Shown here: positions 1 to 64,000 of the stretch, in pieces
Position numbering within the stretch: the first letter of the stretch is position 1
How the letters are laid out: each line of letters opens with the position of its first letter
DNA from: a virus
Virus record (IMG/VR): IMGVR_UViG_3300025000_000077
Coordinates: 1-64,000 of that record
Direction: 5' to 3' (one strand)
DNA length: 64,000 nt
The notes under the pieces: generated by a model
What the model was told of the DNA's origin: nothing
What the model saw: the letters and a program-made list of their open reading frames with translations, nothing else
Database searches by the model: none
Program-made: the position numbers and the translations under genes

Positions 1-61
1 TGATAGTTTATAATATCCATAAGGGGAAGGAAGGGAAGTTACCAAAGAAATTTAGAAAAGG

Positions 62-535
62 ATGGTCTTAACAATGGCAATGATCACAGACAAAGGAATC
101 GAAGAATTAAATAAACTATCAGAAGAAGATGGTTCAGGAATTCTCTTTTGTCCTGAGGACCTTCAAGAATCATACCCCTATGCATACGCACTTGCTAAAT
201 GCGTGGGCTGGACTGAAGAGCAAATAGCCGATGCACTTCGATTTATTCAAAATAAATGTGATATCGAAGGAGCCAGAGCCGGAACGACATTAAGACAAAT
301 CATAACGATGCTAAGTGAACAAACTGATAATATGGTTCAAGTGCTTGACAAATATAAGATAAAGTATGATGATATAAACCCTAAGAAAAAGTCATTCTTT
401 GATATTGTAGATACCATTGCTAAAAGTAAAATGGGAGCAAGGGAGATGTTTTATCTGTTTAATTGTACGGGTGTAGGGTTGGAGTTTATTGATATTGTGT
501 ATAGTTACAGGCATGAGATTTACAGGGAAGAATGA
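62..535 (+). CDS. Stand-alone TP901-type tape-measure core-domain-like protein
   Basis: AGTTLRQIITMLSEQTDNMVQVLDKYKIKYDDINPK...SKMGAREMFYLF aligns by eye with AGTTLRGILQELVAPTKASMDVFTKYGLTLEDLNPK...SGMSDAEMFTVF in the tape measure protein at 27853-30264. Confidence 0.7.
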   Translation: MVLTMAMITDKGIEELNKLSEEDGSGILFCPEDLQESYPYAYALAKCVGWTEEQIADALRFIQNKCDIEGARAGTTLRQIITMLSEQTDNMVQVLDKYKIKYDDINPKKKSFFDIVDTIAKSKMGAREMFYLFNCTGVGLEFIDIVYSYRHEIYREE

Positions 536-543
536 TGGAGTGA

Positions 544-637
544 TTGAACTACCCCGCCATAAATGACGGGGATTCTTAGTTCATTCCCCTCTCTTTTGAG
601 AGTGAGTCCCTAAGCTCTGCCCGTAGTCCCTACGGTG
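544..637 (-). ncRNA. TnpB-type right-end (re/omega) RNA scaffold; putative guide would continue into 543-524
   Basis: Minus strand ACCGTAGGGACTACGG...CTCTCAAAAGAGAG...TGAACTAAGAATCCCCGTCATTTATGGCGGGGTAGTTCAA; stems 621-635, 589-602, 545-551/577-583 and 552-571; layout typical of IS605/IS1341 right ends. Confidence 0.6.
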
Positions 638-671
638 AAATTAGATTCTGTAAAACATTAGGTGTATTAAA

Positions 672-1370
672 ATGATTGAAGTTAAAATCGGTGACTGCTT
701 TGAAATCTTGCAGGAATATCCAGACAATTGTTTTGATTTAGTCCTTACAGATCCTCCATATGGGATCGGGGAAACTGGATCTCATAGCAAGTCAAGAAAA
801 AGGAAGTCTGGGTACACACAAAACAAGGAAAAAAACTGGCATTCTTCTTCAAAAGCTGCACCAGTAATTGACATGGATTATACATGGGATGAAAAATTAT
901 CACAAGAACATATTAATGAGATATTAAGAGTTTCAAAAAATCAGATAATTTTTGGTGGTAATTATTATGCTGATTGGTTGCCAGCTTCCCCCTGTTGGAT
1001 TGTTTGGGATAAGAAAAATGGAAAGTCTGACTATGCTGATTGTGAACTTGCTTGGACTTCATTTAAAACATCAACACGTCTTTTTTCTTACAGATGGAAC
1101 GGTATGCTGCAGGAGAACATGAAGTTTAAGGAGAAGAGGGTTTATCCAGCACAAAAACCGTTAGCTCTTTTTAAATGGTGTTTAGAGACTTTCGCTAAAC
1201 CTGGTCAGAAGATATTAGATCCTTGTTGTGGATCAGGAACGGCTATAAGAGTATGCAGAGAACTAGGATTAGATGTTATTGGGATAGATAAGAATCCAGA
1301 TTCTTTACAAATCATTAAAGAAAGAGCTTTATTAAACATGCCTGAACTTTCTATTTATGAGGATAAGTAA
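672..1370 (+). CDS. DNA methyltransferase (N6-A/N4-C, beta class)
   Basis: LTDPPYG catalytic motif IV, followed by YPAQKP and ILDPCCGSGT SAM-binding motif I. Confidence 0.92.
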   Translation: MIEVKIGDCFEILQEYPDNCFDLVLTDPPYGIGETGSHSKSRKRKSGYTQNKEKNWHSSSKAAPVIDMDYTWDEKLSQEHINEILRVSKNQIIFGGNYYADWLPASPCWIVWDKKNGKSDYADCELAWTSFKTSTRLFSYRWNGMLQENMKFKEKRVYPAQKPLALFKWCLETFAKPGQKILDPCCGSGTAIRVCRELGLDVIGIDKNPDSLQIIKERALLNMPELSIYEDK

Positions 1371-1464
1371 AAGCGATAGATTACTTAACTGCGAGGCTCC
1401 GCTCTCATCCCCTCCCTAAAGGAAGGGGTCTTCTCGCTGCGCCTCCGCGCTCCCCGAGATAAAA

Positions 1465-1680
1465 ATGAACCAAATTGACAAACAAAAACTGGAATCACTC
1501 AGAAAAGATAAAGACTTCGAAGCTAAATTAAAATTTCTATGCAATGCTTATGACGACGAAAACGGACGGTGGCCTGAAAGCAGTCTCGAGGGTGGTGCAT
1601 TGTTCAGTTATTATCAAGGAGTCGATGACTGGACTGAATACTGGAAAGAATTAGAAACCAAACTCGGTAGAAATGTATAG
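1465..1680 (+). CDS. Hypothetical protein
   Basis: ORF in operon context; its ancestral RBS appears displaced by the IS-like insertion. Confidence 0.6.
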   Translation: MNQIDKQKLESLRKDKDFEAKLKFLCNAYDDENGRWPESSLEGGALFSYYQGVDDWTEYWKELETKLGRNV

Positions 1681-1735
1681 TTATTTATAAAAAAACATAG
1701 AACGGGAAAACATGGATACTAATTGAGGATAAATC

Positions 1736-2176
1736 ATGAGGGATATTAAATTCAGAGGTAAAACTTATTCCGGTGAATGGGTCATTGGAAATTATTCTGT
1801 AAGTTCATTCCATTATGATCTCGATAACCCTGGGAGAAAAATACACTCTATAATGACAGAGAATGCCCTACATAATATAGATCCTGAAACACTAGGGCAA
1901 TATATAGAACAGCACTCCAAAGACGGAGATGATATTTATGAAGGGGATGTCGTAGAATCAAAAGATGTTATTATCTTTTGCCTAAATGAGTACATAACCG
2001 AATGTAAAGCATGTGTATACGGGCACGGTGTAGTTGAATGGAATTCCCCGAATTTCAGAATAAAAAGACTGAACGGGTCTGAGTTTTATGATCCAATGGG
2101 TGATCGTTTTGAATGGAGTGAATTAAGAGTAATTGGGAATATGTGGGACAATCCTGAACTTCTCAAGGGGGAATAA
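1736..2176 (+). CDS. YopX family phage protein
   Basis: MRDIKFRGK N-terminus, DPETLGQY, DIYEGDVV, VIGNMWDNPELL C-terminus. Confidence 0.9.
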   Translation: MRDIKFRGKTYSGEWVIGNYSVSSFHYDLDNPGRKIHSIMTENALHNIDPETLGQYIEQHSKDGDDIYEGDVVESKDVIIFCLNEYITECKACVYGHGVVEWNSPNFRIKRLNGSEFYDPMGDRFEWSELRVIGNMWDNPELLKGE

Positions 2177-2211
2177 ACAATTAATACTTTCATACTCGAA
2201 TCAACAGACAG

Positions 2212-2499
2212 ATGGAAAACCCGCTCCACCGAGGAAATATCGAGAAGGGTGGGCAAATGTTAGACATTGAAAAACTCACTGACATTGAACTGAAACTTAT
2301 ATTCAACGGCCTGAACGAACTACCCCTTTCACTCGATAAACGGTATTATGATGCACAATTACAATTAACGGATATTACGAGAGAAGGCATCAGGAATCGG
2401 GGCATTGAAAAACATGATATACAAATAGATTTTACTTACAATATGGATGAAGTGAATAGAGGAAAAGTACAGGGTGCTAATGGGAAATGGATGAAATGA
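2212..2499 (+). CDS. Hypothetical protein
   Basis: ORF track; start may be the internal ATG at 2257. Confidence 0.45.
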   Translation: MENPLHRGNIEKGGQMLDIEKLTDIELKLIFNGLNELPLSLDKRYYDAQLQLTDITREGIRNRGIEKHDIQIDFTYNMDEVNRGKVQGANGKWMK

Positions 2500-2736
2500 A
2501 GGTATTTATAGATGAATAATCCCATTATTGAAAATAAGAGAGGTGTTTAAAAATGCCATGCCCTTATAAAAAACAATGTCCTCACGTGGACCCAGATGGC
2601 CGTATATGCAATGATGACGCGGGTACATGGGATTACTGCGGGTCTTTTAAAAGAAATGCAAACGGAGAGTTCAAGTAAATTCAATTACTTATTTACTTTT
2701 TTGCAGTTTGTTTTTTTGATACTACATATATCCTCC

Positions 2737-2840
2737 TTCCTAAGGAAACAAATAACGGACTATACATATCCTCCTTAAGAAGAAATGAATATACTTAAAT
2801 ACTTCCTAAGCATGTTATGTATATCGTTTCCTAAGGAGGA
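2737..2840. repeat. ORB-like TTCCTAAGGA repeats upstream of cdc6
   Basis: TTCCTAAGGAA 2737-2747, TCCTTAAGAA 2772-2781, TTCCTAAGCA 2803-2812, TTCCTAAGGA 2828-2837 (overlapping the RBS). Confidence 0.65.
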
Positions 2841-2847
2841 ATGAGCT

Positions 2848-4077
2848 ATAACTCCGAAAATATCACTATCTGATATACTAGCAACTGATAACCGCTTATT
2901 CGTGAATAAGAACGTAGTAAAGCCGAATTATACGCTTTCTAGCATTGACGATATCCTGCACAGGGATGATGAAATAAAAACTTATTACGAATATCTTAAG
3001 GATATATTTATCCACGTTTCCCCTAGCAACCTGTTCATATACGGCAAACCGGGATTAGGTAAAACCGTACTAACTAAACTGATCTTCGATGAGGTCCGGA
3101 GGGAAGCCGAGAACCGGGGAATAGACCTCTGTATCATCAATGTAAACTGTGATGAAATCCGCACAGAACATGCCATATTACAGAAACTAGTCCAGGAAAT
3201 GCCAACAACCGAGCCGAGAAGAGTTCTTGGTAACTCAAGAGATAATCACACTAAATATCTAAAATATCTGATCGACAAGTACCCAGGCATACTAATCTTT
3301 GTTTTTGATGAACTGGATAAATCATCAAGTCCTGAAATGATTAACGGAATTATCAGAACTCAATCTGCTGCATCTGGCCAGTTTCCCACTGTAATAGGCA
3401 TCACAAACGACTTAGAATTGAAGGACAGGTTTCCATCTCAACTCAAGAGCGTTTTATGTGAGAACGGCCTGATAATCAACCCATACGACGCATTACAGCT
3501 ATTCGATATCATCAGAGCAAGAGCAAATCTCGCATTTAAAAAGGATGTAATAGCCGATTCCGAGGTATCCTTATGTTCTGCATATGCCGCCCAGGACCAC
3601 GGAGACGCACGGAGAGCTATTGATCTCTTGCGGGTTTCTGGAGAGGTAGCTGAATCCAAGAACCACGCTCACATTGAAGAAGAGGACGTCAGAGAAGCAC
3701 ATCACAAACTAGAGGTAGATAAAGTAATCGAAGTCGTAAAGACGCTTCCCAGCCAGTCTAAGATTGCCCTGCTGTCCTGCATATACGTTGACAACTCCCC
3801 AAAAGAGAACGATACTAACAATATATACGCAGTGTATAGAAGCATATGCGATAGACTCGGATACGATTCATTAACTCAGAGGAGAGTAACTGACCTTCTT
3901 TCTGAACTCGATCAACTAGGAATTATAAAAGGGTCAAACTTTTTTAAAGGCAGGCAGGGGAGAAAGAAAATAATAACCAAGATCACGTCAAAAGAACAGG
4001 CACTCGATGTAATTTACTGCGAATTCGGAGAATTGGAAGGAAAGCAGGGAGAATTCATAAGAGGTTTAAATGGGTGA
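2848..4077 (+). CDS. cdc6: Cdc6/Orc1 replication initiator (probable ATA start at 2848; ORF track starts at GTG 2902)
   Basis: Walker A IYGKPGLGKT, Walker B FVFDELD, GDARRAIDLLR, C-terminal winged helix LTQRRVTDLLSELDQLGII. The in-frame upstream extension SLSDILATDNRLFVNK resembles Cdc6 N-termini. Confidence 0.95.
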   Translation: MTPKISLSDILATDNRLFVNKNVVKPNYTLSSIDDILHRDDEIKTYYEYLKDIFIHVSPSNLFIYGKPGLGKTVLTKLIFDEVRREAENRGIDLCIINVNCDEIRTEHAILQKLVQEMPTTEPRRVLGNSRDNHTKYLKYLIDKYPGILIFVFDELDKSSSPEMINGIIRTQSAASGQFPTVIGITNDLELKDRFPSQLKSVLCENGLIINPYDALQLFDIIRARANLAFKKDVIADSEVSLCSAYAAQDHGDARRAIDLLRVSGEVAESKNHAHIEEEDVREAHHKLEVDKVIEVVKTLPSQSKIALLSCIYVDNSPKENDTNNIYAVYRSICDRLGYDSLTQRRVTDLLSELDQLGIIKGSNFFKGRQGRKKIITKITSKEQALDVIYCEFGELEGKQGEFIRGLNG

Positions 4078-4090
4078 GTATGTATCCGGC

Positions 4091-4270
4091 TTCCTAAGGA
4101 GAACAAAATGAGAAGAACGTATATTGATTCTTTAATGTTCTATACATATTATAGTTAATGTTCTCGTGTTCTAGTTATGTAATTAATAGTATAAATAGTT
4201 AATTAAAGAACACTGTATAAAAGTATATCATAAATAATAACTAATCATAAAATAGAGTTCCTTAGGAAAC
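4091..4270. other. Putative replication origin: inverted ORB-like boxes flanking an AT-rich unwinding element
   Basis: TTCCTAAGGA 4091-4100 and inverted TCCTTAGGAA 4259-4268 bracket a very AT-rich non-coding stretch immediately downstream of cdc6. Confidence 0.6.
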
Positions 4271-4319
4271 GCAATACCCATATCTTGATTTTAGTTTATT
4301 CAAAAAGGAGTTTAAAACA

Positions 4320-4724
4320 ATGGGATACTACACAGACCTACACTGCAAAGCAATCATAAAACCAGAACACCGAGCCGCTATCCAAAAAATCGTCTTTGAA
4401 AATTCCTCATGGAAAGAGTATTTTACTCACGATTTCGTAGAACTTCAAAGAGCAGATTTGATTCCCTTCGGGGATGCCAAATTAAAACCATCTGAGATAT
4501 TCGACGGCACAAACCTACACATCGAATGTTCAATCAAAAACTATTATAGTGAAATTGAGCATTTCTTTGAAATGTTAAAAGAACTATCGGAAGTGATTTC
4601 TGAGTATAAATCTTACGGTGAAAATGATTTCGAATGCGTTGACGTGGGCGACGATGCCATACAAGTGCAGAGCTGGTATAATCATCTCACTGGATTAATT
4701 GAAGAAGTTGAAGTGATACTATAA
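4320..4724 (+). CDS. Hypothetical phage protein
   Basis: AAGGAG RBS and a 134-aa ORF. Confidence 0.7.
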   Translation: MGYYTDLHCKAIIKPEHRAAIQKIVFENSSWKEYFTHDFVELQRADLIPFGDAKLKPSEIFDGTNLHIECSIKNYYSEIEHFFEMLKELSEVISEYKSYGENDFECVDVGDDAIQVQSWYNHLTGLIEEVEVIL

Positions 4725-4738
4725 AGGAGTAATAAAAC

Positions 4739-5230
4739 ATGTCTGAACACATAACCACAGTCCAGATTTACTATGGGCCTGAAACCATAGGCTCGGCTGA
4801 AATTACTTTTCACACAGATGTTAAAGACAAAGACGGGCATATGTATGAATACGCGTGGGTTCTGAGTAATATCCAAATTCAAGGAGCTCACAAAGAAACG
4901 TTAGATGAACTACATTACCGAGTTTACGCCGTCCTTGATATAATAAATAAAGTAGGCGTTGCGCTCACATTGGGAGATCCAAAACGTGATTTATGCACGT
5001 CGAGTTTTATGATACATCACACTCAACTGGTAGAAAGCGACATCTCAAAAATCACATACATCGGTGAAATCCCTGTAAAAGAGCCCCCCTCTGAAATTGA
5101 ACTTATAAGGGAGGCTCTAAACATGCTAGCAAATGAAATTGTTCATATGCAGAGAACGGACGGGCGAACGTGGTCTGAGCACACGAATGAATTTTTGTTC
5201 AAGTACAATAAACTCATTGGAAAAGAATAA
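4739..5230 (+). CDS. Hypothetical protein
   Basis: AAGGAG RBS and a 163-aa ORF. Confidence 0.7.
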   Translation: MSEHITTVQIYYGPETIGSAEITFHTDVKDKDGHMYEYAWVLSNIQIQGAHKETLDELHYRVYAVLDIINKVGVALTLGDPKRDLCTSSFMIHHTQLVESDISKITYIGEIPVKEPPSEIELIREALNMLANEIVHMQRTDGRTWSEHTNEFLFKYNKLIGKE

Positions 5231-5451
5231 GTCCTGCCACTCTCCAGGATCAACCCCCGCCACCCACACACAACCCCCACGTTCTCTTTTTTTCAATTCG
5301 TGAGTAAACAGTTTAGACGTGGGGAGATTGGTTGGTGTGGGGGCTTAGAATTGCTTGGTTTTTGTGACAAGGCCCATTTAATAGTTACAGGCAAAACTAT
5401 ATATAGTTTCACCGCTATACTATAATATACAGTAAAGGAGGACTGACACAA

Positions 5452-5655
5452 ATGATTAACGAAATATTAAAAATTGGTGACGAAATAAAAACAGCATTTT
5501 CAAAAGCACCGTTCTGTGTAACTGAAGTAGGGAAGCATTACGCAAGAGCAGAGGGAGCACGAGGCAGGAAGCTATTCATCAGCCAAAATGTAAACAGTGG
5601 AAGACTATACGCAACAGATATCAAAAATAAAAAAGAATGTGAATTTTTTATTTAA
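5452..5655 (+). CDS. Hypothetical protein with its own TATA promoter
   Basis: AAAACTATATATAG at about 5393-5406, AAGGAGGA RBS. Confidence 0.7.
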   Translation: MINEILKIGDEIKTAFSKAPFCVTEVGKHYARAEGARGRKLFISQNVNSGRLYATDIKNKKECEFFI

Positions 5656-5673
5656 TCTGTTTTAGGTGATAAT

Positions 5674-5895
5674 ATGAATGAATCGTGGAGTTCTGGACTT
5701 TTCATAAATGGAAATGATGTTTATGAATTCATAAAAATTAAATGTAGACTTGATGGGAGAGTATCGTTAAATGAATTAATGACCAGATATTCAGATCCAA
5801 TTGAAGTTAATAAAGAAGTTGATGAATTAGTCAAAACAGGATTAATAAAAAGAGATTATTCAGAAGACGTTGAAATTTACTACGGGGCTGTTTGA
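5674..5895 (+). CDS. Small winged-helix-like protein
   Basis: VSLNELM...VNKEVDELVKTGLIKR pattern. Confidence 0.5.
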   Translation: MNESWSSGLFINGNDVYEFIKIKCRLDGRVSLNELMTRYSDPIEVNKEVDELVKTGLIKRDYSEDVEIYYGAV

Positions 5896-6151
5896 ATTGG
5901 TGATGAGGAAAACCAGATCAATGTGTTCAGGATGCAGAGATGATTTTTATAACGGTCATAATGACTTAGGTGTTAACGAATGTTGGTCTTTTAAAACTGC
6001 CGAAATCGTAAAAGTTATTTATGTCGGGTATTGGGAAAGACCCCCATACATAAATAAACCAATCGAAAAAAGATTATCTTGTTATAGAAAACGAGATTGT
6101 GTATTTGTAAAAGTCCCAGACCAATCCACGAGGAAAAAACTTTCACTTTAA
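5870..6151 (+). CDS. Cys-rich hypothetical phage protein
   Basis: CSGCRDDFYN...ECW; true start probably near 5900. Confidence 0.6.
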   Translation: MKFTTGLFELVMRKTRSMCSGCRDDFYNGHNDLGVNECWSFKTAEIVKVIYVGYWERPPYINKPIEKRLSCYRKRDCVFVKVPDQSTRKKLSL

Positions 6152-6166
6152 ATCATTGGTGATAAA

Positions 6167-6379
6167 ATGCCGAGACCGCGAAAACTAGAACAAATCATTA
6201 TCACAGGCGATATTAAAATAAAAAAGTCAGAGTTCCAAACAGGTTTTAGAGGCACTGTCGATGCATGGGGACAGATTAAGACTGTAGGAAAAGAATATGA
6301 TAATTGTGAATTTGAGATTTATGTGAAGAATAGGAAAGAAGAGCCCCATAAAACAAAATCGACGGAGACGTATGAATAA
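6167..6379 (+). CDS. Small protein, possibly DUF2080/AbrB-like
   Basis: MPRPRK N-terminus, GQIKTVGKEY...FEIYV. Confidence 0.45.
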   Translation: MPRPRKLEQIIITGDIKIKKSEFQTGFRGTVDAWGQIKTVGKEYDNCEFEIYVKNRKEEPHKTKSTETYE

Positions 6380-6381
6380 TC

Positions 6382-6648
6382 ATGACTGAACTTTCTTGGT
6401 TTGAAACGAATGATAAAATATTCACTCTTAAAACATACATCCCCCTATCCCTATCAGAAGACGACGGAGACATCTACGCTGAAAATACAGAGTATGGAAT
6501 ATTAGGACTTGGAAACACTGAGAAAGAAGCCGTAGAAGATGCAAGAGTCAATCTTGGACAGATATATGAATGGAAGTTTGAAGAAGAATTGCCTTTGCCT
6601 TTTGAGATTCCGGAATGGCTTGAAAAAATAGATAAGTTGATGGAATGA
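6382..6648 (+). CDS. HicB-like (partial RNase H fold) protein
   Basis: YAENTEYGILGLGNTEKEAVEDARVNL matches the HicB G-x-T-x-EEA pattern; no adjacent HicA recognised. Confidence 0.6.
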   Translation: MTELSWFETNDKIFTLKTYIPLSLSEDDGDIYAENTEYGILGLGNTEKEAVEDARVNLGQIYEWKFEEELPLPFEIPEWLEKIDKLME

Positions 6649-7079
6649 TTTAAATGAGTCTCCGAGAATCCCGCGAGAACCCACACTATCAAACCTGGAT
6701 AAAACTCCTTAAAATGAGAACTGCCACTCTCCCGGATCAACCCCCACTTTTAAACCCAGGAGAGCGGCTTCATCTTGATAATAAAAAAACGATCTTTTCT
6801 TTATTTAATTCTTTTGAATTGCAAAATATATATTAAAAAAGTAATCCTCAAATTTCCCCAGCCGCCGCCAATATCTCAACAGCAAATCTAAATTCCTCTT
6901 CGGCTCCCCGATTCCCTTCTTTTTTATGAAACTCAGCATGAGCTTTTAAAACTTCCATTGGGGAAAGATACCGAGATGTCCTAATGAGATGCCGTTTTTC
7001 AAGATCAAGGAATTTCAATTTGAGACCACCTTAAAAAAAAGTAATTCCCAGATGAATTACACCTGGGATTCCAAATCAC

Positions 7080-7382
7080 TCAATCCTTTGCAGCGTCGAT
7101 CATCATTTTCCCTAATTCCTGAGCTTCCGCAGCAGTAAACCCATCCTTGGAAAGCTCCTTAGCGCGTAGGACAATCTTCCCAAGCTCAGGCAGGGAAATG
7201 TTACCTATTGCTCCCTCAACCTCCTCCACGAGTCCATTATAGTCATCCTGCAACTTCTCAGCAGTCTCATTGAGATCTTCAGGAAGCAGCTTAAACCCCT
7301 GCATCCGGGCATAGGCATAAAGCCCACCGATAAAAGTTATTGCTCCACCTAACGCTCCAAGTATAACAGCTATAATATCCAT
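7080..7382 (-). CDS. Membrane-anchored protein (holin/lysis accessory candidate)
   Basis: N-terminal TM segment IIAVILGALGGAITFIGGLYAYA; lies downstream of the disaggregatase-like gene. Confidence 0.55.
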   Translation of the reverse strand: MDIIAVILGALGGAITFIGGLYAYARMQGFKLLPEDLNETAEKLQDDYNGLVEEVEGAIGNISLPELGKIVLRAKELSKDGFTAAEAQELGKMMIDAAKD

Positions 7383-7388
7383 TTTTCA

Positions 7389-7778
7389 TTACTCCTTATA
7401 TACACATAAAACTCGACTCACAATATTAAGAGCCTCGTCTTTCTCGGCACTCGTCAGAGTCCGCTTTCGTTTTGCTTCAATTATGCATTTCAGCCGGCTT
7501 TGATCACTTAAAACAAGGGCAGCCTTTTCAATGTCAATTTTTCCACTCTCGTCTGATGCAAATTTGTTTAGCAAACTTACTACATCATCGGAGAGTTCCA
7601 ATTTGGCAATTGAGCTATCTGCACCCTGTTTGTTTATGTGATTAGCGACATCCGAAGGGATTTTAAGTTTTATTACTATTCTATCGAGGATTCCGTATTT
7701 TTTTAAAATCAAACCGGCGGCTCCTAGTATTGTTAAGAGAGTTCCCGCCCCGGCCTCGATACTTGAATAATCATCCGT
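7389..7778 (-). CDS. Membrane-anchored protein (probable ACG start at 7778; ORF track start 7712)
   Basis: In-frame extension DDYSSIEAGAGTLLTILGAAGLILKK gives a TM helix; GGAGGG lies 8 nt upstream of ACG. Confidence 0.55.
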   Translation of the reverse strand, partial: TDDYSSIEAGAGTLLTILGAAGLILKKYGILDRIVIKLKIPSDVANHINKQGADSSIAKLELSDDVVSLLNKFASDESGKIDIEKAALVLSDQSRLKCIIEAKRKRTLTSAEKDEALNIVSRVLCVYKE

Positions 7779-7861
7779 TTTTGTATCCCTCCGATCAGGT
7801 AATTATCTGATTTATGAATCTCTTGAGATCCGCTATCATTTTTTGTACCGTTCTTAGCATA

Positions 7862-8053
7862 TCACTTACTCCATTTTTGACATGTTGAATTATTCCCCTT
7901 CTCCAATCCGTCTAAAATACACCTACACAGGACATCTGAAAAATCTTCAGTCGTCTCATGATTAGAACAATTAGAACATATTTGATTGATTTTTAGCTTG
8001 TCTGCGCGCTGCTTTTCTATTGATCCCATCGTTTGGAAACAGTCCATACACAT
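7862..8053 (-). CDS. Small Cys-rich protein
   Basis: CMDC, CSNC, C..C motifs. Confidence 0.55.
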   Translation of the reverse strand: MCMDCFQTMGSIEKQRADKLKINQICSNCSNHETTEDFSDVLCRCILDGLEKGNNSTCQKWSK

Positions 8054-8056
8054 GAT

Positions 8057-9265
8057 TTAAACCTCCCGGATAAACGCGCTCTTGATCCATTCTAAGCGCG
8101 CCAGAGCTTCTTCTCTCGAAGAACAGGAGAATACTATTTCATACTCTCCCGCACTCGTAGCAGGAGCAACACCAGAATAATCTTTCACATTTCTAGACAG
8201 TTTGTTTCCCTCCACGAAAATAGTATATTTATCAGGGATTAAATTTGCAATCGCAGTGCCCGATGTCGCAACCGTAGAATTCGGTTTTTGAGTGTTTGTA
8301 ATTGTATTATTCTTTACAGTGGCAGTGTACCCTTTTCCCGCAGATGTAGTCAGATATCTCCCGAACAGGACCCCGTAACCCTTGCAGGAATCAATTATAT
8401 TATTCTCGATGTTCACACGGTCCCACCCATCACAAACGATGCCACCGAGGCCAGGTATCCCATTCTCGACAGGCATGGTCCCGCAGTTGGATATCACATT
8501 ATCATGAATGTTGAGATCAGAGGCCGCTTTTATATTCGAGGAAGTGTGGCATGCAGCCCAGATTCCCGGACCATATGTGCCTTCAATGTGATTATTCCAG
8601 ATCTCAATTCCAGAGCTCAATTCATCAGCTTTTGAATTTTCAACCTGGATGCCCGGGGAATACGCCTCTGATGTGCCATATATGAAATTATCATGAAAAG
8701 AGACGTTAGAGGAGCCTTTCGACCTGAGCGCAGAATTAACCCTCGTATATGTAACATTCCCGGCTGCCTCGACATTCACACACCTTTCAACAAAAAGACC
8801 ATCATGCCCGCACTCTTTGATTATGTTCCCCGAGTACAGGACATTCTCACAGTCCACTATCCTGGCTATATCTCCCTGAGACTCGCCTGCAGTCACATTC
8901 CGGATGGTTATGTTTTTCCCTCCCCGGATGCCCACAAGGTTATGAAAACCCTTACCATGTGCTACTTTTTGAGATCTCCGATTCCCCCTGAATGTGATAT
9001 TTTCAATTAGGATATCTGAGATGTAATTCTCGACCTGCCCAAAGATAGGAACCATTGAGGGAAAAAGAGTCTCTGAAACACCTGCTGTCAGGGTAATTAT
9101 TGCCCCGGGGTCAGAGGTAATTGTAGTTCCTGAATTCAATTGATACGGGCGCGCGGCTATGTAGAAGCCTTTTAAAAGTTTGATTTTATCGTACCTGAAG
9201 CCATCGCCCACTTTGTCGAAACTCGACTGTTGAAGAGTCCCGCTGGATAACGTAAGAGTTGCCAT
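8057..9265 (-). CDS. Right-handed beta-helix, disaggregatase-related glycan lyase/hydrolase (lysin candidate)
   Basis: Parallel beta-helix repeats; NIHDNVISNCG...GGIVCDGW...IENNIID...GYTATVKNNTITNTQK resembles the Methanosarcina disaggregatase-associated region. Confidence 0.7.
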   Translation of the reverse strand: MATLTLSSGTLQQSSFDKVGDGFRYDKIKLLKGFYIAARPYQLNSGTTITSDPGAIITLTAGVSETLFPSMVPIFGQVENYISDILIENITFRGNRRSQKVAHGKGFHNLVGIRGGKNITIRNVTAGESQGDIARIVDCENVLYSGNIIKECGHDGLFVERCVNVEAAGNVTYTRVNSALRSKGSSNVSFHDNFIYGTSEAYSPGIQVENSKADELSSGIEIWNNHIEGTYGPGIWAACHTSSNIKAASDLNIHDNVISNCGTMPVENGIPGLGGIVCDGWDRVNIENNIIDSCKGYGVLFGRYLTTSAGKGYTATVKNNTITNTQKPNSTVATSGTAIANLIPDKYTIFVEGNKLSRNVKDYSGVAPATSAGEYEIVFSCSSREEALARLEWIKSAFIREV

Positions 9266-9553
9266 TTTTTATGCTCCGTTCTTGAGGCAAACTCGCCAAA
9301 AAACACCTGTATATTATTATACAAGTTGGGATATAAAAAATAGTGACAGTCAAACTTTAAATTAAAAAAAAGAAATTGATAATTAAAAATTAATCACCAA
9401 TATCAAATCCATCAGGCACATTTAAAAACTTTATACTCTCATCTGTCAAAATGTCCAGCTCATATAACAAACTAACCAACATCCGAAGCGCGTTAAGAGT
9501 CTCGCATGGAATCACAATTGAAGGGCGTTTATCCAACTCCTCAGTTTCCATAC

Positions 9554-9949
9554 TCACTCCTTAACAACCATTGCAGCCTTTTCAAGTGTCATCCGGTGAG
9601 TCTTTGCGATCTCAGATATTATATCACTCAGAGGCACGCCGCCCGCCTTCAACGCTGCAATGCGATCCAGAACAAACTTCGGAGTTGTATAATGATCTAC
9701 GCGATCCGAACGATGCCCCCATACATCACCCTGGATAAGCTGGATTCTCTGGTCCTCACAGAATACTCTAATGTCCTGCGAGATTTTGGCAATATACGAT
9801 CTGGGAAGTTGAATCACTTCAATCTTTGGGCACGTCCTTACAACTGAAAATACATCAGCAACGGACGGGCGGAACGAAAAATGCACTGCTCTCTCGGTAG
9901 GCTTTACATATGGAATTTCAGATCTTGATGAAATTACGCGAATGTCCAT
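9554..9949 (-). CDS. DUF1699 family protein (Methanosarcina-type)
   Basis: IRVISSRSEI...VHFSFRPS...CPKIEVIQLPRSY...IQLIQGDVWGHR. Confidence 0.85.
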   Translation of the reverse strand: MDIRVISSRSEIPYVKPTERAVHFSFRPSVADVFSVVRTCPKIEVIQLPRSYIAKISQDIRVFCEDQRIQLIQGDVWGHRSDRVDHYTTPKFVLDRIAALKAGGVPLSDIISEIAKTHRMTLEKAAMVVKE

Positions 9950-10089
9950 GTTTTTAGCTCCGTTCAGTTTTTTTAAAGGAAAATAGAACGATAAAAATAT
10001 AGGAGGTTTTTATATAAAAGTTTAATGGGTTGGAAAGTGGGAAAAAAAGAAATATGAGGAAACTCACTCTTCGGATCAGACTTTCTTTA

Positions 10090-10761
10090 TTATTTTGCAT
10101 CTTTAGTTATATATGGCGTATAGTAGCACAAACAATTCGGATGAGAAAGGGGTAAAGCATCTTGGATCAGAAAAACCCGTCTATCCAACCCTAAACAAAC
10201 ATCACATGTTCCGCCTTTATGCATAGCGTGCCTCTGCACATACTGTAAATTTCCTGATTCCCATGTGCGAATCTGACTCTCATATTGCATATTCCTAGTT
10301 TCCGTGAAAGCCGCGACCCTAGCCCGTTTATTGACTGCAAACTCTTCCAGTTTTCTTAACTCGGTATCGATCTGATCGGAAGTCCAACCTTCATTTTTTG
10401 CGCTCTCAAAAATATGCAGAACACTTTCACGAGTATCACTTTTTAGAGATTTTAACCACGGCTTGAATACTTTCTTTTCTGTAGTTCCTACAGTTTCAAC
10501 CACATAAGAACCGCCCTTCTCTTTTAATATTCTTTCATAGACGGCAGCCGATACTATACTTTTTTTAGTCATTTCAGTGGCGTTCATCTTGACAGGGGCA
10601 AGCCCAACAGTTGACCTCACGGCGTTAAGCTCTCTTAGAGCTTCATATGAAGCCGCCATTTGAGTTTTAAGAGCTGCTTTCGAGAGGGAGGCAATGTAGG
10701 CTAGGTAGAGTATTAAGAGTGCTTCATCGAGGTTAGATTCATTTTCTTCGTCTTCGGTCAC
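10090..10761 (-). CDS. Head morphogenesis protein (Mu gpF/SPP1 gp7-like)
   Basis: RARVAAFTETR...TCDVCLGLD...HPNCLC C-terminal motif; in the portal operon. Confidence 0.8.
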   Translation of the reverse strand: MTEDEENESNLDEALLILYLAYIASLSKAALKTQMAASYEALRELNAVRSTVGLAPVKMNATEMTKKSIVSAAVYERILKEKGGSYVVETVGTTEKKVFKPWLKSLKSDTRESVLHIFESAKNEGWTSDQIDTELRKLEEFAVNKRARVAAFTETRNMQYESQIRTWESGNLQYVQRHAMHKGGTCDVCLGLDRRVFLIQDALPLSHPNCLCYYTPYITKDAK

Positions 10762-12299
10762 TGGATCGCCTCCTCGAAAGTTCCAAGTGTGATCTCATCT
10801 AACTGCCCCCTAGCCCGCATATACTTCTCGTTTTCGGGGTCGCTGTCAATGCCTATGAATACTCTATTAAGCAGTTTACAGGCTTCTAGTGTAGTTCCTG
10901 AACCTGCAAATGGATCTAAGATAACGTCACCTTCACGGCTTCCCATTGTTATGAGGTATGACATTAATTTAAGGGGTTTTACCGTGGGGTGTTTGTTTTC
11001 GATGTATTTGTTTTTCTCAGATTTGGAGGGTTTGGGGGTTATTAAGAAGGGGAACGTTTTCTGTTGTTCTTCAGGGAGTTCGGTTATCTTTTTAGACCAC
11101 CATGCATCTAAGGAGAAATAGCGGGAAAAGTCGCCTTGATCGTTACAACCTGAATAAACATCTCCTTTTCCAAATGTTGCAGTTGGTGAATCGTGAATAC
11201 CCATCCCACTTTTATTTTTTCGTATGCTCGCGGTTGATTTTGTTATAATCCCCCGATCAAGTACATTATCCGAAACTAATAAATTCGCTGGAAATCTGCC
11301 TTCTGGGGATAATTCATACCCGCCTTTGAACGCGGGGGAGTTATCCCCGTAATCATTCTTTGAAGCTCCGAAACCCGTACCAGCTTTAGGAATTGTTTCA
11401 TCAGATTTATAGGGTATCCTACACTCATCAAGCCACAAACAACCATGCCCGTTATCTAAAACCTGATCTATATAGGATTTCGTTGATAATGGTTTCATCA
11501 CACAGATTATAACCTCAACTGCGGGTTTAAGAGAAGCCGTATAAGCTCCTGAGAATTCGCGGGCTTTGTCTGTGGCGGGGGCTGTATAATTAATATCAGT
11601 TTTTGAAAAAGTTCCAACCCCTGACAGATATCCGCCTCCATCAGCATAAGCATTTGTTTTATGTCTGGTGCTTAATATTTCCCGTTCTGCTTCTTCCCTT
11701 CTACGAATAGCGCGCTCAATTAATTCTATAAACCTCGGATTATTCAGTTTCAAAACATCTTTTAAAACTACCCACTGCTCCATAGTTGGAATATTAGCAC
11801 CGTTTTCCCAATTCCAAACACACCCCGTTAAACCACCCGTTTTGCTTGGGAAATACGTTGCTATATCTTTTTGAGAAAGTCCTAATAATTCCCTTGAAGT
11901 TTTAAGATATTGACATAATTCTTTTGATAATTCAGAATATTTCGCGTTAGCTGTACCTCTCTTGTCAATCAATTTATCAATAGCGGCAGACTTAGGAAAT
12001 CCACTAGCAAAACTCCAAAAAATACTAGAAAAATTAACATTAAACCCCGCATCCTCAAGCCGAATAATCATCCTACTAAGAACATCCTGTCTAGGGGCAC
12101 ACATAAAAAACCCAAATGCCCCCGGCTTCAATACCCTGCAACACTCTCTTAATGCCTCTTCTGAGGGTAACGCTTTATCCCAAGAAAGCCCCATGAATGA
12201 ATAGCCATAAGGAGGGTCCGTTACAATGCAGTCTATTGATTCATCAGGCAACTCTTTCAGGACGTCGGCGCAGTCGCCTATGATAACTTCGTTTTTCAC
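10758..12299 (-). CDS. DNA methyltransferase (beta class) with inserted XRE-type HTH domain
   Basis: VTDPPYG, HPTVKP, LDPFAGSGT; internal LKTSRELLGLSQKDIA...VWNWENGANIPT HTH. Confidence 0.9.
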   Translation of the reverse strand: MKNEVIIGDCADVLKELPDESIDCIVTDPPYGYSFMGLSWDKALPSEEALRECCRVLKPGAFGFFMCAPRQDVLSRMIIRLEDAGFNVNFSSIFWSFASGFPKSAAIDKLIDKRGTANAKYSELSKELCQYLKTSRELLGLSQKDIATYFPSKTGGLTGCVWNWENGANIPTMEQWVVLKDVLKLNNPRFIELIERAIRRREEAEREILSTRHKTNAYADGGGYLSGVGTFSKTDINYTAPATDKAREFSGAYTASLKPAVEVIICVMKPLSTKSYIDQVLDNGHGCLWLDECRIPYKSDETIPKAGTGFGASKNDYGDNSPAFKGGYELSPEGRFPANLLVSDNVLDRGIITKSTASIRKNKSGMGIHDSPTATFGKGDVYSGCNDQGDFSRYFSLDAWWSKKITELPEEQQKTFPFLITPKPSKSEKNKYIENKHPTVKPLKLMSYLITMGSREGDVILDPFAGSGTTLEACKLLNRVFIGIDSDPENEKYMRARGQLDEITLGTFEEAIQ

Positions 12300-13711
12300 T
12301 GAATCGCCTCAAAGAACTTCTTCCAGTGTCCCTCTAGTTCCCCTCGCAGTTCTTCCTCGATTTCTTCTCTTGTTTGGAGCAACTGATTAGATTTGATGTC
12401 CTCTTTTATTTCATCCTCTGTTTGAACTTCATCTTTAGGTGCTTCCTCTTCGGCTGGCTCGTTTTCCTGCTGGATACTTGTCTCAGACCACTCCTGCCCG
12501 GCTTTCATCAAAAATTTACTATCCGCATCTTCCAGCCCCCAAAATGTCCGAACCTCATTCATACTTCCGACAACCGCGCCCTTCTCGGTATAGGCTTTTA
12601 GAATTTCAAGCCCCTTCTGGAAGTCCAATTCTTCATTCTTGAATTCCGGCTCAGGGAGTTTCAATTCAACGGAAAAACCTGAAAAACCGTTCCATTCTAA
12701 AATCCTGGTAAAATAAGGTATCCACGGTTTGAGCATCTGTTTTTGTAGTCCAATGATAGCACTCTTGAATAAACTTGTCTCGCCAGCAGTCGACCCACCA
12801 ATAAGAGTTCCATCCTTCGCGGTGAAGTCTTTTGAGAAAATAATACTCAGGATAAGTTTAGTGAGTTCGTTTATGGTATCAAGAGCAATCCCGGAAACAG
12901 GCCCGTCCAGTTCAATAGGCTCCATATCCGGGCCAATCGTAAAATAAGTATTTCTGTTATAATTTTTGAGGATATTATTTGAATAATTCCAGTTCGAGGT
13001 TTTCCCATCCGACAGCATCCCGGGCTTATTGATCCTCATGAAAAGCACGTTAGCCCGGAGATTCGCCTGCATGAGCCCATCCCAAGCCATGCCCATTTTT
13101 GGAATCAGCTTGTACACAGGAGTTAAAATAGGCACACCATCAACATTATAAGAATAGATATGCGATTTAAAATGATGACAGGGTTCTATTTCAATCGTTC
13201 CGCCCTGCTGATCCTGCCAGTAATGGATAATACCATCGGCTTCACGGACAATCCCTCGTAGGATTTTTCCATAAACACTATCGGTTCCGTAATTTCCAGC
13301 CGTTCCAAAAGTTTCAGGTGGTAAATCTCTGATCTCAGTTACCTGGATTTTTCCATCTACTTCTTCGATTGTATCTGAGAATATGAATGCAGGCCAGAAT
13401 ATCCGAGCATTAGCCGATTTATACAGGACGTCCTCGAATTCAATGTCCTGCAACATGATCCTGAACCACCCGGCTATATCTTCTCTGGAGTTTCCCCTCT
13501 GGTCCAGGATATTACAGATGAAAGGACCCTGAAAAATTAAATTTAAGATGTTGTTGGCTACCATCACAGCATAAATATCAGATCTGTATTTGTTGATTTT
13601 TTCAACGTCGAGTTCTCCCACGTCCCACGGGTTGCCCCCGTCAAAATATGTTAGTATATAATCTTGACCTGTGGCTTTAGATAATACAGGTTTAGCTCCG
13701 TTCTTAGTCAT
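12296..13711 (-). CDS. Portal protein
   Basis: 471 aa, next to MuF and divergent from the capsid operon; YNVDGVPILTPVY, SMNEVRTFWGL and an acidic tail fit a portal; assigned from context and weak motifs. Confidence 0.7.
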   Translation of the reverse strand: MTKNGAKPVLSKATGQDYILTYFDGGNPWDVGELDVEKINKYRSDIYAVMVANNILNLIFQGPFICNILDQRGNSREDIAGWFRIMLQDIEFEDVLYKSANARIFWPAFIFSDTIEEVDGKIQVTEIRDLPPETFGTAGNYGTDSVYGKILRGIVREADGIIHYWQDQQGGTIEIEPCHHFKSHIYSYNVDGVPILTPVYKLIPKMGMAWDGLMQANLRANVLFMRINKPGMLSDGKTSNWNYSNNILKNYNRNTYFTIGPDMEPIELDGPVSGIALDTINELTKLILSIIFSKDFTAKDGTLIGGSTAGETSLFKSAIIGLQKQMLKPWIPYFTRILEWNGFSGFSVELKLPEPEFKNEELDFQKGLEILKAYTEKGAVVGSMNEVRTFWGLEDADSKFLMKAGQEWSETSIQQENEPAEEEAPKDEVQTEDEIKEDIKSNQLLQTREEIEEELRGELEGHWKKFFEAIQ

Positions 13712-13884
13712 ATGTATAAAATACGGTGAGCTAATATAAAAAAGATTTTAGAAAAGTAATCACATAGCGGAGCTTTACATCTCTTTAAAGTAATTCGTAT
13801 AATCAAATAAATATAATGTTACGAAGTAACACGAATCTAAACACAACAGCCAAAACTTAATATATCTGTACGACTTATATTTTA
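13712..13884. promoter_or_regulatory. Divergent archaeal promoters, both probably giving leaderless mRNAs
   Basis: TTTATATT (minus, 13740-13733) about 22 nt before the portal ATG; AAAACTTAATATAT (about 13852-13865) about 20 nt before ATG 13885. Confidence 0.55.
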
Positions 13885-14946
13885 ATGCGCGAATTTTTTA
13901 CAGAACGGAGCTACCCTTTGAAAAACGTTCATGAAGCTATCTTGGAACGCCTAGACTGGACTCAAAAAAAGGATGGGTTTACACATTACTATCCAGTTTC
14001 CGAGTTCCAAAAGGCACTCCCCACTTTTGAAAATATTCCCGTTATTTATGCCGCGCGCCATCCTCCTCTTGGAGTCCGAGGAAAGAACCTCGAAGATGTG
14101 CTGAGAGAAGTCGACGGCACGCTCGCGGGATACACGGAAAACGTTTTAATTAATTCTGCAGGCTCTCCGAAGTTAAAAGCTCTGTTACAAATTACTAACG
14201 AAGATGTTGAAGCCAGAATCCAGGCTGGAAAAATCTCAATATCTCCCTCTTTTTCTCACAATCAAATTTTAAACGGTCCCCTTGAAAACATCACCGGTGA
14301 CCACGTTTTACTTTATGATAGTGATCTTGGTATCCCTCAGGGAGATGCCACCGCTATCATTTGCAATCAAGATTCCACGAATTTCACTCTAAATCATGGA
14401 ATAGGCTATTTTGAAGGAGTCAATATGACAGGCGAAATAAAAACAATCGACATGGACCTCTACAACGACCTCCTAAGCCTGAAAAATAATCAGGCGGTCA
14501 TAGTAGACAATGAAAAAACTATCCTGAAGCTCAATCAGGATCTCGAAAAGAAGGACGATTCCATCCTGAAACTTAATCAGGATCTCACCGCAGAAAAGGA
14601 AACAGTCCTCAAACTGAATCAGGCACTTGAAGAAACCAAAAAGCAGGTTTCCGCGCTTGAAACTCAGATCAAGGAAGACGCTGAAAAAGTCTTCAAACAG
14701 AATCAAGATTCTTTTTGGACTGAATTGCCAGAGGGCATTAAAGATCAGTTCAAAGAAAGGAAGGAAGAACTGTATTCGGTTACCACTGCCCTGAAACTCA
14801 ACCAGGATATTAATAAATCTCTCCTGAAAATGGAAAAGCCTGACCTACACAAGGCAACCGGCGAACAGGCAACCCCCGACATGAAACAGAATCAGGATAC
14901 CAAAGAAGCTGAAGAAGCGTGGGATGCCACAGAGGAGCGGATCTAA
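13885..14946 (+). CDS. Prohead protease/scaffold fusion with nested scaffold start at 14425
   Basis: N-terminal domain (PVIYAARHP, ISISPSF, GDHVLL), C-terminal coiled coil; internal AAGGAG...ATG 14425 is in frame. Confidence 0.7.
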   Translation: MREFFTERSYPLKNVHEAILERLDWTQKKDGFTHYYPVSEFQKALPTFENIPVIYAARHPPLGVRGKNLEDVLREVDGTLAGYTENVLINSAGSPKLKALLQITNEDVEARIQAGKISISPSFSHNQILNGPLENITGDHVLLYDSDLGIPQGDATAIICNQDSTNFTLNHGIGYFEGVNMTGEIKTIDMDLYNDLLSLKNNQAVIVDNEKTILKLNQDLEKKDDSILKLNQDLTAEKETVLKLNQALEETKKQVSALETQIKEDAEKVFKQNQDSFWTELPEGIKDQFKERKEELYSVTTALKLNQDINKSLLKMEKPDLHKATGEQATPDMKQNQDTKEAEEAWDATEERI

Positions 14947-15569
14947 TGACCACTTGTGCAGCAGCAGACTTCACTAAAGTAGGCGGTGTAACCCGCACTT
15001 GCTGGCTAGACGAAGGTGCAATTACTGTAGGCACAGGCTACGGGCTAGGTGGTGGCTCCGGTCCAGTAAGAACATTCGCGGCTGAAATTACACAGGGGAT
15101 GGTCGTCGTTGTTTCTGTCGATGTGGCTAACACGTGGGCCAATACCAACGGGAATATCCTCGTAACAAGAATCGCAAACTCTGATGATCTTGTATGGGGG
15201 GTTGTGGTCTCTGAACCATCAGAAGGCGATATGGAAAACAGACCTGCAATATCAGGAGATGCTGATACCATCGCTAAGAGACTCGCAGGTAAATTCCTGA
15301 GAGCTGCTACAGTTTGGTTCCCGAATGTCACAGCCATGACGAAAGCGACTCTCGTAACCGCAAACGCCGGAAATGTAACACCCGGAACTCTTGAAATCCT
15401 CAAACTCGATGTATCTCAATGTATTGCGGGGGCCGGTATTTTTGTTAACGATCTTGCGAACTCTGGCTCAAAAACCATCTGTTCTATGCATTACCAGGCT
15501 AAGGCATCCGGGGTAACTGTACCTATCATGCTCGCAATGCTCGGGGGAACCACAGCAGCACAGACTTAA
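14946..15569 (+). CDS. Capsid decoration/cement-like structural protein
   Basis: TAATG coupling to the scaffold gene; immediately upstream of the MCP. Confidence 0.55.
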   Translation: MTTCAAADFTKVGGVTRTCWLDEGAITVGTGYGLGGGSGPVRTFAAEITQGMVVVVSVDVANTWANTNGNILVTRIANSDDLVWGVVVSEPSEGDMENRPAISGDADTIAKRLAGKFLRAATVWFPNVTAMTKATLVTANAGNVTPGTLEILKLDVSQCIAGAGIFVNDLANSGSKTICSMHYQAKASGVTVPIMLAMLGGTTAAQT

Positions 15570-15584
15570 CGGAGTTGATAAAAA

Positions 15585-16550
15585 ATGGGTGATCTTGCAG
15601 CACATCTTACAGGGCCAAATGCCCAATTTCTAAAGAAACCGTTCTTTGTTCAGAAAATGTTTGAACAAATGGACCCCTACCTCGCGTTTTCGGGCATGGT
15701 TCCGGCGATGGGCATCCAGTCCAGAGCGGTAATCGTAACAAAAGAATCCACAAGCAACGCCAATGATGCTAAGAAAGTTTGGCCTGCCCGCCTGACTGAA
15801 TCCTCTGATTGGCCTAATATTTCCATTTCCCCGATGACTCAGGAAGGGGCAATGCTTCAGAAGTATGGTCTTGAGCTTCGCATTGGAGAAGACCTCCTGA
15901 AAATGCCCGAGGGTAAAATTCAGATATCCAGAGCTATACAGAGAACTGCTTTTTGGATGGCACAGTTCCGCAATGATAAGATAGCCTCTGATATGATAGC
16001 CGGTGGCACTGCTCTCGGTGGAGACTGGGCTCCTACTGCGGAATGGTCAGACAAAGACAATTACACACCTCTTCAGGACCTCATCACATTCAAGCGATCC
16101 ATGCGAACTGTAAACAAGCCATTCGCGTGTGATAACATCTATGTCAATTCTGAAAACTATGATGAACTGGAACTCTGGCTCATTAATGTCAATGCCGATC
16201 TCGCAAAACGCCAGTTGATCGGGCAGACCACTGTAGGCGAAAACTCCGTTTTCATCCCTGCTCTGAAAGCTACGGTTCACAGAATCGACGAAGGCATCGC
16301 AGAAGGCGGGCTTCTCGGTCTTGATAGTATCAATCCGGCTGGTACATATTATTACTTCAACGATCCAATGTACGGAACTAAGGAAGTCACCTACAAGACA
16401 AGGGACGGAATGAAAACCGTCAAGGGACTCGGTCTTAACGTTCATCAGTACTTTGATGATAATAAGATGGAAGTCGTAAACAAACTGTGGTTCGACTTCA
16501 AGCTCGCGGTTGAAGATTCGGATGGCGCAATTACTGATACAGGGATTTAA
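15585..16550 (+). CDS. Major capsid protein (HK97 fold, predicted)
   Basis: Size, position after protease/decoration genes, LQKYGLELRI and IYVNSENYDEL patterns. Confidence 0.75.
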   Translation: MGDLAAHLTGPNAQFLKKPFFVQKMFEQMDPYLAFSGMVPAMGIQSRAVIVTKESTSNANDAKKVWPARLTESSDWPNISISPMTQEGAMLQKYGLELRIGEDLLKMPEGKIQISRAIQRTAFWMAQFRNDKIASDMIAGGTALGGDWAPTAEWSDKDNYTPLQDLITFKRSMRTVNKPFACDNIYVNSENYDELELWLINVNADLAKRQLIGQTTVGENSVFIPALKATVHRIDEGIAEGGLLGLDSINPAGTYYYFNDPMYGTKEVTYKTRDGMKTVKGLGLNVHQYFDDNKMEVVNKLWFDFKLAVEDSDGAITDTGI

Positions 16551-16559
16551 GGAGGCGGC

Positions 16560-17063
16560 ATGACTTTCACAGCCCCTTCCCCTAATTTTTTGAAAAACGG
16601 ACTCGGCACAGACTCCTCAGTACTTTCAGGCGAATTTGTCAAAATTGATACCGAACTTGATTCGCTGGCAGCAGTGGACGCCGCCGGCCTGAAAATAGCA
16701 AAAGGCAACCTCGCCGCAGGAAACGCAGACGCTTACGCTTTCGCGTGGCAGAACCCCGAAGCCTCGAAAATTTTAGTTACCAGAGTCCTCATTTATTTAA
16801 CCACCGCAGGAGGCACGGGATCTTCGGTTCTCGATGTAGGTCCAGTAGCCAACGCAACTAGCACCGCGGATACTCTCATCAATGGCCTAGACCTCAATAC
16901 AACCGGAATTTTCGACAATATCACAGACAAAGGTACAAATGGGAAATCACGTCAGATCGTAGACGAAAACGGTGGAGCGAGTGATTATATAACCGGAAAG
17001 ATTCTAACACAGAACGCAGCTGCTCTCGCCGGGAAATATTATATTTTCTACACGGTGATCTGA
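16560..17063 (+). CDS. Virion structural protein (head-associated)
   Basis: AAGGAGG RBS; beta-rich; follows the MCP. Confidence 0.6.
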   Translation: MTFTAPSPNFLKNGLGTDSSVLSGEFVKIDTELDSLAAVDAAGLKIAKGNLAAGNADAYAFAWQNPEASKILVTRVLIYLTTAGGTGSSVLDVGPVANATSTADTLINGLDLNTTGIFDNITDKGTNGKSRQIVDENGGASDYITGKILTQNAAALAGKYYIFYTVI

Positions 17064-17410
17064 TGCGGATAATTGTTCCGGGTAATTATTATTCTCTCGA
17101 TTCAGCACAAAAAAAGATCTGGCTGGATTATTCCTATTACGGATTAACAGTTGAAAACATCGAGGTTATCAAAAACCTAACCCGGAACAAAATAATTTAC
17201 ACTAATCAGAGGTCAACTCCTCTAATATCGCTTTCTAACGGATGTATTACATACACATGGGATGGTTATTCAGAGGACTCTGACAAATTACAGATCGTTC
17301 TCAGGACTCATATAGTCTCTCTTGATACTCTTTCTTATTTTCCTCTTTTAGACTCAAACGGGGCTTATATGCTAGATTCCGAAGGTAAAATATTTGAGGT
17401 TCCCGCATGA
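17063..17410 (+). CDS. Structural/adaptor protein; paralog of the C-terminal domain of 24235-24885
   Basis: VPGNYYSLD...LTVENIEVIKNLTRNKIIY vs IPRGYYALD...LTVEQILRIKDLTTNYIIY. Confidence 0.6.
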   Translation: MRIIVPGNYYSLDSAQKKIWLDYSYYGLTVENIEVIKNLTRNKIIYTNQRSTPLISLSNGCITYTWDGYSEDSDKLQIVLRTHIVSLDTLSYFPLLDSNGAYMLDSEGKIFEVPA

Positions 17411-17733
17411 CACAACCAGTTAGATTATCCCAGCCGGGAGCGGCAATTGATTTACTTCTCACAAAATTACATAATTTAGATCCCCTGTTATTTGCAAATA
17501 CAACAGGTGTCGGAGTAGGCACTGAAACACCGGCAGCAACTGCAATTTTAGAAATACTCTCAACTACACAGGGTTTTTTGCCTCCACGGATGACAACCAC
17601 ACAGAGATCTGCGATAACATCCCCGGCAACGGGGCTGTTAGTATACAACACGACTACAAAATCTTTAGAAATGTACGACGGGACAGCATGGGACTCATAT
17701 TTGGCTAATGTCGTTGACGGGGGTACACCCTAA
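17407..17733 (+). CDS. Fibre-associated structural protein
   Basis: VGVGTETPAATAILEILSTTQGFLPPRMTTTQR...GLLVYNTT...YDGTAW fibre motif. Confidence 0.65.
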   Translation: MTQPVRLSQPGAAIDLLLTKLHNLDPLLFANTTGVGVGTETPAATAILEILSTTQGFLPPRMTTTQRSAITSPATGLLVYNTTTKSLEMYDGTAWDSYLANVVDGGTP

Positions 17734-20435
17734 TGCCTGCAAATGTAACAATCAAAACAAGACGAGGAACTGCCGCCGAATGGGGGGCAACTAATCCCGT
17801 TCTGGCTGCGGGGGAATTTGGTTATGAGACCGACACCCATACCCTGAAAATAGGTGATGGTGTAACAGCTTTCAGATCCCTCCTGTCCCACGTCGCCGAG
17901 GTTTCTCCGTGGTGGGATTCTGCACCAATGCCCATTAATAGCGGCGTTATAACACTTTCAACAGATGGAAAAGTATTAGTCATGCCTACTGAAAGCGCGG
18001 CTGTACTCCCCTCTTATAACGAATACTGCAATACGAGGGCATCCTATTACGAATCTGCAAATACAGTAGAAGAAATTGATAACGATACATTCGATTTTTC
18101 CGGCAATATCATCAGAACAAGCCCGACTAATATTATGCTAATCTCTCGGCAGGGCACGCAGGAAACCGGTTCAAAAGGCTTCTTGTTCTCACAAAATTAT
18201 AATCTCTCAACCGGGGAATGGGGAGCACGTCAGACTGTCTATGATGATCCTGATCATATAGATGCAAGAAATTCAGTCAGTGGAATTATTGGAGATAATA
18301 TATATTTATTTTTCTCGCGGAATAAATATTCTCCATCCGTTAGAGCAAGTGGGATTACGGATGAATCTGGATATTTCTTAGTTCAAAAATATACATCATT
18401 CAGTCTCGTAGGGCAAACAAGCGTAGATCTGCTCGTACGTTCTACAATAGATTGTAATGTCCATGTTCAACTCAGAAACACAGATACCGAATACATCGGT
18501 TGGAGTGGTGTAGCTCATCCAATCATGGGCAGCCTGTATGCTAGGTTATCATTGCCAATCGCAACCCCAACGAGTGTTTCTGATAATTTTGATCCAGCGA
18601 CCGTAGTTAGAATCATAGTCGGTGTTGATGGCGCAGCAGCGAGTACAGCTATCCTATTTGATTTCGATGAAATCAGGTTGGTAAATGGAACGACAACAAC
18701 CGTAATTGATGATTGCAGCGCGGTAACTGGCTGGGAAGGGAATCTAGGCTCTGGATATGAATTCTCCCTCGTCTCAAACCAATGGATTGATACCGGTTAC
18801 ATAAAATCGACTGATCTCACCGGGGAATCATGGGGAGACTATACACTGTTTCCATCACCCGGGCTCAATGCATTTTCACAGCATGGGCATCTGGTCCAGA
18901 TAGATGCTTCAACTTATCTACTTCCGTTTTACGGTTCCTGGCAGGCCCCATTCAAAACAGGATACTATAAAACAACAGACGGTGGGGACACATGGGCGGT
19001 AAGCTGGATCTATTCAGGTGCAACTCAGTACTGTGAATCCTCGATAGAATATCTAGGCAATGGCAAACTAATTGTAATTGCCAGGAATGAAACGACTTAT
19101 AGAATGGGGCAGGCAACCAGTGAGGATTCCGGTGCAACGTGGACAGCAATGGCAGATACCAACCTGGGAATAGCTACGGGTGTAAAAATACCCCACACCT
19201 CTTATGATTCAGAGACAGATTCAATTACCTGCATATATACAGACAGGGGCGATTACGGGCTTAAGATCTCAACATCCTACGTTGACGATGTCTTTAGCAC
19301 TCCCACCGGATGGGCTGCAAGTACATTAATTGACGAGGGTGTGATCTATGGTTATGCTTCACTTTTAAAAATCTACTCTGATTTATACTTCTATATATAT
19401 TCTTTTGCTGAGTCCGAAAGCCATCAGTATCTCTTGAGTAGTTTTTATCATGTGCCTGCAATAAAACTAACAAAGACATTGCCATACATGGCGAAGCCTT
19501 GGTTGGCTCTTTATAACCCCACTGCCTCGATAATTGATTTCTATCTATTTTCCCACCTGCCCACTGATATCTCATTTACGAGAGACGCAGCAGGGACAGT
19601 CACCGAGCTTTCTATTACTCCCGGTCTGGGTGAGGTGCGTCATGGACAGATTACGTATGTGGGATTGACTACAGATACTAACTCAAACCTGATCCCGGAT
19701 TGCCTTGAAGCGAATGTCACCGGATCAGTTCCAAAATATTTAGAAAATTATACAATGTCAGGGGAATATGGTATCCTTTCAGTCTATTCCTCTGAATCGG
19801 TTGCAGCTTCCACGACTACAAGCTCTACGTATCAGGATATAAGAGGTTCATCATATGCTAATATATATATCCGAAATGCTACCAGCACAAACTTAACCGT
19901 TAATGTTTATGGTTCTCCTGATTCAGCAGGCATTTTAAAGGCACTTATTGGTACTACCACACTAAATGCAACCACGTCAACACAGGACGAAATAGAACTT
20001 GATAACTGTCCAAATTATCTATTCTTTGATTTGGTAAACAGTGACTCTGTAAACGCTGCCACAGTTGATATCTCCATACAGAGATCAGTAACTACTGATG
20101 TAGTCGGACCATATGCCGATGTCCTCACAGTCTATTCTTCTGAATCGGTTGCAGCCTCCACCACCACAAGTTCCACCGGTCAGGACGTCAGAGGCGCGTC
20201 TTTTGTAATTCCGTATGTTAAAAATGCTACAAGTACCGATCTAACAGTAAATATTTATGGGAGTTATGATTTAGCCGGAACGATAAAATCTCTAGTCCGT
20301 TCGTATGCTCTGAATACGACAACAACGCAAGCAGGATCTCCATTGACGAATTGTCCAAATTATCTATTCTTTGATTTGGTAAATGGCGATTCTTCAAACG
20401 CCGCTACTGTAGATGTTTCAGTTCAGAGGGGTTGA
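17733..20435 (+). CDS. Fibre protein: Mtd/hyaluronidase N-terminal domain, BNR/sialidase-like propeller and duplicated C-terminal domain
   Basis: RRGTAAEWGATNPVLAAGEFGYETDTHTLKIGDG; Asp-boxes TTDGGDTW, SEDSGATW, STDLTGESW. Confidence 0.8.
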   Translation: MPANVTIKTRRGTAAEWGATNPVLAAGEFGYETDTHTLKIGDGVTAFRSLLSHVAEVSPWWDSAPMPINSGVITLSTDGKVLVMPTESAAVLPSYNEYCNTRASYYESANTVEEIDNDTFDFSGNIIRTSPTNIMLISRQGTQETGSKGFLFSQNYNLSTGEWGARQTVYDDPDHIDARNSVSGIIGDNIYLFFSRNKYSPSVRASGITDESGYFLVQKYTSFSLVGQTSVDLLVRSTIDCNVHVQLRNTDTEYIGWSGVAHPIMGSLYARLSLPIATPTSVSDNFDPATVVRIIVGVDGAAASTAILFDFDEIRLVNGTTTTVIDDCSAVTGWEGNLGSGYEFSLVSNQWIDTGYIKSTDLTGESWGDYTLFPSPGLNAFSQHGHLVQIDASTYLLPFYGSWQAPFKTGYYKTTDGGDTWAVSWIYSGATQYCESSIEYLGNGKLIVIARNETTYRMGQATSEDSGATWTAMADTNLGIATGVKIPHTSYDSETDSITCIYTDRGDYGLKISTSYVDDVFSTPTGWAASTLIDEGVIYGYASLLKIYSDLYFYIYSFAESESHQYLLSSFYHVPAIKLTKTLPYMAKPWLALYNPTASIIDFYLFSHLPTDISFTRDAAGTVTELSITPGLGEVRHGQITYVGLTTDTNSNLIPDCLEANVTGSVPKYLENYTMSGEYGILSVYSSESVAASTTTSSTYQDIRGSSYANIYIRNATSTNLTVNVYGSPDSAGILKALIGTTTLNATTSTQDEIELDNCPNYLFFDLVNSDSVNAATVDISIQRSVTTDVVGPYADVLTVYSSESVAASTTTSSTGQDVRGASFVIPYVKNATSTDLTVNIYGSYDLAGTIKSLVRSYALNTTTTQAGSPLTNCPNYLFFDLVNGDSSNAATVDVSVQRG
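19781..20420 (+). repeat. Tandem duplication of an approximately 115-aa domain within the fibre gene
   Basis: VYSSESVAASTTTSST...NCPNYLFFDLVN occurs twice; TGTCCAAATTATCTATTCTTTGATTTGGTAAA is identical in both copies. Confidence 0.85.
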
Positions 20436-23400
20436 GCATGAAACGTATGAAACCCTCTTCACCGTTTGGAAGGTTGGATTTTCAAGGTGATTCGATCACT
20501 CTTGATACAGAAGGGAAAGTCCTTGTCCTGCCTACTGGCGACGTGGATGTACTACCTCTATACAATGAATATACTCTCAATCCGAATCGCCTGACCACTG
20601 CCGAAAGCCCATTCGGGGGGCTGAAAGGCTCCCAAGCTGCGGATTTTTGTCCGGGCACTATATACAGTCACACAACCGGAGTACAAATAACAGACCTGTC
20701 AGGCACAAACGGAACGCACACAATGAGCGCAGGGAAACTAAACGAGTTAAGCCTGTTGACAGTTGATACTGAAAATCATACAATCACGCAAGAGTTCAAC
20801 ATCACAAATTATAATCAATTCGGCACAATAATTGATGATTGTACCAGTACAACAGACTGGACTCCATATTTAAGCACAGGCGATTTTTCTATATCAAACG
20901 GATTATTATTTACGGGAACAACGTCACCCGCAGGGCATTCAATTTGTTCAAAAGAAGTTTCTATTGATCTCTCAAATATCAAATTTTTAACATTTACGAT
21001 AACGTCCTCAATTGCCGGCAATCTATATGTCAGGCTGATTGATGTAAGCGGCAACTTCGTCACTTGGATGACAAGTTCGAATTTTTCGATATCAGCTAAC
21101 ACAGAAACACGTTTTACACTTCCAATCAAAGCCATTTCGGGATCAGTTGGTTCATTACCTACCGGTAGAACCAGTACTGTGGATTTTTCTCAAATAGTCA
21201 CAATGCGAATCGGTGTTTCAACTGAGGCAATGTCATCATCTATCACGATACTCCTAAACGAAATAAAAGGAGCGAATGAGACATCGGCATACATTGAACT
21301 CATGGTTCCCGATAACCTCTCTGCAACTTCAGCTAATCTTTTCACTCACGATGGTACACAGTATAATTTATGTCGCTCAGATTCCCTCGATTCCGCATAC
21401 TCAAATGTCACTCAAACATCAGCAAACGCAACTCTCGCAGACGGCACGAAATTCGATGATGTCTATACAACAGGACTAGGGAGATCCGTTTACCCAAAAG
21501 GAGAAGCAGGGGGCACTAAAAACGGGTCGATAGGATCAATAACGTATTCAGATTACGCTGGCACTCTAAAAAGAATAGGATATAGATTTGATTTACCTCC
21601 TTATGATGGAGGCAGAACGCTTTTTGACACCGTGAAATGCACAATTGTAATTAATTATGCTCCCGATTCAGACGGAATTTACTCAGCATCTTACAATTTC
21701 TCATACTCGGAGAACGACTCCTACGGGATTCTAAACATGGCATGTCCTTGGTTAGCTCTATACGATTCTGTATCCGATGTGATTGATTTTTATTTGTCAA
21801 CTTCTAGGTTTGAACACTTAAAATTAAAAAGGGATGAAGCTGGAACAATTCACGATATTACATTATACCCTGGAAATGGTCAAATATATCACGGTCAAAT
21901 TAGATATGCCGATTTGTCTGCTGATTCAGATTCTGATGGAATCCCTAACTGTTTGGATAATTTTATAGAAGGAAGTGTATCAAAATTTTTAGCGTGTTAT
22001 AGCGAGCCAGTACAAACACCATATCCTATATTTGGTTTTTGGAAGTGGAGTGTTTCAACAGACGATTATCAGCCCACTTGGAACAAACTTGCATATGTAT
22101 CATGCAATCACTTTGAACCAACATCCACGGGCACATTCACCGACCCAGTTAGTATGGATATTTTTATTTCGGTTCGTGATCAAGCACACCTAAACGGGAA
22201 AAAGTCAATTCTTGCGGTAGGTTGCGGAGATCAAGATATAATTGATAGCATACTGGAGAATTATACTCAAGATTTTGCAACAAATTTATTATCAGTTATT
22301 CAAAATAATAATTGTGACGGGGTAACTATAGATTTTGAATATCCACGCGCTACAAATACGATTACAGGTACATCAAATACCCCACTATTCCAAAATTTGA
22401 TGTCTGCTATATATACAACACTCAAAACAAGCAATCCAGATTATTATGTATCTGTGTGTTCTCCGAATGCCCCGAGTGCTCTATTCCAAAACAGCGAACT
22501 TTATCAGTATTTAGATCATGTTTTTATCATGGGATATGACTACCACAATGCAAATGCAAGCACCGCAGGCCCTTGTGCTCCTTATGATGACTCTATGAGG
22601 TATGATATCAATGACGCTATATCAGCCTACTTAAAATGTGCTCCACAAGATAAATTCATTTTCGGGCTGCCTCTATACGGTTTTGATTATCCAACGGTTT
22701 CAGACACACCCGGAGCCGCTACCACAGGAGGAGCAAATTATGTCCCAATTTCAACTGCATTCACAAATTCCGAGGGGAAAACTGTGGCATGGGATCAATA
22801 CTCACACACTCCATATTATATTTATCAGGACGGGGAGCAATGGAGGCAGGTGTGGTATGATAATATCGCATCACTCCAATTGAAATATAATTATATAATG
22901 TCGCGCGGTCTCTATGGTGTTGGATGGTGGGCACTTGGTTACGAAATCAATAACCCGGAAATACTCTCTAGCATATATAATAATTCAAAAAATAAATTAA
23001 ATATTATAAATGGGATTACATCTGGAAATTATTGCACAGGCGAAACTGTAAGCATAAGGGCATATCCACCAAGAGGTTATGTATTCGATCACTGGATAGG
23101 GGACACAACCCGGATAACTGATCCAACGGTGTACTATACTAATATCCCGTACATGCCTGCAAATGAGGTTAATTTGGAGTGTATATGCACATCGTTTTCT
23201 AGTACATGGTATAATGCATCGTGGGGGCACCGCATTGAAATTGCGACAGACCCGTATTTCGTAAGTGCAGCACAGACAGGCATTCCGTTTTTCGTTTCTA
23301 TTCAAAATGATAGTCTCAAAACATCTCCAACTGGTCATGTTGCAAATGCTAACGGATATGATATTATATTTGTTGCAGTTGATGGGACAACTGTACTCGA

Positions 23401-24103
23401 CCATATAATTAAATCATATAATGGTACAACCGGGACAATCGAGGCGTATGTAAATTTACCTTCGCTTTCCTCAACTAATAACACTGTTTTTTATATGTAT
23501 TACGGAAACGCGAGTATAACAGAATCTCAAGAGGATGCAGTCAACACGTTTGATTCAGATTATCTCTTGAAGTGGTACGCGGAGGCCGTGTTCCCACAAG
23601 AAACGACTTATACAGGTGATTTATCAGGTATCCCAGCGGCATTCACGGTATCTGCGAAAATAAAACCATCTGGATCTGGCTGGAGATATATATTCACAAA
23701 CAATGGGGTTGGAAATGACGGATACCGGCTCTGTATAAACGATACTAATTATTTGACGTTCACTCTCGCAACCGTTTCAGATTATGTATTTTCAGGTATA
23801 TCACAACTTGAAAACGATTATGAGTACTATATCTCAATCGTTGTTGCTGGTGGCAACGCAACCGCTTATGTGACAAGAGAAGGCTGTGAAACTGAAACTC
23901 AAATAAAAGGAGCTGGGACTATGGTAGGCACGCCTGCTCATTATACAGTAGGTGAAAATTACAATGGTGACGATTTTACAGGAACTATATATGAGGTGGT
24001 TGTATCCGACACGGTAAGATCGGCGTCCTGGTTGAGAACTCTCGCAAAAAACAGAGTTAATGGGAAATCTTGTATAGCGTATGACGAAGAAACAAACACA
24101 TGA
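20432..24103 (+). CDS. Multi-domain fibre with GH18 (chitinase-like) domain, DUF2341 and LamG-like domain
   Basis: DGVTIDFEYP, FIMGYD, GLPLYG, WYDN..SL..K, GVGWWALGYE (GH18); WYNASWGHRIEI...DIIFV...YMYYGN (DUF2341). Confidence 0.8.
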   Translation: MSMKRMKPSSPFGRLDFQGDSITLDTEGKVLVLPTGDVDVLPLYNEYTLNPNRLTTAESPFGGLKGSQAADFCPGTIYSHTTGVQITDLSGTNGTHTMSAGKLNELSLLTVDTENHTITQEFNITNYNQFGTIIDDCTSTTDWTPYLSTGDFSISNGLLFTGTTSPAGHSICSKEVSIDLSNIKFLTFTITSSIAGNLYVRLIDVSGNFVTWMTSSNFSISANTETRFTLPIKAISGSVGSLPTGRTSTVDFSQIVTMRIGVSTEAMSSSITILLNEIKGANETSAYIELMVPDNLSATSANLFTHDGTQYNLCRSDSLDSAYSNVTQTSANATLADGTKFDDVYTTGLGRSVYPKGEAGGTKNGSIGSITYSDYAGTLKRIGYRFDLPPYDGGRTLFDTVKCTIVINYAPDSDGIYSASYNFSYSENDSYGILNMACPWLALYDSVSDVIDFYLSTSRFEHLKLKRDEAGTIHDITLYPGNGQIYHGQIRYADLSADSDSDGIPNCLDNFIEGSVSKFLACYSEPVQTPYPIFGFWKWSVSTDDYQPTWNKLAYVSCNHFEPTSTGTFTDPVSMDIFISVRDQAHLNGKKSILAVGCGDQDIIDSILENYTQDFATNLLSVIQNNNCDGVTIDFEYPRATNTITGTSNTPLFQNLMSAIYTTLKTSNPDYYVSVCSPNAPSALFQNSELYQYLDHVFIMGYDYHNANASTAGPCAPYDDSMRYDINDAISAYLKCAPQDKFIFGLPLYGFDYPTVSDTPGAATTGGANYVPISTAFTNSEGKTVAWDQYSHTPYYIYQDGEQWRQVWYDNIASLQLKYNYIMSRGLYGVGWWALGYEINNPEILSSIYNNSKNKLNIINGITSGNYCTGETVSIRAYPPRGYVFDHWIGDTTRITDPTVYYTNIPYMPANEVNLECICTSFSSTWYNASWGHRIEIATDPYFVSAAQTGIPFFVSIQNDSLKTSPTGHVANANGYDIIFVAVDGTTVLDHIIKSYNGTTGTIEAYVNLPSLSSTNNTVFYMYYGNASITESQEDAVNTFDSDYLLKWYAEAVFPQETTYTGDLSGIPAAFTVSAKIKPSGSGWRYIFTNNGVGNDGYRLCINDTNYLTFTLATVSDYVFSGISQLENDYEYYISIVVAGGNATAYVTREGCETETQIKGAGTMVGTPAHYTVGENYNGDDFTGTIYEVVVSDTVRSASWLRTLAKNRVNGKSCIAYDEETNT

Positions 24104-24234
24104 AATAGGCTGGGCATGACTCAGGTATGTAGCACTTGCCAGCACTTTCAGGAAGATACAGTCGCTTTTGCAAAAATTGATGATAATACAGGATTACGAG
24201 AATACCTGGTTGGCACGATAGAGAGGAGTGAAAA

Positions 24235-24885
24235 ATGAACCAAATTGTAGGAACCTCTAAAAAACACACATTCAAAGCATATGACACTCTCGGAGCAGAG
24301 GTCACGACCCTTACAGATCCAGTGGTAAAATATAGAATAGATGGAGGAGATAAAACAACTCTCTCCACACCCACAATCTCAGCTTATGATTCTGATATGC
24401 GGGATTTTCTAATTACTGTACCGGATACACTGGCGGCAAATCCATATGTTACCATTTCGCTTTCTATCACTGCGACAGAAGGGGCCGCTGATATCCTAAT
24501 AGACGTTTTTCCTCTCTTAACACTTGCCGCAATTAATGCAGAGGTAGACACCGCCCTTTCTGATTTTGATACCGCAACCCCGATAGCAAAAACGTCAGAG
24601 CTCTCAGGGTACAATACGGAAAATGTAATCCCTCGCGGTTATTATGCTCTCGATGTTACTGCAAAAACAATCACGCTTTCGAGTCCTTATAATACTTTAA
24701 CAGTTGAGCAGATCCTCAGAATAAAAGATCTCACTACTAATTATATAATTTACGACTGCGAGGATTCAAAATATTCAACCCTCCCGATCTCAATAACATC
24801 CGGTGTTCTAACATACACAGCACCAGCAAGGGACGCAGCAGATAACGATGCACTCCAGATATTCTTTAATGCGGAGCTAGCATGA
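24235..24885 (+). CDS. Structural protein
   Basis: GAGGAG RBS; C-terminus paralogous to 17063-17410. Confidence 0.6.
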   Translation: MNQIVGTSKKHTFKAYDTLGAEVTTLTDPVVKYRIDGGDKTTLSTPTISAYDSDMRDFLITVPDTLAANPYVTISLSITATEGAADILIDVFPLLTLAAINAEVDTALSDFDTATPIAKTSELSGYNTENVIPRGYYALDVTAKTITLSSPYNTLTVEQILRIKDLTTNYIIYDCEDSKYSTLPISITSGVLTYTAPARDAADNDALQIFFNAELA

Positions 24886-25319
24886 CACTAGCTGATATCA
24901 TCGAGTTATATTCTCAGTACCGAGTAGGATCAGCAGAAACAGATGATATCACAGATGCCCAATTATCCACCCTGAAAACAAACGCAGAAGCCCGTCTAGC
25001 TAGGATCATAAGCTCCCGTACATTCTCAGCCGGGGAACTTGAAGAACTCACCGCGTTTCTTGTATGTGATGTTCTTGAAAATAGACATGGGAAAGGGACA
25101 ATAGTCTCTGAAAGTGTCAAAGATGCTTCATGGAAATCACAAGTTAAAACTTCTTCGTCCTGGCTGGATAGAGTTTATGCGGTCCTGTCAGAATACGACG
25201 CTGAACATGGAGAAATAACAGATATCTCGGCAGCCGCAGACGTGGGAGGAGTTCGGAGAACTGATTCTTATGTGCCTGAGCTGATGCAAGGGTATACAGA
25301 CGAATATGAGGGTGTTTGA
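24882..25319 (+). CDS. Head-tail connector/adaptor
   Basis: Size, position and IVSESVKDASW motif. Confidence 0.6.
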   Translation: MTLADIIELYSQYRVGSAETDDITDAQLSTLKTNAEARLARIISSRTFSAGELEELTAFLVCDVLENRHGKGTIVSESVKDASWKSQVKTSSSWLDRVYAVLSEYDAEHGEITDISAAADVGGVRRTDSYVPELMQGYTDEYEGV

Positions 25320-25639
25320 TGGACTTTCCTGACACTGTTACAGTTTACCCATTCTCCTCGAAGAATGCATCACATGAAGTTTCTTACGGGACTTCCAGAA
25401 CTCAGAAATGTAATTATACAGAACTCGTGGAAGTCTCACAAGAAGGTGACAATACTATAGTTTCCGCATGGGTTGCGTTTCCTCCCGGAACTTCAATTAC
25501 ACAACAAGATAAAATAGTTTTAGCTGATGGGTCTATTCCTGCGATATCCTCTATTAAGCGGGTCGATAGACCAACGAGAAAAAAAGAGGAATATGTCAGG
25601 GTTGTTCTTGGAAAACCGGAAGCGAGGGCGGACTTATGA
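25316..25639 (+). CDS. Head closure protein
   Basis: Size, position; TVTVY...PPGTSITQQDKIVL. Confidence 0.6.
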   Translation: MMDFPDTVTVYPFSSKNASHEVSYGTSRTQKCNYTELVEVSQEGDNTIVSAWVAFPPGTSITQQDKIVLADGSIPAISSIKRVDRPTRKKEEYVRVVLGKPEARADL

Positions 25640-25974
25640 CGGCTGCAACCTGTATAGCTAATCTGGTAATGACTGCGAACAGAATAGACAAGGACGCAAG
25701 AGCCGCAGCAAAAGAAACTGCAGACGAAGTAATGTCTGAATCCAAAGAACGATATTGCCCGGTTGATACAGGTGAACTCAAAGGATCGGGGAAAGTCGAG
25801 GTTGTAAAAAACTCCATAATCGAATTCCACGTGAGATTATCATACTCAACCCAGTATGCAATATACGTTCACGAAATCCCGTATCATCACAATCACGGAT
25901 CATGGAAATATCTTTCAATCCCGTTTAATAAGGCCAATTTTATACAGAAAATTGCATCACGGGTGAGTCTGTGA
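25636..25974 (+). CDS. HK97 gp10-like neck/tail completion protein
   Basis: CPVDTGELKGS...YAIYVHE...KYL. Confidence 0.8.
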   Translation: MTAATCIANLVMTANRIDKDARAAAKETADEVMSESKERYCPVDTGELKGSGKVEVVKNSIIEFHVRLSYSTQYAIYVHEIPYHHNHGSWKYLSIPFNKANFIQKIASRVSL

Positions 25975-26363
25975 CAATCGAAACTTATCTCACCGATCTT
26001 GGCACATATCTCCAAACCGCGGGAATCGGAACTGTAAATACCGACATTCATTTTTTCGGTCTTGCGTCCAATGCCACCAACGATATTACCCTTTCCCCGT
26101 TTCCGGGTGCTGAATACAACAGAATCATATCAGGAGAGATAAACCCTTACTCCCCGGATCTCAGCATTATAGTAAGAAATACAAGCGGGGCGGCTGCATT
26201 GTCAAAAGCAACGTCCATATATAAACTTCTGAGGGATGTTTCCAATAGAACAATAGGTTCGACTCATTTCCTGGTGATCCAGGCGCAAGCACCCCCGAGT
26301 TTCATATCAAAAACTCAAAATTATTTTCTATTTTCAATTAATTTCTCATTGTTGATACAGTAA
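25971..26363 (+). CDS. Tail terminator (minor capsid-like) protein
   Basis: DLGTYLQTAGIG...PDLSIIVR...FSINF; directly before the tail tube gene. Confidence 0.65.
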   Translation: MTIETYLTDLGTYLQTAGIGTVNTDIHFFGLASNATNDITLSPFPGAEYNRIISGEINPYSPDLSIIVRNTSGAAALSKATSIYKLLRDVSNRTIGSTHFLVIQAQAPPSFISKTQNYFLFSINFSLLIQ

Positions 26364-26391
26364 AATAAAAAAAAGAACGGAGCTAAAAAAA

Positions 26392-27099
26392 ATGGTATAT
26401 GTGAACAGCGCGGCAACCGTGGCTAGAGGCGTAATCGTAAAAATAAACGGCGTGGCAATCGCTGAAATTATTGACGAAGGTATCCCTAAACCACAAACCA
26501 CTACAGACGACATCGAAGTAACAAATCAGGATTCCGGAGACTGGAAGGAATATAAAGCGGGTAGGAAGGACGGGGGAGAAACTGAGATTAAGGGTCACGC
26601 GGTCCCATCAGACCAGGGACAGACCGATCTAGCGGCAGCAGCAGCAGCCGGGTCCACGTGCCTTTTTAGAGTGGATTTCCCGTCAGGTTCTTATCTTACT
26701 TTCAACGGGACAGTCAAAACGTTCGATACATATGTAGAAGGGCAAATCCTTGTGTTTACCTCAAAAGTAAAAATATCAGGGGCCCCTTCGTTCTCGTCCA
26801 CCAAGAGCGCGTTGACTACCCCATACTTCTCGGCTGCATCCTCGACCTCGGTATTCCCGGCGGCATCTGGTACAGAAGGCACTTATGTAATTAATTTTGC
26901 AAACGGTACTGCCAGTACTAAAATTACTCCTACTGCAACAGCCGGCGTAATCCAGGTCAATGGTGTAACAGTTGGGACCGGCGCAGAATCTGCCTCTATA
27001 GATCTCACAGCCGGGGCAATCGTGGAATGTACGGTAACCATACAGGAAACAACAAAAGCAGTAAGTGTGTACAAATTGCTTCTCTGCAGAGCTGCGTGA
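26392..27099 (+). CDS. Major tail tube protein with C-terminal Ig/cadherin-like domain
   Basis: DIEVTNQDSGDWKEYKAGRKDGG...FTSKVKISGAP followed by a beta-sandwich. Confidence 0.85.
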   Translation: MVYVNSAATVARGVIVKINGVAIAEIIDEGIPKPQTTTDDIEVTNQDSGDWKEYKAGRKDGGETEIKGHAVPSDQGQTDLAAAAAAGSTCLFRVDFPSGSYLTFNGTVKTFDTYVEGQILVFTSKVKISGAPSFSSTKSALTTPYFSAASSTSVFPAASGTEGTYVINFANGTASTKITPTATAGVIQVNGVTVGTGAESASIDLTAGAIVECTVTIQETTKAVSVYKLLLCRAA

Positions 27100-27110
27100 G
27101 GTGTTGAAAA

Positions 27111-27464
27111 ATGCCTCTAAAATCAATTCCTTTTTTTGGAGAGTATTCTCTTCGGTACGGATGGTCAGGAATAGAAGCAATTATGGAAGTGTTAGGAAAT
27201 CCGACATTCCAAGAATTTGATAAAATAATTGCAAGAATGGAACTAAAAACAGTCCGCCTCGTCATTTGGGCTGGACTGATTCATGACAAGCCATTCCTGA
27301 AAAACGAAGATGTGTACGAGCTCCTTGATGAATATCTCGGTGAGCACAGTTTCAAGGACCTGGTAGATGTGATGACAAGGGCACTATCCGAAGCCAATAT
27401 TATCACTCAGAATCTCCGGGAAAGCGCAGGGGAAGAAACCGACCCTTTACCTTTGGAGAATTGA
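27111..27464 (+). CDS. Tail assembly chaperone (G)
   Basis: Between tail tube and tape measure genes; ends with a slippery site. Confidence 0.75.
   Translation: MPLKSIPFFGEYSLRYGWSGIEAIMEVLGNPTFQEFDKIIARMELKTVRLVIWAGLIHDKPFLKNEDVYELLDEYLGEHSFKDLVDVMTRALSEANIITQNLRESAGEETDPLPLEN
27443..27449 (+). other. Programmed -1 frameshift heptamer C CCT TTA
   Basis: X XXY YYZ in the correct frame; the -1 frame runs open into 27461-27787. Confidence 0.75.
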
Positions 27465-27787
27465 TCACAAACACTCAAAAGACACTATACAAGCTATGTG
27501 GGGTTACACCCATTGAATTCTGGACATACACCCCCGCGGAAACTAACATCATGATAGAAGCGGCAGTCGAAAACCGAACCGAAGAGTCAGATTTTAATCT
27601 TGCTCTAAACGCCAGGCTCTGCGCTGTAATCCTGAACGCAAACGGTGTCCAAAAAAAGAATAAGAAACCTTTCGAGATGAAAGACTTTCTCCCGGAAGAA
27701 AACAGCAAGCGCGCGCCCCATTCAGTTGAAGATATCGAATTGATGATCAGGAACGCAACTATTGCAGCAGGAGGAAATGTATCATGA
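27461..27787 (+). CDS. Tail assembly chaperone frameshift extension (T)
   Basis: -1 frame relative to 27111; GVTPIEFWTYTPAE motif. Confidence 0.75.
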   Translation: MITNTQKTLYKLCGVTPIEFWTYTPAETNIMIEAAVENRTEESDFNLALNARLCAVILNANGVQKKNKKPFEMKDFLPEENSKRAPHSVEDIELMIRNATIAAGGNVS

Positions 27788-27852
27788 TATACGTTTCTAC
27801 CTGTTTTTTGCACTGAGGGGATAGCCTCAAAGAGTTAAAAACGGTGATCTAA

Positions 27853-30264
27853 ATGGCAAATGGGTTTCTAGGCAATATTTCAGCGGATCTAATTTTAAAT
27901 AACAAAATGGGCTCGGCTATAGCCTCTGCGTCTGCCTCTATGAAGGGCATGGAAACCCAGATGAAAAACATAGGGACTTCTCTCGCGGCTTCTCTCGATG
28001 GACCAATGGCGAAACTGAAAGCAATGCCGGCAGAAACTAAGTATCTTGGTGCGGCTCTTGCGCTTGGTGTTACTGCTCCCCTCCTTGCCTTCGGTTCTGC
28101 TGCAACAAAAACGTTTTCTTCTTTTGATGATTCAATGAGGCAGGTCCAGGCGGTTACAGGAGCCACTGGTCCTCAATTCCAGGCACTTACAAATTTAGCC
28201 CGTGAGATGGGCGAAACCACCTCCTTTAAGGCATCGGAAGCAGCCGAAGCAATGACATATTTGGGAATGGCGGGATTCAAAACAGATGATATAATCAGTG
28301 CTCTCCCTGCTACACTTGCTTTAGCTCGCGCCGGTGTTCTTGATCTCGGATCAGCCGCAGATATAATGTCCAATGTGATGACCATCTTCGGGATGAGCGC
28401 AGACGAAGCAGGACACGCGGCTGACGTGCTCGCGAAAGTTGCCCACAGCACAAATACAAATGTTCAGCAGTTAGGCGAAGCCATGACCTATGCGGGTCCT
28501 GTCGCTCATACGTTTGGTTTGTCGATGGAAATGACTGCCGCTGCAATGGGACTTCTCGGTAATGCGGGTATCCAGGCGAGTATGGCGGGTACAACCCTTA
28601 GAGGTATTCTTCAGGAACTGGTTGCACCAACAAAGGCCTCAATGGATGTATTTACAAAGTACGGTTTAACTCTCGAAGATCTCAACCCGAAAGTACACAG
28701 CTTAGATGTAATTTTCAAAACGCTCAAAGAATCCGGGATGTCGGACGCGGAAATGTTCACCGTATTCGGACAAAGGGCGGGTCCGGGGTTGCAGGCACTC
28801 TTATCTCAGGGAATTGACACACTTGGAAATTATTCAGTCGAACTTCAAAACGTCGATGGATACGCAGAGCAGGCCGCTAAAACAATGGACGAGGGATTCG
28901 GCGGGGCTCTCCGGATGATGAATTCCGCTTTAGAATCATTTTCGATATCAATCGGTAGCAGGCTCGCTGTTATGATGGGGCCGCTGGTTGCATGGGTTAC
29001 TAAAGCGGCTCAAGTATTTGCAGACCTCAACCCACGTAACAAGGATGCTATAATAGTAATCGGTCTTCTTCTTGCGGCTCTAGGCCCTGTTATACTGGCT
29101 CTTGCTGCACTTCCTACCATTGTCGCAGGGGTCACAGGCGGATTAGCTCTACTAAGTGGAGCATGGGCAGTAATCGTTTCTGTATTGTCCGGCGGCATCG
29201 TCCCTGCCATAGCTCTGGTAGTCGCTGCTCTCTACATCCTGGAAGAGAAAACCGGACTCATAAGCGGAGCCTGGCAGTTTGCCAAAGATGCATTTGTTAT
29301 ATTCGCGGATGTAATTTCTCAGGCAATCGTGCAATTAAAACAAATTGTAGTTGAAAATACAGAATGGATCAGAGAAGCGGTCTCAAATCTTATCCCTACT
29401 GAAGCAATTGAGACAGTTACTGAGTGGTATGATACAATAAAATCAGCATTCGGTGACGCTGCAACAACAGTAAACGACAGGGCAAATGTAATCAGAGAAG
29501 AAAACAAAAAAACCGCTGAGTCATTCGACCAAAATGGGGTCGCTGCCACTGAGTCCGGGAAAGTCGTCGAAGCTGCAGCCGGGACAGCAGGAAATGCTGT
29601 GACGAATTACGCTAATCTCGCGGTAGAGGGATATGGAAACGCAGATGCAGCAGCCGGGACAGCCGGGGATGCTGTGACTGATTACGCGAATCTCGCGGTT
29701 GCTGGATATGGAAACGCGGGTGATGCTGCTAGTCAAATGGGCGCAGATACAGACACAGCTACCGGCCAGATGTCTCAGGGATTAATACTGGTAACCAATT
29801 CAGCTAGACCTATGGTTTTAGCTATCCAGAGCGGGGTCGATCCTGTCACCGATCTGAAAGCCACAATAGCAGGAGCAACGACTACAAACCACGCTTACGC
29901 GGCTTCCTTCGTTGACGTCTCGAATATGGCAAATGCGGCAGCTTCTGCGGCAATTTCTGCAAGTTCCAGGATAGGGTCAGCGATAAAAACTTCAATTGGT
30001 CAGGTAGGAGAGCTCGAATCCCTTGCCGGCAAATGGAATACTACAGCGAAACTTGGAACAACGTCAAGCGGTGGAAAAGGAACAGGCGAGGGTAATGTCA
30101 AAGTTGTCGATAAAACTGGACGATATACCACACCTGTTACGAAATCCGGCAGTAGTGGAACCGGGGAATCCGGCGTTAAAGTGATCTCGACCACAAATAA
30201 AAACACAGTCAACAACAACGGCGATAAACTGAGCGCGTCAAAAGCAAAAGCCGCAGGGGTCTAA
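27853..30264 (+). CDS. Tail tape measure protein (TP901 family)
   Basis: FDDSMRQVQAVTGA...LGMAGF...LGNAGIQASMAGTTLR, hydrophobic central region; 25-aa tandem repeat at about 29572-29720. Confidence 0.95.
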   Translation: MANGFLGNISADLILNNKMGSAIASASASMKGMETQMKNIGTSLAASLDGPMAKLKAMPAETKYLGAALALGVTAPLLAFGSAATKTFSSFDDSMRQVQAVTGATGPQFQALTNLAREMGETTSFKASEAAEAMTYLGMAGFKTDDIISALPATLALARAGVLDLGSAADIMSNVMTIFGMSADEAGHAADVLAKVAHSTNTNVQQLGEAMTYAGPVAHTFGLSMEMTAAAMGLLGNAGIQASMAGTTLRGILQELVAPTKASMDVFTKYGLTLEDLNPKVHSLDVIFKTLKESGMSDAEMFTVFGQRAGPGLQALLSQGIDTLGNYSVELQNVDGYAEQAAKTMDEGFGGALRMMNSALESFSISIGSRLAVMMGPLVAWVTKAAQVFADLNPRNKDAIIVIGLLLAALGPVILALAALPTIVAGVTGGLALLSGAWAVIVSVLSGGIVPAIALVVAALYILEEKTGLISGAWQFAKDAFVIFADVISQAIVQLKQIVVENTEWIREAVSNLIPTEAIETVTEWYDTIKSAFGDAATTVNDRANVIREENKKTAESFDQNGVAATESGKVVEAAAGTAGNAVTNYANLAVEGYGNADAAAGTAGDAVTDYANLAVAGYGNAGDAASQMGADTDTATGQMSQGLILVTNSARPMVLAIQSGVDPVTDLKATIAGATTTNHAYAASFVDVSNMANAAASAAISASSRIGSAIKTSIGQVGELESLAGKWNTTAKLGTTSSGGKGTGEGNVKVVDKTGRYTTPVTKSGSSGTGESGVKVISTTNKNTVNNNGDKLSASKAKAAGV

Positions 30265-30266
30265 AA

Positions 30267-33200
30267 ATGATTATTATCTATGTTTCAAGTACCGAACTGG
30301 ATGCAAATTACAAAGTAGATGGATCAGCGGATCAAGTACAGATCAATAACGCGCTCACGTATGCACATACCAACGGGACCTTCGTCTCTCCAATAACCGT
30401 GTACCTCCGCGGACCGTACATATACGATCTAACAGACAGCCTCTTAGTCGGCTCTAATACGATTTTAACCGGAGATGCAACCGCTATTGTCAGATTACAT
30501 AATTCTGCATCGTGGGGAGCATGGAAGCCGCTAATCAACCAAATTTCAGGCGTGATCCCTCAAAATTTCACACTTTCGAATATCACCCTTGATGGAAATT
30601 ACGCAAATCAGCCTGAATACTCTGCCGGGAATTGGGGCAAAGGGTACTATCCTGGACTCTATTTGCAGGGCACGCTCTCAAACCCCGTTCGAAATGTTAT
30701 AATTCACAATACAATTATAAAAAACATGCTCACCGATGGGGCAAGAATATCCTACGGAAACGGCTTCGAATTTTATAATAACAAAACTATAGAATGTATG
30801 CACGAGGGCGTTTTTGTCCTGCGTTCGTTAAATTGCAACATTTATAATAATGATTTTACCATCAGGACAAATAGCGGACCCCGTTGTTATAACTCTCAGA
30901 ATGTCAATATCTACGGCAATACGATGCGCCCTTATGCGCTTAATTCTGTAGCTGGGAATTTTGGAATCCAGATAGAAGACAATTCAGCACAGGGCGACAT
31001 CATAACAAATAATATCAATTGTTATAATAACACGATAACCGATTGCTGGGGTGGCGGGATCTGGTGTATAGATCTCAGAGGAACGGCGACAAACAAAAAT
31101 ATAAAAATCCACGATAATACGATAACCGGCTGTGGGAGGATCACCACTACCTCGTACAATGCAGGTATTTGTATTCAGGGATTTAATGACATTGAAGTAT
31201 ATAATAATATTATAAAAAACAATTATAACGCAGGAATATTGATCCCGTCGGCCCCGTCTGGTGGATCGGGATATATCTATTATTATGATGATAATGTAGT
31301 TTCTGGCACACTTGACACGCTAAACCCTTCAAAAAGTGCCGGGCACGGCTTCGGAATTGTAAACAGGTATCCTTCAGTTGTAACAGTTGCAGGGCACGGG
31401 AATATTGTCACAGGAAACGTAAATGGTGATTATTATCAAGTGTCGAATATAAATGACGTTTCGACAACTGCACCAATAAAACCAATTCCATCCATTCGCA
31501 TAAATGAAACTGATGAAATTGTAGACTATTATGTGGATAATTATTCTGCATATGTTAACGGATATCCTATCAAAATTTTAGGATACGACGCGGACACCGA
31601 TCAGAGTATTTCAACAGATAAACCGCCGGGGTTCGACGGTTGGGTATTGGGCGATTTCGGCTCAGATGGTTGCTCTATAAACGTTAGGTGCTTTGGATTC
31701 GGAAAACATGACGTCAGACGCGCTGTAGCTGCATGGAAAAAACAGGGCAGGACATTTGTAGAGCTCGGTGGAGATTCTGCAGGCTGGCAGGTCTCAGGAG
31801 TCACACGCGCACACGCATCAAGAAAAGATCTCGACGCTGGAGATATAGTCTCAGATGACGGGCCTAACAATTATAATATTGTTTTTTATTGTGACACACC
31901 CTTTGAAGAGTCTGTTAACAAGCACGTCAGAGCGCGAAAACTTACTTATTCTGGTGAACGGTGGAGTTCGGATAATACCTATGCTGGGAACATTGTAAAA
32001 AATGCCTCTTTTGAGGAATGGACTAGAGATACTACACAGTCGTGGAATTTAAAAACACCGGCCGCATCTGTTAATTTTACATGTGTTGAATTTTCACCAG
32101 ATCTTGAACAGTATTGTGCGGTTGCTGATTCTGGCACAGGAAACAGGATTCAGATTTCTTCCTTTGGCAACGCATGGGCAATCCCTGCAACGAATCCAGC
32201 CAATGTAAATATAAATTGGAAAGGGGCAGCATGGGGAGATACAGTAGGGATAGAATCAACCGGGGACCCTGCTCCCTTTGTTATGGTTTCCTCTGATAAT
32301 TATATTTTAGTATCCTCTGATGATTATATTCTCGTGTCAGGGGATATGAGCACCGCCACTGCTTTACAAAACGGTAGATGGGTTATCGTGGGGTATTCCG
32401 CTGCGACAAATGGGGCAGCATATTCAGAAGACGGGGAATCCTGGACAGCAGGAGTGACACCAAACATAAATCTTGAAGACGTTTGCTATGTTAAGGACAT
32501 CGACTCGGGCATTTACCGCTATATCGCGGTTGCCTCTTCCGGTGCTGATAGAGTAATCTATACAGATGACGGGGGGGAAACATGGACAGCGGTTTCATCC
32601 GCAGATGACGCGGAAACATGGGTTTCAGTTGACTATGCCACTGACATCAAAACGATAGTTGCGGTTGCTTCCTCGGGAAAAATAATGCACTCCGTTGATT
32701 ACGGGATCTCATGGACGCTTGCTACCGCTCCCTCCCAGATCTGGAACGAAGTAAAAAGGGCTGTCTATCTTGGGTTATTTGTAGCCACTTCAACGAATGG
32801 GACTCAGCAGATAGCGACGTCTACGACAGGGGAAAGTTGGACTTTGCAAGATGTGCCATACGGAGGCACTTCCATAGTGCCCGGCGGTGGTGACCTCGAA
32901 ACTATCACGTATTCTACAGATATAGCGTTGCCAGGCATAGTTTATACGTCGGCTGCAACTGAATACACATCCAAAGATACAAGCCTGGAACTCACAACGG
33001 CTCTCCCTGCTCTCACCGGTGGAAATATTTACAGGATTGACCAGATATCTTGCAAGTTGAGGACTTTGCTTGCCGGGAAAGTCGCATACCTGAAAGTTAC
33101 TATTCAGGCAGCGTCTCTGTATTCCGGTGTCGAAACTCAGATAGTAGAATGGACAAATAACACTAGCACATATATCACGAAATCATTGGATCTGGCTCTC

Positions 33201-35123
33201 GAATCAGAAACCGACGAGGCTGTGATATTCAGATATTACATGAAAACATCTGATTCTAATTATCGGGCAGCAGCAACGGCATTAGGATACAAGGCAACTA
33301 TACAAAGCACTACCGGAGGCACTGTCGGGTACAATTACAATGAATGGACGGGGCTGGCAATCGCTGACGATCTAAAATATATTGTAGCAGTCGCACAGAC
33401 GGGAACCGGAAACCGCCTGATGAATTCTACAAATGCAGGTATATGGAATCTCGCAGCGTTTGCATCAGATAGAGCCTGGAAATCCGGCTGTTTCTCACCA
33501 TCTCAGATGAAATTCGTGATGGTTGGAAGCTCAGGCGCGATAATGACTTCCGAGGATTACGGCACGTACCGGGCAGACGGTTGGACATACGGGGAAACTT
33601 CTAAGCCATCCAGATCTGAATACTCAAACGATGGATACCTATCATTATGTATAACAGGCGACGGTATAACAGAAGAACCCGGCATGATAACCCAGCCTGC
33701 TCAGTTTGCAGCAGGCACAACATATTCACTGACTGGATATTGTGAGAAAGTTGGGTCTTCTGGGTCTGCTGTAATTGATATAGCTGCAAACGGGCAGGTA
33801 CTCGCCTCAATTGAATGGATAGACGACGACGTATTTTCGATGAAGCAAAGTTTTATTAAATTCGATGTGATCCCCCCAGATGCCATGATTAGAATACATG
33901 GGGCAGGGACCCCGGACAATTCAACGAGCATGTATTTTGATACCGTTTGCGTACAAAAACTGACAGATTATGAGGTATTCGAAAACGGTGTTGACATCCT
34001 GACCACCGGGACGGTAGAAACAATCCCGGACATTTCAATCCAGGCACTTGGGTCACTCTCCGGATCAGTCGAAGGAAGGGAAACGGCGGGAGAAAGTAAA
34101 ACACACACTGATGCAACAAATGTGGGGGGTACGGTATATACTACATATCAGTTGCAGGATTTTTTCAATTATACAATCACCGGAGTAGTTGGAAAAAAAT
34201 ACAGAATCGATAAAGTTGGAATCAAGGGGTGTACTGCGTCATCAGGGGGAAGGTGTGATTCAAAAATCGAAGTCTACTTCGGGTCCACTCTCAGGGGAAC
34301 CTACACTTTCTCGTCGTCTACTGTGCTATATTCCTATACAACTCATTCAGCGGCTCCATCTATTACAGCCGCAGATGGTCAATCGGTGACATTCAAGTAC
34401 TACCTCAAAACGTCAGATGCAGCCAAACGCGCTTATATCCGGGATGCTACATCCACGATTACAGAAGTTCTGGAAACCCCAACGGTGACAATAGATGCGG
34501 GTATTTCAATCTACAATGTAGCCGACCCCCTGACAGTATTACGGTTATGTAATAAAATCTATCCCGGAATTACATTGACGATAGGAGCAGACGGAACGGG
34601 AAATATCAAATATTCCGAGAATTTCTCGGATTCAACGTATCAAACTACTGTGCTATCAAGATCGGGAGATTCGTACTCGGAATCATTAAAAAGGGTGACG
34701 CTTACAGGTTCTCTTGTGTGGGAATTTGATACACTTTATCCGATCACCGGGATTCCATATGTGATACTGTATATCGTTTCGGGTATCCCGAAACTGGAAA
34801 TATCGACGGATAACATGACCTGGACGGCGTGTGATTCGAATAGCACTGTAGGAGTTACCGATTCTACAGTATCAAGAGAACTGGATAATGCATCGGCTCC
34901 ACTCAGGCTATACGGCAAAACTAAATTTTATATGAGGTTATCACCGGCAAGCGGCACTCTTATAATCAAATCGGTCTATATGTTTTCATACCTGATCACG
35001 ATAGACGCTGAACATCCCGTTATTGCTCCGACGGGTGTGGCGGAAACTTTCGCCGTAACAATGTCTAATAATGTGCCATGTATAATAACTATGAAATATT
35101 CGAACAAACATTGGGTGGTCTGA
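30267..35123 (+). CDS. Large distal tail/baseplate protein with N-terminal disaggregatase-like beta-helix, BNR propeller and CBM-like domains
   Basis: DGSADQVQINNAL...TVYLRGPYIY...NTILTGDATAIVRL...KPLI; Asp-boxes SEDGESW, TDDGGETW, SVDYGISW; follows the TMP. Confidence 0.75.
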   Translation: MIIIYVSSTELDANYKVDGSADQVQINNALTYAHTNGTFVSPITVYLRGPYIYDLTDSLLVGSNTILTGDATAIVRLHNSASWGAWKPLINQISGVIPQNFTLSNITLDGNYANQPEYSAGNWGKGYYPGLYLQGTLSNPVRNVIIHNTIIKNMLTDGARISYGNGFEFYNNKTIECMHEGVFVLRSLNCNIYNNDFTIRTNSGPRCYNSQNVNIYGNTMRPYALNSVAGNFGIQIEDNSAQGDIITNNINCYNNTITDCWGGGIWCIDLRGTATNKNIKIHDNTITGCGRITTTSYNAGICIQGFNDIEVYNNIIKNNYNAGILIPSAPSGGSGYIYYYDDNVVSGTLDTLNPSKSAGHGFGIVNRYPSVVTVAGHGNIVTGNVNGDYYQVSNINDVSTTAPIKPIPSIRINETDEIVDYYVDNYSAYVNGYPIKILGYDADTDQSISTDKPPGFDGWVLGDFGSDGCSINVRCFGFGKHDVRRAVAAWKKQGRTFVELGGDSAGWQVSGVTRAHASRKDLDAGDIVSDDGPNNYNIVFYCDTPFEESVNKHVRARKLTYSGERWSSDNTYAGNIVKNASFEEWTRDTTQSWNLKTPAASVNFTCVEFSPDLEQYCAVADSGTGNRIQISSFGNAWAIPATNPANVNINWKGAAWGDTVGIESTGDPAPFVMVSSDNYILVSSDDYILVSGDMSTATALQNGRWVIVGYSAATNGAAYSEDGESWTAGVTPNINLEDVCYVKDIDSGIYRYIAVASSGADRVIYTDDGGETWTAVSSADDAETWVSVDYATDIKTIVAVASSGKIMHSVDYGISWTLATAPSQIWNEVKRAVYLGLFVATSTNGTQQIATSTTGESWTLQDVPYGGTSIVPGGGDLETITYSTDIALPGIVYTSAATEYTSKDTSLELTTALPALTGGNIYRIDQISCKLRTLLAGKVAYLKVTIQAASLYSGVETQIVEWTNNTSTYITKSLDLALESETDEAVIFRYYMKTSDSNYRAAATALGYKATIQSTTGGTVGYNYNEWTGLAIADDLKYIVAVAQTGTGNRLMNSTNAGIWNLAAFASDRAWKSGCFSPSQMKFVMVGSSGAIMTSEDYGTYRADGWTYGETSKPSRSEYSNDGYLSLCITGDGITEEPGMITQPAQFAAGTTYSLTGYCEKVGSSGSAVIDIAANGQVLASIEWIDDDVFSMKQSFIKFDVIPPDAMIRIHGAGTPDNSTSMYFDTVCVQKLTDYEVFENGVDILTTGTVETIPDISIQALGSLSGSVEGRETAGESKTHTDATNVGGTVYTTYQLQDFFNYTITGVVGKKYRIDKVGIKGCTASSGGRCDSKIEVYFGSTLRGTYTFSSSTVLYSYTTHSAAPSITAADGQSVTFKYYLKTSDAAKRAYIRDATSTITEVLETPTVTIDAGISIYNVADPLTVLRLCNKIYPGITLTIGADGTGNIKYSENFSDSTYQTTVLSRSGDSYSESLKRVTLTGSLVWEFDTLYPITGIPYVILYIVSGIPKLEISTDNMTWTACDSNSTVGVTDSTVSRELDNASAPLRLYGKTKFYMRLSPASGTLIIKSVYMFSYLITIDAEHPVIAPTGVAETFAVTMSNNVPCIITMKYSNKHWVV

Positions 35124-36310
35124 TGCTCTGGTTTTTCCGCCCCCGGATCAGTATTCAAAAACCTAATGGGCAGAAATACTACCCAAAACAAGTTACTGCA
35201 TCAGTGACCGATGCTTATCCTTATTCAGATGCCCCCTATGCCCAAATAGAACTCGCTACGAATAGAAGTCCAGAAACTGCCGAGTACATCAATCCAGTCG
35301 AGGAGGATGATATCGTCAGGGTCCAGGTATCCTGTCGAATGTCGGAAAAGGAAAAATGTGTATTTGTGGATCTTTTTGAGGGTCGAGTCCGGTCCATAGA
35401 TGGGGAGTACAACACAAAAAACAATACTACCGTCTCATGCAGAGGGCACATAGATGAGGCAGCAAAACTTCTTATCGATGAGTCTAAAACGTGGACCGGG
35501 ACTATAGAGGCGAGAACCATTTTAGGCGACCTGGTTACTCCTGCCCGCCATGTTTCCCGACTTACGTGGCTGAATCAGGCTCCTCATGTTGATCAAAGTG
35601 GGGTAGTTAGTTTTACTGATCCCGAATCCGCATATGCAACAAAAGCAGATCAAACTTATTTATCAAGTGTATTCAAGGATCTTGAAAAAGAGTCGGGGAG
35701 CACTTGGAAAATAGGTACTAAGAGCACTTATACGGTGGGAGGCTCACTCGACAAAACGTATCTGACGTGGAAAAAACTTGATACCACACCCACAAATAAA
35801 TACAAAGCGATCCAGGGAACTGCCCGTTATCTAGGTAGCAATTTTGAAATTTCCATTGAAGACCAGGCGACCCAGGTTAAAATAAAAGGGGACACTCCCA
35901 CCAGTGGAACTCAGTACACTGGAACAGCTACGGATGCAACCGCAGTTGCTAGATATGGATACAAAACAGATGTAGACATCTACTCTCAATTACAGAGCAA
36001 TGCGACATGTGCGAGTATTGCTGCAGGTATCCTCCCGTCTAAAGTTTCAGCCAGTATTTCAGGTACTATAAAATTAGTTGGCACACCTGAAGCTCATCCG
36101 GGAGACATGGTTTATGTGAGATCGAGGAGCACGGAATTGAACGGAGCAATTGTCGCAGGGAATTTTAACGTTTATCGCGTCAGACATAATATCACATCGT
36201 CTTCCTATACTACAGAAATACAAGTCGGTGGAATAATAACCGATGCATACGATCTGATAAAAAACATAAAAACAATAGCAGTAACTACAAAATGTAATCA
36301 GGTAAAATAA
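35123..36310 (+). CDS. Baseplate hub/Tal-like tail protein
   Basis: TGATG coupling at 35121-35125; LFEGRV, GTPEAHPGDMV...VYRVRHNI. Confidence 0.65.
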   Translation: MLWFFRPRISIQKPNGQKYYPKQVTASVTDAYPYSDAPYAQIELATNRSPETAEYINPVEEDDIVRVQVSCRMSEKEKCVFVDLFEGRVRSIDGEYNTKNNTTVSCRGHIDEAAKLLIDESKTWTGTIEARTILGDLVTPARHVSRLTWLNQAPHVDQSGVVSFTDPESAYATKADQTYLSSVFKDLEKESGSTWKIGTKSTYTVGGSLDKTYLTWKKLDTTPTNKYKAIQGTARYLGSNFEISIEDQATQVKIKGDTPTSGTQYTGTATDATAVARYGYKTDVDIYSQLQSNATCASIAAGILPSKVSASISGTIKLVGTPEAHPGDMVYVRSRSTELNGAIVAGNFNVYRVRHNITSSSYTTEIQVGGIITDAYDLIKNIKTIAVTTKCNQVK

Positions 36311-36327
36311 AACGGAGCTAAAAAAAC

Positions 36328-38325
36328 ATGGCAACTGAATACCCTGTAACTATTGATATAGCCGCTATCGTGGACTCTCTAACTAATTCAAGGGACCCAA
36401 ACACACACGCTGCAACCCACAAAACAGGAGGAACGGATGCAGTAAAAATAACGGAACTCGCGGTAGCAGATAATGTAACCACAATGAACTCGACGACTAC
36501 AAGGCCGGGACTGCTACCCAGATTATCCAATGTAGCAACTGAATACATGGACGGGACAGGCAATTGGTCTGCACCTGCGGGAGGCGGTGGTAGTGTGACT
36601 TACCCCGGAGTGGCATCTGTATTCCTGAACGGGACAGGAGGATTTTCTGTCCCTGCTGCGTCAGGCTCTGTTTTTCGTCCATTTCTCTCAATTGGAAAAA
36701 CCAATTCAGGCGCAGATTACATATGTGACGGGGTGGATGACCATGTCCAATTTCAGGCGTGTTTTAACGCTGCTCCCTCCGGTTCTGTGATTTTAATACT
36801 TCCTGGTACATACACTTTTGGAGCAGGGGTAACAGTATATCAAAATTATAAAGATCTTACAATAATCGGTCTTTCAGCGCCGGAAGATGTCGTCATAAAT
36901 GTGGCCACGTACAACCCTGCAATATATTTTAACGGTCAGCTTGTCTCAAATCAAAATTTGACTGCTAACGCGGCTAAAGACGCATGGGCGGTCACTGTTT
37001 CAAGCACGTCAGGTATCGCAGCCGGGGATATAATTGTAATTAATAATAATGTCAAGTGGTGTCCGGATTATTACGCCGACCAGACAGCCGGGGAAGCGTA
37101 TCTAGTAAAAAGCGTATCTGGCGGCACAATAAACTTGAATGAACCTCTGTTGAGGGCATATAATACGTCTGAGGCATCAGAAATTAAAGTGTACCGGCCT
37201 ATCCGGATGCATATTGAAAATATTACATTGTCAAATGCATCAGGGACCGGCGAATATGCAGGGCTGAGATTATCTTTTGCAAAAGACAGCATAATTAAAA
37301 ACTGCCATTTTTATAATAACGGTCTTGCGAGTGTCCGGGTACAGGGCTGCTATAACTGCTTCGTAGAACAAAACAAAATAATGGACAGTATCCATGCTGG
37401 CAACGGTTACGGGATTTCAGTTTATGACGCAGCTGCATATATCACACTGCGAGACAACAGGGTAGAAAATTGCAGACACTGCATAATGTCAGGAACTTCA
37501 AGCTTCGAAGCACTTAATAGAGACATTGTGATCGAAAATAATACGTTGATAGGCGGGGATGTGACCGGATCAGATGTATTAGACTGCCATCCGAGTACGA
37601 TAAACCAATTTGTAAGGTGCAACAAAATATATCCAAAATCGACACATAACGCAATCTGGGACGGGAGCAAATACTCTATCATAGAGTCAAACGAAATCCA
37701 TAGCGGGTATGCTGCAATATGCAGGAGAGGGACCGTAACCGGTGGGTATCACATAATAAGGGATAATTATATGGACGGCAGCGCGATAATGTACACAGCT
37801 GTTGATACATCCATAGGTGATACTCTTATCATTGAAGGTAATCAATTCATAGGTCCGAGTTCATACGGCATCAATCTCGATGCTGAGACATATGACCACA
37901 TTATAATAAAAGACAATATCATCAAAGATTGCACAAGTCATGGGATAATCATCATTGGTAGACACGCGGGTACATGTATATCAATCGAAGACAATGAAAT
38001 ACGTTCTTTGGTCGGCAATGCCATCAAGATAGACCATTCTTCATATACAAATGGAAAAGTCCGGATACACGGAAATAGGATCTCAGAGGCAAATCGGAAT
38101 AACACAACATGGTCGTCAGTATATCTGAAAAACATAACGAATGCCTCAATTACCGGGAACAGGATAACAGATGCGGACATGAATCAAAAATATTGTATTC
38201 AAGAAGATACCGGGTGCGACTATAACAGAATCGCTTTCAATGATTTTTCAAGGTTCGCAACGGCAGCTCTTATGACTGTTGGCGCAAACGACACGATATC
38301 ATATAATTTAGGTATCGACATATAA
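36328..38325 (+). CDS. Tail spike with right-handed beta-helix (pectin lyase-like)
   Basis: HAATHKTGGTD anchor, ADYICDGVDDHVQFQ, many PbH1-like repeats. Confidence 0.8.
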   Translation: MATEYPVTIDIAAIVDSLTNSRDPNTHAATHKTGGTDAVKITELAVADNVTTMNSTTTRPGLLPRLSNVATEYMDGTGNWSAPAGGGGSVTYPGVASVFLNGTGGFSVPAASGSVFRPFLSIGKTNSGADYICDGVDDHVQFQACFNAAPSGSVILILPGTYTFGAGVTVYQNYKDLTIIGLSAPEDVVINVATYNPAIYFNGQLVSNQNLTANAAKDAWAVTVSSTSGIAAGDIIVINNNVKWCPDYYADQTAGEAYLVKSVSGGTINLNEPLLRAYNTSEASEIKVYRPIRMHIENITLSNASGTGEYAGLRLSFAKDSIIKNCHFYNNGLASVRVQGCYNCFVEQNKIMDSIHAGNGYGISVYDAAAYITLRDNRVENCRHCIMSGTSSFEALNRDIVIENNTLIGGDVTGSDVLDCHPSTINQFVRCNKIYPKSTHNAIWDGSKYSIIESNEIHSGYAAICRRGTVTGGYHIIRDNYMDGSAIMYTAVDTSIGDTLIIEGNQFIGPSSYGINLDAETYDHIIIKDNIIKDCTSHGIIIIGRHAGTCISIEDNEIRSLVGNAIKIDHSSYTNGKVRIHGNRISEANRNNTTWSSVYLKNITNASITGNRITDADMNQKYCIQEDTGCDYNRIAFNDFSRFATAALMTVGANDTISYNLGIDI

Positions 38326-38341
38326 AAACAGGAGGTATAAA

Positions 38342-40426
38342 ATGATAAATATTCAATCCGCGCTGAATGCTGCTAAATCAGGAGGCACAGTCATAATTCC
38401 AGAGGGGGTGTATTCAGTTACATCCCCCCTTATCCAGACATCTAAAAACCTGACAATCAGGGGAGAAGGGGCGGTAACCTTAAACCTTGATGTTGGAAGT
38501 GCTCAAGGTATGCAGTTAGGTGGCACTCTTGTTACTTCTCAGGCTCTTTCGAGCAATGTTCTGAAAGGTTCATCTCAGGTGGTTTTAAGAGATGCTTCCT
38601 CCGTCCGCCAGGGTGATCTAATCCGAATTTGGAAAAATGTAAAATGGTGTCCACTGGATTACCCGGACCAGACCACAGGAGAACTGTACAAGGTCAAAAG
38701 CGTAAGCGGTAATGTCATAGCACTGAATGAGCCTCTTTTGAGAGATTACAGCCTCTCTGATACCGTAAAAACCGAAGTATTCAGGCCCATTGAAGTACAC
38801 ATAGAAAATATCAGATTCCAGAATAAAGATTCAAAAGGAGTTCGGGAAGGACTTGCCCTAAGATACTGTAAGGATTCTTCAGTTTCAAATTGTTGGTTTA
38901 AAGATAATGGTCAGGCATCCCTTAGACTTTTCACCTGTTTCAATGTAAATGTAAAAAATAACGAGATGTATAATTCCGTTCATGAAGGTAATGGTTACGG
39001 GGTCTCTGTTGCTGATACTTGTGCCTTTGTCACAATTGAAGATAATCATATAGAGAACTGCAGACATACTATAATGAGCGGGACAGGGGATTTCAAAGCT
39101 CTTAATCGTGGTGTCGTGATCAATCGCAATACTCTGATAGGGGGAGCTCTTACGGGTGCTCAGGTGGTCGATGCTCATCCTATGACAATTGATTACCTGG
39201 TCACTAATAACAAAATTTACCCAAAGCCTGCTTATATTGCCTTTCTCGATGGTGCATATCGGTCTGAATTTTCAGGAAATGAGGTTTATGGAGGATACGG
39301 GACCGTCGCCAGAAGAGGAAGCGTTAACGGTGGGGTCCACGTCATAAAAAACAACTTCATAAAAAGCGGGTATATTTATGGAGGCATCGGGACCGGGACG
39401 AGTGAAGCCCTTGTCATAAAAGATAATCATCAAGAGGCATGTACCTATCATTATCTTTTCAATTTGAATACCGAGAGTTTCAAGAATATCGTTGTGAGTG
39501 GAAACACTTTTAAGAATGTAGATGCCGCCGGAATTGCACTCACTTATCTGATAAACGGCGTGAATTTGGAAATCTCGAATAACACTTTTGAAAATGTGAA
39601 ATCTACCGCGATCTCTGTTAATGGAAACTCTCACACAAATGGGAAAACCATTATAAGGGACAACAAATTTACAAATGTCGGCGGGAAAATATCACTAACT
39701 GGAATTACAGCAAGTGAAACCGGCTCAATTGATATCCCAGGTGAAGAGGATTATCAAGGTTCATTGGCCGACAAATACGCTAACAGACTCAGAGAAGCAG
39801 CTCCGGAAACAGTATATAAGGATCCCGAATACATCGACGTTGGTGGCACAGATGGACCTCGGTGGAGGGATGTTATCTATTTTGATCTGAGCGAGTATGC
39901 AGGTATGGAGGACCTGACCGGGACATTATCCCTGAATTGGTATTACCCAGAGGGAAAAACGAGAACTCAGGATACAGTAATCGAAATATACCGGCCTGCT
40001 TATGCTTGGCATCCCGACCACACAAGCTGGATCAACAGGGTACATGATAAAGCATGGAATAATCCCGGCGGTGACTGGTATGATAAAAACGGTGTATCTC
40101 AGGGGAGCACTCCCTATGCAAGCATCACAATAAAGGGGAGTTCTCTGCCAGACAACAAATATTATGATCTGGATGTGTCCGGGCTCGTAGGAGAATATCT
40201 AAGCGGAAAATATGAGAATACGGGATTCTTGATTAAAGCGCGGTCAGAGGGGAGTAATTATATTGCATTCCGGGGGATGGTTGCTGAGAGTAAGCCGCTT
40301 TTGACTGTTCGTGGGGCTGTGAACGAAACGGTTATGTGTGGGGGATGTGGTAATGGAACTTGGGTTATTAAAAAAGAGGAGGGAGTAATAAAGATTCTAT
40401 GTGAAAAGTGTCTGGAGGAATATTGA
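38342..40426 (+). CDS. Beta-helix protein with C-terminal DNRLRE (disaggregatase-repeat) domain
   Basis: Beta-helix paralogous to 36328-38325; ANRLREAAPETVY...FDLSEY...IEIYRPA...PGGDWYDKNGVSQGSTPYA...ENTGFLIKAR. Confidence 0.85.
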   Translation: MINIQSALNAAKSGGTVIIPEGVYSVTSPLIQTSKNLTIRGEGAVTLNLDVGSAQGMQLGGTLVTSQALSSNVLKGSSQVVLRDASSVRQGDLIRIWKNVKWCPLDYPDQTTGELYKVKSVSGNVIALNEPLLRDYSLSDTVKTEVFRPIEVHIENIRFQNKDSKGVREGLALRYCKDSSVSNCWFKDNGQASLRLFTCFNVNVKNNEMYNSVHEGNGYGVSVADTCAFVTIEDNHIENCRHTIMSGTGDFKALNRGVVINRNTLIGGALTGAQVVDAHPMTIDYLVTNNKIYPKPAYIAFLDGAYRSEFSGNEVYGGYGTVARRGSVNGGVHVIKNNFIKSGYIYGGIGTGTSEALVIKDNHQEACTYHYLFNLNTESFKNIVVSGNTFKNVDAAGIALTYLINGVNLEISNNTFENVKSTAISVNGNSHTNGKTIIRDNKFTNVGGKISLTGITASETGSIDIPGEEDYQGSLADKYANRLREAAPETVYKDPEYIDVGGTDGPRWRDVIYFDLSEYAGMEDLTGTLSLNWYYPEGKTRTQDTVIEIYRPAYAWHPDHTSWINRVHDKAWNNPGGDWYDKNGVSQGSTPYASITIKGSSLPDNKYYDLDVSGLVGEYLSGKYENTGFLIKARSEGSNYIAFRGMVAESKPLLTVRGAVNETVMCGGCGNGTWVIKKEEGVIKILCEKCLEEY

Positions 40427-40434
40427 ATTGAAAT

Positions 40435-40617
40435 TTAGAGGGGGAGTTTTACACTCTCCTTTCTCCCACCCATTAAACCCCATGACATACCCAGCGTCTT
40501 GAACTGCTCTTGCAAATTTTCCATATTCATGATGACACTGTAAACATTTTCTACGATATACCCAATATTCATCCTCAAGTGCTCTTTCGGTTCGCTTGAA
40601 TTAATCTTCTTTTTCAT
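40435..40617 (-). CDS. Hypothetical protein
   Basis: Small ORF in the minus-strand accessory operon. Confidence 0.45.
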   Translation of the reverse strand: MKKKINSSEPKEHLRMNIGYIVENVYSVIMNMENLQEQFKTLGMSWGLMGGRKESVKLPL

Positions 40618-40637
40618 TTATTTCGGATAGTTCCATG

Positions 40638-40835
40638 TTATTTATACTCCTTCTGTTCATATTTTTTTATGAAATAATCACCCACGGCACATCGAACACG
40701 GATTTCATATTCCATTCTGAGCTTGCTTTCCTCAATTATTTCATGTAATTCTTGACGAGTAACAACATCTGCCATGCAAACAATTGGCTGGGGATCTTTT
40801 ATAATTGGATTCAAACTAAAAAAGAAAGGTAACAT
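40638..40835 (-). CDS. Hypothetical protein
   Basis: Small ORF in the minus-strand accessory operon. Confidence 0.5.
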   Translation of the reverse strand: MLPFFFSLNPIIKDPQPIVCMADVVTRQELHEIIEESKLRMEYEIRVRCAVGDYFIKKYEQKEYK

Positions 40836-40841
40836 TTATTC

Positions 40842-41240
40842 TCAGTCCCCATCAGTCCCACAAAACTTTGAAAACTCTGCTCCTTTCAAGATGCAGAATT
40901 CTTTTCCGATTACGTCATTAACTTTCATGTATCCGTCATAACTAGACAGGCAATACCATTTATCATACATTGAAATATGTTTACACTTTATTGCTACTAA
41001 TGCCTCTTTTTTATAACGCAGTTCTGGAAATACCATCAATCCTACATTTTCACCATCGTTATTTATAAATGATATATCTGCTCCGTATGGATCTAATTTA
41101 ATGTTTGAAAATCCTGCTTCGGTAAGTTGTTCAATTATAGTTTTCATTGATTTCAATCTCCATTCTTTTGTTCCTTCTTTCCCGCCCTTTGTCCATTGCC
41201 ATTCTACGGTATCAGGCATGGATAGGAGAGGCTTATTCAC
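40842..41240 (-). CDS. Hypothetical protein
   Basis: 132-aa ORF in operon. Confidence 0.6.
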   Translation of the reverse strand: MNKPLLSMPDTVEWQWTKGGKEGTKEWRLKSMKTIIEQLTEAGFSNIKLDPYGADISFINNDGENVGLMVFPELRYKKEALVAIKCKHISMYDKWYCLSSYDGYMKVNDVIGKEFCILKGAEFSKFCGTDGD

Positions 41241-41568
41241 TAAACTTATTCACTTCATTCAACACAAGCTCAGAAACAGATTTTACCATCTTATATTTTC
41301 TCATTAAGTGGTAATCCCAACCTTCCCCAAACTCACATTCACAGACATCAAAATCAGGATCTACTCCATACGGCTGTTCGTCCCAATCGAAATCTGGATC
41401 AGTCATTTTTTACACACACCACGCATCCACTTAATACCGGAATATCTATTTTAACTTCCAAATCTTCACAAAAACCATTTTTCAGACTTTCGCATGAGAT
41501 ACAATTTTTCGATTGTAATATATTGAAACTTTGGGGGTCATCCATTTATGCTCTCCTTTTTTATCCAC

Positions 41569-41757
41569 CTATTTAAGTTTCTTAATAGCTTTTTCTAGGT
41601 CTGTTATATGGGATTCCCACCGCATAAGATCCTCCTCATCGTCTGTTTTGTAGTACCGAACTGAAGCTGGGTCTTTAACCCATTTAACATTTGATTTAAG
41701 CAGATCTAGTTCATTTTGAAGAATTTCTATGGCATATGACATTTTATTCACTCTCAT
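41569..41757 (-). CDS. Hypothetical coiled-coil protein
   Basis: ORF in operon; start possibly MSYAIE. Confidence 0.55.
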   Translation of the reverse strand: MRVNKMSYAIEILQNELDLLKSNVKWVKDPASVRYYKTDDEEDLMRWESHITDLEKAIKKLK

Positions 41758-41887
41758 TTAACTTTAAATTAAAATCTCCCACAGTCCCAATCGGTACAGG
41801 GAGCACATTTATTATATTCTCCGATGATTTGTTGTCTTCATCTTTGAGTAATATTCGTGTTGGTCTCATTTTTATTATTTTAGACAT

Positions 41888-42118
41888 TTATTCCAACTCC
41901 TTACCTGTCCACTGATAATATTCAGGATCGTCAGAAGGTGCGTTTTCGACCTTCTCGATAATTCCTTTGTCAATCAATGCTCTTAAGGTGTTTCCTGTGA
42001 AACCTGGGACGGATTTCAATTCAACTGAAGTAAACTTTCTTCCATTCTCCCAAGCATTCAACTGTTTAATTTTGTCTAATGTAGATTCTTGTATTCCTGT
42101 CCGTGTCATAGTTACCAC
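41888..42118 (-). CDS. Small winged-helix-like protein
   Basis: FTSVEL...TLRALIDKGIIEK. Confidence 0.55.
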   Translation of the reverse strand: MVTMTRTGIQESTLDKIKQLNAWENGRKFTSVELKSVPGFTGNTLRALIDKGIIEKVENAPSDDPEYYQWTGKELE

Positions 42119-42319
42119 ATTGTAGCTTAGTTGCTATGTTACTATACAACTTATAGGTATAAGTACTTAACTGAAAATAATAACATGTGAATAAAAGTAA
42201 CAATTCAAAATGAAACTCAAAAATAGTTTTATTACCGAGAGTAATACAAAAAAACAGGTTGGTATGTAATTATAATACAAAACGTATTACTCGGATGTGG
42301 TTTTATAAAAAGTGAAAAA

Positions 42320-43021
42320 TCAAGAAGAACATTCTTCGGATTTCAGATTATTATATTCTTCTTTTGTATAATAACATTTATAATCATATTTCTCTTTTAA
42401 AATTGTCTTGAAATAATCTTCCCATCTATCTCTATCAAAGTTTGTTTTCCCATGACATTCTTCACAAAGTGGAACCATCATCACTTTAGAACTGTCACAA
42501 CATGCATTTTTATTATAGTCTACGTGATGAACATATAACATCTTACGATTGTCTTCTTGTGGTTTCCCACATAGAAAACATTTATTCCCAAAAAACGATC
42601 TCACCCTTCTTTTTAAATCAGCATTGAATTTACTGCAGTATATTCCATAATTAACTCCACCACGCCAGTTTTTAGAAAGCCACCCTGTATTTAACAACCC
42701 ATTCTTCTCCCGTATGGGTTTCATAGCAATGCGAACACATTTATCACTACAATATTTCCGATTTCCTTCGAAACTATAATTTATGTAAAATATTGTGTTG
42801 CATACAGGACACTCAACTGCATTGCATTTATACACCGTTTTGTGTTTTCCATTTTCGCGGTCTCTAACATCTTTTGGTAAATCTAAAAATGATATTTCCC
42901 CTGCTTTACATTTTTTTAACAGGTATCTATCCATGCAGTTTTCAGAACAAAAATGAAGTTCTTTATATATATGATCACACATATTGATTACAGGTTCTCC
43001 ACAGCACAAACAATAAATCAT
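42320..43021 (-). CDS. Zn-finger/HNH endonuclease-like protein
   Basis: CFLCG...VHHVDYNK...VPLCEECHGK plus N-terminal FCSENC and YCSDKC motifs. Confidence 0.8.
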   Translation of the reverse strand: MIYCLCCGEPVINMCDHIYKELHFCSENCMDRYLLKKCKAGEISFLDLPKDVRDRENGKHKTVYKCNAVECPVCNTIFYINYSFEGNRKYCSDKCVRIAMKPIREKNGLLNTGWLSKNWRGGVNYGIYCSKFNADLKRRVRSFFGNKCFLCGKPQEDNRKMLYVHHVDYNKNACCDSSKVMMVPLCEECHGKTNFDRDRWEDYFKTILKEKYDYKCYYTKEEYNNLKSEECSS

Positions 43022-43023
43022 AT

Positions 43024-43683
43024 TTAAGCCTCTCTGTTTTTCTTTACCCTCTCTTCATCATCCCATCTTTCAACCCACCGATAAAGCGTAGATGCCGGGA
43101 TCTGCATCACTCTAGCAATCTGAGCAGTTTTTAACCCCTGTGTTTTCCACTTAAGATATTCTTTCTTGTCCGGCTGTCTCTCCGGTCTACCTATTACTTT
43201 TCCTTCCTCTCTTGCCCTCTCGATGCCTAACTTTGTTCTTTCAACTAGAGAGTTCCTTTCAAGTTCCGCAAACCAACTAAATAAAGCAGAAAATATATTT
43301 CGTATTCCAGGGATGTCTGTAATCTTAGTCCATGTTTCATTATTTGATAGTGAAATTATTACAGTGCCGTATGATTCGATCTCTATGAACAGTTGTAAAG
43401 ATTCGATAGATGTTCTTCCAAGTCTCGATATCTCAAAAATATATAACTTATCAACTTCTCCATTTTGCACACGTTCAAATATATGTTTAAATCCATTCCT
43501 TTTCTTTGCAGGCGTTAAACTGGAAACACCTTCGTCACCGTAAATGTTTGAAGGTTCTAACCCAAGCTCACGCAGTTTACGCAATTGATTTGAAATGTTC
43601 TGTTCATCTCTTGATGTTCTGGCATAACCCAAAGACACTTTGTTTTTTTCTTCGATTACCATAACTATATTTATGGTTACCAT
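43024..43683 (-). CDS. Small serine recombinase (resolvase/invertase) with C-terminal HTH
   Basis: GYARTS..EQ...Q, DEGVS, SRLGR, AELER...ERTKLGIERAREEGKVIGRP, IPASTLYRW; start may be 43662. Confidence 0.93.
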   Translation of the reverse strand: MVTINIVMVIEEKNKVSLGYARTSRDEQNISNQLRKLRELGLEPSNIYGDEGVSSLTPAKKRNGFKHIFERVQNGEVDKLYIFEISRLGRTSIESLQLFIEIESYGTVIISLSNNETWTKITDIPGIRNIFSALFSWFAELERNSLVERTKLGIERAREEGKVIGRPERQPDKKEYLKWKTQGLKTAQIARVMQIPASTLYRWVERWDDEERVKKNREA

Positions 43684-43830
43684 ACTATTTAAACATTGCT
43701 CAATCGTTTAAAGTAATATAAAACGGTCGTTTATGGTAATATATGACGGCTTGTATAATTGAAATATGATATAAAAAAGATATAAATCCATTCTAAACAT
43801 CGGCGGTTTTATATAATATTACAATAAATC
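43656..43830. promoter_or_regulatory. Candidate res-like site: palindromes upstream of the resolvase
   Basis: ACCATA-N8-TATGGT (43658-43677), TTTAAAC-N11-GTTTAAA (43688-43712), AAACGGTCGTTT (43721-43732). Confidence 0.4.
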
Positions 43831-44128
43831 AAATACATTAATTATAATCCAAATTATTAATCTCCCCAAATACCCAACCCACACCACGTCCCACACAAAA
43901 ACTCTACCCTAAACAAACAAAAAACCATACAAAACGCATAGCAAAAAATAACCGATGCCGTTTTAATGTTCAAGGAGTATAAAACAGTATAAGAAACTTA
44001 ACACCCAAAATAAAATAAAAACCTTAAAATACTATGAAGAAATATTAAATGTGCCTCAGTGTACTACCCCACATTGAGACTCAAATCCTCTGAAAAACAG
44101 ACCTCTTCTTCCTTAGAAAAACGAGCTG

Positions 44129-44207
44129 AAAAACCGCCAGGAGTTGAACGGAGCTAACGTTAAGAAACCTGGCGGTATCTCATGCAGTGTGCAAAACACT
44201 CTGCAAC
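44129..44207 (-). ncRNA. Predicted antisense sRNA: two hairpins, second loop complementary to the GAACGGAGCTA translation-start motif
   Basis: BRE/TATA-like CCAAAATAATATATA (44243-44229, minus); hairpin 44205-44183; 9-bp stem 44176-44168/44141-44133 with loop UUUCUUAACGUUAGCUCCGUUCAACU; followed by a U-tract. Confidence 0.6.
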
Positions 44208-44341
44208 TACTATTTTATGTTCTACCCCTATATATTATTTTGGTATTATTTTATTATATCCTCGGATATCCATTTCTGAAGTTATAATAATATATAATTA
44301 TACCGCAGCCGTTTTTAAAAAAAAGAAAGTTGAATTAATTT

Positions 44342-44536
44342 TTATAAGTCGGGCTGATTCCAATAATCAGGCTCTTTATCGGGAGTCTGTGGGATGAATT
44401 CAACATTATACAGACATGTCCTGCCGTCTGGTGTATCCTCCGAGGTGGTGGGATATATCTTTTGCATCGCCCTGAAACTGGTAAAAGGGATTTGAGAGCA
44501 GTGCTTATGCCAATAGAGAGGGATATCAAGGGGCAT
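44342..44536 (-). CDS. Small Cys-containing hypothetical protein
   Basis: Coupled directly after 44537-44995. Confidence 0.5.
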   Translation of the reverse strand: MPLDIPLYWHKHCSQIPFTSFRAMQKIYPTTSEDTPDGRTCLYNVEFIPQTPDKEPDYWNQPDL

Positions 44537-44995
44537 TTAATTTGTCCTCCCGGAGAGTGTCGTATCCTCCCTGGATACTGCGAGCAGTTTGTCAATTTTT
44601 GAAATAATTCCGTCGATGTTATACGGGCGGACAAACGTTGTGTTTTCATTCAGGGGGTCTGAGTCAATTTCAAACCCCTCCTCTATGACATTATCCGGGG
44701 CTGTGTCAGTCACGCGCCCGGTGAGTTGATCCCACTCCGTAATAAACGATCTTGCCAGGTCGTGCTCACTGCCTGTTATTGTGTCGAGTGAGACGAAACC
44801 ACCGGTTACGGCATCATAGATGGACCATTTGTCTGACGGTTTTGAGCTGTCGACTTGCAGTCCGAGTCTGGCGTTAAGTTGATAATTTCCGGTTACTCGG
44901 CTGGGGTTGATTTTAAAATCTCTATGCTTCTCTGCCATTTCGATAAGATGATTTTCTAACATTAGTTCCATGATGTGTGCCCCCGTTATACCCAT
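44537..44995 (-). CDS. Hypothetical protein
   Basis: ORF in operon; start probably MELMLEN. Confidence 0.6.
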   Translation of the reverse strand: MGITGAHIMELMLENHLIEMAEKHRDFKINPSRVTGNYQLNARLGLQVDSSKPSDKWSIYDAVTGGFVSLDTITGSEHDLARSFITEWDQLTGRVTDTAPDNVIEEGFEIDSDPLNENTTFVRPYNIDGIISKIDKLLAVSREDTTLSGRTN

Positions 44996-45378
44996 TTTAA
45001 AGCGGCAGTTGGTTTGACATCAGTGGTCTTCCTGAACTCCAGAACTTCAGGATGAGTCTCAGCGTAGGTATCAATGGCCTTGGTATCATATGATGTCCTC
45101 ACAGCTCCTTTTCTGTATTTGAGCTCTACAAAATCACATTCAAAGTTTGACTGAGATTCAATTATGTAGTCCTTTGCTTTTTGGATCAAGTTCTCTGCGT
45201 ATTCCTGCTGCGGTTTGATATTATCCAGTGTGTGATACGCAACTTTAAGAGTGTTTTTTAAAAGATCGTCGGTTGCGTCCTCTTGTGTTTTCCCAAAGCC
45301 CGCCGGACTAACTCCGATATTAATAAAATCTTCAAATGTTGCACACCAATCTGAACCATCTAAAAATATTTTTATCAT
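44986..45378 (-). CDS. Hypothetical phage protein (C-terminus weakly Gp157/Gam-like)
   Basis: Preceded by the GAACGGAGCTA motif; KYRKGAVRTSYD...RKTTDVKP. Confidence 0.55.
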   Translation of the reverse strand: MIKIFLDGSDWCATFEDFINIGVSPAGFGKTQEDATDDLLKNTLKVAYHTLDNIKPQQEYAENLIQKAKDYIIESQSNFECDFVELKYRKGAVRTSYDTKAIDTYAETHPEVLEFRKTTDVKPTAALKWV

Positions 45379-45379
45379 G

Positions 45380-45535
45380 TTAATTAGCTCCGTTCTGGAT
45401 CTGATCTAATAATTCCTCATTCTCTGTTTTCAGTCTCTCTAATTCTATTTTGAGCTGTTCAATTTCCTCGTCTTTTTCATCCAGTTCGCTCTCAAGATCA
45501 CTGAGCATGTCTATTATTTTAGATATTTGCACCAT
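45380..45535 (-). CDS. Small acidic coiled-coil protein (51 aa, not in ORF track)
   Basis: MVQISKIIDMLSDLESELDEKDEEIEQLKIELERL..., motif 7 nt upstream of ATG. Confidence 0.6.
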   Translation of the reverse strand: MVQISKIIDMLSDLESELDEKDEEIEQLKIELERLKTENEELLDQIQNGAN

Positions 45536-45551
45536 TGTTATAGCTCCGTTC

Positions 45552-46328
45552 TTATTTTCTCCTTATCCCTAATGTTCGCTCATAATCCTCAAATCTCGAC
45601 TTTATGATTTCTTTTCGGTCATCTGATCGGATTACTACACCCTCGGCTAACCCACTGTGACCATTTATGCCCGCATGTGTTGTCCTGTACGACTGTAAAA
45701 AATCATATGTTTCTTCGATGCCTGTCGGGATATCGCGCCCGTATAGGTTCCCGCAAAAGGGTACTTGTTCGAGATTGAAACGTATACAAAACTCAGACCG
45801 GCCTTCTGTGTTAAAAAACGACTGCCCGCCATTGTCTCTCCAATTTGCGATTTGTTCACGAGGCATTTTAAGAAGTGATATATATTCAATTGGGTTTATA
45901 TACATCACATCAAAAACTCTAACATCGTAGGTTTTCGAGTCAGTGTACTGTTTTGTAGCCTGGAGTTTACCGCCGTACAACTCCGAAAATATTGTATAAA
46001 TGCCTTTTGGGATATTGTTCTGTATATCAATAGATATTTTTTTGCAGTCGGTTAGAGAATTGTCCACGATGTCAAGGGATGGATTTATTATCCTGTCTCC
46101 TTCAGCGTGGAGCAATTCTTCCCGTGATCCGATCACGTAATCGCAATAAGATGAATTTATAAAAATCTTTCTCGTGTTTGTCCCATCTATTTTTTCAGAT
46201 ACGTGATATATCCTATCTGGATCGAGTGTGACTGATAATTCTGGCTGTAACCTGCCCCGGTTGCCCATTTTGTGATATGTTTTTATTTCCGGGTATTTAG
46301 TCATCGAATTTAGTTTGTTAAAATCCAT
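45552..46328 (-). CDS. RNA ligase (Rnl2-like nucleotidyltransferase)
   Basis: Motif I SEKIDGTN, III FSELYG, IIIa VFDV, IV AEGVVIR, V IIKSR; start reassigned to 46328 from the RBS motif. Confidence 0.85.
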   Translation of the reverse strand: MDFNKLNSMTKYPEIKTYHKMGNRGRLQPELSVTLDPDRIYHVSEKIDGTNTRKIFINSSYCDYVIGSREELLHAEGDRIINPSLDIVDNSLTDCKKISIDIQNNIPKGIYTIFSELYGGKLQATKQYTDSKTYDVRVFDVMYINPIEYISLLKMPREQIANWRDNGGQSFFNTEGRSEFCIRFNLEQVPFCGNLYGRDIPTGIEETYDFLQSYRTTHAGINGHSGLAEGVVIRSDDRKEIIKSRFEDYERTLGIRRK

Positions 46329-46495
46329 TGTTATAGCTCCGTCCATATACTCTAATTTTAAAATTGACAACTGTTAAACGATCATTTAAATGATCAATTT
46401 TCCTTGAGTCCCTTTCACTCTGCAAACTTTTGAGAATCGCTGCCTTCTCGTCGATTAGATATTGTTTCCTAAGTGGGATCTCAACGCATTGCAAT

Positions 46496-46759
46496 TTATT
46501 CACTCCCTACAAAGTAGGCCCGCCCGCTTTCAAGCATCTCAAACCATGCCCTTGAATCTACAAAATACTTCATATCCCCGGATGTAGCCGGACGATATTT
46601 ACCGGTTGAGTTTTCGAGGTCTTCTGCGAGGAGGGGACGTTTTGAGAACTCCTCTATGTATAGGTTTCCTGATTTGATCAGTGCCCACATTACCCGGATA
46701 CAGTGGCTCAGAATACCACCATCCCGAGATAAGCTTCTGATTTTGAATACCGCAGGCAC
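46496..46759 (-). CDS. Hypothetical protein
   Basis: ORF in operon; start uncertain. Confidence 0.45.
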   Translation of the reverse strand: MPAVFKIRSLSRDGGILSHCIRVMWALIKSGNLYIEEFSKRPLLAEDLENSTGKYRPATSGDMKYFVDSRAWFEMLESGRAYFVGSE

Positions 46760-47064
46760 AGAGGCAATTCCTGCCCGAATAACGTGTCATACATGATTGA
46801 GCAATGATCACAGGATAATTCGTTGCATGAGACTGTAGGGAGTATCAGAGAGGCTATTACCGGGAGTTCCATCAAGCTCTCACCTTCGTTTTACATCTTC
46901 CCTTCTTGGACGATGTGAATATTACCCATATTGAATTGAAATACATCATTGTTTTTTGTTTTCGGGCAGCCATCTTCAAAACACCCTTACCCTAAGTTTC
47001 TTTTTGATACCACATGCCCGGTATCTTCTCTCTGCAAGTCGGCGGCCAATGAGGTTTGTAGGGA

Positions 47065-47217
47065 TCATGCGCTGATCCCTCTTAGGTATATAGTATCTAC
47101 AGCGCATTTGTCGCCGTCATCAAATTTAACAAGGGTTTCGTCTTCGTTTCCCTGTAGAACAGTACCGCATGTTTTCATCTTTCTGAATTGTACTCTGGTT
47201 CCAATTTTGAAACTCAT
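47065..47217 (-). CDS. Small SH3-like beta-barrel protein
   Basis: FKIGTRVQF...GTV...LVKFDDG; motif 7 nt upstream. Confidence 0.55.
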   Translation of the reverse strand: MSFKIGTRVQFRKMKTCGTVLQGNEDETLVKFDDGDKCAVDTIYLRGISA

Positions 47218-47355
47218 TTTCATAGCTCCGTTCTTTTTGTGAGGATCACGTTTTTCTATACTAATACTACACACTTATGACATATAAACTTTACTATTAA
47301 TCGATTATTAATGGGTTGTTGGAAGATTTACAGTTGATTATCAATAGATTTATAT

Positions 47356-47553
47356 GTGATAAAAGCATATAGGATACATATGGCAGCGATGGATAAACAG
47401 ATAGTTGTCAGTGATTTTGTTGACGAGTATCTAAAAAACATGAAGGACGACGAAAGTCATTCGAACATTGATTCAGTAATAAGAACACTGATTCATGAAA
47501 GTGAAGCGTATAGAATGATGAAACCGAAGAGAAAAGCGAGGAAACAAGAATGA
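47356..47553 (+). CDS. Ribbon-helix-helix-like regulator
   Basis: KQIVVSDFVDEYLKNMK...IDSVIRTLI; sits at a divergent promoter; start probably 47380. Confidence 0.6.
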   Translation: MIKAYRIHMAAMDKQIVVSDFVDEYLKNMKDDESHSNIDSVIRTLIHESEAYRMMKPKRKARKQE

Positions 47554-47846
47554 AAAATGAAAACAACACACTTACTGCTTGCAAGCCAGATGATCAAACT
47601 GAATACATAAACAAAATAATAGGGAACTTTGAATATATTAAAAAAGATATTAACAAAGTACAGAAATTGTTGGGTGATTCTCCACAGAATAAATTAAGAA
47701 GCTTTGAAAATATCTCGAAATCCAGATTATATGCTAAAGAGATAAGGGAATGTGCAGATTGGATTATTAAGCAGACTGTACAGCTTGAAGAAGATATAAT
47801 TATATGGGGAGATTCGAGGAATGAGAATCTCACGGACTCAACCTAA
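47550..47846 (+). CDS. Hypothetical protein
   Basis: ATGA overlap with the upstream gene. Confidence 0.55.
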   Translation: MKNENNTLTACKPDDQTEYINKIIGNFEYIKKDINKVQKLLGDSPQNKLRSFENISKSRLYAKEIRECADWIIKQTVQLEEDIIIWGDSRNENLTDST

Positions 47847-47889
47847 AACATATGTGGTATAAATTAAAAGTTGAACGGAGCAAACAATT

Positions 47890-48045
47890 ATGAAAGTCGC
47901 ATATCTCAGAAAAGCAAACCCAGACGCCGTAAAAAGAATAACATCCTATCCGATCCAAAAGCACGGCAATCTATTTTTCGAGGGATTATTTATCTCCGCG
48001 CTGATTGCCGACCCACTCAGAATGAATCTAATAGAGGCGGTTTGA
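47890..48045 (+). CDS. Small hypothetical protein (51 aa, not in ORF track)
   Basis: MKVAYLRKANPDAVKR..., motif 8 nt upstream. Confidence 0.5.
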   Translation: MKVAYLRKANPDAVKRITSYPIQKHGNLFFEGLFISALIADPLRMNLIEAV

Positions 48046-48181
48046 ATGCCCGCTGAGGATTCTGATTTCTGGAATAATCCTGAATACTGTTTTTTCAGAC
48101 CCGTTGGGTTATGTGAACATCCAGAAACAAGGGCGATGGAGAGTGTAATAAGAGAAATTGTCCATTTGAGGATGGGATATA

Positions 48182-48607
48182 ATGACTGAAATTAGAGTTT
48201 TAGCAGTCAGGCAACCCTGGGCAAGTCTCATTGTAGAGGGTTTAAAAACAATTGAAGTGAGAAGCAAACCTACGAATATTCGTGAGAGGGTGGCGATTTA
48301 TGCGAGCCGTAACTACAACAGAGAAGATTTCCTAAAGTTGCGGGAAAATCCAAATTATATTATGAGATCATGGGATTTTGGAAAGATTTTAGGAACTGTT
48401 GAAATTGTTGCTTCGTCTGGTTGCAACGATGAAGTTGAATACGCACTGAATAAAAGAGAACATTCAGCACCAGATGAGTATTTCAATGAAGGAAAAACCT
48501 ATTTTTGGCATTTAAGAAGACCTGTTAAATTCGAAACACCGATTCCCTACAAACCACCAAAGGGCGCGGTTGTGTGGTCAAAAACAGAACTACCGGAGGG
48601 ATATTAA
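48182..48607 (+). CDS. ASCH domain protein
   Basis: LAVRQPWASLIVEGLKTIEVR...VAIYAS...GKILGTVEI. Confidence 0.92.
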   Translation: MTEIRVLAVRQPWASLIVEGLKTIEVRSKPTNIRERVAIYASRNYNREDFLKLRENPNYIMRSWDFGKILGTVEIVASSGCNDEVEYALNKREHSAPDEYFNEGKTYFWHLRRPVKFETPIPYKPPKGAVVWSKTELPEGY

Positions 48608-48849
48608 TGCCAGCATTTGAATTAGAAACTGAACTTTTTGATTATTATAGAAAACATGCCGGGAAACTAGGATGTAAACAGTGCTTTGACGAAAAGAAGG
48701 ACGAGATTAGGGCAATGAACCGAGAGGGGGCGGACGGGGGCCCTAACTGTCTATGTAAGGTCGATACCCCCTGCCCATGTGATGACGTTGAAATAGATCT
48801 CCTCGTAGATGGGATATGTTATTGTGAGATTTTCGTGTTGGATTGCTAA
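48607..48849 (+). CDS. Ferredoxin-thioredoxin reductase catalytic-subunit-like Fe-S protein
   Basis: GGPNCLCK...PCPC...DGICYCEIF matches the FTR CPC/CPC/CHC triad. Confidence 0.7.
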   Translation: MPAFELETELFDYYRKHAGKLGCKQCFDEKKDEIRAMNREGADGGPNCLCKVDTPCPCDDVEIDLLVDGICYCEIFVLDC

Positions 48850-48901
48850 GAATTTTGAAATTACCGAATGATTTTTTTGAAAACTGAACGGAGCTATTGA
48901 T

Positions 48902-49426
48902 ATGATAATTGCATTCGAAGGCGCGGACAAATTAGGAAAAACAACTCAGGCTAAATTATTGGCCGAGAAATTGAACTGTAAATATATTAAATTCCCGAAT
49001 GAAGAATTATACAGTGGGAAAATAATAAGACAGATTATTAATAAAGAACTTCCATTCGAGCCGGTTTCGTTTCAAGCGTTGCAGACTATGAACCGGTTAG
49101 AAACCTTTGAAAATATCGATTTCGAACAGTTGTATATATTCGACAGATACAAACTATCCGGGGTTGTTTACGGGCTGGCTGACGGCCTCCCGGAAGAATG
49201 GATCAGAGAAGTTTGTGATTTGTTGCCGGACCCTGATTACACGATCGTTTTTACCGGCGAATCGTATGGAAAGGACTCGGATATCTACGGTGAAAAACAG
49301 TATAAGATCAGACAGTTGTATCATAATGAAATTGTTGTATATAGATATCCGTGGATTGATGTGAGTGGCCGAACCATTGAAGAGGTACATGGTGAAATTT
49401 TAAAGATGGTGGAGGGGGTATTATGA
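48902..49426 (+). CDS. tmk: Thymidylate kinase
   Basis: IIAFEGADKLGKTTQ, KFP, FDRY..S...Y, PDPD. Confidence 0.92.
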   Translation: MIIAFEGADKLGKTTQAKLLAEKLNCKYIKFPNEELYSGKIIRQIINKELPFEPVSFQALQTMNRLETFENIDFEQLYIFDRYKLSGVVYGLADGLPEEWIREVCDLLPDPDYTIVFTGESYGKDSDIYGEKQYKIRQLYHNEIVVYRYPWIDVSGRTIEEVHGEILKMVEGVL

Positions 49427-50154
49427 CCCTCACGATAATCAAAACTTTTAGTTCAGATGATATTGATCAACTTAACGAAGAATTGTGGAGAACGATATAT
49501 CAAAAGGGGAATCCTCTCGTATTCGGGAAGCAGGACGAAACTAAAGCCGCTAGAGAAGTTTTTGCAATAATTCAGTTGTATGGGAAGGCTCTTGAGAAAT
49601 TATACAATGGTGAGCTTCCTAAAGGGTGGATGTTTGGGAAAGAAGCCAATAAGATTTATATTGAGATGCTGGAAGATCCTGATAGAGGAGAACAGCCTTA
49701 TACTTACGGTGAACGGCTTCATGGATACACTACTTGGAGTGAAACATCTGAATATGTTTCTTACGTGGATCAGATGGATGAATGCAAGATAGAGCTTGAA
49801 GAAACTATTAAATCAGGGATTCAAAATAATAGAATTTGTGGAGTTATTTGGAATCCGCTTGATATCTTTCTGAAAAATCCGCCTTGTTTTAATTGGTTCC
49901 AGCTCCGCACATCAGAAACTAATAAAGTATCTCTCCGTGTTCTATTTAGATCACACGACTACGGAAACGCTAATTTTGCGAATTTTGGAGCCATTATAAG
50001 AGCATTCCAGGATGAAGTAATCAGGCCAGCCGGGGGAATCCTCGAAGAGTTGATTTGTGTTTCAACGTCTGCCCATTTGTATAATAATGATTTAGATATG
50101 GTTGAAAATCTCATTGGGAAAGTTCCTGAGCATATCAGGAGGCTCTTAAAATGA
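49423..50154 (+). CDS. thyA: Thymidylate synthase (archaeal ThyA type)
   Basis: YTYGERL, WNP..D, PPC, FRSHD, ANF, SAHLY. Confidence 0.9.
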   Translation: MTLTIIKTFSSDDIDQLNEELWRTIYQKGNPLVFGKQDETKAAREVFAIIQLYGKALEKLYNGELPKGWMFGKEANKIYIEMLEDPDRGEQPYTYGERLHGYTTWSETSEYVSYVDQMDECKIELEETIKSGIQNNRICGVIWNPLDIFLKNPPCFNWFQLRTSETNKVSLRVLFRSHDYGNANFANFGAIIRAFQDEVIRPAGGILEELICVSTSAHLYNNDLDMVENLIGKVPEHIRRLLK

Positions 50155-50336
50155 TCCCACATCTCGAAACTCAGATACTCCACTACAAAGGGCTACGGGA
50201 AACCGGAACACAAAAACAATGCAAATGTGAGAGGTGCGGGACGTGGGGGCAGTGGCGGGGATACAGAGAGGAATTTTTAGAAGGGCGGCAGGGCCATGTT
50301 AGATGGGTATGTGCGGATTGCTTGGAGGTTGAGTGA
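50151..50336 (+). CDS. Small zinc-finger protein
   Basis: CERCG...VCADC. Confidence 0.55.
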   Translation: MIPHLETQILHYKGLRETGTQKQCKCERCGTWGQWRGYREEFLEGRQGHVRWVCADCLEVE

Positions 50337-51211
50337 TGCCGACTGAAATTCCCACATTCGAGGACATTGTAATAAAACATCGTTTGATCCAATTTTCGAA
50401 CGGAGATAAAGAAGAACTTGAAGAACTCTTAAGCATTTATTACGATGAGAAATGCACTATCAAAGTGGAAATCCCCGGCAATGAAAACAGGAAAGCTTAT
50501 TCCGAGGACGAAATAGGTTTTAAACCCGTACCGATGCCGAAAAAGTCCACAAAAAAAGGAAAAGAGGAAGAATCACAGACAGGTGACTATTCATTCCAAT
50601 TTTCAAATGAGACAGGCATTGAAAAACGTTTGAAAATCCGGTTTGAGAGGAAGAGCGTAGAGGATTTTTGCGGGACTGTAATAAATAATTGGGGTCGGTT
50701 TTTGGCGGAATTGGAAAGAGCCAGATTCAATCCTGAAATTGAAGATTTTAGAATAGTGGTGGAGGGCGATAGGCTTCAGGCCCTTACGTTTTTTTTCCCA
50801 TATCCTAAAATATGCAAATATTGTGAGAGTATCGGGTACAGGATGGAAAATAAAAAAAGGAAGTATTATTGTCGGATAACCGGAAAGGATGTAAATTACA
50901 ATTCGAATTGTAGGCAGTTGAGAGTCAAGAAGCGGAGTCCAAAACAGATCGCTCAACTGATATCATTCAAAAGAAAGAAAATCGGGCTGATCGAGGCGAT
51001 GGGCTTTCCTATTGAATGGTGTGGGAGCCGGGGGGAGGCAGCGACCCACATAAATGTGGCGGTGAAACAGTATTTTATAGTTCATTATGAGGAGATTTTA
51101 GGTTTGAATGCGGGTTTTAAGTTGGTTGGGGAGGATAAGGACACTTTGACTTTTAAGGCGGATGGGACTATATTTCGGGTGTTGAAAACAGCAGTGGACG
51201 TCCTAGCATGA
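50333..51211 (+). CDS. ERCC4/XPF-like nuclease (possible junction resolvase)
   Basis: TGDYS...FERKSVEDF...RFLAELERA...IVVEG. Confidence 0.8.
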   Translation: MMPTEIPTFEDIVIKHRLIQFSNGDKEELEELLSIYYDEKCTIKVEIPGNENRKAYSEDEIGFKPVPMPKKSTKKGKEEESQTGDYSFQFSNETGIEKRLKIRFERKSVEDFCGTVINNWGRFLAELERARFNPEIEDFRIVVEGDRLQALTFFFPYPKICKYCESIGYRMENKKRKYYCRITGKDVNYNSNCRQLRVKKRSPKQIAQLISFKRKKIGLIEAMGFPIEWCGSRGEAATHINVAVKQYFIVHYEEILGLNAGFKLVGEDKDTLTFKADGTIFRVLKTAVDVLA

Positions 51212-51555
51212 AAGGCAAAAACCACGAAAGAGCCGGCCTCATTTTTCTCTTTTTTTCTTCTATTTTTTTGGCTGCACAGCATTCTATTCGAGTAGTGCTC
51301 ATATGGGCTGTGTTTGTTTATATTTTTACAAAGTATATAACCCCGGATCTCGACACGAATTCAAGATCACGAAAACGACTCGGCGCGCTTGGGTGGGTAA
51401 TAGACAGGTGCTTTGGACATCGGGGCTGGCTGCATAGATACTGGTTATGGCCTTTATTGTTCATTCCTTTGTATTTGGCGTTCGGGTGGGTATCCCTTGG
51501 CGGGCTGTCTGCTGTTTATTTGCATCTGATTTGTGATGGGTTGAGTCCGTTTTAA
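51208..51555 (+). CDS. DUF2227-like metal-binding membrane protein
   Basis: MKGKNH, TPDLD, HRGWLH, LHLICD and TM segments. Confidence 0.7.
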   Translation: MKGKNHERAGLIFLFFSSIFLAAQHSIRVVLIWAVFVYIFTKYITPDLDTNSRSRKRLGALGWVIDRCFGHRGWLHRYWLWPLLFIPLYLAFGWVSLGGLSAVYLHLICDGLSPF

Positions 51556-51655
51556 TTTTTTTGTTTGTTTATTTGCGTTAAGTATATATAGTATCGATGT
51601 GTAGTTAGTAACTAGAAGCACATTACAAGGACTGACACATAAGAGGGTTTGAAAC

Positions 51656-51883
51656 ATGCAGAAAATTGAAAGAGATACAATTCACAGAATCGCCGATGAA
51701 CTCACTATAAGAAAATACGATTCCGCAGTCGAGCTTTCAAAGAGTTACTATTTTAGCAAGTGGGCTTCTGAATTCTCCCAGGGAGACGAAGATATAGAAC
51801 AGAGGCTCTTTGATGAGAATGATGAAATTACTAAATTTGTGTACAAATTGGCAAAAAAATACGGGATTGAAATAGAAGAATGA
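51656..51883 (+). CDS. Small hypothetical protein
   Basis: First gene after the promoter cassette. Confidence 0.65.
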   Translation: MQKIERDTIHRIADELTIRKYDSAVELSKSYYFSKWASEFSQGDEDIEQRLFDENDEITKFVYKLAKKYGIEIEE

Positions 51884-51898
51884 GGAGTTGAAAAGAAA

Positions 51899-52096
51899 AT
51901 GAACCACAGGGAACTGCATAAAAAAGTCAGAGCCATGAAAAACACTAAACTTGTCGAAAGAAACGAAGAACTGTATGGATTAATCATAAAACTTGTAGTT
52001 GATGTAGTCGAAGAAAAGGACGATGCCGGTAGGAAAGAACATTTAGAAAAAGACCTTGAAGAATATAGGACATGTGAAAATGCGAGGGGGAATTGA
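51899..52096 (+). CDS. Small hypothetical protein
   Basis: GAGGAG RBS. Confidence 0.6.
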   Translation: MNHRELHKKVRAMKNTKLVERNEELYGLIIKLVVDVVEEKDDAGRKEHLEKDLEEYRTCENARGN

Positions 52097-52341
52097 ATAA
52101 ATGAAACCTAGAGAATATCCACTTCATAAAACGAAACCTAGAAACATTACTATAAAAAATGTAATTGCTGAAACGGCTGGGAAAATAACTGAGAGAGGTT
52201 TTGTTTATGTAACAACTGATCCCGATTTGATCGGAAAGAAGGTTACTATCCTAATTGAAGAGTTTTAATTTTTTTCTTCTTTTTATTTGCGTTAAGTATT
52301 TATAGTTTCGATGTATATTTAGTATATAGAGGTACGATAAA

Positions 52342-52542
52342 ATGGCAACAAAAGACAAAAAAATCCAAGCTGCAATAAAAAGCGCAAAAAGCAAAAATGA
52401 AGTTTACCAAATCCTGGAACATTTCAGACTCCCCGCCAGTGAAGAACGGAAAATAGTAAATGCCTGGCAGAATGTGCAAGAAATGCTTATAAGACATGAA
52501 CAGGGGGCTTATTATACCCCCTCAACCCAGGCGGTGGCCTGA
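52342..52542 (+). CDS. Small hypothetical protein
   Basis: First gene after the second promoter cassette, GAGGT RBS. Confidence 0.65.
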   Translation: MATKDKKIQAAIKSAKSKNEVYQILEHFRLPASEERKIVNAWQNVQEMLIRHEQGAYYTPSTQAVA

Positions 52543-53130
52543 ATGGTGACTCGAAAGGAGGCTAGAATGTGGGGGTGTTTGAACTGCACGAAGGATGTTT
52601 TTGTGGCAGTGGAGATATGTCAGGCTTTCGGGCTTGGGAAGGAAGAAGAGGAGAGAGCTCTGAGCTTGTGGGATAGTAAGAGGAGAATTGTGAGGAATTC
52701 AAGGAGGGCTGTAGTTTGAAATCGTGTGGTGGTTGCCTTCATTGGGTCCGGGTTGATGTCCCTGAGCAAATAATGGGGTACTGTCCGAAGCAGGGAAAGA
52801 GACGGCATCGGGATGGGGATTGTGATAAGTACGAGGTGCGTTTAGAATGACTGAATGCGAAGGTGACTGTGAAAACTGCCCTTATGGGCTTCAAAGCCAG
52901 ATGGAATGTCAGGATTTATATGAGGAATGGTTAGCGGAACGAAGGAAACTATAAACGAATATGAATAACTGTCCTTTTTGTGATGATTCCTGGTTTTTTC
53001 ATTCGGGGGAGGTATGTGTTTTCATTTATACATTTTTATTTTATTTTTTCGATGGTTAGGAAGTTTTATATACACGGTGGTACATAGTAAGTACTGTAAT
53101 GGTACAGTGTACCGGTGGAAAGGTGAAAGA

Positions 53131-53289
53131 ATGTCGAGATCTGAAAAGAAAACAATAACCGTAGATAAAGAAGACCACGAAAAAATAAGATCCATTGCTC
53201 TCAGAAATGGAATGGATATCAAGGATATGGTAATCTTCACATTTAAAAAAACGTTTCCTGGTGATTTTCCCGAAAAGGTTATTGCATAA
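53131..53289 (+). CDS. Small RHH-like regulator
   Basis: AGGTGA RBS; MSRSEKKTITVDKEDHEKIRSIALRNGMDIKDMV. Confidence 0.6.
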   Translation: MSRSEKKTITVDKEDHEKIRSIALRNGMDIKDMVIFTFKKTFPGDFPEKVIA

Positions 53290-53373
53290 ATTATAGTATA
53301 TACTATAATAATTAATTATAGTAAGTACTATAAAAAATAAATATTCAAATAACGTTGGAACGGAGCTAATAAA

Positions 53374-53883
53374 ATGGGAATAGACGAAGTTAACAGCACC
53401 CGTGGAAGAAAGAAAAAGAACACCGGGCGCGAAACACAACATGCGATATATATTGATCCGGATGTATGGGAAGCGGCTGGCCATCTGCCGGAATCCAGAC
53501 CCGATATCATCAGGCAAGCTTTTCTTGATAAAATTTCTTATTACCAGAGTGACCTCCCTAAATTAAAGTGGCAATTGGAGGACGTTCGGAAACAGATTCA
53601 ATCGTTTTTAGCTACAGAGGCAGTTATAGTTTCTCGGATTGAACAACTCGAATCGAAAGCCATTTTTGATGTAAGTGAACGAGAGAAAGACGCCGAGTTG
53701 AAGGAAACTGCGATAAAGGAAACCCTAACGATGTGCAGGGCGTTCAAAAAGAGCATGGGTTATCATCATTATTCGAAACTATCCGAGTTGTCAGGGTTTG
53801 AGGCCGCCAGGATAGAGGTTTTTTTGAAGGATTCGAAGTTCAGGCCATCCGAAGAGGCAGTGCGTGTTTTTTATACGGGGTGA
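53374..53883 (+). CDS. RHH/coiled-coil protein co-transcribed with MCM
   Basis: HAIYIDPDVWEAA...RPDIIRQAF plus coiled coil; motif 7 nt upstream. Confidence 0.6.
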   Translation: MGIDEVNSTRGRKKKNTGRETQHAIYIDPDVWEAAGHLPESRPDIIRQAFLDKISYYQSDLPKLKWQLEDVRKQIQSFLATEAVIVSRIEQLESKAIFDVSEREKDAELKETAIKETLTMCRAFKKSMGYHHYSKLSELSGFEAARIEVFLKDSKFRPSEEAVRVFYTG

Positions 53884-53887
53884 GCTG

Positions 53888-55966
53888 ATGGACAACTACC
53901 ACGACACAAAAGAAAAACTCAAAACTTTTTTTAGTCCTGGTGCATATGTTAACACGGGCAAAAACTGTAAAGATTTGAAAGCGAAGCAGTATTGGGACGA
54001 CCTGCTGGCTTTAAGTTCGAAATACCCATATGAAAAAAGTTTATATGTTGAATACAGGCACATTGAATATTTTAATAGAGAAATAGCTGACCGTTTGATA
54101 TCAGCCCCGGATGAGTGGTTCGTGGCTGCAACTGATGCTATAGCTGAGATGTCTTTTCCTACGGTGGATATGCCTAATATAAATGTCCGTGTTATTGGGT
54201 TGCCTCTTGATTTCGAAGTCGGGATATCAAAACTGAGGGGGGGACATTTGGATCGTTTCTTGGCTATCCGGTGTGTAATTTCAAAGGCTTCTGAAGTGCG
54301 CCCTGGTTATGAAGTGGCTGCTTACCAGTGCATGAGGTGCGGGCATGTTACAAAAGTTGAACAGTTGAAATACACTGACATGCGGCAAGAGCCGTATTCA
54401 GGCTGTGAAAATGACACATGCGGGAAGAAGGGCCCTTATAAAATATCAGAAGAAGAGTCTGTAAAATTTGATCACCAGTATTTGAAAATCCAGGAACCAA
54501 TCGAAAACCTCCGAGGTAAACAACCTGAATTTCTTAATGTATCATGCGCCGATGAAATAGCTGGAAGGTCGAACCCGGGTGATAAAGTAATCATAACTGG
54601 AATTTTAAAGGGGAAGCCAAAGACTGTAAAAGAGGGGGTAACTAAATATCTGGATTTCGTTTTTGTTGCCAATTCCATTGAAAAATCTGATACTGATTAT
54701 GAAAATCTTGAGATCCTGCCTGAAGAGGAAGCGCAGTTCAGACAGTGGGCAAGTGAGGGAGTATTAAAAGAAAAAATATTGAGGTCCATAGCTCCTACGA
54801 TATTTGGTCTGGAAGAAGTCAAATTGGGTTTGGCCCTGCAGATGGTCGGTGGTGTGCCAATTGATTTCGAAGACGGGACACGGAAAAGAGGAGATATCCA
54901 TATAATGTTAGTCGGTGATCCCGGCGTAGCAAAAAGTCAGTTATTAGAGTTCATTGCTAAGTATTCCCCGCGCGCCGTTAGTTTTTCAGGAAAATCAACC
55001 AGTGAGGCGGGCCTAACAGGTGGGGCCGTGAAAGATGAATTAGATGGTAAATGGTGGATTCAGCCGGGAGCCCTAACGCTTGCAGACGGTGGTGTATGTT
55101 GCGCTGACGAACTTGATAAGATGAAGACGGGGCAATTAGGATCAATCCACGAAGCACTTGAGCAACAGATGGTCCATATTAATAAAGTTGTTAAGGCTGA
55201 CCTGTGGACCCGGACTGCTTTCTTAGGAGCTGCAAATCCCAAATACGGGCGTTATGATAAATATACTCCAATAGCGGAACAGATCACACACGGAGATGCA
55301 TTTATTTCGAGGATGGACTTGCTTTTTGTCCTGCTTGATACTCCGAATGAAGCGACGGATAGGAGGCTCGCAAAGCATATTTTAGGGACTCTACGCGGGA
55401 AGGCAGACATATCAGAGCCGGGGATGAATCTTGAGCTTCTTAGGAAGTGTGTGGCTTATATTAAAACTCATGTGTTCCCGGTACTTACGGACGAATCCGA
55501 GGAAATGATAATTAACTTCTTTGTAGGGACCCGGGTTGCAGCTAATGGACGGACTGACACTGTTCCAATTACCGCGAGAACACTTGAAGCAGCTTTCCGG
55601 CTTGCGACTGCAAACGCCAGGATGAGACTATCAGATACTATAACTGAAGAAGACGCCGAAGCTGCTGTGAAATTATTATACTCTAATTTAAGGAGTGTGG
55701 GAATTGACCCGGAAACGGGGGAACTGGACGCAAACGTTATCGCGTGCGGGACTTCCATGAGTCAAGCGAAAAAACTCAGGAAATTATGTACTATAATTAA
55801 ATCACTTTCCGAGAGAGACACGGCGAAATATCAGGCTGCTCGAAAAGAGGAAATTATAGATAAGTGCATTGGAGAAGGGATTAAAGAACCTGAGAATTTG
55901 CTCAAAAAACTGAAGCAGCAGGGAGACATCTTCAGCCCGGAAGAAGGATATTATAAAGTCATGTAA
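53888..55966 (+). CDS. mcm: MCM replicative helicase
   Basis: Zn finger CMRC..C..C, RGDIHIMLVGDPGVAKSQ, GALTLADGGVCCADELDKM, HEALEQQ, AANP, SRMDL, ITARTLE; start at 53888 after GGGGTGA. Confidence 0.97.
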   Translation: MDNYHDTKEKLKTFFSPGAYVNTGKNCKDLKAKQYWDDLLALSSKYPYEKSLYVEYRHIEYFNREIADRLISAPDEWFVAATDAIAEMSFPTVDMPNINVRVIGLPLDFEVGISKLRGGHLDRFLAIRCVISKASEVRPGYEVAAYQCMRCGHVTKVEQLKYTDMRQEPYSGCENDTCGKKGPYKISEEESVKFDHQYLKIQEPIENLRGKQPEFLNVSCADEIAGRSNPGDKVIITGILKGKPKTVKEGVTKYLDFVFVANSIEKSDTDYENLEILPEEEAQFRQWASEGVLKEKILRSIAPTIFGLEEVKLGLALQMVGGVPIDFEDGTRKRGDIHIMLVGDPGVAKSQLLEFIAKYSPRAVSFSGKSTSEAGLTGGAVKDELDGKWWIQPGALTLADGGVCCADELDKMKTGQLGSIHEALEQQMVHINKVVKADLWTRTAFLGAANPKYGRYDKYTPIAEQITHGDAFISRMDLLFVLLDTPNEATDRRLAKHILGTLRGKADISEPGMNLELLRKCVAYIKTHVFPVLTDESEEMIINFFVGTRVAANGRTDTVPITARTLEAAFRLATANARMRLSDTITEEDAEAAVKLLYSNLRSVGIDPETGELDANVIACGTSMSQAKKLRKLCTIIKSLSERDTAKYQAARKEEIIDKCIGEGIKEPENLLKKLKQQGDIFSPEEGYYKVM

Positions 55967-55973
55967 GGTACAT

Positions 55974-56120
55974 TTCCAGTGGAGTTATATTATATTATAT
56001 TACATTGCTTTCTAATTAATTATAGTTATAGGTATTACTATAATTAATTAATATACATCCTATAGATAGTGTTTTTTCACTTAATTTTTTTCTTTAGTAA
56101 GTTGAGTACATTAATTATAG
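55974..56120. other. Canonical ORB core TTCCAGTGGA followed by an AT-rich tract
   Basis: TTCCAGTGGA 55974-55983, directly after the mcm stop. Confidence 0.4.
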
Positions 56121-56163
56121 TATGTACTATAATCAATTAAAAACCGATGAACGGAGCTACAAT

Positions 56164-56307
56164 ATGTATAGAAATCATGGAAAACACAATCCTGAAAAAT
56201 ACTATAATAAATGTGAGTTTACCGAATCTTTTACGAAAATCCCGGCTTTTGTCATAGTCTGCAATGCTGACGGTCCAATCAAGGAGGACGAACATGCAAC
56301 TCTCTGA
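56164..56307 (+). CDS. Small hypothetical protein
   Basis: Motif 6 nt upstream of ATG 56164. Confidence 0.5.
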   Translation: MYRNHGKHNPEKYYNKCEFTESFTKIPAFVIVCNADGPIKEDEHATL

Positions 56308-56659
56308 TTCTGTATCCCTCCTCCTGCCTGTCCCTTCCCGCGATCCAGTCACATTCACGGAACCCCCACAAGATCCTGAATTCTTCCTGGATCTAAAAAA
56401 ACACTTAAACAAACAACCGGACGCAATCAAAGAACGAATCGAATTTCATAAGAAATATCCATTCTGGTCCATATATCGAGTGCGGGATGAATTCGCTAAA
56501 TCCTACTCGGAAACATATCTCAACGATGTGATGCATTTTGCTCGCTCAAATCCTCATATGAACGCAGTAGAAGCGGCTCAGGCGTTTTGTTCGAAGTACA
56601 GGGGGTATCTTATTGTTTATGGCGTTGAACTCACAGAAAGAGCGTTCACGAGGTTGTAA
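56294..56659 (+). CDS. Hypothetical protein
   Basis: AAGGAGG RBS before ATG 56294. Confidence 0.6.
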   Translation: MQLSDSVSLLLPVPSRDPVTFTEPPQDPEFFLDLKKHLNKQPDAIKERIEFHKKYPFWSIYRVRDEFAKSYSETYLNDVMHFARSNPHMNAVEAAQAFCSKYRGYLIVYGVELTERAFTRL

Positions 56660-56985
56660 TAATGATTCTTAAAGCCCTTCTAAAACTCCTTAAAATAATA
56701 ATCCTCCATCCAAGACGCTGTGAAAACTGCCAATATTGGAGATCACCGAAGTGTTCACAGCCGTTATACTATAACGTGGTCCCCCTCTCAAAGTGCGGCA
56801 AGTGGGCACGGAGAAGCCGCTGAGTTAATTTTTACTTGAAAATGGTATGAATGTATTCGGGGTTATTTGATACGGTTAAAACAGCTTAGAATCAATATTA
56901 CTTTTATTTGAGTTCATTACGTAATTGTATTTATATGATTACAGTAAGTTATTTATAGTATTACGTAGTAGTATTAGTATAGAGG

Positions 56986-57315
56986 TTGAAACAGATGGAC
57001 TACAACGCAACAATGGAAAATGAGATTGTATTGAATGAAGAACTTAGAAATTATGCTTGCACTGCTCAACAGAAACACATGACGATTGATATAAAAATAA
57101 ACGGGCGGTGGAATATGGGGCACGCCTGTATAACTGATAAACTAATACAGTTTAATTATTCAGCAGGGGGCAAGCATCATTTCTTTACCCCTGAAGGATT
57201 CGAGCAGTTTCTTATCAAAATCCCCTCACCTGAATCAATAGAAAGGACGAACTTTAATATTTTTCACAGCAGTAAGAAGACAACGGGGCAGCTTCTAAGA
57301 TGCTCTTCTTATTAA
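56986..57315 (+). CDS. Hypothetical protein
   Basis: Own TATA promoter, GAGGT RBS; start probably 56995. Confidence 0.6.
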   Translation: MKQMDYNATMENEIVLNEELRNYACTAQQKHMTIDIKINGRWNMGHACITDKLIQFNYSAGGKHHFFTPEGFEQFLIKIPSPESIERTNFNIFHSSKKTTGQLLRCSSY

Positions 57316-57356
57316 TTCTTTTTTTGTCTTAGAGGAACTTGATAAACTATTAAAAC

Positions 57357-57542
57357 ATGAGGTTAATAATGAATAATATTTGGAGAATACTGAGTGCAAC
57401 TGGCACGGGTATAAGTTTTCAACCAAAAAATTTGATGGAATGTGGATCAATTAGATGCATTGACTGCATATATTTTGATATGTGGAGCGAAGAACTACAC
57501 AAATGCACTTCATATCTTAAGTTTCTAAACGAGGTTAAATAA
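57357..57542 (+). CDS. Small Cys-rich protein
   Basis: RCIDCIYF...C. Confidence 0.5.
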   Translation: MRLIMNNIWRILSATGTGISFQPKNLMECGSIRCIDCIYFDMWSEELHKCTSYLKFLNEVK

Positions 57543-57543
57543 A

Positions 57544-57729
57544 ATGGTTCCACCGCTAACCGAAAAACACACCCTCAAAAAAGGCTATCTCTCGTTCCAT
57601 GCAACAAAACAAGAACCTCTTATCTACTTCACCGCAAAAGCAGGAAGTAGAGGTAACATTGGTATGGGTTCATTGAACGAGGGAGAAGAATTTATTATAA
57701 TTCCGGTGAAATATTTAGGTACAGAATAA
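57544..57729 (+). CDS. Small hypothetical protein
   Basis: GAGGT RBS. Confidence 0.55.
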   Translation: MVPPLTEKHTLKKGYLSFHATKQEPLIYFTAKAGSRGNIGMGSLNEGEEFIIIPVKYLGTE

Positions 57730-57757
57730 TCCTCGTAAAAAGAACGGAGCTAAAACA

Positions 57758-57955
57758 ATGTCCATAGAATCAATAACCAAATTTAGAAACTTACTCCAAG
57801 ACGGCATCGACTTTAGAGAGAAAATACTCTTTCCAAAAAACCCAATAATGGAAATCTCACAGAGTATCAACGACCAGGAAGTTACGCGAAGAGAACAGGC
57901 CCTCCTAAAGTGTATCCTCGCGCAGTTTGATAAAACATTCACGGTGGAAGAATGA
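57758..57955 (+). CDS. Small hypothetical protein
   Basis: Motif 7 nt upstream. Confidence 0.6.
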   Translation: MSIESITKFRNLLQDGIDFREKILFPKNPIMEISQSINDQEVTRREQALLKCILAQFDKTFTVEE

Positions 57956-58563
57956 CATCTAAATTCTGCCCATGCTGCAAGAAAACACTCGATCTCAATC
58001 TCTTCGGGGTCCGCAACGAAAAGCCCTCACCCTATTGTCTATCATGCACCCGGATAAAAACAAAAGCCAGATACCACCGAGACTTCAAAAAAATAGCAGC
58101 CCGGAAACATGCTAAATACGTCCTTAATCACCCCATAAAAAAAACACACGTGTATATACCTCTCAAAATGCATCCACCACTCGGCACAGTCCTTAAGAGA
58201 TGCGAAAAATGCCATACCACATTGTATGTATGTCCAGAATCTAAAAATGAAACCTGCGGGAAATGCGGGGCATCCTATGATGTCAAAAAAACATTAAGCG
58301 ATACTAGGAGAACGAGGGGCGGGTTTAAATTGGTTCCATCTGAGCCCGTGAGAGCTCTTTATATTCCCGAGGTCTTGACTTACATCCAGGCGAAGGGAGA
58401 AACCTACATTACTCAGATATCGAACCATTTCGGACGGCCACGGTCCACGGTGAGAAATTATATTCGAGTGATGGAAACAGAAGGGTTAGTATCCATCGAA
58501 ATGAACGGAGGGTATGCTAATATTCGGTTGACCAGTAGGGGGGTTTCCGAGTTATCGGCTTGA
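57952..58563 (+). CDS. Zn-finger plus winged-helix transcription regulator (late activator candidate)
   Basis: CPCC..CLSC, CEKC..CGKC; YITQISNHFGRPRSTVRNYIRVMETEGLV. Confidence 0.7.
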   Translation: MTSKFCPCCKKTLDLNLFGVRNEKPSPYCLSCTRIKTKARYHRDFKKIAARKHAKYVLNHPIKKTHVYIPLKMHPPLGTVLKRCEKCHTTLYVCPESKNETCGKCGASYDVKKTLSDTRRTRGGFKLVPSEPVRALYIPEVLTYIQAKGETYITQISNHFGRPRSTVRNYIRVMETEGLVSIEMNGGYANIRLTSRGVSELSA

Positions 58564-58638
58564 TTTTTTTAGCAAAAAAATAAATACAGTTAACGCGTTT
58601 TATATATTAATTACTTTTTTTTTAAAACAGGTAATCAT

Positions 58639-59067
58639 ATGGCATACCAGAAAAAACCCCGGAAGATCCCTTCGAATTCTGTTAATTCCGGTATTTTCAA
58701 ATGGACCCCAAAACGTAAAAAAGCCGCAAAACTGTTATCAGACGGCACTAAAAATTATACAGAAGTTTGTGAAGAAGTCGGAATTAACGCCGATACTCTT
58801 TTAGAATGGCGTAAACATCGTGAATTTTGGCAAGAAGTAGATAAATGCACTTTTGAAAATGAACAGGTGACAACTGCCTCCATTATCAGAGTAGTTTTAA
58901 AATCACTTCGAATAAAAGAATGTTATGTTTCTGATGACCGCAGTACTCATTTAGACTATCTTAAGTTTCTCAAAGATATTTTACCAGAGGACACTAAAGA
59001 AGACGACGATAAATTAAAAGAACTCGCAGATGCTATCATGAACAGCGCAAAGATGATAGGTAAGTAA
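58639..59067 (+). CDS. Terminase small subunit (HTH)
   Basis: WTPKRKKAAKLL...EVCEEVGINADTLLEWRK; directly upstream of TerL. Confidence 0.75.
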   Translation: MAYQKKPRKIPSNSVNSGIFKWTPKRKKAAKLLSDGTKNYTEVCEEVGINADTLLEWRKHREFWQEVDKCTFENEQVTTASIIRVVLKSLRIKECYVSDDRSTHLDYLKFLKDILPEDTKEDDDKLKELADAIMNSAKMIGK

Positions 59068-59068
59068 C

Positions 59069-60343
59069 ATGGCATTCAAACCTGGAATCTTTTCTGAAAA
59101 ACAGATTGATGTGATGGCAAACTGTGACATGGGTATAAATTCTTTAGTAGGGTCCGTCAGATCTGGTAAAACAATCGCATCGCTCCTTGCGTTTTTAATT
59201 CGCATAATGGAATACCCCGAATGTAACATAATGCTGATAGGGAAATCAGATAAAACGTTATATAGGAACGTCCTGATGCCCCTAAAGGACATCGTAAGAC
59301 CATCTAATTTTAAGTACAATCGAATGACAGGTGAAGGCGTCCTCTATAAAAAATACAATTTTTACACGGCTGGGGCATATGATGAAAAATCCCTTGAAAA
59401 AATCCAGGGTATTACACTCGCGCTGGCATACGGTGATGAAGTCACCACATGGCCGGAATCGTTCTTCCAGATGTTGTTATCTCGGTTGTCAGAGAATAAC
59501 GCGAAGTTCATTGGAACCATGAATCCAGGGGGGCCCTACCACTGGTATAAAGTAAATTTCCTCGATAGACAGGATAGAATATCCTTACGAAATTGGAATT
59601 TTTTAATAGAAGAAAATAAGAACCTGTCTCCGGAATATGTTACAAAGTTGAAACAATATTATACAGGCGTTTTTTATAAAAGATACATATTGGGCATGTG
59701 GGTCCTCGCGGAAGGCGCAATTTATGACATGTTCTCGGAAGAAAAACACGTTGAAACAGTCAGGCAGGACGTTTGGGCCTCGTGTCTCTCCAAATATGTT
59801 TCAATAGACTACGGCACTAGCAACCCCTGTGTTTTTCAATTATGGGGCCACAACAACAATAAACGATACCTAAAAAAGGAATATTACTACGACTCAAAAG
59901 AACACGGCAGGCAGAAAACAGACGCAGAATACGCCTCCGATCTTGTTAATTTCATCGGAAATGAAATGATCCAAAGCGTGATAGTGGACCCGTCGGCAGC
60001 TTCCTTCAAGGTGGAACTCAATAATAGGGGACTATGTGTCGAAGATGCCGACAACGACGTCCTTGACGGAATTAGAGAAGTATCTACTGAGCTATCCCAG
60101 GATAAAATACAGATTGATCCATCCTGCGTGAACACCATAAAAGAATTCTCCGGGTATGTTTGGGATACAAAAGCAGGGGAACGGGGAGAAGACAAACCGT
60201 TAAAACAGTCCGACCACGGGATGGATAGCTTGAGATATTATATAAAGTCGGTTAAAATGTATAACTTCGGTATGGATTCTCGACAAGAGGAAGTAGGTTA
60301 TGGTTATTCCGAGTACACAGATGAAATCTATAACAACTATTGA
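59069..60343 (+). CDS. Terminase large subunit (PBSX family)
   Basis: GSVRSGKT, YGDEVT, GTMNP, SIDYGTSNP, VDPSAASF, DHGMDSLRY. Confidence 0.96.
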   Translation: MAFKPGIFSEKQIDVMANCDMGINSLVGSVRSGKTIASLLAFLIRIMEYPECNIMLIGKSDKTLYRNVLMPLKDIVRPSNFKYNRMTGEGVLYKKYNFYTAGAYDEKSLEKIQGITLALAYGDEVTTWPESFFQMLLSRLSENNAKFIGTMNPGGPYHWYKVNFLDRQDRISLRNWNFLIEENKNLSPEYVTKLKQYYTGVFYKRYILGMWVLAEGAIYDMFSEEKHVETVRQDVWASCLSKYVSIDYGTSNPCVFQLWGHNNNKRYLKKEYYYDSKEHGRQKTDAEYASDLVNFIGNEMIQSVIVDPSAASFKVELNNRGLCVEDADNDVLDGIREVSTELSQDKIQIDPSCVNTIKEFSGYVWDTKAGERGEDKPLKQSDHGMDSLRYYIKSVKMYNFGMDSRQEEVGYGYSEYTDEIYNNY

Positions 60344-60774
60344 AAACGTTTTTATCCGATGACATCAATATAATTCTAGAGTAGTCTCCCACATTTCTTA
60401 AAAAAACGAATATCCCCCCGGGGCAGTTTTTCAAGGACTGCCCTTCTTTTCTCTTTTATATTCTGATATCCATCAACTGTTTTATATTACTTAGTACCGG
60501 ATATTTCCACCCATACCCCATAATTTCAATATCCACGAGTTCATCGAACAGGTCACGGGACTGTTCAGGGGTGAGAGTTAATTTGTGGGAGGTCGAAAGG
60601 ACGAGTTTCATTGTTTATTCACCGCCGTTCAAATATTCAGCAATCGTTTTAATGGTCTTAGCCTGCACGTCCTGGGCTCGCGCGTAGTCCACAAATAATC
60701 CAGATAATTCTTTCATTTGTCCTTCGATGCCATTCAGTTCACGTTCTAATGTTTCAACTCTTTTGAGCAGCTCT

Positions 60775-61005
60775 CTATCGTTTCCGAACATTTTTTAATT
60801 CCCCCGATGCATTCTTTTTAACCTTTTCCACGATCAGCCCAGCCGGAACAGTATAAACAATTGTCCCATTTGAATTATCAATGAGTGCATATCCTGTCTT
60901 CGTTTCTTTGATATAATCGGCTTTTATTTCATCTATAAAAATTTTGGACCCAATGTTTATAATGTCAGTGTGTGTTGCAACAAGGGATACTTTGAATATT
61001 GACAT
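60775..61005 (-). CDS. Hypothetical protein
   Basis: ORF in minus-strand operon. Confidence 0.55.
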   Translation of the reverse strand: MSIFKVSLVATHTDIINIGSKIFIDEIKADYIKETKTGYALIDNSNGTIVYTVPAGLIVEKVKKNASGELKNVRKR

Positions 61006-61010
61006 TTTTT

Positions 61011-61232
61011 TTATTCCCCCTTCTTCCCAAGTTCTCTTAATACATCCCGCATAATCCCATTCATAACCTCTTTAGCCTCCTCGGAAACGTCAGGAACATA
61101 AAACGCAAATGCTACAGGGTGATCGTGAATATTTGATTTATCACCTATTTTTATAAGTTCTCCACCATGTTCTTTTACAATTTTACTGTCGTTGGTTACT
61201 TTTATAATATCCATGTTTTTATTCCTCCTCAT
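61011..61232 (-). CDS. Hypothetical protein
   Basis: GAGGAGG RBS before the internal MDIIKV. Confidence 0.55.
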   Translation of the reverse strand: MRRNKNMDIIKVTNDSKIVKEHGGELIKIGDKSNIHDHPVAFAFYVPDVSEEAKEVMNGIMRDVLRELGKKGE

Positions 61233-61545
61233 CTTCCTTATTCAACTGCTTCGATATTCATCACTACGCACATATACTGAAATGGGTTATCGTACCTGCA
61301 AGCCATTAATACTTCTTCTTCTTTCGGAACTTTCCCATTGACGCACTTATCAATTGCTTCGCAGATGTTACATGAACACATTGTTTAAGCCCTCATAATA
61401 GCCGACGAAACCGAATCAAGCTCAACTCTCTTCCCACATGACGGGCATTCTCGCGCCCAGGTGTCGGCAGTTACTTTTGTGTTTCCTTCTACTGTTATTA
61501 TTTGTCGTGTCCCGCATTTGCATGGGTAGTACATGTTGTATAGGC

Positions 61546-61788
61546 TCATTTTGATCCCTTCTTTCTTTTACATTCCGCAAGTTCCTTTTTTAATAACATA
61601 TTCTCTTTTTCAAGATCAGCGTTCCTCTTTTTTAAACATTCATTCTCTGACTTCTCGCTTTTTAATAAATCGTTTTCTGCTACAATGATCCGAATCATCC
61701 CGTCGTCTGTTGGATTTCCATATTCTTCCCCCCGTTTACGGAGGTCATTAACTGTATATTCATTTACTCTAATCTGTTTTAATGACAT
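61546..61788 (-). CDS. RHH-like regulator with coiled-coil tail
   Basis: KQIRVNEYTVNDLRK...TDDGMIRII; sits at a divergent promoter. Confidence 0.6.
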   Translation of the reverse strand: MSLKQIRVNEYTVNDLRKRGEEYGNPTDDGMIRIIVAENDLLKSEKSENECLKKRNADLEKENMLLKKELAECKRKKGSK

Positions 61789-61904
61789 AGCTACCTATAC
61801 ACATTCATTACATATAAATGTTACTATCTGTAACTAACGGCGTTACTGTTGGTAACAAACTATAAATATAACTTATGCGTATATAGGAGTAGGTTAGGGG
61901 CGTA

Positions 61905-62147
61905 ATGCCCTGCTACAGTAAGAAAGGAGTATTGAAAATGTGCAATCATGTTTTAGGTTTCGGAAATCCAGTTCAATTAGCCTGTAAACTATGCGGAGAA
62001 TTGGCTACAAAAAATTACAATTCTGGATTATACAGATGTCTAAATAAAGACTGTTCTAATTATAAATTTAGTGACGGGACGCGAATTAAAAACCAGTTGA
62101 ATAATTTTGAATGGAGAGATTATAAAGAAACCGAGGGTGTGGAATAA
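61905..62147 (+). CDS. Small zinc-ribbon protein
   Basis: CKLCG...YRCLNKDC; start probably 61938. Confidence 0.55.
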   Translation: MPCYSKKGVLKMCNHVLGFGNPVQLACKLCGELATKNYNSGLYRCLNKDCSNYKFSDGTRIKNQLNNFEWRDYKETEGVE

Positions 62148-62266
62148 AATGATCCAAGAAACACAAGAATTCAGCATCAAACTTGAACAGTTAAGCAGAC
62201 TTGCAAATAAAATAATCTACAACGAAACAACACCTGAAAACCTGAGAGAATTGGCGAAGCAGGCGG

Positions 62267-62515
62267 TTGTTATGGCGGAAATGTTGGAAATGGAGTGATT
62301 TAAAAATGACCTCACGAACAAAACAAGTAACATTCACACTAACCGAGAGACAAACTGAATTAGTATATATAGCACTACACAATGAAATTTGTGAATACCA
62401 AGACAACCCGGACAAGGCATGGCAGAATAAAAGCAAAGATCAAGATGATAGGAGAGCGGCATTAAAAATACTACATGAGGTATTGCCGAGAGGGTACCAT
62501 AAGACGGAGGATTAA
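62267..62515 (+). CDS. Hypothetical protein
   Basis: Start probably MTSRTKQ at about 62306. Confidence 0.5.
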   Translation: MLWRKCWKWSDLKMTSRTKQVTFTLTERQTELVYIALHNEICEYQDNPDKAWQNKSKDQDDRRAALKILHEVLPRGYHKTED

Positions 62516-62582
62516 AAGTGACTGAAATATACAGAAGAACTCGCAGATACAAATCAAGAAGCCTGTTCAGGATGTGGAACGC

Positions 62583-63856
62583 ATGAGTCATTATGGAAAC
62601 GATGCCATCTATCTGCTACTGTTTGCAATATTATTGCAGCTTCGTGGGATATTAGATAATACTGGATTCATGGGATTCTTAGTGTTTTCAGTATTTGCAA
62701 TAATACTATCTTTTTGGGAGAAATAAAAATGAATCCAATACGAAAACTAAAACAACTAATCGGCTCAACTTTTGGCTCATTATGGGTATGTATGATAGTT
62801 ATTGCGGGAGTTGTGTTTTTGATAGTTAAGCGGATGATGAGAAAATGATGTTTGAGTTACCTGAAATATACGGGCAGATGTGTGTTATTGCGTCCTTGTT
62901 ATGGTTTGTCGGGTTTATAATTACACTTTATTCATTTTATTGGATACGGAAAAATGAAAAGAATGGGGTGAGTAGAGGAAAATGACTGAAGAACAAATGA
63001 CATATAAAAACATCGATGGGAATATATTAAAATTTATATATTACATAATACTGCCTCCTGCTCTTGTATGTGCTTTGATCGTGATGAACAAAATATTAAC
63101 GTGGTTGTGTTTCTTGGTTATTGAGAGGATCTGATGAGAAAATGATAAGAATATGTCTACTCCTCATGATGATATTAGTTTCAATTATGATGCTTATGTC
63201 ATTAATCGCGGGCAATGGATACATGTTAGTTTCATTGGTTTTTGCAGGGTTTGTTTGTTTACTTTTTATGTTTTCAGGGAGAAGATAACAGGAGTTAAAA
63301 TCATGTTTAAATTTCAAAAGAGGGAATATTTGTATATCTCAATAGGCATCATTGCATCTATTATGGCTCTTATCCTAAGAAGTGCATACACACTTGATCC
63401 TCAGGACACTGGATTTGTAGCTTTTGTAATTACACTTGTTTCTTATAATTTGTTGGTTGGGAAGTTGGTTAGAAAATGACTGCTCATATAAACTTCAAAG
63501 AGAGACTAAGAAAACATGCTGAGTTTATATACTTCACTTATGTTTCATTCCTACTGATCTTGCTATTTCTCGTTATTCAGGGGTGCTTTTTAGGCATGGG
63601 TGACATCGTGGGATATATTGGGGTCGTGGGGTCTTTGGTTGTGGAGTATTATATATTAAGATATTTAATAAAAAATAGGAAACATGGAGGGTTGTAAATG
63701 ACTGAATTAGCATTTGAAAGTACGAACCTTATTGATTTTACCAATGTGTCTACAACTGCCCGTGTTTTGGGTAGTATGCCATTGACAACGATGGTGATCA
63801 TTTCTTTATGTATAGGAATAATATTAGGATGTGTAGTTTTCAAATTAATGAGATGA
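62583..63856 (+). other. Tandem array of eight small (39-73 aa) hydrophobic membrane-protein ORFs
   Basis: ORFs 62583-62726, 62729-62848, 62845-62985, 62982-63134, 63142-63288, 63303-63479, 63476-63697 and 63698-63856, each with 1-2 TM-like segments and tightly coupled. Confidence 0.65.
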
Positions 63857-64000
63857 GATTTAAAAGAAAAAAGAAGTGGAAAAACGGTTTAACTTAATTC
63901 CGCTTTTCGTTATATTAATATTTTTATAAAAATCAAAACGGTATTTTAAAAACGCATTTCCTTAAACTAAAAAGAAAGTTGAAATCATCTGATTTTTAAA

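What the first reader, a model, noticed from the sequence alone, without database searches (positions are those of the whole stretch)
544..1463. IS200/IS605 ends and a TnpB-type reRNA scaffold wrapped around a DNA methyltransferase
Seen: two hairpins with the same 5 bp/mismatch/2 bp/4-nt-loop architecture flank the MTase. On the minus strand the right end has guide GAAT and cleavage site TCAA, the combination established for IS608. The left-end guide is AAGA; under the IS608 pairing rule (guide positions 1, 2, 4 pair with target positions 2, 1, 4) this predicts TTnT, and TTAT is found directly outside the left end (1462-1459). Excising 544-1458 gives GATGGAGTGA|ATAAAAATG, a well-spaced RBS for ORF 1465, with no target duplication. 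There is no tnpA or tnpB, and the cargo is antisense to the element. Inference: a peel-and-paste cassette that mobilises an anti-restriction MTase using host TnpA in trans.
Basis: partly seen in the sequence, partly recalled or inferred. Interest (0 to 1): 0.85.

Follow-up and report, generated by a model that had tools for sequence, protein, structure and literature searches.

The report
Transposon shell carrying a DNA methylase
A 915-base stretch of this archaeal virus is a stripped-down IS200/IS605 "peel-and-paste" transposon that has lost its own genes but keeps both working-looking ends and a guide-RNA scaffold, and carries a DNA methyltransferase as cargo, which matters because this transposon family was long thought to carry no cargo.

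Summary
Window 544-1458, read on the minus strand, is a non-autonomous IS200/IS605 element.

- **Left end:** 90 nt (1458-1369), 92.7% identical to the left end of a full-length relative, L226 587-2248.
- **Right end:** 107 nt (650-544), 92-94% identical to sequence directly downstream of tnpB in L204 and L226. It still holds the last six tnpB codons and four helices that covary across 11 relatives.
- **Cleavage logic:** guides AAGA and GAAT with sites TTAT and TCAA. About 30 of 33 related left ends abut TTAT. Guide position 4 covaries with site position 4.
- **Cargo:** a 232-aa N6_N4 DNA methyltransferase, antisense, fills almost all the space between the ends.
- **Family layout:** left end, antisense cargo, promoter block, tnpB, guide-RNA right end.
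- **Other methylase cargo:** an unrelated N6_N4 enzyme in L225, its remnant in L226, and a phrog_757 type in L222, L221 and L235.
- **TnpA partners:** elements with near-identical left ends lie on other viral contigs.

Not shown: mobility of this copy, an empty site, transcription of the guide RNA, methylase specificity. New variant of a known kind. An unchecked first-reader note on this same window (e1-6082504) already proposed the orphan guide-RNA idea.

The parts
1459..1462 (-). TTAT target / left cleavage site outside the element. With the preceding T it reads TTTAT, the likely TnpB TAM.
   Evidence: TTAT abuts about 30 of 33 related left ends. Exceptions: TTTT in L113 and L232, TTAC in L221/L239, GTAT in L248.
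1369..1458 (-). Left end, 90 nt: leader with a small GCGC/GCGC hairpin, guide AAGA (1432-1429), TnpA hairpin (1428-1409), and a conserved tail ending in CTTTT whose last two bases form part of the methylase stop codon.
   Evidence: 92.7% identity to L226 #2 over 1464-1369, a span that also covers 6 flanking bases (TTTTAT) outside the element. 83% to L226 #1 and L233. Alignment.
672..1370 (+). Cargo: 232-aa beta-class N6_N4 DNA methyltransferase (DPPY motif IV near the N terminus, ILDPCCGSGT motif I near the C terminus), antisense to the element and co-oriented with the neighbouring viral genes.
   Evidence: Pfam PF01555 E 8e-19. phrog_67 E 8e-43. PDB relatives DpnA, CcrM, RsrI. Full-length against homologues of 77-71% identity.
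651..671 (+). 21-nt junction between the methylase start codon and the retained tnpB tail. Holds an AGGTG ribosome-binding motif (660-664). No trace of the family's promoter block.
   Evidence: No blastn similarity to the promoter block shared by L225, L226 #2 and L233.
630..647 (-). Remnant of the last five codons plus stop of tnpB (N L I S P stop). The stop lies inside helix 1.
   Evidence: Identical codons end the tnpB ORFs of L204 and L226 #2.
544..650 (-). Right end with omegaRNA/reRNA-type scaffold. Helix 1: 635-621. Helix 2: 614-610 with 579-575. Helix 3: 606-598 with 593-586. Guide GAAT: 575-572. TnpA hairpin (helix 4): 571-552. Cleavage site TCAA: 547-544.
   Evidence: 94.4% identity to L204, 92.7% to L226 #2, 91% to L226 #1. 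19 of 27 pairs show compensatory changes; covariation score 0.558 against 0.185 in shuffles, 0 of 500 reaching it.
524..543 (-). It sits next to TTAT only in the excised (empty) allele.
   Evidence: Follows from the TnpB/omegaRNA model (PMC10055086). Not tested here.

Best explanation
Window 544-1458 (minus strand) is a non-autonomous IS200/IS605-family transposon. It sits 3' of a TTAT in the spacer between a 157-aa and a 71-aa viral gene.

Origin (inferred). It descends from a tnpB-type element with the layout: left end, antisense cargo, bidirectional promoter block, tnpB, omegaRNA right end. A deletion removed the promoter block and all of tnpB except its last six codons. What remains is the 90-nt left end, a 718-bp cargo segment with a DNA methyltransferase, and the 107-nt right end.

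How it most likely works (inferred).
1. A Y1 HUH TnpA supplied in trans binds the two T.G-wobble hairpins on the minus strand.
2. The tetranucleotides AAGA and GAAT position the cleavage sites TTAT and TCAA by IS608-type base pairing.
3. TnpA excises the strand as a circle and pastes it 3' of another TTAT, with no duplication.
4. If the right end is transcribed, a TnpB supplied in trans could use it as a guide RNA to cut empty TTTAT-flanked alleles and restore the element by recombination.
5. The methylase is read with the viral genes and protects viral DNA from host restriction.

My odds: identity and origin of the element about 0.9; this copy still mobilisable about 0.5; the orphan guide RNA functional about 0.35.
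For: - **Ends are homologous to real IS ends.** One search gives 92-94% identity over 96-116 nt. Relatives have Pfam-confirmed TnpB and Y1 TnpA.
- **tnpB tail retained.** The last codons and stop match L204 and L226.
- **Same left and right end types occur together.** They bound one full-length element (L226 587-2248) and a second tnpB-less derivative (L226 41-484).
- **Cargo slot is a family feature.** L225 has the left end, an antisense 257-aa N6_N4 methylase, the promoter block and the tnpB N terminus. The promoter block plus tnpB start is 95% identical between L225 and L226 #2 over 162 nt.
- **Guide and site covary.** GAAT/TCAA in 6 right ends, GAAG/TCAC in 5, none mixed. TTAT is the usual left flank.
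- **Right-end helices covary.** 94.6% of cells paired against 74.4% in shuffles; slid controls reach at most 0.151 against 0.558. Helices 1-3 are missing from tnpA-only right ends.
- **Methylase is intact.**
- **No transposition gene in the record.** No tnpA or tnpB in the 75-kb record.
Against: - This cassette is seen at one site only. No second copy, empty site or circle junction was found.
- The only sequencing runs available are assembled contigs and show just the filled site.
- The virus has no close relatives in IMG/VR for comparison.
- The family's promoter block is gone, so nothing is known to transcribe the guide RNA; the neighbouring genes run the other way.
- The retained scaffold is about 92-107 nt. 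I could not establish whether full-length relatives use further sequence inside tnpB.
- In tnpA-type partners the site lies 10 nt from the hairpin foot; here it lies 8 nt. One TnpA serving both is assumed.
- Rfam has no match for the scaffold.
Confidence: 0.85

Rival explanations
1. Inactive relic. The anatomy is as described, but the element is a fossil fixed in this virus. No matching TnpA or TnpB meets it, the guide-RNA scaffold is silent, and the methylase is now an ordinary viral gene read from the viral operon.
For: Single copy. No tnpA or tnpB in the record. The promoter block is lost. Only the filled site appears in two groundwater samples.
Against: Both hairpins, both guides and both cleavage sites are intact. 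The hairpin sequences are letter-for-letter those of elements that still carry tnpA or tnpB. The ends are 92-94% identical to full-length elements, so the deletion looks recent. A second, independent tnpB-less derivative keeps the same modules (L226 41-484).
Confidence: 0.35
2. Two unrelated remnants. A left-end fragment of one IS and a right-end fragment of another happen to flank a methylase gene that was always resident in the virus.
For: The nearest left ends were first seen in tnpA-type elements (L209, L210) and the nearest right end in a tnpB-type element (L204), which at first looked like a chimera.
Against: L226 #2 has this left-end type and this right-end type on one tnpB element, and L226 #1 has them on a 444-nt derivative. 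Both ends here are on the same strand, in the correct order, with TTAT outside the left end. Homology stops within the stop codon on one side and 21 nt from the start codon on the other. L225 has a methylase in the same slot and orientation.
Confidence: 0.05
3. The hairpins are the virus's own terminators or regulatory structures around the methylase gene, and not transposon ends.
For: G+C-rich hairpins in intergenic spacers on either side of a gene. The 536-671 region folds better than shuffles (z -3.1 to -4.8).
Against: Sequence homology to IS ends lying next to tnpB and tnpA in many unrelated contigs. The structure is continuous only on the strand antisense to the gene (T.G wobble). The 1371-1464 region is not unusually stable (z about -0.4 to -1.1).
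Confidence: 0.02

Closest known systems
IS608 (ISHp608) of Helicobacter pylori, the mechanistic model of IS200/IS605 peel-and-paste transposition
   Same: Subterminal CCCC...GGGG hairpins on one strand. A 4-nt guide immediately 5' of each hairpin. The identical right-end pair GAAT/TCAA. Insertion 3' of a tetranucleotide without duplication. The pairing rule (guide positions 1, 2, 4 with site positions 2, 1, 4) fits both ends here, and its position-4 pair covaries with the site across relatives. The IS608 details are from my own knowledge of the Barabas/Ton-Hoang/Chandler work and were not re-read here.
   Different: The left pair is AAGA/TTAT instead of AAAG/TTAC. The left cleavage site is 30 nt from the hairpin foot and is bridged by an extra small hairpin. 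The right site is 8 nt from the foot. There is no tnpA or tnpB. A methylase is carried.
tnpB-only (IS1341-type) IS200/IS605 elements with an omegaRNA/reRNA, such as ISDra2 or the ISGst elements (PMC10055086)
   Same: The right end is a structured scaffold that starts at the tnpB stop and ends at the transposon boundary, so the guide would be the flanking DNA. The TAM would equal the TnpA target. Closest actual relatives: L226 587-2248, L204, L237, L113, L145.
   Different: tnpB itself is deleted here. The family has an antisense cargo slot between the left end and tnpB. The scaffold matches no Rfam family.
PATEs (palindrome-associated transposable elements), gene-less IS200/IS605 derivatives (PMC3119063; PMC10055086)
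   Same: Non-autonomous. Left and right ends are kept, often with an omegaRNA that needs TnpB in trans. Needs TnpA in trans.
   Different: PATEs are described as lacking protein-coding genes. This one carries an intact 232-aa enzyme gene.
Rare cargo-bearing IS200/IS605 elements noted by Altae-Tran et al. 2023 (PMC10691335)
   Same: [quoted passage not shown]
   Different: A search of that paper's main text found no mention of methyltransferase or methylase. Not described there: cargo antisense in a defined slot, loss of tnpB with retention of cargo and omegaRNA, and a setting in archaeal virus genomes.
Orphan phage DNA methyltransferases of the N6_N4 (PF01555, beta class) family
   Same: Same fold family and size. 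Hundreds of viral homologues at 40-59% identity. Usual inferred role is protection from host restriction.
   Different: Those homologues in IMG/VR loci show no such ends nearby. Here the gene sits inside transposon ends.

Membership tests
IS200/IS605 family | Subterminal imperfect-palindrome hairpins at both ends, on the same strand, with no terminal inverted repeats | tested here: met
   Hairpins at 1428-1409 and 571-552, both on the minus strand, 8 bp with a T.G wobble. No terminal inverted repeats found.
IS200/IS605 family | Insertion 3' of a conserved tetra- or pentanucleotide that abuts the left end, without target-site duplication | tested here: met
   TTAT at 1462-1459, no duplication. 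TTAT flanks about 30 of 33 related left ends at different sites.
IS200/IS605 family | Guide tetranucleotide 5' of each hairpin complementary to its cleavage site (IS608 rule) | tested here: met
   AAGA predicts TTnT, and TTAT is found. GAAT predicts TCnA, and TCAA is found. Position-4 covariation T/A in 6 and G/C in 5 right ends, none mixed.
IS200/IS605 family | Sequence homology of the ends to elements that encode TnpA (Y1_Tnp) or TnpB | tested here: met
   TnpB confirmed by Pfam in L113, L145, L226. Y1_Tnp in L209, L210, L241, L221. A transposase phrog in L249.
IS200/IS605 family (autonomous member) | Encodes its own Y1 HUH transposase TnpA | tested here: not met
   No PF01797 match anywhere in the 75-kb record. 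The element is therefore non-autonomous.
TnpB/omegaRNA (OMEGA) module | tnpB gene present | tested here: not met
   No PF07282 match in the record. Only the last six codons remain, at 647-630.
TnpB/omegaRNA (OMEGA) module | Conserved structured RNA scaffold at the 3' end of tnpB running to the right-end boundary | tested here: met
   Four helices, 19 of 27 pairs with compensatory changes, 0 of 500 shuffles reach the score. This copy forms all four. Helices 1-3 are absent from tnpA-only right ends. Whether the 5' limit is complete is unknown.
TnpB/omegaRNA (OMEGA) module | The RNA is transcribed and guides cleavage of TAM-flanked targets | not testable with these tools
   No RNA runs hold the stretch. 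Needs RNA-seq and a cleavage assay.
PATE | Left and right ends with no protein-coding gene between them | tested here: not met
   An intact 232-aa methylase ORF lies between the ends.
IS200/IS605 family | Excision as a single-stranded circle with a sealed donor joint | not testable with these tools
   Only assembled contigs were available, and they show no joint across 544-1458.
N6_N4 DNA methyltransferase (PF01555) | Motif IV (D/S)PP(Y/F) and SAM-binding motif I in beta-class order, with a score above the Pfam cut-off | tested here: met
   68.8 bits against a cut-off of 26.7. DPPY and ILDPCCGSGT are visible in the translation.

The most novel reading that the evidence does not exclude
A lineage of IS200/IS605 transposons in viruses of methanogenic archaea may act as a dedicated shuttle for DNA methyltransferases and other small genes.

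- The lineage shares one left-end type and exists in tnpA forms and in tnpB/omegaRNA forms.
- A defined slot next to the left end has captured at least three unrelated kinds of methylase.
- TnpA would move the cargo.
- The omegaRNA with TnpB would cut cargo-free alleles of co-infecting genomes.

Together this would amount to a natural RNA-guided gene drive for an anti-restriction gene among viruses. In this window the drive would be reduced to its minimum: two ends, a guide RNA and the cargo.
Probability: 0.3. Interest if true: 0.85.

Novelty: new variant of a known kind. Interest (0 to 1): 0.68.

Why it matters
IS200/IS605 elements are the smallest transposons and the source of TnpB, the ancestor of Cas12. 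They have been treated as carrying only their own genes. The 2023 census (PMC10691335) says cargo was previously unknown and found it rarely.

This case shows a clean cargo-bearing derivative, and around it a small family with a defined cargo slot.
- Five or six of about 13 distinct elements carry a DNA methylase, of three different kinds.
- All are in viral or metagenomic contigs.

If these elements move, they are a route by which archaeal viruses exchange anti-restriction genes. The TnpB homing model then becomes testable as a drive for a useful cargo and not only for the transposon itself.

The system is also compact enough for the bench: a 90-nt end, a 107-nt end, a 150-aa TnpA and a 370-aa TnpB, all with sequences in hand.

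Tried and rejected
- **The look-up of encoding contigs was closed.** The contigs of the identical methylase (6 contigs) and of the 77-71% homologues P0002-P0004 could not be read.
- **Empty site via relatives.** No relatives of ORF 62-535 and only 33-36% relatives of the YopX-like ORF exist in IMG/VR.
- **Empty site via reads.** Four runs were laid, all as Logan contigs. Two groundwater samples hold the filled site. One other run shows short diverged pieces of the neighbouring genes and only conserved methylase fragments inside the element. No contig bridges 544-1458, and no conclusion is drawn from parts without cover.
- **Rfam.** Nothing relevant at E up to 10.
- **Own record.** No further copies of either end.
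- **80 IMG/VR loci with methylase homologues (at most 59% identity).** No such ends near them.
- **GenBank phages.** Only the methylase coding region matches, never the ends.
- **Host genomes.** Searching Methanosarcinales genomes for partners was not possible. A virus record has no relatives, and 'of' needs a genome handle.
- **Survey of the 119 GAAT/TCAA right-end loci for other cargo.** My left-end regex missed most left ends. The 18 right ends without an adjacent TnpB-sized ORF gave no further methylase cargo; they include broken tnpB, an IS3-type insertion and unknowns.
- **phrog_757-type cargo.** No Pfam, NCBIfam or PDB sequence match. Its methylase label rests on the PHROG annotation, PPC/ENP motifs seen by eye and Atlas neighbours.
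- **L221 and L235.** I considered and dropped the claim that they show the same methylase-tnpA element at different sites. Their left flanks differ, but their right sides stay alike well past tnpA and no right end was found.

Full report
**Setting**

The window is the first 64 kb of a 75-kb IMG/VR virus record. It is an archaeal tailed virus.
- It encodes an Orc1/Cdc6 protein whose Atlas neighbours are archaeal.
- It has a tail-protein fragment and a YopX-like protein.
- It has DUF1699 and a disaggregatase-related beta-helix protein. I know these families mainly from Methanosarcina; I did not test their taxonomic range here.
- The DNA occurs in groundwater metagenomes.
- The listed ORFs of 60 aa or more within 1-4100 lie on the plus strand.

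- ORF 672-1370 (+) is a 232-aa N6_N4 DNA methyltransferase: Pfam PF01555 at 68.8 bits, and phrog_67. PDB relatives are DpnA, CcrM and RsrI. The translation shows DPPY near the N terminus and a GSG motif I near the C terminus.
- Two G+C-rich hairpins flank it. On the minus strand they are continuous 8-bp stems with a T.G wobble at the sixth pair and a TTTA loop. On the plus strand the wobble becomes a C.A mismatch, so the structure belongs to the minus strand.
- They are the only two of this form in the record.
- GAAT and AAGA lie directly 5' of the hairpin feet. TCAA ends 8 nt after the right hairpin. TTAT lies 30 nt before the left hairpin.

**The ends are real IS200/IS605 ends**

My own estimate of chance matches was below one. 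Of 69 hits with enough upstream sequence, 51 have a TnpB-sized ORF ending within 260 nt.
- L113 and L145, which share the TAGTTCAA ending, carry a 372-aa protein with the three TnpB Pfam domains.
- L204 (a MAG contig) and L226 carry tnpB followed by a right end 94.4% and 92.7% identical to window 650-543.
- The match begins inside the last codons of tnpB. The window still reads N-L-I-S-P-stop at 647-630. This shows a tnpB once stood there.
- A left-end pattern found 12 viral and 25 metagenome loci.
- The window's left end (1464-1369, including the flank) is 92.7% identical to that of L226 #2. It closely resembles those of L209, L210, L222, L225, L233 and L241.

**Cleavage logic**

- The flank is TTAT in about 30 of 33 left-end loci, usually TTTAT. 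This fits the IS608 rule for guide AAGA (TTnT).
- The exceptions are TTTT in two loci, which still fits. TTAC in one locus and GTAT in one locus do not fit.
- For right ends in loci fetched by their left end, and so unbiased, guide GAAT always goes with TCAA (6 distinct ends). GAAG always goes with TCAC (5). There is no mixed case. This is direct covariation for the guide-to-site pairing.

**The right end is a guide-RNA scaffold as well as a TnpA site**

- An alignment of 11 right ends (A1) gives four helices.
- 19 of 27 pairs show compensatory changes, and 94.6% of cells are paired against 74.4% in shuffles.
- The covariation score is 0.558 against 0.185, with 0 of 500 shuffles reaching it. 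Slid controls reach at most 0.151.
- One example is helix 3: CTCTC/GAGAG here and in L226 #2, against CTGAC/GTCAG in L204, L226 #1 and L237.
- Helix 4 is the TnpA hairpin.
- Helices 1-3 are missing from the short right ends of tnpA-only relatives (L210, L222, L241). They therefore go with TnpB and not with TnpA.
- The window copy forms all four helices.
- Rfam has no family for it.

**Family architecture**

L226 587-2248 is a complete relative. In order it has TTAT, the left end, two small Cys-rich antisense ORFs, a TATA-rich block, tnpB (370 aa, with the D, E and D RuvC motifs visible) and the right end.

L225 has the same left end, an antisense 257-aa N6_N4 methylase, the same block and the tnpB N terminus. 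The block plus the tnpB start is 95% identical to L226 #2 over 162 nt.

L233 has the left end, an antisense 122-aa ORF and the start of the block.

So the family has a cargo slot bounded by two conserved blocks, with cargo antisense to tnpB.

In the window the left-end homology stops within the methylase stop codon (1369-1370). The right-end homology starts 21 nt from the start codon. The cargo segment is 718 bp for a 699-bp ORF, and the promoter block and tnpB are gone.

L226 41-484 is a second tnpB-less derivative with the same two end types. It keeps a Cys-rich ORF, a 56-nt remnant of the L225-type methylase C terminus and a slightly longer tnpB tail.

**Methylases recur as cargo**

- The window's enzyme (DPPY) and that of L225 (SPPY) are only 24% identical.
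- In the tnpA-type elements a sense ORF sits between the left end and tnpA.
  - In L222, L221/L239 and L235 it matches phrog_757 'DNA methyltransferase' at E 1e-66 to 3e-71. It shows PPC and ENP motifs and has viral SAM-methyltransferase Atlas neighbours.
  - It has no Pfam, NCBIfam or PDB match, so that label is provisional.
- Other slots hold unknown proteins of 185-419 aa or several small ORFs (L210, L241, L249, L209).
- L222 is a complete 1.27-kb unit: TTAT, left end, methylase, tnpA, right end.

**Mechanism**

Shown: the anatomy, the homology, the covariation of guide with site and of the RNA helices, the existence of TnpA-encoding elements with near-identical left ends on viral contigs, and the absence of tnpA and tnpB in this record.

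Inferred from the IS608 and TnpB literature (PMC10055086 and my own knowledge):
- TnpA in trans excises the minus strand and pastes it after TTAT.
- The donor joint would be TTAT followed by the right flank, which is exactly TAM plus target for an RNA that reads out of the right end.
- TnpB in trans could then cut empty alleles.

Weak points:
- The promoter block is lost and neighbouring genes run the other way, so nothing is known to transcribe the RNA.
- The methylase must be read from the viral operon. An AGGTG motif lies 7 nt upstream of the start codon (660-664; ATG at 672).
- This copy is seen at one site only.

**Compared with what is known**

This works like IS608 and like tnpB-only elements with an omegaRNA. 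It resembles PATEs in being non-autonomous, but it carries a gene.

[quoted passage not shown] My literature searches found no report of methylase cargo, of an antisense cargo slot, or of such elements in archaeal viruses. The library searched is incomplete.

**Verdict**

It is a new variant of a known kind. Interest is moderate to high because of the family-level pattern and because every component needed for bench tests is now identified.

Noticed in passing
L216:6538-7887 (+), next to the left-end-type hairpin at L216:7913-7932: A 450-aa RRXRR + HNH protein (IscB-like) lies antisense directly beside an AAGA-guide hairpin that is flanked by TTAT. The same end family may therefore also serve IscB elements.
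   Followed up: partly
L226:41-484 and L226:587-2248: Two related elements sit about 100 nt apart on one 2.7-kb metagenome contig, each after its own TTAT. One is a tnpB-less mini-element and the other is full length.
   Followed up: yes
L204 (contig JAQVBN010000046.1, labelled Candidatus Paceibacterota MAG): A 5-kb contig binned as a CPR bacterium carries a tnpB and right end 94% identical to those of this archaeal virus family. This may be a mis-binned viral or archaeal contig.
   Followed up: no
window 1447-1437 with 1396-1390, and the same region in L221, L235 and L239: A long-range stem seems to bracket the left hairpin. GGAGGC pairs with GCCTC here, and AGAGGGG pairs with CCCCTCT in the L221 group, which is a compensatory change. 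It would bring TTAT close to the guide. Seen by eye only, not scored.
   Followed up: partly
window 62-535 (+): The 157-aa ORF upstream of the insertion matches the phage minor tail / tape-measure core domain (PF10145, E 5e-11), far from the tail genes.
   Followed up: no
L231:636-1076 (-), downstream of tnpB L231:1115-2257: A family 2 glycosyltransferase fragment follows a tnpB on the same strand after an AAGA-type left end. No right end was found, so it is unclear whether it lies inside the element.
   Followed up: no
L113:1768-1962 (+), L145:10294-10488 (+), and the same position in L207, L211, L218, L232, L234: A 65-aa antisense ORF sits right after the left end in the CTAAGAAGGCGAG subgroup, in the position of the cargo slot. 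It has no family match. The copies are too alike to judge selection.
   Followed up: no
L209:2583-3802: A left end, three small sense ORFs and a Y1 tnpA, but no recognisable right end within 600 nt after tnpA. The right end may be lost or lie further away.
   Followed up: partly
window 8060-9265 (-) and 9557-9949 (-): A disaggregatase-related beta-helix protein and a DUF1699 protein. Both point to a Methanosarcina-like host.
   Followed up: partly

Follow-up and report, generated by a model that had tools for sequence, protein, structure and literature searches.

A conserved start-associated motif in an uncultured Methanosarcina virus and a candidate antisense RNA that may read it

Why should a virus repeat one short word at the starts of genes as different as a thymidylate kinase and a tail tube protein, when most of that word is unable to pair with the ribosome of its host? 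The question is raised by a 64,000-nt stretch (the window) of the 75,260-bp record IMGVR_UViG_3300025000_000077, which belongs to a tailed, uncultured virus infecting the methanogen Methanosarcina. The exact motif GAACGGAGC is found 15 times in the window as compared with 0.19 expected (dinucleotide-preserving shuffles: mean 0.19, maximum 2), and is absent from the remaining 11 kb of the record. Twelve of the 15 copies end 6-8 nt upstream of the start codon (ATG or TTG) of an ORF of at least 47 aa, and four near-copies head further genes, namely those for the major capsid protein, a 145-aa structural protein, the tail spike and the RNA ligase. Altogether about 17 genes are tagged with the word, which extends over 9-11 bases and encloses a minimal ribosome-binding site (Table 1).

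The placement of the motif is highly regular. All exact copies but one, the antisense copy at 44146, are sense to the local genes (14/15), and T-A directly follows the motif in 12 of the 15. The GGAG core is located 7-11 nt upstream of the start codon in 12 exact copies and three variants, while in the portal gene it is found downstream of the start instead. The sequence flanking the tag is A-rich throughout, and presumably single-stranded. In good agreement with the initial annotation, most copies shortly precede a start codon, most other viral genes carry an ordinary AGGAG, GGAGG, GGTGA or GAGGT 4-10 nt before the start, and all 13 of the exact coordinates and all three of the variants given there (capsid, tail spike and RNA ligase) are correct; two exact copies, 36139-36147(+) and 44146-44154(+), had been overlooked. 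The former could be the one chance copy. The latter lies in a noncoding hairpin and shares its TAA flank with other copies of this genome.

Table 1. Motif copies, variants and features of the predicted small RNA in the window (letters after + directly follow the motif).
Feature	Coordinates	Strand	Context
Exact motif	9273..9281	-	7 nt before ATG 9265, 402-aa beta-helix / disaggregatase-related protein; AT follows, not TA
Exact motif +TAA	9957..9965	-	7 nt before ATG 9949, DUF1699 protein
Exact motif +TAA	13695..13703	-	Inside portal gene, codons 3-6; ATG 13711
Exact motif +TA	13903..13911	+	6 nt before conserved TTG 13918, gene between portal and MCP
Variant TAACGGAGT	15567..15575	+	9 nt before ATG 15585, major capsid protein (MCP)
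Weak variant, CGGAGCTA retained	24869..24879	+	4 nt before ATG 24882, 145-aa structural-module protein
Exact motif +TAA	26375..26383	+	8 nt before ATG 26392, tail tube protein, within structural operon
Exact motif	36139..36147	+	Sense, inside tail gene 35123-36310; no nearby start codon
Variant AAACGGAGCTA	36310..36320	+	9 nt before ATG 36328, tail spike protein
Exact motif +TAA	45387..45395	-	8 nt before ATG 45378, 130-aa protein; overlaps 3' end of upstream gene
Exact motif +TA	45543..45551	-	7 nt before ATG 45535, 51-aa coiled-coil protein; directly 3' of RNA ligase stop codon
Variant GGACGGAGC+TA	46336..46344	-	7 nt before ATG 46328, RNA ligase
Exact motif +TA	47225..47233	-	7 nt before ATG 47217, 50-aa protein, opens minus-strand operon; TATA ~46 nt upstream
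Exact motif (+AA)	47873..47881	+	8 nt before ATG 47890, 51-aa protein
Exact motif +TA	48886..48894	+	7 nt before ATG 48902, thymidylate kinase (tmk)
Exact motif +TAA	53358..53366	+	7 nt before ATG 53374, 169-aa protein, opens MCM helicase operon
Exact motif +TA	56149..56157	+	6 nt before ATG 56164, 47-aa protein
Exact motif +TAA	57742..57750	+	7 nt before ATG 57758, 65-aa protein, within operon
Predicted ~78-nt small RNA	44128..44205	-	Two hairpins, then U5 run
Hairpin 1 of predicted small RNA	44205-44183	-
Hairpin 2 of predicted small RNA	44176-44168 / 44141-44133	-	9-bp GC-rich stem; 26-nt loop
BRE/TATA-like box CCAAAAT-A-ATATATA	44229..44243	-	Ends ~23-24 nt before hairpin 1
T8 run	44315..44325	-	Shortly past stop 44342 of last gene in upstream minus-strand operon; probable terminator separating operon from small RNA unit

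Host genes make no such use of the word. Across 59 Methanosarcina genomes GAACGGAGC is present at 2-26 copies per genome, no more than a reversed-pattern control, and none of the 19 host copies that were inspected is associated with a start codon. The 3' end of the host 16S rRNA reads ...GGAUCACCUCCU in three Methanosarcina genomes (also given as ...GCGGCUGGAUCACCUCCU), and with this sequence GGAG is the only part of the tag that can pair (-5.8 kcal/mol, as compared with -16.9 for a full Shine-Dalgarno sequence). The flanks GAAC and C(TA) do not pair with it, and no internal site of the host 16S rRNA is complementary to the motif over more than 6 nt, even when G-U pairs are allowed. The tag is, thus, a Shine-Dalgarno sequence by its core only: 4 of its 9-12 conserved nucleotides pair with the host 16S rRNA, and the word as a whole does not qualify.

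The portal gene is the most informative case. Its motif begins 8 nt past the A of the ATG and lies, as had been annotated, within codons 3-6 (K-N-G-A). With a TATA box whose end lies ~21 nt upstream of the ATG, the portal mRNA is probably leaderless, and no in-frame start is found downstream of the motif either here or in nine relatives, which all keep the same layout of TATA, ~21 nt, ATG, 5 nt and motif. Across these ten portal genes no base of the 9-mer differs, not even at the three third codon positions that it contains, although the TATA-to-ATG spacer and the codons after the motif do vary; the portal 9-mer therefore appears to be selected for its nucleotide sequence. A Shine-Dalgarno role is impossible for a motif that lies past a leaderless start, whereas occlusion is possible, consistent with the earlier suggestion that this copy is a target for antisense pairing or protein binding. 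On all three counts, namely host frequency, 16S rRNA complementarity and the position of the portal start, the claim that Shine-Dalgarno pairing alone does not explain the motif holds. The tag may also, as was put forward, define a regulon.

Orthologous starts could be compared on relatives' contigs of 2.6-12.7 kb for the portal (9), the protease candidate (3) and DUF1699 (3). The protease candidate, also a scaffold candidate, is the gene that opens at TTG 13918; it has no family match. The motif is kept at its start in three relatives, and at the DUF1699 start in L003, L009 and L010. The relatives' tags read GAACGGAGCA and differ from those of this virus at position 10, at which 12 of the 15 copies of this genome, including those at the three orthologous sites, have T, whereas each of the 16 exact copies found in relatives has A. 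Such a concerted change would be unexpected if a common host ribosome read the tag, and points to a virus-encoded, lineage-specific reader. A distant relative (G006) has neither tag nor hairpin, and carries plain AGGAG at the orthologous starts.

What could this reader be? The antisense copy suggests a candidate. On the minus strand, its hairpin forms part of a predicted ~78-nt RNA, and the 26-nt loop of hairpin 2 carries UAGCUCCGUUC, an 11-12-nt perfect complement of the motif copy at 44146-44156. The minus-strand fold has an MFE of -34.3 kcal/mol (z = -5.0). In the predicted fold the apical UUAGCUC of the loop is unpaired with a probability of at least 0.98, while the CGUU part of the anti-tag lies within a predicted 4-bp mini-stem. 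The tag:anti-tag duplex (-17.9 kcal/mol) is considerably more stable than that of the tag with the anti-Shine-Dalgarno sequence (-5.8 kcal/mol), and the internal substitutions of the variants found at starts (A2>G, A3>G and C9>U, three only) all retain pairing with the anti-tag via G-U. The BRE/TATA-like box upstream resembles the portal promoter, CTAAAAT-C-TTTTTTATAT, and further T runs follow the U5 run on the minus-strand side of the hairpin. In a scan of the window no Rfam family, the C4 antisense RNA model included, scored at or above its gathering threshold.

We propose that GAACGGAGC(TA) could function as a virus-lineage-specific 'addressable' ribosome-binding site, with the GGAG core acting as a minimal 4-bp Shine-Dalgarno sequence at the normal distance from the start and the invariant flanks as a private 9-12-nt tag. 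Its carriers would be the portal, protease/scaffold candidate, capsid, tail tube, tail spike, disaggregatase-like, DUF1699, tmk and RNA ligase genes, together with the gene that opens the MCM operon and several genes for small proteins. The trans-acting reader would be a virus-encoded factor, the likeliest being the ~78-nt RNA (minus strand, 44205-44128) with its UAGCUCCGUUC-displaying hairpin 2. Pairing would start between the unpaired apical UUAGCUC and GAGCUAA of the tag and then spread. The resulting duplex would prevent the 30S subunit from binding by covering the Shine-Dalgarno sequence or, in the leaderless portal mRNA, nucleotides +9 to +19, and the translation of replication and virion genes would thus be held down jointly by one RNA. 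We infer from the sequence all three of the steps on which this model depends: minus-strand transcription of the hairpin, its pairing with the tags and the repressive direction of the effect. No RNA run contains this virus. That a viral small RNA reads the tag in trans and masks the ribosome sites of ~17 mRNAs we consider to have a little less than an even chance of being correct. The fuller version, in which a private 11-nt tag on ~17 mRNAs, one of them leaderless, is addressed by a single ~78-nt antisense RNA, with tag and loop co-evolving between lineages, is somewhat more tentative.

The reader may instead be a virus-encoded sequence-specific RNA-binding protein, a repressor or activator like T4 RegA or of the CsrA type, with the 44146 hairpin being either an unrelated terminator or a plus-strand decoy or operator that titrates the protein. 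The concerted flank change calls for a viral reader, not necessarily an RNA one, and the A-rich context of the tag also fits a protein. Furthermore, the hairpin folds on the plus strand too (z = -3.8), where it would display the tag in its loop and not the complement. The virus encodes uncharacterised small proteins, a protein with an ASCH (PUA-like) domain and a weak OB-fold match; the latter two are weak leads only, and no recognised sequence-specific RNA-binding domain was found among the viral proteins. The T runs on the minus-strand side and the BRE-before-TATA order favour minus-strand transcription, and the G-U compatibility of all the internal variant substitutions would be left unexplained by a protein. 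We regard a protein reader as unlikely.

No more probable, in our assessment, is the absence of any trans-acting reader. Since the tight 6-8-nt spacing is required for Shine-Dalgarno function and not for occlusion, the tag could be purely cis-acting: the preferred high-efficiency initiation cassette of this lineage, combining a weak Shine-Dalgarno sequence with an unstructured A-rich context and maintained by selection on expression level, with the hairpin copy being a relic or a coincidence. GGAG is at Shine-Dalgarno distance in all the start-associated copies, and the tagged genes include high-demand ones for the most abundant virion proteins (tail tube, capsid with its variant, scaffold/protease candidate), which also fits a simple 'strong start' signal. 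The start-associated sequences of mycobacteriophages are likewise unexplained in function after 15 years (PMC3203893). Such a cassette, however, fails to account for a word that host genes never use (control level in 59 genomes, 0 of 19 inspected copies at starts), for flanks unable to pair with 16S rRNA, for a portal copy that is downstream of the start yet invariant in ten genomes and for the T10/A10 switch between lineages that presumably share a host ribosome. Nor does it account for the exact 12-mer within the 26-nt hairpin loop, the chance probability of which is ~10^-5 to 10^-4.

Two further readings fare worse. T4 RegB cuts GGAG in early Shine-Dalgarno sequences, and the tag might similarly be an RNA-processing site at which a viral or host endoribonuclease either inactivates mRNAs or frees short-leader monocistronic ones. 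Several copies do lie at gene junctions within operons (45395, 45551, 48886 and 57742), and the TATA geometry of the protease candidate places its predicted primary 5' end at about the tag; but we see no candidate nuclease with a link to the tag, processing explains the hairpin copy and the concerted flank change no better than the other readings do, and we consider it very unlikely. Least credible of all is a role of the tag as DNA (a transcription-factor, methyltransferase or recombinase site), for while the virus does encode DNA methyltransferases, HTH proteins and a serine recombinase adjoining the hairpin region, the distance of the tag to the start is fixed whereas that to the TATA box, where one is present at all, varies between ~18 and 57 nt, its orientation strictly tracks the gene strand, and some copies fall within upstream coding sequence inside operons.

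The antisense model turns an unexplained motif into a testable proposal in which one small RNA would gate the translation of a whole viral programme. If true, this would be the first virus-encoded trans-acting small RNA regulon in Archaea, and archaeal viruses would have their first described post-transcriptional master switch. The model would then provide a concrete mechanism for phage start-associated sequences, imply that viruses can layer private translation 'addresses' onto the host Shine-Dalgarno system and offer an orthogonal ribosome-binding site/small RNA pair for Methanosarcina genetic tools. Should only the cis-acting reading be true, the tag would still be a clean, conserved and host-independent translation signal in a poorly studied group of viruses.

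How does the tag compare with known systems? With the ordinary Shine-Dalgarno sequence it has in common the GGAG core and its distance to the start; the word itself is not used by the host. In Methanosarcina mazei, loop 2 of sRNA154 acts on glnA2 and sRNA41 on the ACDS operons, in both cases with loops that mask ribosome-binding sites (PMC5867862, PMC11456600). The host genus and the proposed mechanism are the same, including blockage of sites within polycistronic mRNAs, but these RNAs are chromosomal, have few, imperfect targets and are supported by experiment, whereas ours is viral, predicted and would address ~17 sites via an identical tag. Among phages, P1/P7 c4 and P4 CI are immunity antisense RNAs (Rfam C4, RF01695) that keep lytic functions off; c4 is processed from the same transcript as its targets, two boxes within the single operon icd-ant. 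Like the predicted RNA, the c4-type RNAs are small phage hairpins with loops complementary to repeated ribosome-binding-site boxes. They differ in that there is no sequence or Rfam similarity, and in that the boxes here are scattered across many operons along 48 kb.

Of the known systems, the start-associated sequences (SAS) of Cluster K mycobacteriophages (Pope et al. 2011, PMC3203893) come closest to the tag. Both are short asymmetric words (13 nt for SAS, 9-12 nt here) with 11-19 copies per genome as compared with 15 here, located in a single orientation a few nucleotides before start codons, with occasional non-start copies. Both combine a GGAG Shine-Dalgarno core with conserved flanks that are unable to pair with 16S rRNA, are kept at orthologous genes in related phages or viruses, and are either virtually missing from the host genome (SAS) or at control level there (the tag). 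In a subset of copies an inverted repeat lies just upstream: ESAS in Cluster K, and here one and the same 19-bp palindrome, ~25 nt upstream of the motif at 53358..53366 and ~20 nt upstream of that at 56149..56157. The two words, GGGATAGGAGCCC and GAACGGAGCTA, are unrelated in sequence and their hosts belong to different domains of life; the likeness is, therefore, one of analogy and not of homology. SAS occur in the non-structural arm only, whereas the tag heads structural and replication genes alike and, unlike SAS, has one copy inside a probably leaderless gene. Finally, SAS have no reported complementary RNA, while here the exact complement is found in the loop of a predicted small RNA: to a class of sequences described in 2011 and still lacking a mechanism, the archaeal virus adds an explicit candidate partner, a hairpin loop complementary to the tag.

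The motif GAACGGAGC, built on a conserved 9-mer with a GGAG core, occurs 15 times in the window, where shuffled sequences contain 0.19 copies on average and two at most, and k-mer enrichment ranks it first among the 9-mers and 10-mers of the genome; no copy lies in the last 11 kb of the record. Twelve exact copies end 6–8 nt upstream of a plausible gene's start codon (ATG or TTG), the other three (3/15) are not 5′ of a start (see Table), and four near-copies precede the capsid, tail-spike and RNA-ligase genes and one more structural gene. Genes lacking the motif use ordinary AGGAG, GGAGG, GGTGA(T) or GAGGT sites. The virus does depend on the host Shine-Dalgarno (SD) system, and the motif-bearing genes are a distinct subset. 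The initial annotation, which had placed most motif copies just before start codons and ordinary SDs at other viral genes, holds in both respects, and the motif observation is solid.

The window covers the first 64 kb of one IMG/VR virus record (G000; 75,260 bp). Because the last 126 nt of the record (75135–75260) duplicate positions 5–130, the genome is terminally redundant or circularly assembled, and probably complete; IMG/VR nevertheless classes it as 'linear', and CheckV estimates its completeness at 72%. It encodes a Mu-type portal (PF06074 was found on its homologues), capsid protein, a lambda-like tail tube, tape measure, tail spikes and both the small and large terminase subunits, along with an MCM helicase, thymidylate kinase, a ThyA-like protein, an ERCC4 nuclease, an RNA ligase and a serine recombinase. 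Besides the RNA ligase, the only recognisable RNA-related domain is that of an ASCH (PUA-like, putative RNA-binding or RNA-modifying) protein, encoded at 48182–48607 just 5′ of the tagged tmk. Two genes point to the host, namely those for a DUF1699 protein and for a beta-helix protein with a disaggregatase-related domain. Since relatives of the former were found only in Methanosarcina or Methanosarcinaceae genomes (196 confirmed matches; among 14 control genomes, M. acetivorans only), the host is very probably a Methanosarcina.

In Methanosarcina genomes (5, then 59) the 9-mer is present in 2–26 copies per genome, no more than a reversed-pattern control, and CGGAGCTAA counts equal those of the controls; the word is ~50–100 times denser in the virus. 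None of the 19 host copies examined for placement is start-associated, most being in coding sequence, and across 1.28 Mb of host sequence flanking DUF1699 genes the 8-mer is no more frequent than expected, its copies again being in coding sequence. One host copy (genome G001, position 4,038,945) sits in an A-rich context like that of the virus; no viral genes were found near it. With host counts at control level, the motif as a host signal is ruled out. The 3′ end of host 16S rRNA, GCGGCUGGAUCACCUCCU in three complete host genomes, pairs with GGAG only (−5.8 kcal/mol, compared with −16.9 kcal/mol for a full SD), and no internal 16S segment is complementary to the word over more than 6 nt, which rules out rRNA pairing past GGAG. 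The claim that the motif is more than an SD, which the initial annotation had made dependent on host frequency and 16S complementarity, is supported on both counts.

A metagenome scan with a portal alignment yielded nine short contigs encoding portals 72–83% identical to that of the window virus, and a further homologue (46% identical) was found on a 12.8-kb contig. The portal protein, as a single sequence or as an alignment, had no match in genomes of IMG/VR or GTDB. When IMG/VR was queried with MCM, resolvase and DUF1699, it returned distant viruses only, all without the motif, and no relative was found among GenBank phages. Related viruses do exist beyond the data searched here, because the source groundwater metagenomes (40400–60399 against runs X1, X3 and X5) contain, in addition to this virus, diverged relatives of several replication-module segments, 80–95% alike, and a wastewater library contains short, diverged pieces.

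All nine relatives have the same portal start, consisting of an invariant BRE/TATA block, a variable ~21-nt spacer, the ATG, 5 nt and the exact 9-mer, in which three third-codon positions are invariant while adjacent codons vary. Because no in-frame start lies 3′ of the motif, sequence comparison places the portal start 5′ of it, and the promoter geometry suggests that the mRNA is probably leaderless; the annotated location of this copy inside an apparently leaderless gene is thus upheld. The motif is also kept in relatives upstream of DUF1699 and of the protease/scaffold candidate. For the latter, which lies beyond the divergent portal promoter (window 13885–13931), the start is TTG 13918, conserved in three relatives; ATG 13931 is ACG in relatives, and ATG 13885 precedes the point where transcription is predicted to begin. 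A wrong start would probably be assigned to this gene by gene callers. Contigs L002 (1873), L006 (2094) and L008 (980) have one more gene, located between those for protease and portal, with a sense-strand copy of TAACGGAGCTAG away from any start; no other copy among relatives has the T-A flank that is typical of the window virus.

The base that follows the 9-mer (position 10) is lineage-specific. T-A follows 12 of the 15 copies in the window virus, A follows 16 of 16 exact copies in relatives, and three orthologous sites (portal, protease and DUF1699) have T in the window virus and A in every relative. The same change at three independent sites would not be expected from drift, nor with the host ribosome as the reader. 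This concerted change suggests one reader, different in each virus lineage and hence virus-encoded.

A candidate for this reader is a predicted small RNA of ~78 nt. From 40.4 to 47.2 kb every gene is on the minus strand, and two blocks of them are separated by a gap of ~650 nt, next to the gene for the serine recombinase; read on the minus strand, the gap contains the elements listed in the Table. The minus strand folds with an MFE of −34.3 kcal/mol (z = −5.0; 0/200 shuffles fold as well), and the 26-nt loop carries UAGCUCCGUUC, the complement of the motif copy in the gap; that copy shares its lineage-specific TAA flank with those at gene starts. The chance of an exact 12-mer within such a loop is of the order of 10^-5 to 10^-4. 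The seven apical bases, UUAGCUC, have a predicted unpaired probability of at least 0.98, and the computed duplex of tag and loop complement (anti-tag) amounts to −17.9 kcal/mol. The plus strand also folds (z = −3.8); transcription from the minus strand is favoured by the T runs and the BRE-before-TATA order. No RNA run with this virus was listed, and assembled contigs of three runs gave no information on strand, start or end.

Features of the motif, the hairpin gap and other repeats in the window
Feature	Position	Strand	Context
Exact motif	13703	−	8 nt past portal ATG
Exact motif	36139	+	within a tail gene
Exact motif	44146	+	in non-coding gap
Stop of 64-aa gene	44342	−	first element of gap
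T8 run	after stop 44342	−	second element of gap
BRE/TATA-like box CCAAAAT-A-ATATATA	44243–44229	−	in AT-rich stretch; similar to portal promoter
Hairpin 1	44205–44183	−	23–24 nt past BRE/TATA-like box
Hairpin 2 (9-bp GC-rich stem, 26-nt loop)	3′ of hairpin 1	−	U5 directly after stem, then further T runs
19-bp palindrome	53311–53333, 56110–56132	+	promoter regions of MCM-operon leader gene and next operon
8-mer CCCGGCTG	17438, 25034, 26652, 27015, 29583, 29658, 29667, 37026, 37092, 50034, 55068	−	
8-mer CCCGGCTG	8759	+	

When all gene starts were ranked by duplex energy against the whole loop, shuffled loops gave as many 'targets' at −12 kcal/mol or below. At mild cut-offs the ranking thus has no discriminating power, and meaning attaches to the exact-match class alone. 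No tRNA or Rfam identity was found. IMG/VR scans for a different box, TCGGAGCTAA, and for a hairpin stem enclosing a free loop gave, among the matches listed, unrelated phages only. The contigs of the nine relatives do not extend to the hairpin region. The distant 73.5-kb virus G006, with a resolvase 86% identical in protein to the window virus's serine recombinase and an MCM operon 70% identical in DNA, has a single motif copy, and the orthologous starts of its tail-tube gene and MCM operon have ordinary AGGAG and GAGG sites. The hairpin, like the tag, is missing from it, and it has no tag-like enriched k-mer, hence no second tag/loop pair. Recombinase gene and gap together occupy 43024–44340. 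The recombinase is small (resolvase domain and C-terminal HTH), and the gap itself is non-coding and strand-asymmetric, C/A-rich on the plus strand; it may hold the enzyme's recombination site or an origin.

We tentatively propose, with confidence somewhat short of even, that the tag is read by a small viral antisense RNA. The tag would have two parts, a minimal SD that accounts for the tight spacing and an address that accounts for its unvarying flanks. By reading the address the small RNA would occlude the ribosome-binding site or, on the probably leaderless portal mRNA, positions +9 to +19. There are further hints: each of the three internal substitutions (A2>G, A3>G, C9>U) found in start-associated variants keeps anti-tag pairing via G-U, the tag-less G006 lacks the hairpin, and in the host genus sRNA loops mask ribosome-binding sites (sRNA154, sRNA41; PMC5867862, PMC11456600). 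If the antisense model is true, the loop of the A10 relatives would read ...UGCUCCGUUC..., with U opposite A10 in place of A opposite T10 here. Alternatively, the virus-encoded reader to which the flank change points might be a protein, which we think unlikely. It is similarly improbable that the tag is a purely cis-acting 'strong start' cassette: it gains some support because tagged genes include those of the most abundant virion proteins, but the concerted change of the flank, the results from host genomes and the position of the portal copy all tell against it. RNA-processing and DNA-level readings together take up the small remainder. A regulon controlled by antisense RNA is an attractive and directly testable model, and an unproven one.

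Two other repeats were seen in the window. A 19-bp palindrome, TTATAGTA-A/T-GTACTATAA within TTAATTATAGTAnGTACTATAA, sits ~20–25 nt 5′ of two motif copies and probably serves a viral repressor as its operator. The 8-mer CCCGGCTG, which reads CAGCCGGG in the sense direction, has 12 copies where ~0.6 are expected, 11 of them oriented alike with respect to plus-strand genes and mostly in the structural module; the excess could stem from a bias in peptides or codons, or from a polar signal in the DNA.

The proposed mechanism resembles that of the RBS-masking sRNAs of M. mazei and of the c4 immunity RNA of P1/P7, without homology to either (no Rfam match). The tag itself is most readily compared with the start-associated sequences (SAS) of Cluster K mycobacteriophages (PMC3203893), which it resembles in copy number and placement, in an SD core with non-pairing flanks, and in being absent from the host yet conserved among relatives; the palindrome upstream of two tag copies recalls the inverted repeats of their 'extended SAS'. 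In contrast to SAS, the tag is unrelated in sequence and host domain, is not limited to non-structural genes, and comes with a candidate partner, the predicted RNA, where none is reported for SAS.

Follow-up and report, generated by a model that had tools for sequence, protein, structure and literature searches.

The locus analyzed here raises the question of why a virus would carry, in the loop of a hairpin within a gap between genes, one more copy of the motif that otherwise sits directly ahead of its start codons. A preliminary description of this DNA had proposed that a single RNA read from the minus strand of the gap pairs at many viral translation starts, and this core idea gains strong support from the comparison presented below, in which three viruses keep the hairpin, the stems pair, and the loops track the tags. 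On this evidence, one small RNA probably controls the translation of much of the virus; a single short RNA and a single 11-letter tag would then connect the lysis, head, tail, nucleotide, and replication modules through about 15 points of entry. To our knowledge, the gene regulation of archaeal tailed viruses is almost unknown, and we know of no regulatory small RNA with defined targets that has been described for any methanogen virus.

The tag at the translation starts of a groundwater virus

The window (the whole stretch of DNA that was analyzed, 64,000 nt) is the first 64 kb of a record of 75,260 nt, labeled G000 in our comparisons, in which the last 125 nt repeat nucleotides 6–130. While the preliminary description spoke of proviruses, the record is a free virus contig assembled from groundwater metagenomes; the sequencing runs found to contain window positions 41000–50000 are four DNA runs, all from one groundwater study, and no RNA run, and the sRNA locus is identical between independent contigs from two samples. 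A provirus was sought in genome contigs with the ThyA-like profile and with the disaggregatase-like protein, neither of which gave a match, and GenBank phages gave no relatives of G000 by either blastn or tblastn. Alongside the genes listed in Table 1, G000 encodes beta-helix tail proteins, thymidylate kinase, a ThyA-like protein, an RNA ligase, a DUF1699 protein, and two disaggregatase-related domains. Because of this gene content, and because the disaggregatase family matched only Methanosarcina acetivorans among the 14 control genomes, G000 is, judging from its genes, a head-tailed archaeal virus, the host of which is probably Methanosarcina.

Table 1. Coordinates of the genes, tag copies, and sRNA locus features of the G000 window discussed in the text
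Feature	Position	Strand	Remarks
Major capsid protein	15585-16550		
Major tail protein	26392-27099		
Small serine recombinase	43024-43683		
Archaeal MCM helicase	53864-55966		
Large terminase subunit	59069-60343		
Tag variant GAACGGAGCAT	9271-9281	-	5 nt before ATG 9265, disaggregatase-related beta-helix protein (8057-9265)
Exact tag	9955-9965	-	5 nt before ATG 9949, DUF1699 protein (9554-9949)
Exact tag	13693-13703	-	codons 3-6 of 471-aa ORF (ATG 13711); at mRNA 5' end, behind the start
Exact tag	13903-13913	+	4 nt before TTG 13918; gene 13885/13918-14946, head module
Exact tag	26375-26385	+	6 nt before ATG 26392, major tail protein
Tag variant AAACGGAGCTA	36310-36320	+	7 nt before ATG 36328, beta-helix tail spike or fiber protein
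Exact tag	45385-45395	-	6 nt before ATG 45378, 130-aa protein; inside leftward operon
Exact tag	45541-45551	-	5 nt before ATG 45535, 51-aa coiled-coil protein
Tag variant GGACGGAGCTA	46334-46344	-	5 nt before ATG 46328, RNA ligase gene
Exact tag	47223-47233	-	5 nt before ATG 47217, first small gene of leftward operon
Tag variant, 13 nt contiguous complementarity (AGTTGAACGGAGC)	47869-47883	+	6 nt before ATG 47890, first gene of rightward operon
Exact tag	48886-48896	+	5 nt before ATG 48902, thymidylate kinase; ThyA-like gene overlaps its end
Exact tag	53358-53368	+	5 nt before ATG 53374, 169-aa gene overlapping MCM start (53864)
Exact tag	56149-56159	+	4 nt before ATG 56164, 47-aa ORF
Exact tag	57742-57752	+	5 nt before ATG 57758, 65-aa ORF
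T8 tract	44317-44324	-	18 nt past stop codon (44344-44342) of last gene of leftward operon
BRE/TATA-like element CCAAAATAATATATA	44229-44243	-	called by eye against archaeal TATA consensus
5' hairpin	44184-44210 (approx.)	-	predicted fold
Main hairpin	44133-44176	-	perfect 9-bp stem and 26-nt loop
Antisense box UAGCUCCGUUC	44146-44156	-	plus strand reads GAACGGAGCTA
Three T5 tracts	44133-44129, 44121-44117, 44097-44093	-	read as terminators of the archaeal type

The tag GAACGGAGCTA occurs in 17 copies (11 exact and six with one mismatch), compared to an expected 0.73 and a maximum of three in 100 shuffles, and no 9-mer of the G000 genome is more over-represented than GAACGGAGC. About 15 of these copies lie 4–7 nt upstream of a start codon, and all are sense to their local genes, with the sole exception of the orphan copy at 44146–44156, in the hairpin loop. 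As described previously, this orphan has no plus-strand start codon at ribosome-binding-site distance, the next ATG being 25 nt behind the motif. With respect to the candidate targets of the loop, 14 sites combine at least 9 nt of contiguous loop complementarity with an ATG 3–10 nt downstream, and the TTG-start copy at 13903 forms a 15th, which comes close to the figure of about 16 genes given earlier. The longest complementarity, the 13 nt at 47869–47881 to which the preliminary description had drawn attention, is real. A whole-loop RNAduplex scan was unspecific, returning many G-rich matches, and counts of contiguous complementarity were used instead. We note that many of the tags lie, by eye, about 25–40 nt behind TATA-like boxes and may form nearly the whole 5' leader of their mRNAs; at the tag at 47873, the TATA-like box is so near that the tag may fall outside the mRNA.

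The tag resembles a Shine-Dalgarno sequence in that it carries GGAG at Shine-Dalgarno distance from the start codon. Archaeal 16S rRNA has a conserved 3' end, ...GAUCACCUCCU, and the GAAC and CUA flanks of the tag are not complementary to this sequence, which may not be that of the host. Genes of G000 without a tag have sites of the AAGGAG(G), AGGAGG, or GGTGA type, and sites of the GGAGG/GGTGA type are likewise found in the distant relatives L145 and L146, identified through the ThyA-like gene, and L210–L212, identified from the 245-aa gene located ahead of the element in two closer relatives (G001 and G003, described below); neither tag nor hairpin was found in any of these five. Because the distant relatives and the untagged G000 genes use such ordinary sites, the tag is, judging from both, private to this lineage and added onto a weak GGAG core, and it is not the general ribosome site.

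A hairpin locus holding the orphan copy

The T8 tract that follows the last gene of the leftward operon is likely its terminator, lying upstream of the sRNA promoter, and counterpart oligo-T runs follow the upstream gene in G001 and G003 (T7/T6+T7 tracts). The BRE/TATA-like box that had been described on the minus strand at 44243–44229 is present, with counterparts reading GGAAATAATATATA in G001 and GGAAAAAAATATATATTA in G003, and transcription is predicted to start 22–25 nt past it, at about 44204–44208. Both hairpins could likewise be read directly from the sequence: a 5' hairpin, which in the predicted folds of G001 and G003 recurs with differing sequence, and a main hairpin in which ACCGCCAGG (44176–44168) is fully paired with CCUGGCGGU (44141–44133) around the 26-nt loop UUUCUUAACGUUAGCUCCGUUCAACU. 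This loop, which holds the antisense box, had been called the exact antisense of the motif. The 11-nt complement is there, but four of its nucleotides (CGUU) are sequestered in a weak inner helix of 4 bp (44161–44158 with 44150–44147), and the exposed part is the apical heptaloop UUAGCUC (44157–44151), which is unpaired in both the MFE and the centroid structures. Similarly, the U-tract said to follow the stem exists as the T5 run at 44133–44129, except that its first T doubles as the last stem pair. Depending on which of the three T5 tracts ends the transcript, the predicted RNA would measure about 80, 90, or 115 nt, and CUGUUUUU(U) lies 3' of the hairpin in G001 and G003 as well. Both the promoter and the terminator of the candidate sRNA are by-eye calls against the archaeal consensus. 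The folding check that had been suggested gave, for a 96-nt stretch, an MFE of −35.3 kcal mol–1 with z = −6.0 relative to 200 shuffles.

The position of the hairpin, downstream of an operon and with T tracts after it, together with a simple terminator scan that flags part of the main hairpin, could be taken to suggest a purely structural element, namely an operon terminator or 3'-end stabilizer, or else a cruciform, recombination, or packaging site, with the loop being the relic of a ribosome site. However, the T8 tract already ends the operon and the conserved TATA-like box lies between this tract and the hairpin, an order (oligo-T, TATA-like box, hairpin) that is the same in G001 and G003; because both precede the hairpin, it does not appear to be the terminator of the leftward operon. 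The strict sense orientation of the tag and its fixed distance from the start codon also point to a role at the RNA level. In favor of a recombination site, a serine recombinase gene follows the element in G000, and a tyrosine recombinase gene lies downstream in G003, but such adjacency is absent in G001, and type and distance differ elsewhere. Taking these points into account, we regard a purely structural hairpin as highly improbable, and a site for the recombinase was dropped from consideration as the adjacency is not conserved. The downstream recombinases are on the same strand as the element, at 0.45 kb for the serine type (G000) and 4 kb for the tyrosine type (G003), and this neighborhood fits lysogeny control only loosely. 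A replication origin was also rejected, as the GC-skew turn and the divergent promoters are found at about 47.3–47.8 kb, away from the element.

We also considered whether the element encodes a peptide or belongs to a known RNA class. No ORF is conserved among G000, G001, and G003 on either strand: the minus-strand RNA has a reading frame of at most seven codons, in G000 only, and a small plus-strand ORF was discarded, as its G000 and G001 frames differ across the shared TATA-box DNA and an immediate stop occurs in G003. A C/D box sRNA was similarly rejected, with UGAGAUAC found instead of RUGAUGA, and no CUGA at the 3' end, in G000 and G001. With cmscan at gathering thresholds, no Rfam family matched anywhere in the window, and a permissive scan of 43950–44350 gave only chance matches (E ≥ 3.6), none of them to C4 (RF01695). 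The sole box-like match, snoU61 with E = 7.6, is a chance match elsewhere in the gap.

Loop and tag in related viruses

A search with the capsid protein identified three relatives in IMG/VR: G001 (52 kb, with a major capsid protein 93% identical to that of G000), G002 (a 15-kb fragment), and G003 (72.7 kb, with terminal repeats and a capsid protein 69% identical). In G001, the element is found at the homologous place, with its parts in the order oligo-T, GGAAATAATATATA, 5' hairpin, main hairpin, and CUGUUUUU. Its stem is formed by CGGCCAGC and GCUGGCCG, and its loop, UUUGCUCCGUUC, mirrors the majority tag of G001. In the alignment of G000 and G001, all 11 tested pairs are kept, with C-G swapped to G-C at one pair and A-U changed to G.U at two others. 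In the case of G003, a single orphan copy of the tag (63653–63660) is found in the loop closed by a perfect 9-bp stem, CAGGAGUGA/UCACUCCUG, which is unrelated in sequence; the element again stands at the end of the leftward early operon, the same position as in G000, behind AAAAATATATATTA and ahead of CUGUUUUUU. With MAFFT, the G003 hairpin could not be aligned with those of G000 and G001 except for the loop core. What the three have in common is an apical loop of 7–8 nt, (A)UU(A/U)GCUC, and a short closing helix that includes the CG of the antisense box.

The tags of the three genomes differ, and the loops differ with them. The G000 tag has GCTA in 11 copies and GCAA in two, and its loop reads UAGC; the G001 tag has 10 copies, seven of which are GAACGGAGCAA (GCAA) and three GCTA, and its loop reads UUGC. 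The tag of G003, TCGGAGCTA, which can be written (A/T)T-CGGAGCTA, occurs in 20 copies, 16 of them with a start codon 3–6 nt downstream, and the corresponding loop reads UAGCUCCGA. When sites complementary over 10 nt or more are counted, each loop finds the most in its own genome: 15 for the G000 loop, compared to 5 and 4 in the other two genomes, 8 (5 and 4) for the G001 loop, and 11 (5 and 1) for the G003 loop. Thus, as the preliminary description had proposed to check, the loops of G001 and G003 mirror their own tags, and that each loop tracks the tag variant of its own genome appears strongly supported by these counts, on a sample of three instances and two variable positions, in which G000 and G001 are a single nucleotide apart. 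What is new here, as read from the three genomes, is that G001 and G003 keep the unit at the same place, with differing stems and with a loop mirroring their own tag. A relic ribosome site, as the structural explanation supposes, would neither persist as an exact 10–11-mer in three viruses in which stems and flanks have become too different to align nor follow the tag variant of each genome.

Co-variation of loop and tag would be equally expected if the plus strand were the functional one, and the hairpin were to show a copy of the tag as a decoy or operator that titrates whatever reads the tag. This reader could be the ribosome, or a translational regulator that is encoded by the virus and binds RNA as T4 RegA does, and tag and loop would both follow the same protein. 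In line with this, the orphan read on the plus strand matches the sense tag exactly, and in all three viruses the plus strand folds almost as well as the minus strand, with significant stability and with the tag displayed in the loop. However, the minus strand folds better in each of the three, with a lower MFE and with minus/plus z-values of −6.0/−4.2 in G000, −3.2/−2.7 in G001, and −4.4/−3.1 in G003. The minus-strand folds contain G.U pairs that become A.C mismatches on the plus strand, as do the two A-U to G.U changes of G001, which are pairs on the minus strand only. The signals for transcription also argue for the minus strand: the genes flanking the element run on it, conservation of the TATA-like box and of the T5 tracts in G000, G001, and G003 is confined to it, and in G000 no plus-strand T5 lies past the hairpin. 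Moreover, a decoy needs an additional tag-binding factor, and no conserved candidate gene adjoins the element. We therefore consider a plus-strand decoy improbable, and the preferred reading, purely from sequence features, is that of a minus-strand element that forms its own transcription unit.

A blind scan of both strands required a GC-rich stem of 8 bp or more, 10–36 nt in the loop, a TATA-like octamer at most 110 nt upstream, and a T5 at most 60 nt downstream; it returned exactly one match per genome in G000, G001, and G003, and in each case this was the tag-mirroring element. A relaxed search for hairpins around GCTCCG gave, beyond these three elements, only AU-rich chance stems. Outside the three genomes, seven further metagenome contigs, found with the ThyA-like profile, have AAGAACGGAGC(T/A) before starts, and these contigs end short of the sRNA locus. 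Searches of viral contigs returned no match to the exact sRNA fragment, no relatives with the RNA ligase gene as query, only single chance matches to the pattern of tag plus ATG among the matches listed, and 43 matches to the pattern TGAGATAC..GCTCCGTTC, of which G001 was the only real one. The capsid-protein profile found nothing beyond G001–G003, and the small protein encoded upstream of the sRNA was found in one other cluster only.

Proposed mode of action and comparison with known systems

From these features, we propose that the gap at 44093–44243 holds a minus-strand non-coding RNA gene, comprising the TATA box, the 5' hairpin, the main hairpin, and oligo-T, and that an independently transcribed RNA of about 80–115 nt probably base-pairs at the tagged ribosome sites, with repression as the most likely effect. 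The exposed UUAGCUC and the adjoining CGUUC are exactly complementary to the tag, GAACGGAGCUA(A), inside which lies the weak GGAG Shine-Dalgarno core. In a first step, the exposed heptaloop would contact the private 3' half of the tag, GAGCUAA. Pairing would then spread through the weak 4-bp inner helix, to give a duplex of 11–12 bp (−18 to −19 kcal mol–1) over the ribosome-binding site. The calculated energy of the core duplex between loop and tag is −17.9 kcal mol–1, or −18.9 kcal mol–1 with the frequent extra A, compared to −3.7 kcal mol–1 for GGAG:CUCC. Such a duplex would be expected to outcompete the 4-bp GGAG:CUCC contact with 16S rRNA, and initiation would be blocked. A predicted duplex that reaches to 4–7 nt before the start codon has the geometry of occlusion. 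With the private half of the tag as the seed, and with CUCC partly held in the inner helix, GGAG sites of the host would presumably be spared.

The roughly 15 tagged genes that would be affected span the lysis/depolymerase, head, tail, early, nucleotide, and replication modules. Several of the tagged genes run into the gene that follows, which could extend control along operons, and downstream genes would also be affected through the overlaps of the 169-aa gene with MCM and of the thymidylate kinase gene with the ThyA-like gene.

The same pairing could in principle have the opposite outcome. If the minus-strand RNA were to activate or stabilize the tagged mRNAs, with the tag serving as a private "licence" for expression, pairing at the 5' end might shield short leaders from 5' exonucleases or open an inhibitory structure. 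All of the evidence for pairing applies equally here, and the short leaders that the tags may form would suit such protection; in addition, in M. mazei, sRNA154 is described as activating nrpA and repressing glnA2 with the same loop (PMC11456600). Against activation, the duplex would cover the GGAG core and end 4–7 nt before the start, the 30S subunit could not bind a helix of 11–12 bp, and the A-rich leaders show no evident structure that would need opening. Activation is thus rather unlikely when judged as an explanation in its own right, and, where pairing is taken as given, repression is clearly the more probable of the two outcomes, with activation still keeping an appreciable share. The anatomy, uniqueness, and conservation of the element and the joint variation of loop and tag can be seen in the sequences; transcription, its strand, pairing in vivo, and repression over activation we infer from the DNA sequence and its comparison, and it is the repressing RNA that we compare with known systems below.

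A literature search found no report of such a system in an archaeal virus. A private ribosome-site tag combined with a mirror RNA would be a general design and a candidate layer of viral translational control, and the tag/RNA pair could serve as an orthogonal translational switch in the synthetic biology of methanogens.

Several known systems share individual features with the candidate RNA. In Firmicutes, anti-Shine-Dalgarno sRNAs with C/U-rich loops, such as the hairpins of S. aureus RNAIII and RsaE/RoxS, repress many mRNAs with one RNA through a loop complementary to the Shine-Dalgarno sequence. Their loops pair with the generic Shine-Dalgarno sequence (UCCC with GGGA) and with variable flanks, whereas the seed proposed here would be the private GAGCUAA, with an exact 11–12-mer match at the virus's own genes. 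The T4 proteins RegA, a translational repressor, and RegB, an endoribonuclease that cuts GGAG, are alike in being encoded by the virus and in timing its expression through the ribosome-binding regions of many of its mRNAs, but they are proteins and not RNA.

The c4 RNA of phages P1 and P7 is about 77 nt long, and its loops pair around a ribosome-binding site and block translation, with the heteroimmunity between P1 and P7 being set by differences between the c4 loops and their targets (PMC12197685). The candidate is similar to c4, and to the related P4 CI RNA, in its size, in the display of the antisense sequence in a loop, and in the position of the target, and the lineage-specific variants of loop and tag are reminiscent of P1/P7 heteroimmunity. 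However, c4 acts on one transcript (ant) with two loops, whereas a single loop would here serve about 15 dispersed tagged genes, and the candidate further differs in its archaeal host, TATA promoter, and oligo-T termination, and in having no sequence or structure match to Rfam C4. By analogy, one may ask whether tag and RNA form a virus-private translation address system, in which the RNA is a c4-like determinant of immunity or compatibility for the whole genome, a possibility that we raise tentatively and consider doubtful. If it were true, a resident genome would silence all of the tagged genes both of itself and of incoming relatives with the same tag, and heteroimmune lineages of Methanosarcina viruses would arise as tag and loop drift (GCUA, GCAA, U-CGGAGCUA). 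Under the same condition, an RNA-based master switch would for the first time be known from the life cycle of an archaeal virus.

Closest to the likely host are two sRNAs of M. mazei. In polycistronic mRNAs, sRNA41 is described as acting at more than one ribosome site, and loop 2 of sRNA154 as masking the ribosome site of glnA2 (PMC11456600). They are alike both in host genus and in the masking of ribosome-binding sites by the loops of structured sRNAs, and they show that the presumed host can carry out regulation of the kind proposed here. They differ in being cellular, in regulating metabolism, and in having targets without an identical common 11-mer.

Sequence flanking the predicted hairpin RNA and a tag copy within a gene

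Immediately after the hairpin of the predicted small RNA (sRNA), a block AAGGAAG(AAA)AAGAGGTCTGTTTTT is common to the virus of the present record, G000 (44093-44115, minus strand), and to its relative G001 (approximately positions 1590-1625 of the stretch L128), and in a second relative, G003, a run of purines precedes CTGTTTTTT. This block may be part of the 3' end of the predicted RNA, or of its terminator. The 5' hairpin of the predicted G003 RNA holds a sense, tag-like UUCGGAGCUUG (G003 63690-63724, minus strand, equivalent to positions 3690-3724 of the stretch L142), which could pair with the antisense loop of the same RNA. It may compete internally for that loop, or it may be left over from a duplication.

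One copy of the tag (the 11-nt motif found at ribosome sites of viral genes), at 13693 (window 13693-13711, minus strand), lies 8 nt past the ATG (13711) of a 471-aa ORF, in frame and covering codons 3-6, with a TATA-like box approximately 25 nt upstream of this ATG. The ORF may be read from a leaderless mRNA, or its start may be misplaced; in both cases, the tag is not positioned upstream of the start every time.

Recombinases, repeats and candidate control regions

Genes for a serine recombinase, which may be an invertase or integrase, and for an HNH-like protein follow immediately downstream of the G000 sRNA locus, where they adjoin the tail-fibre genes. G003 carries a tyrosine recombinase in place of the serine type, and neither type was found in G001.

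The interval of the divergent operon starts, which also holds the minimum of the cumulative GC skew, is likely an early control region or an origin. Elsewhere, clusters of the palindrome TTATAGTA..TACTATAA, candidate origin-recognition or operator repeats, occur on both sides of a region comprising a 169-aa gene and the MCM gene with the small genes that follow it.

Coordinates of features in the window and, where marked, in G003
Feature	Position	Strand	Remark
Disaggregatase-related domain 1	8156-8608	-	within 402-aa lysis or depolymerase candidate
Disaggregatase-related domain 2	31008-31463	+	within 1618-aa tail protein
HNH-like protein	42320-43021	-	
Small serine recombinase	43024-43683	-	C-terminal HTH
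Tyrosine recombinase	G003 59224-59691	-	4 kb downstream of sRNA locus
Divergent small-gene operon starts	47300-47870		tag copies at 47223 (-) and 47873 (+)
TTATAGTA..TACTATAA palindrome clusters	53290-53335, 56036-56135, 56767-56780, 56960-56985		

Record ends and probable host

IMG/VR enters the record as linear and 72% complete. Its final 125 nt (75136-75260) repeat nucleotides 6-130, and the first 5 nt differ. This end repeat could mean that the assembly is circular, that the ends are terminally redundant, or that the start of a gene is repeated. Finally, the disaggregatase family, to which two domains of this virus are related, was matched in Methanosarcina acetivorans only among the 14 control genomes, and this distribution points to Methanosarcina as the host.
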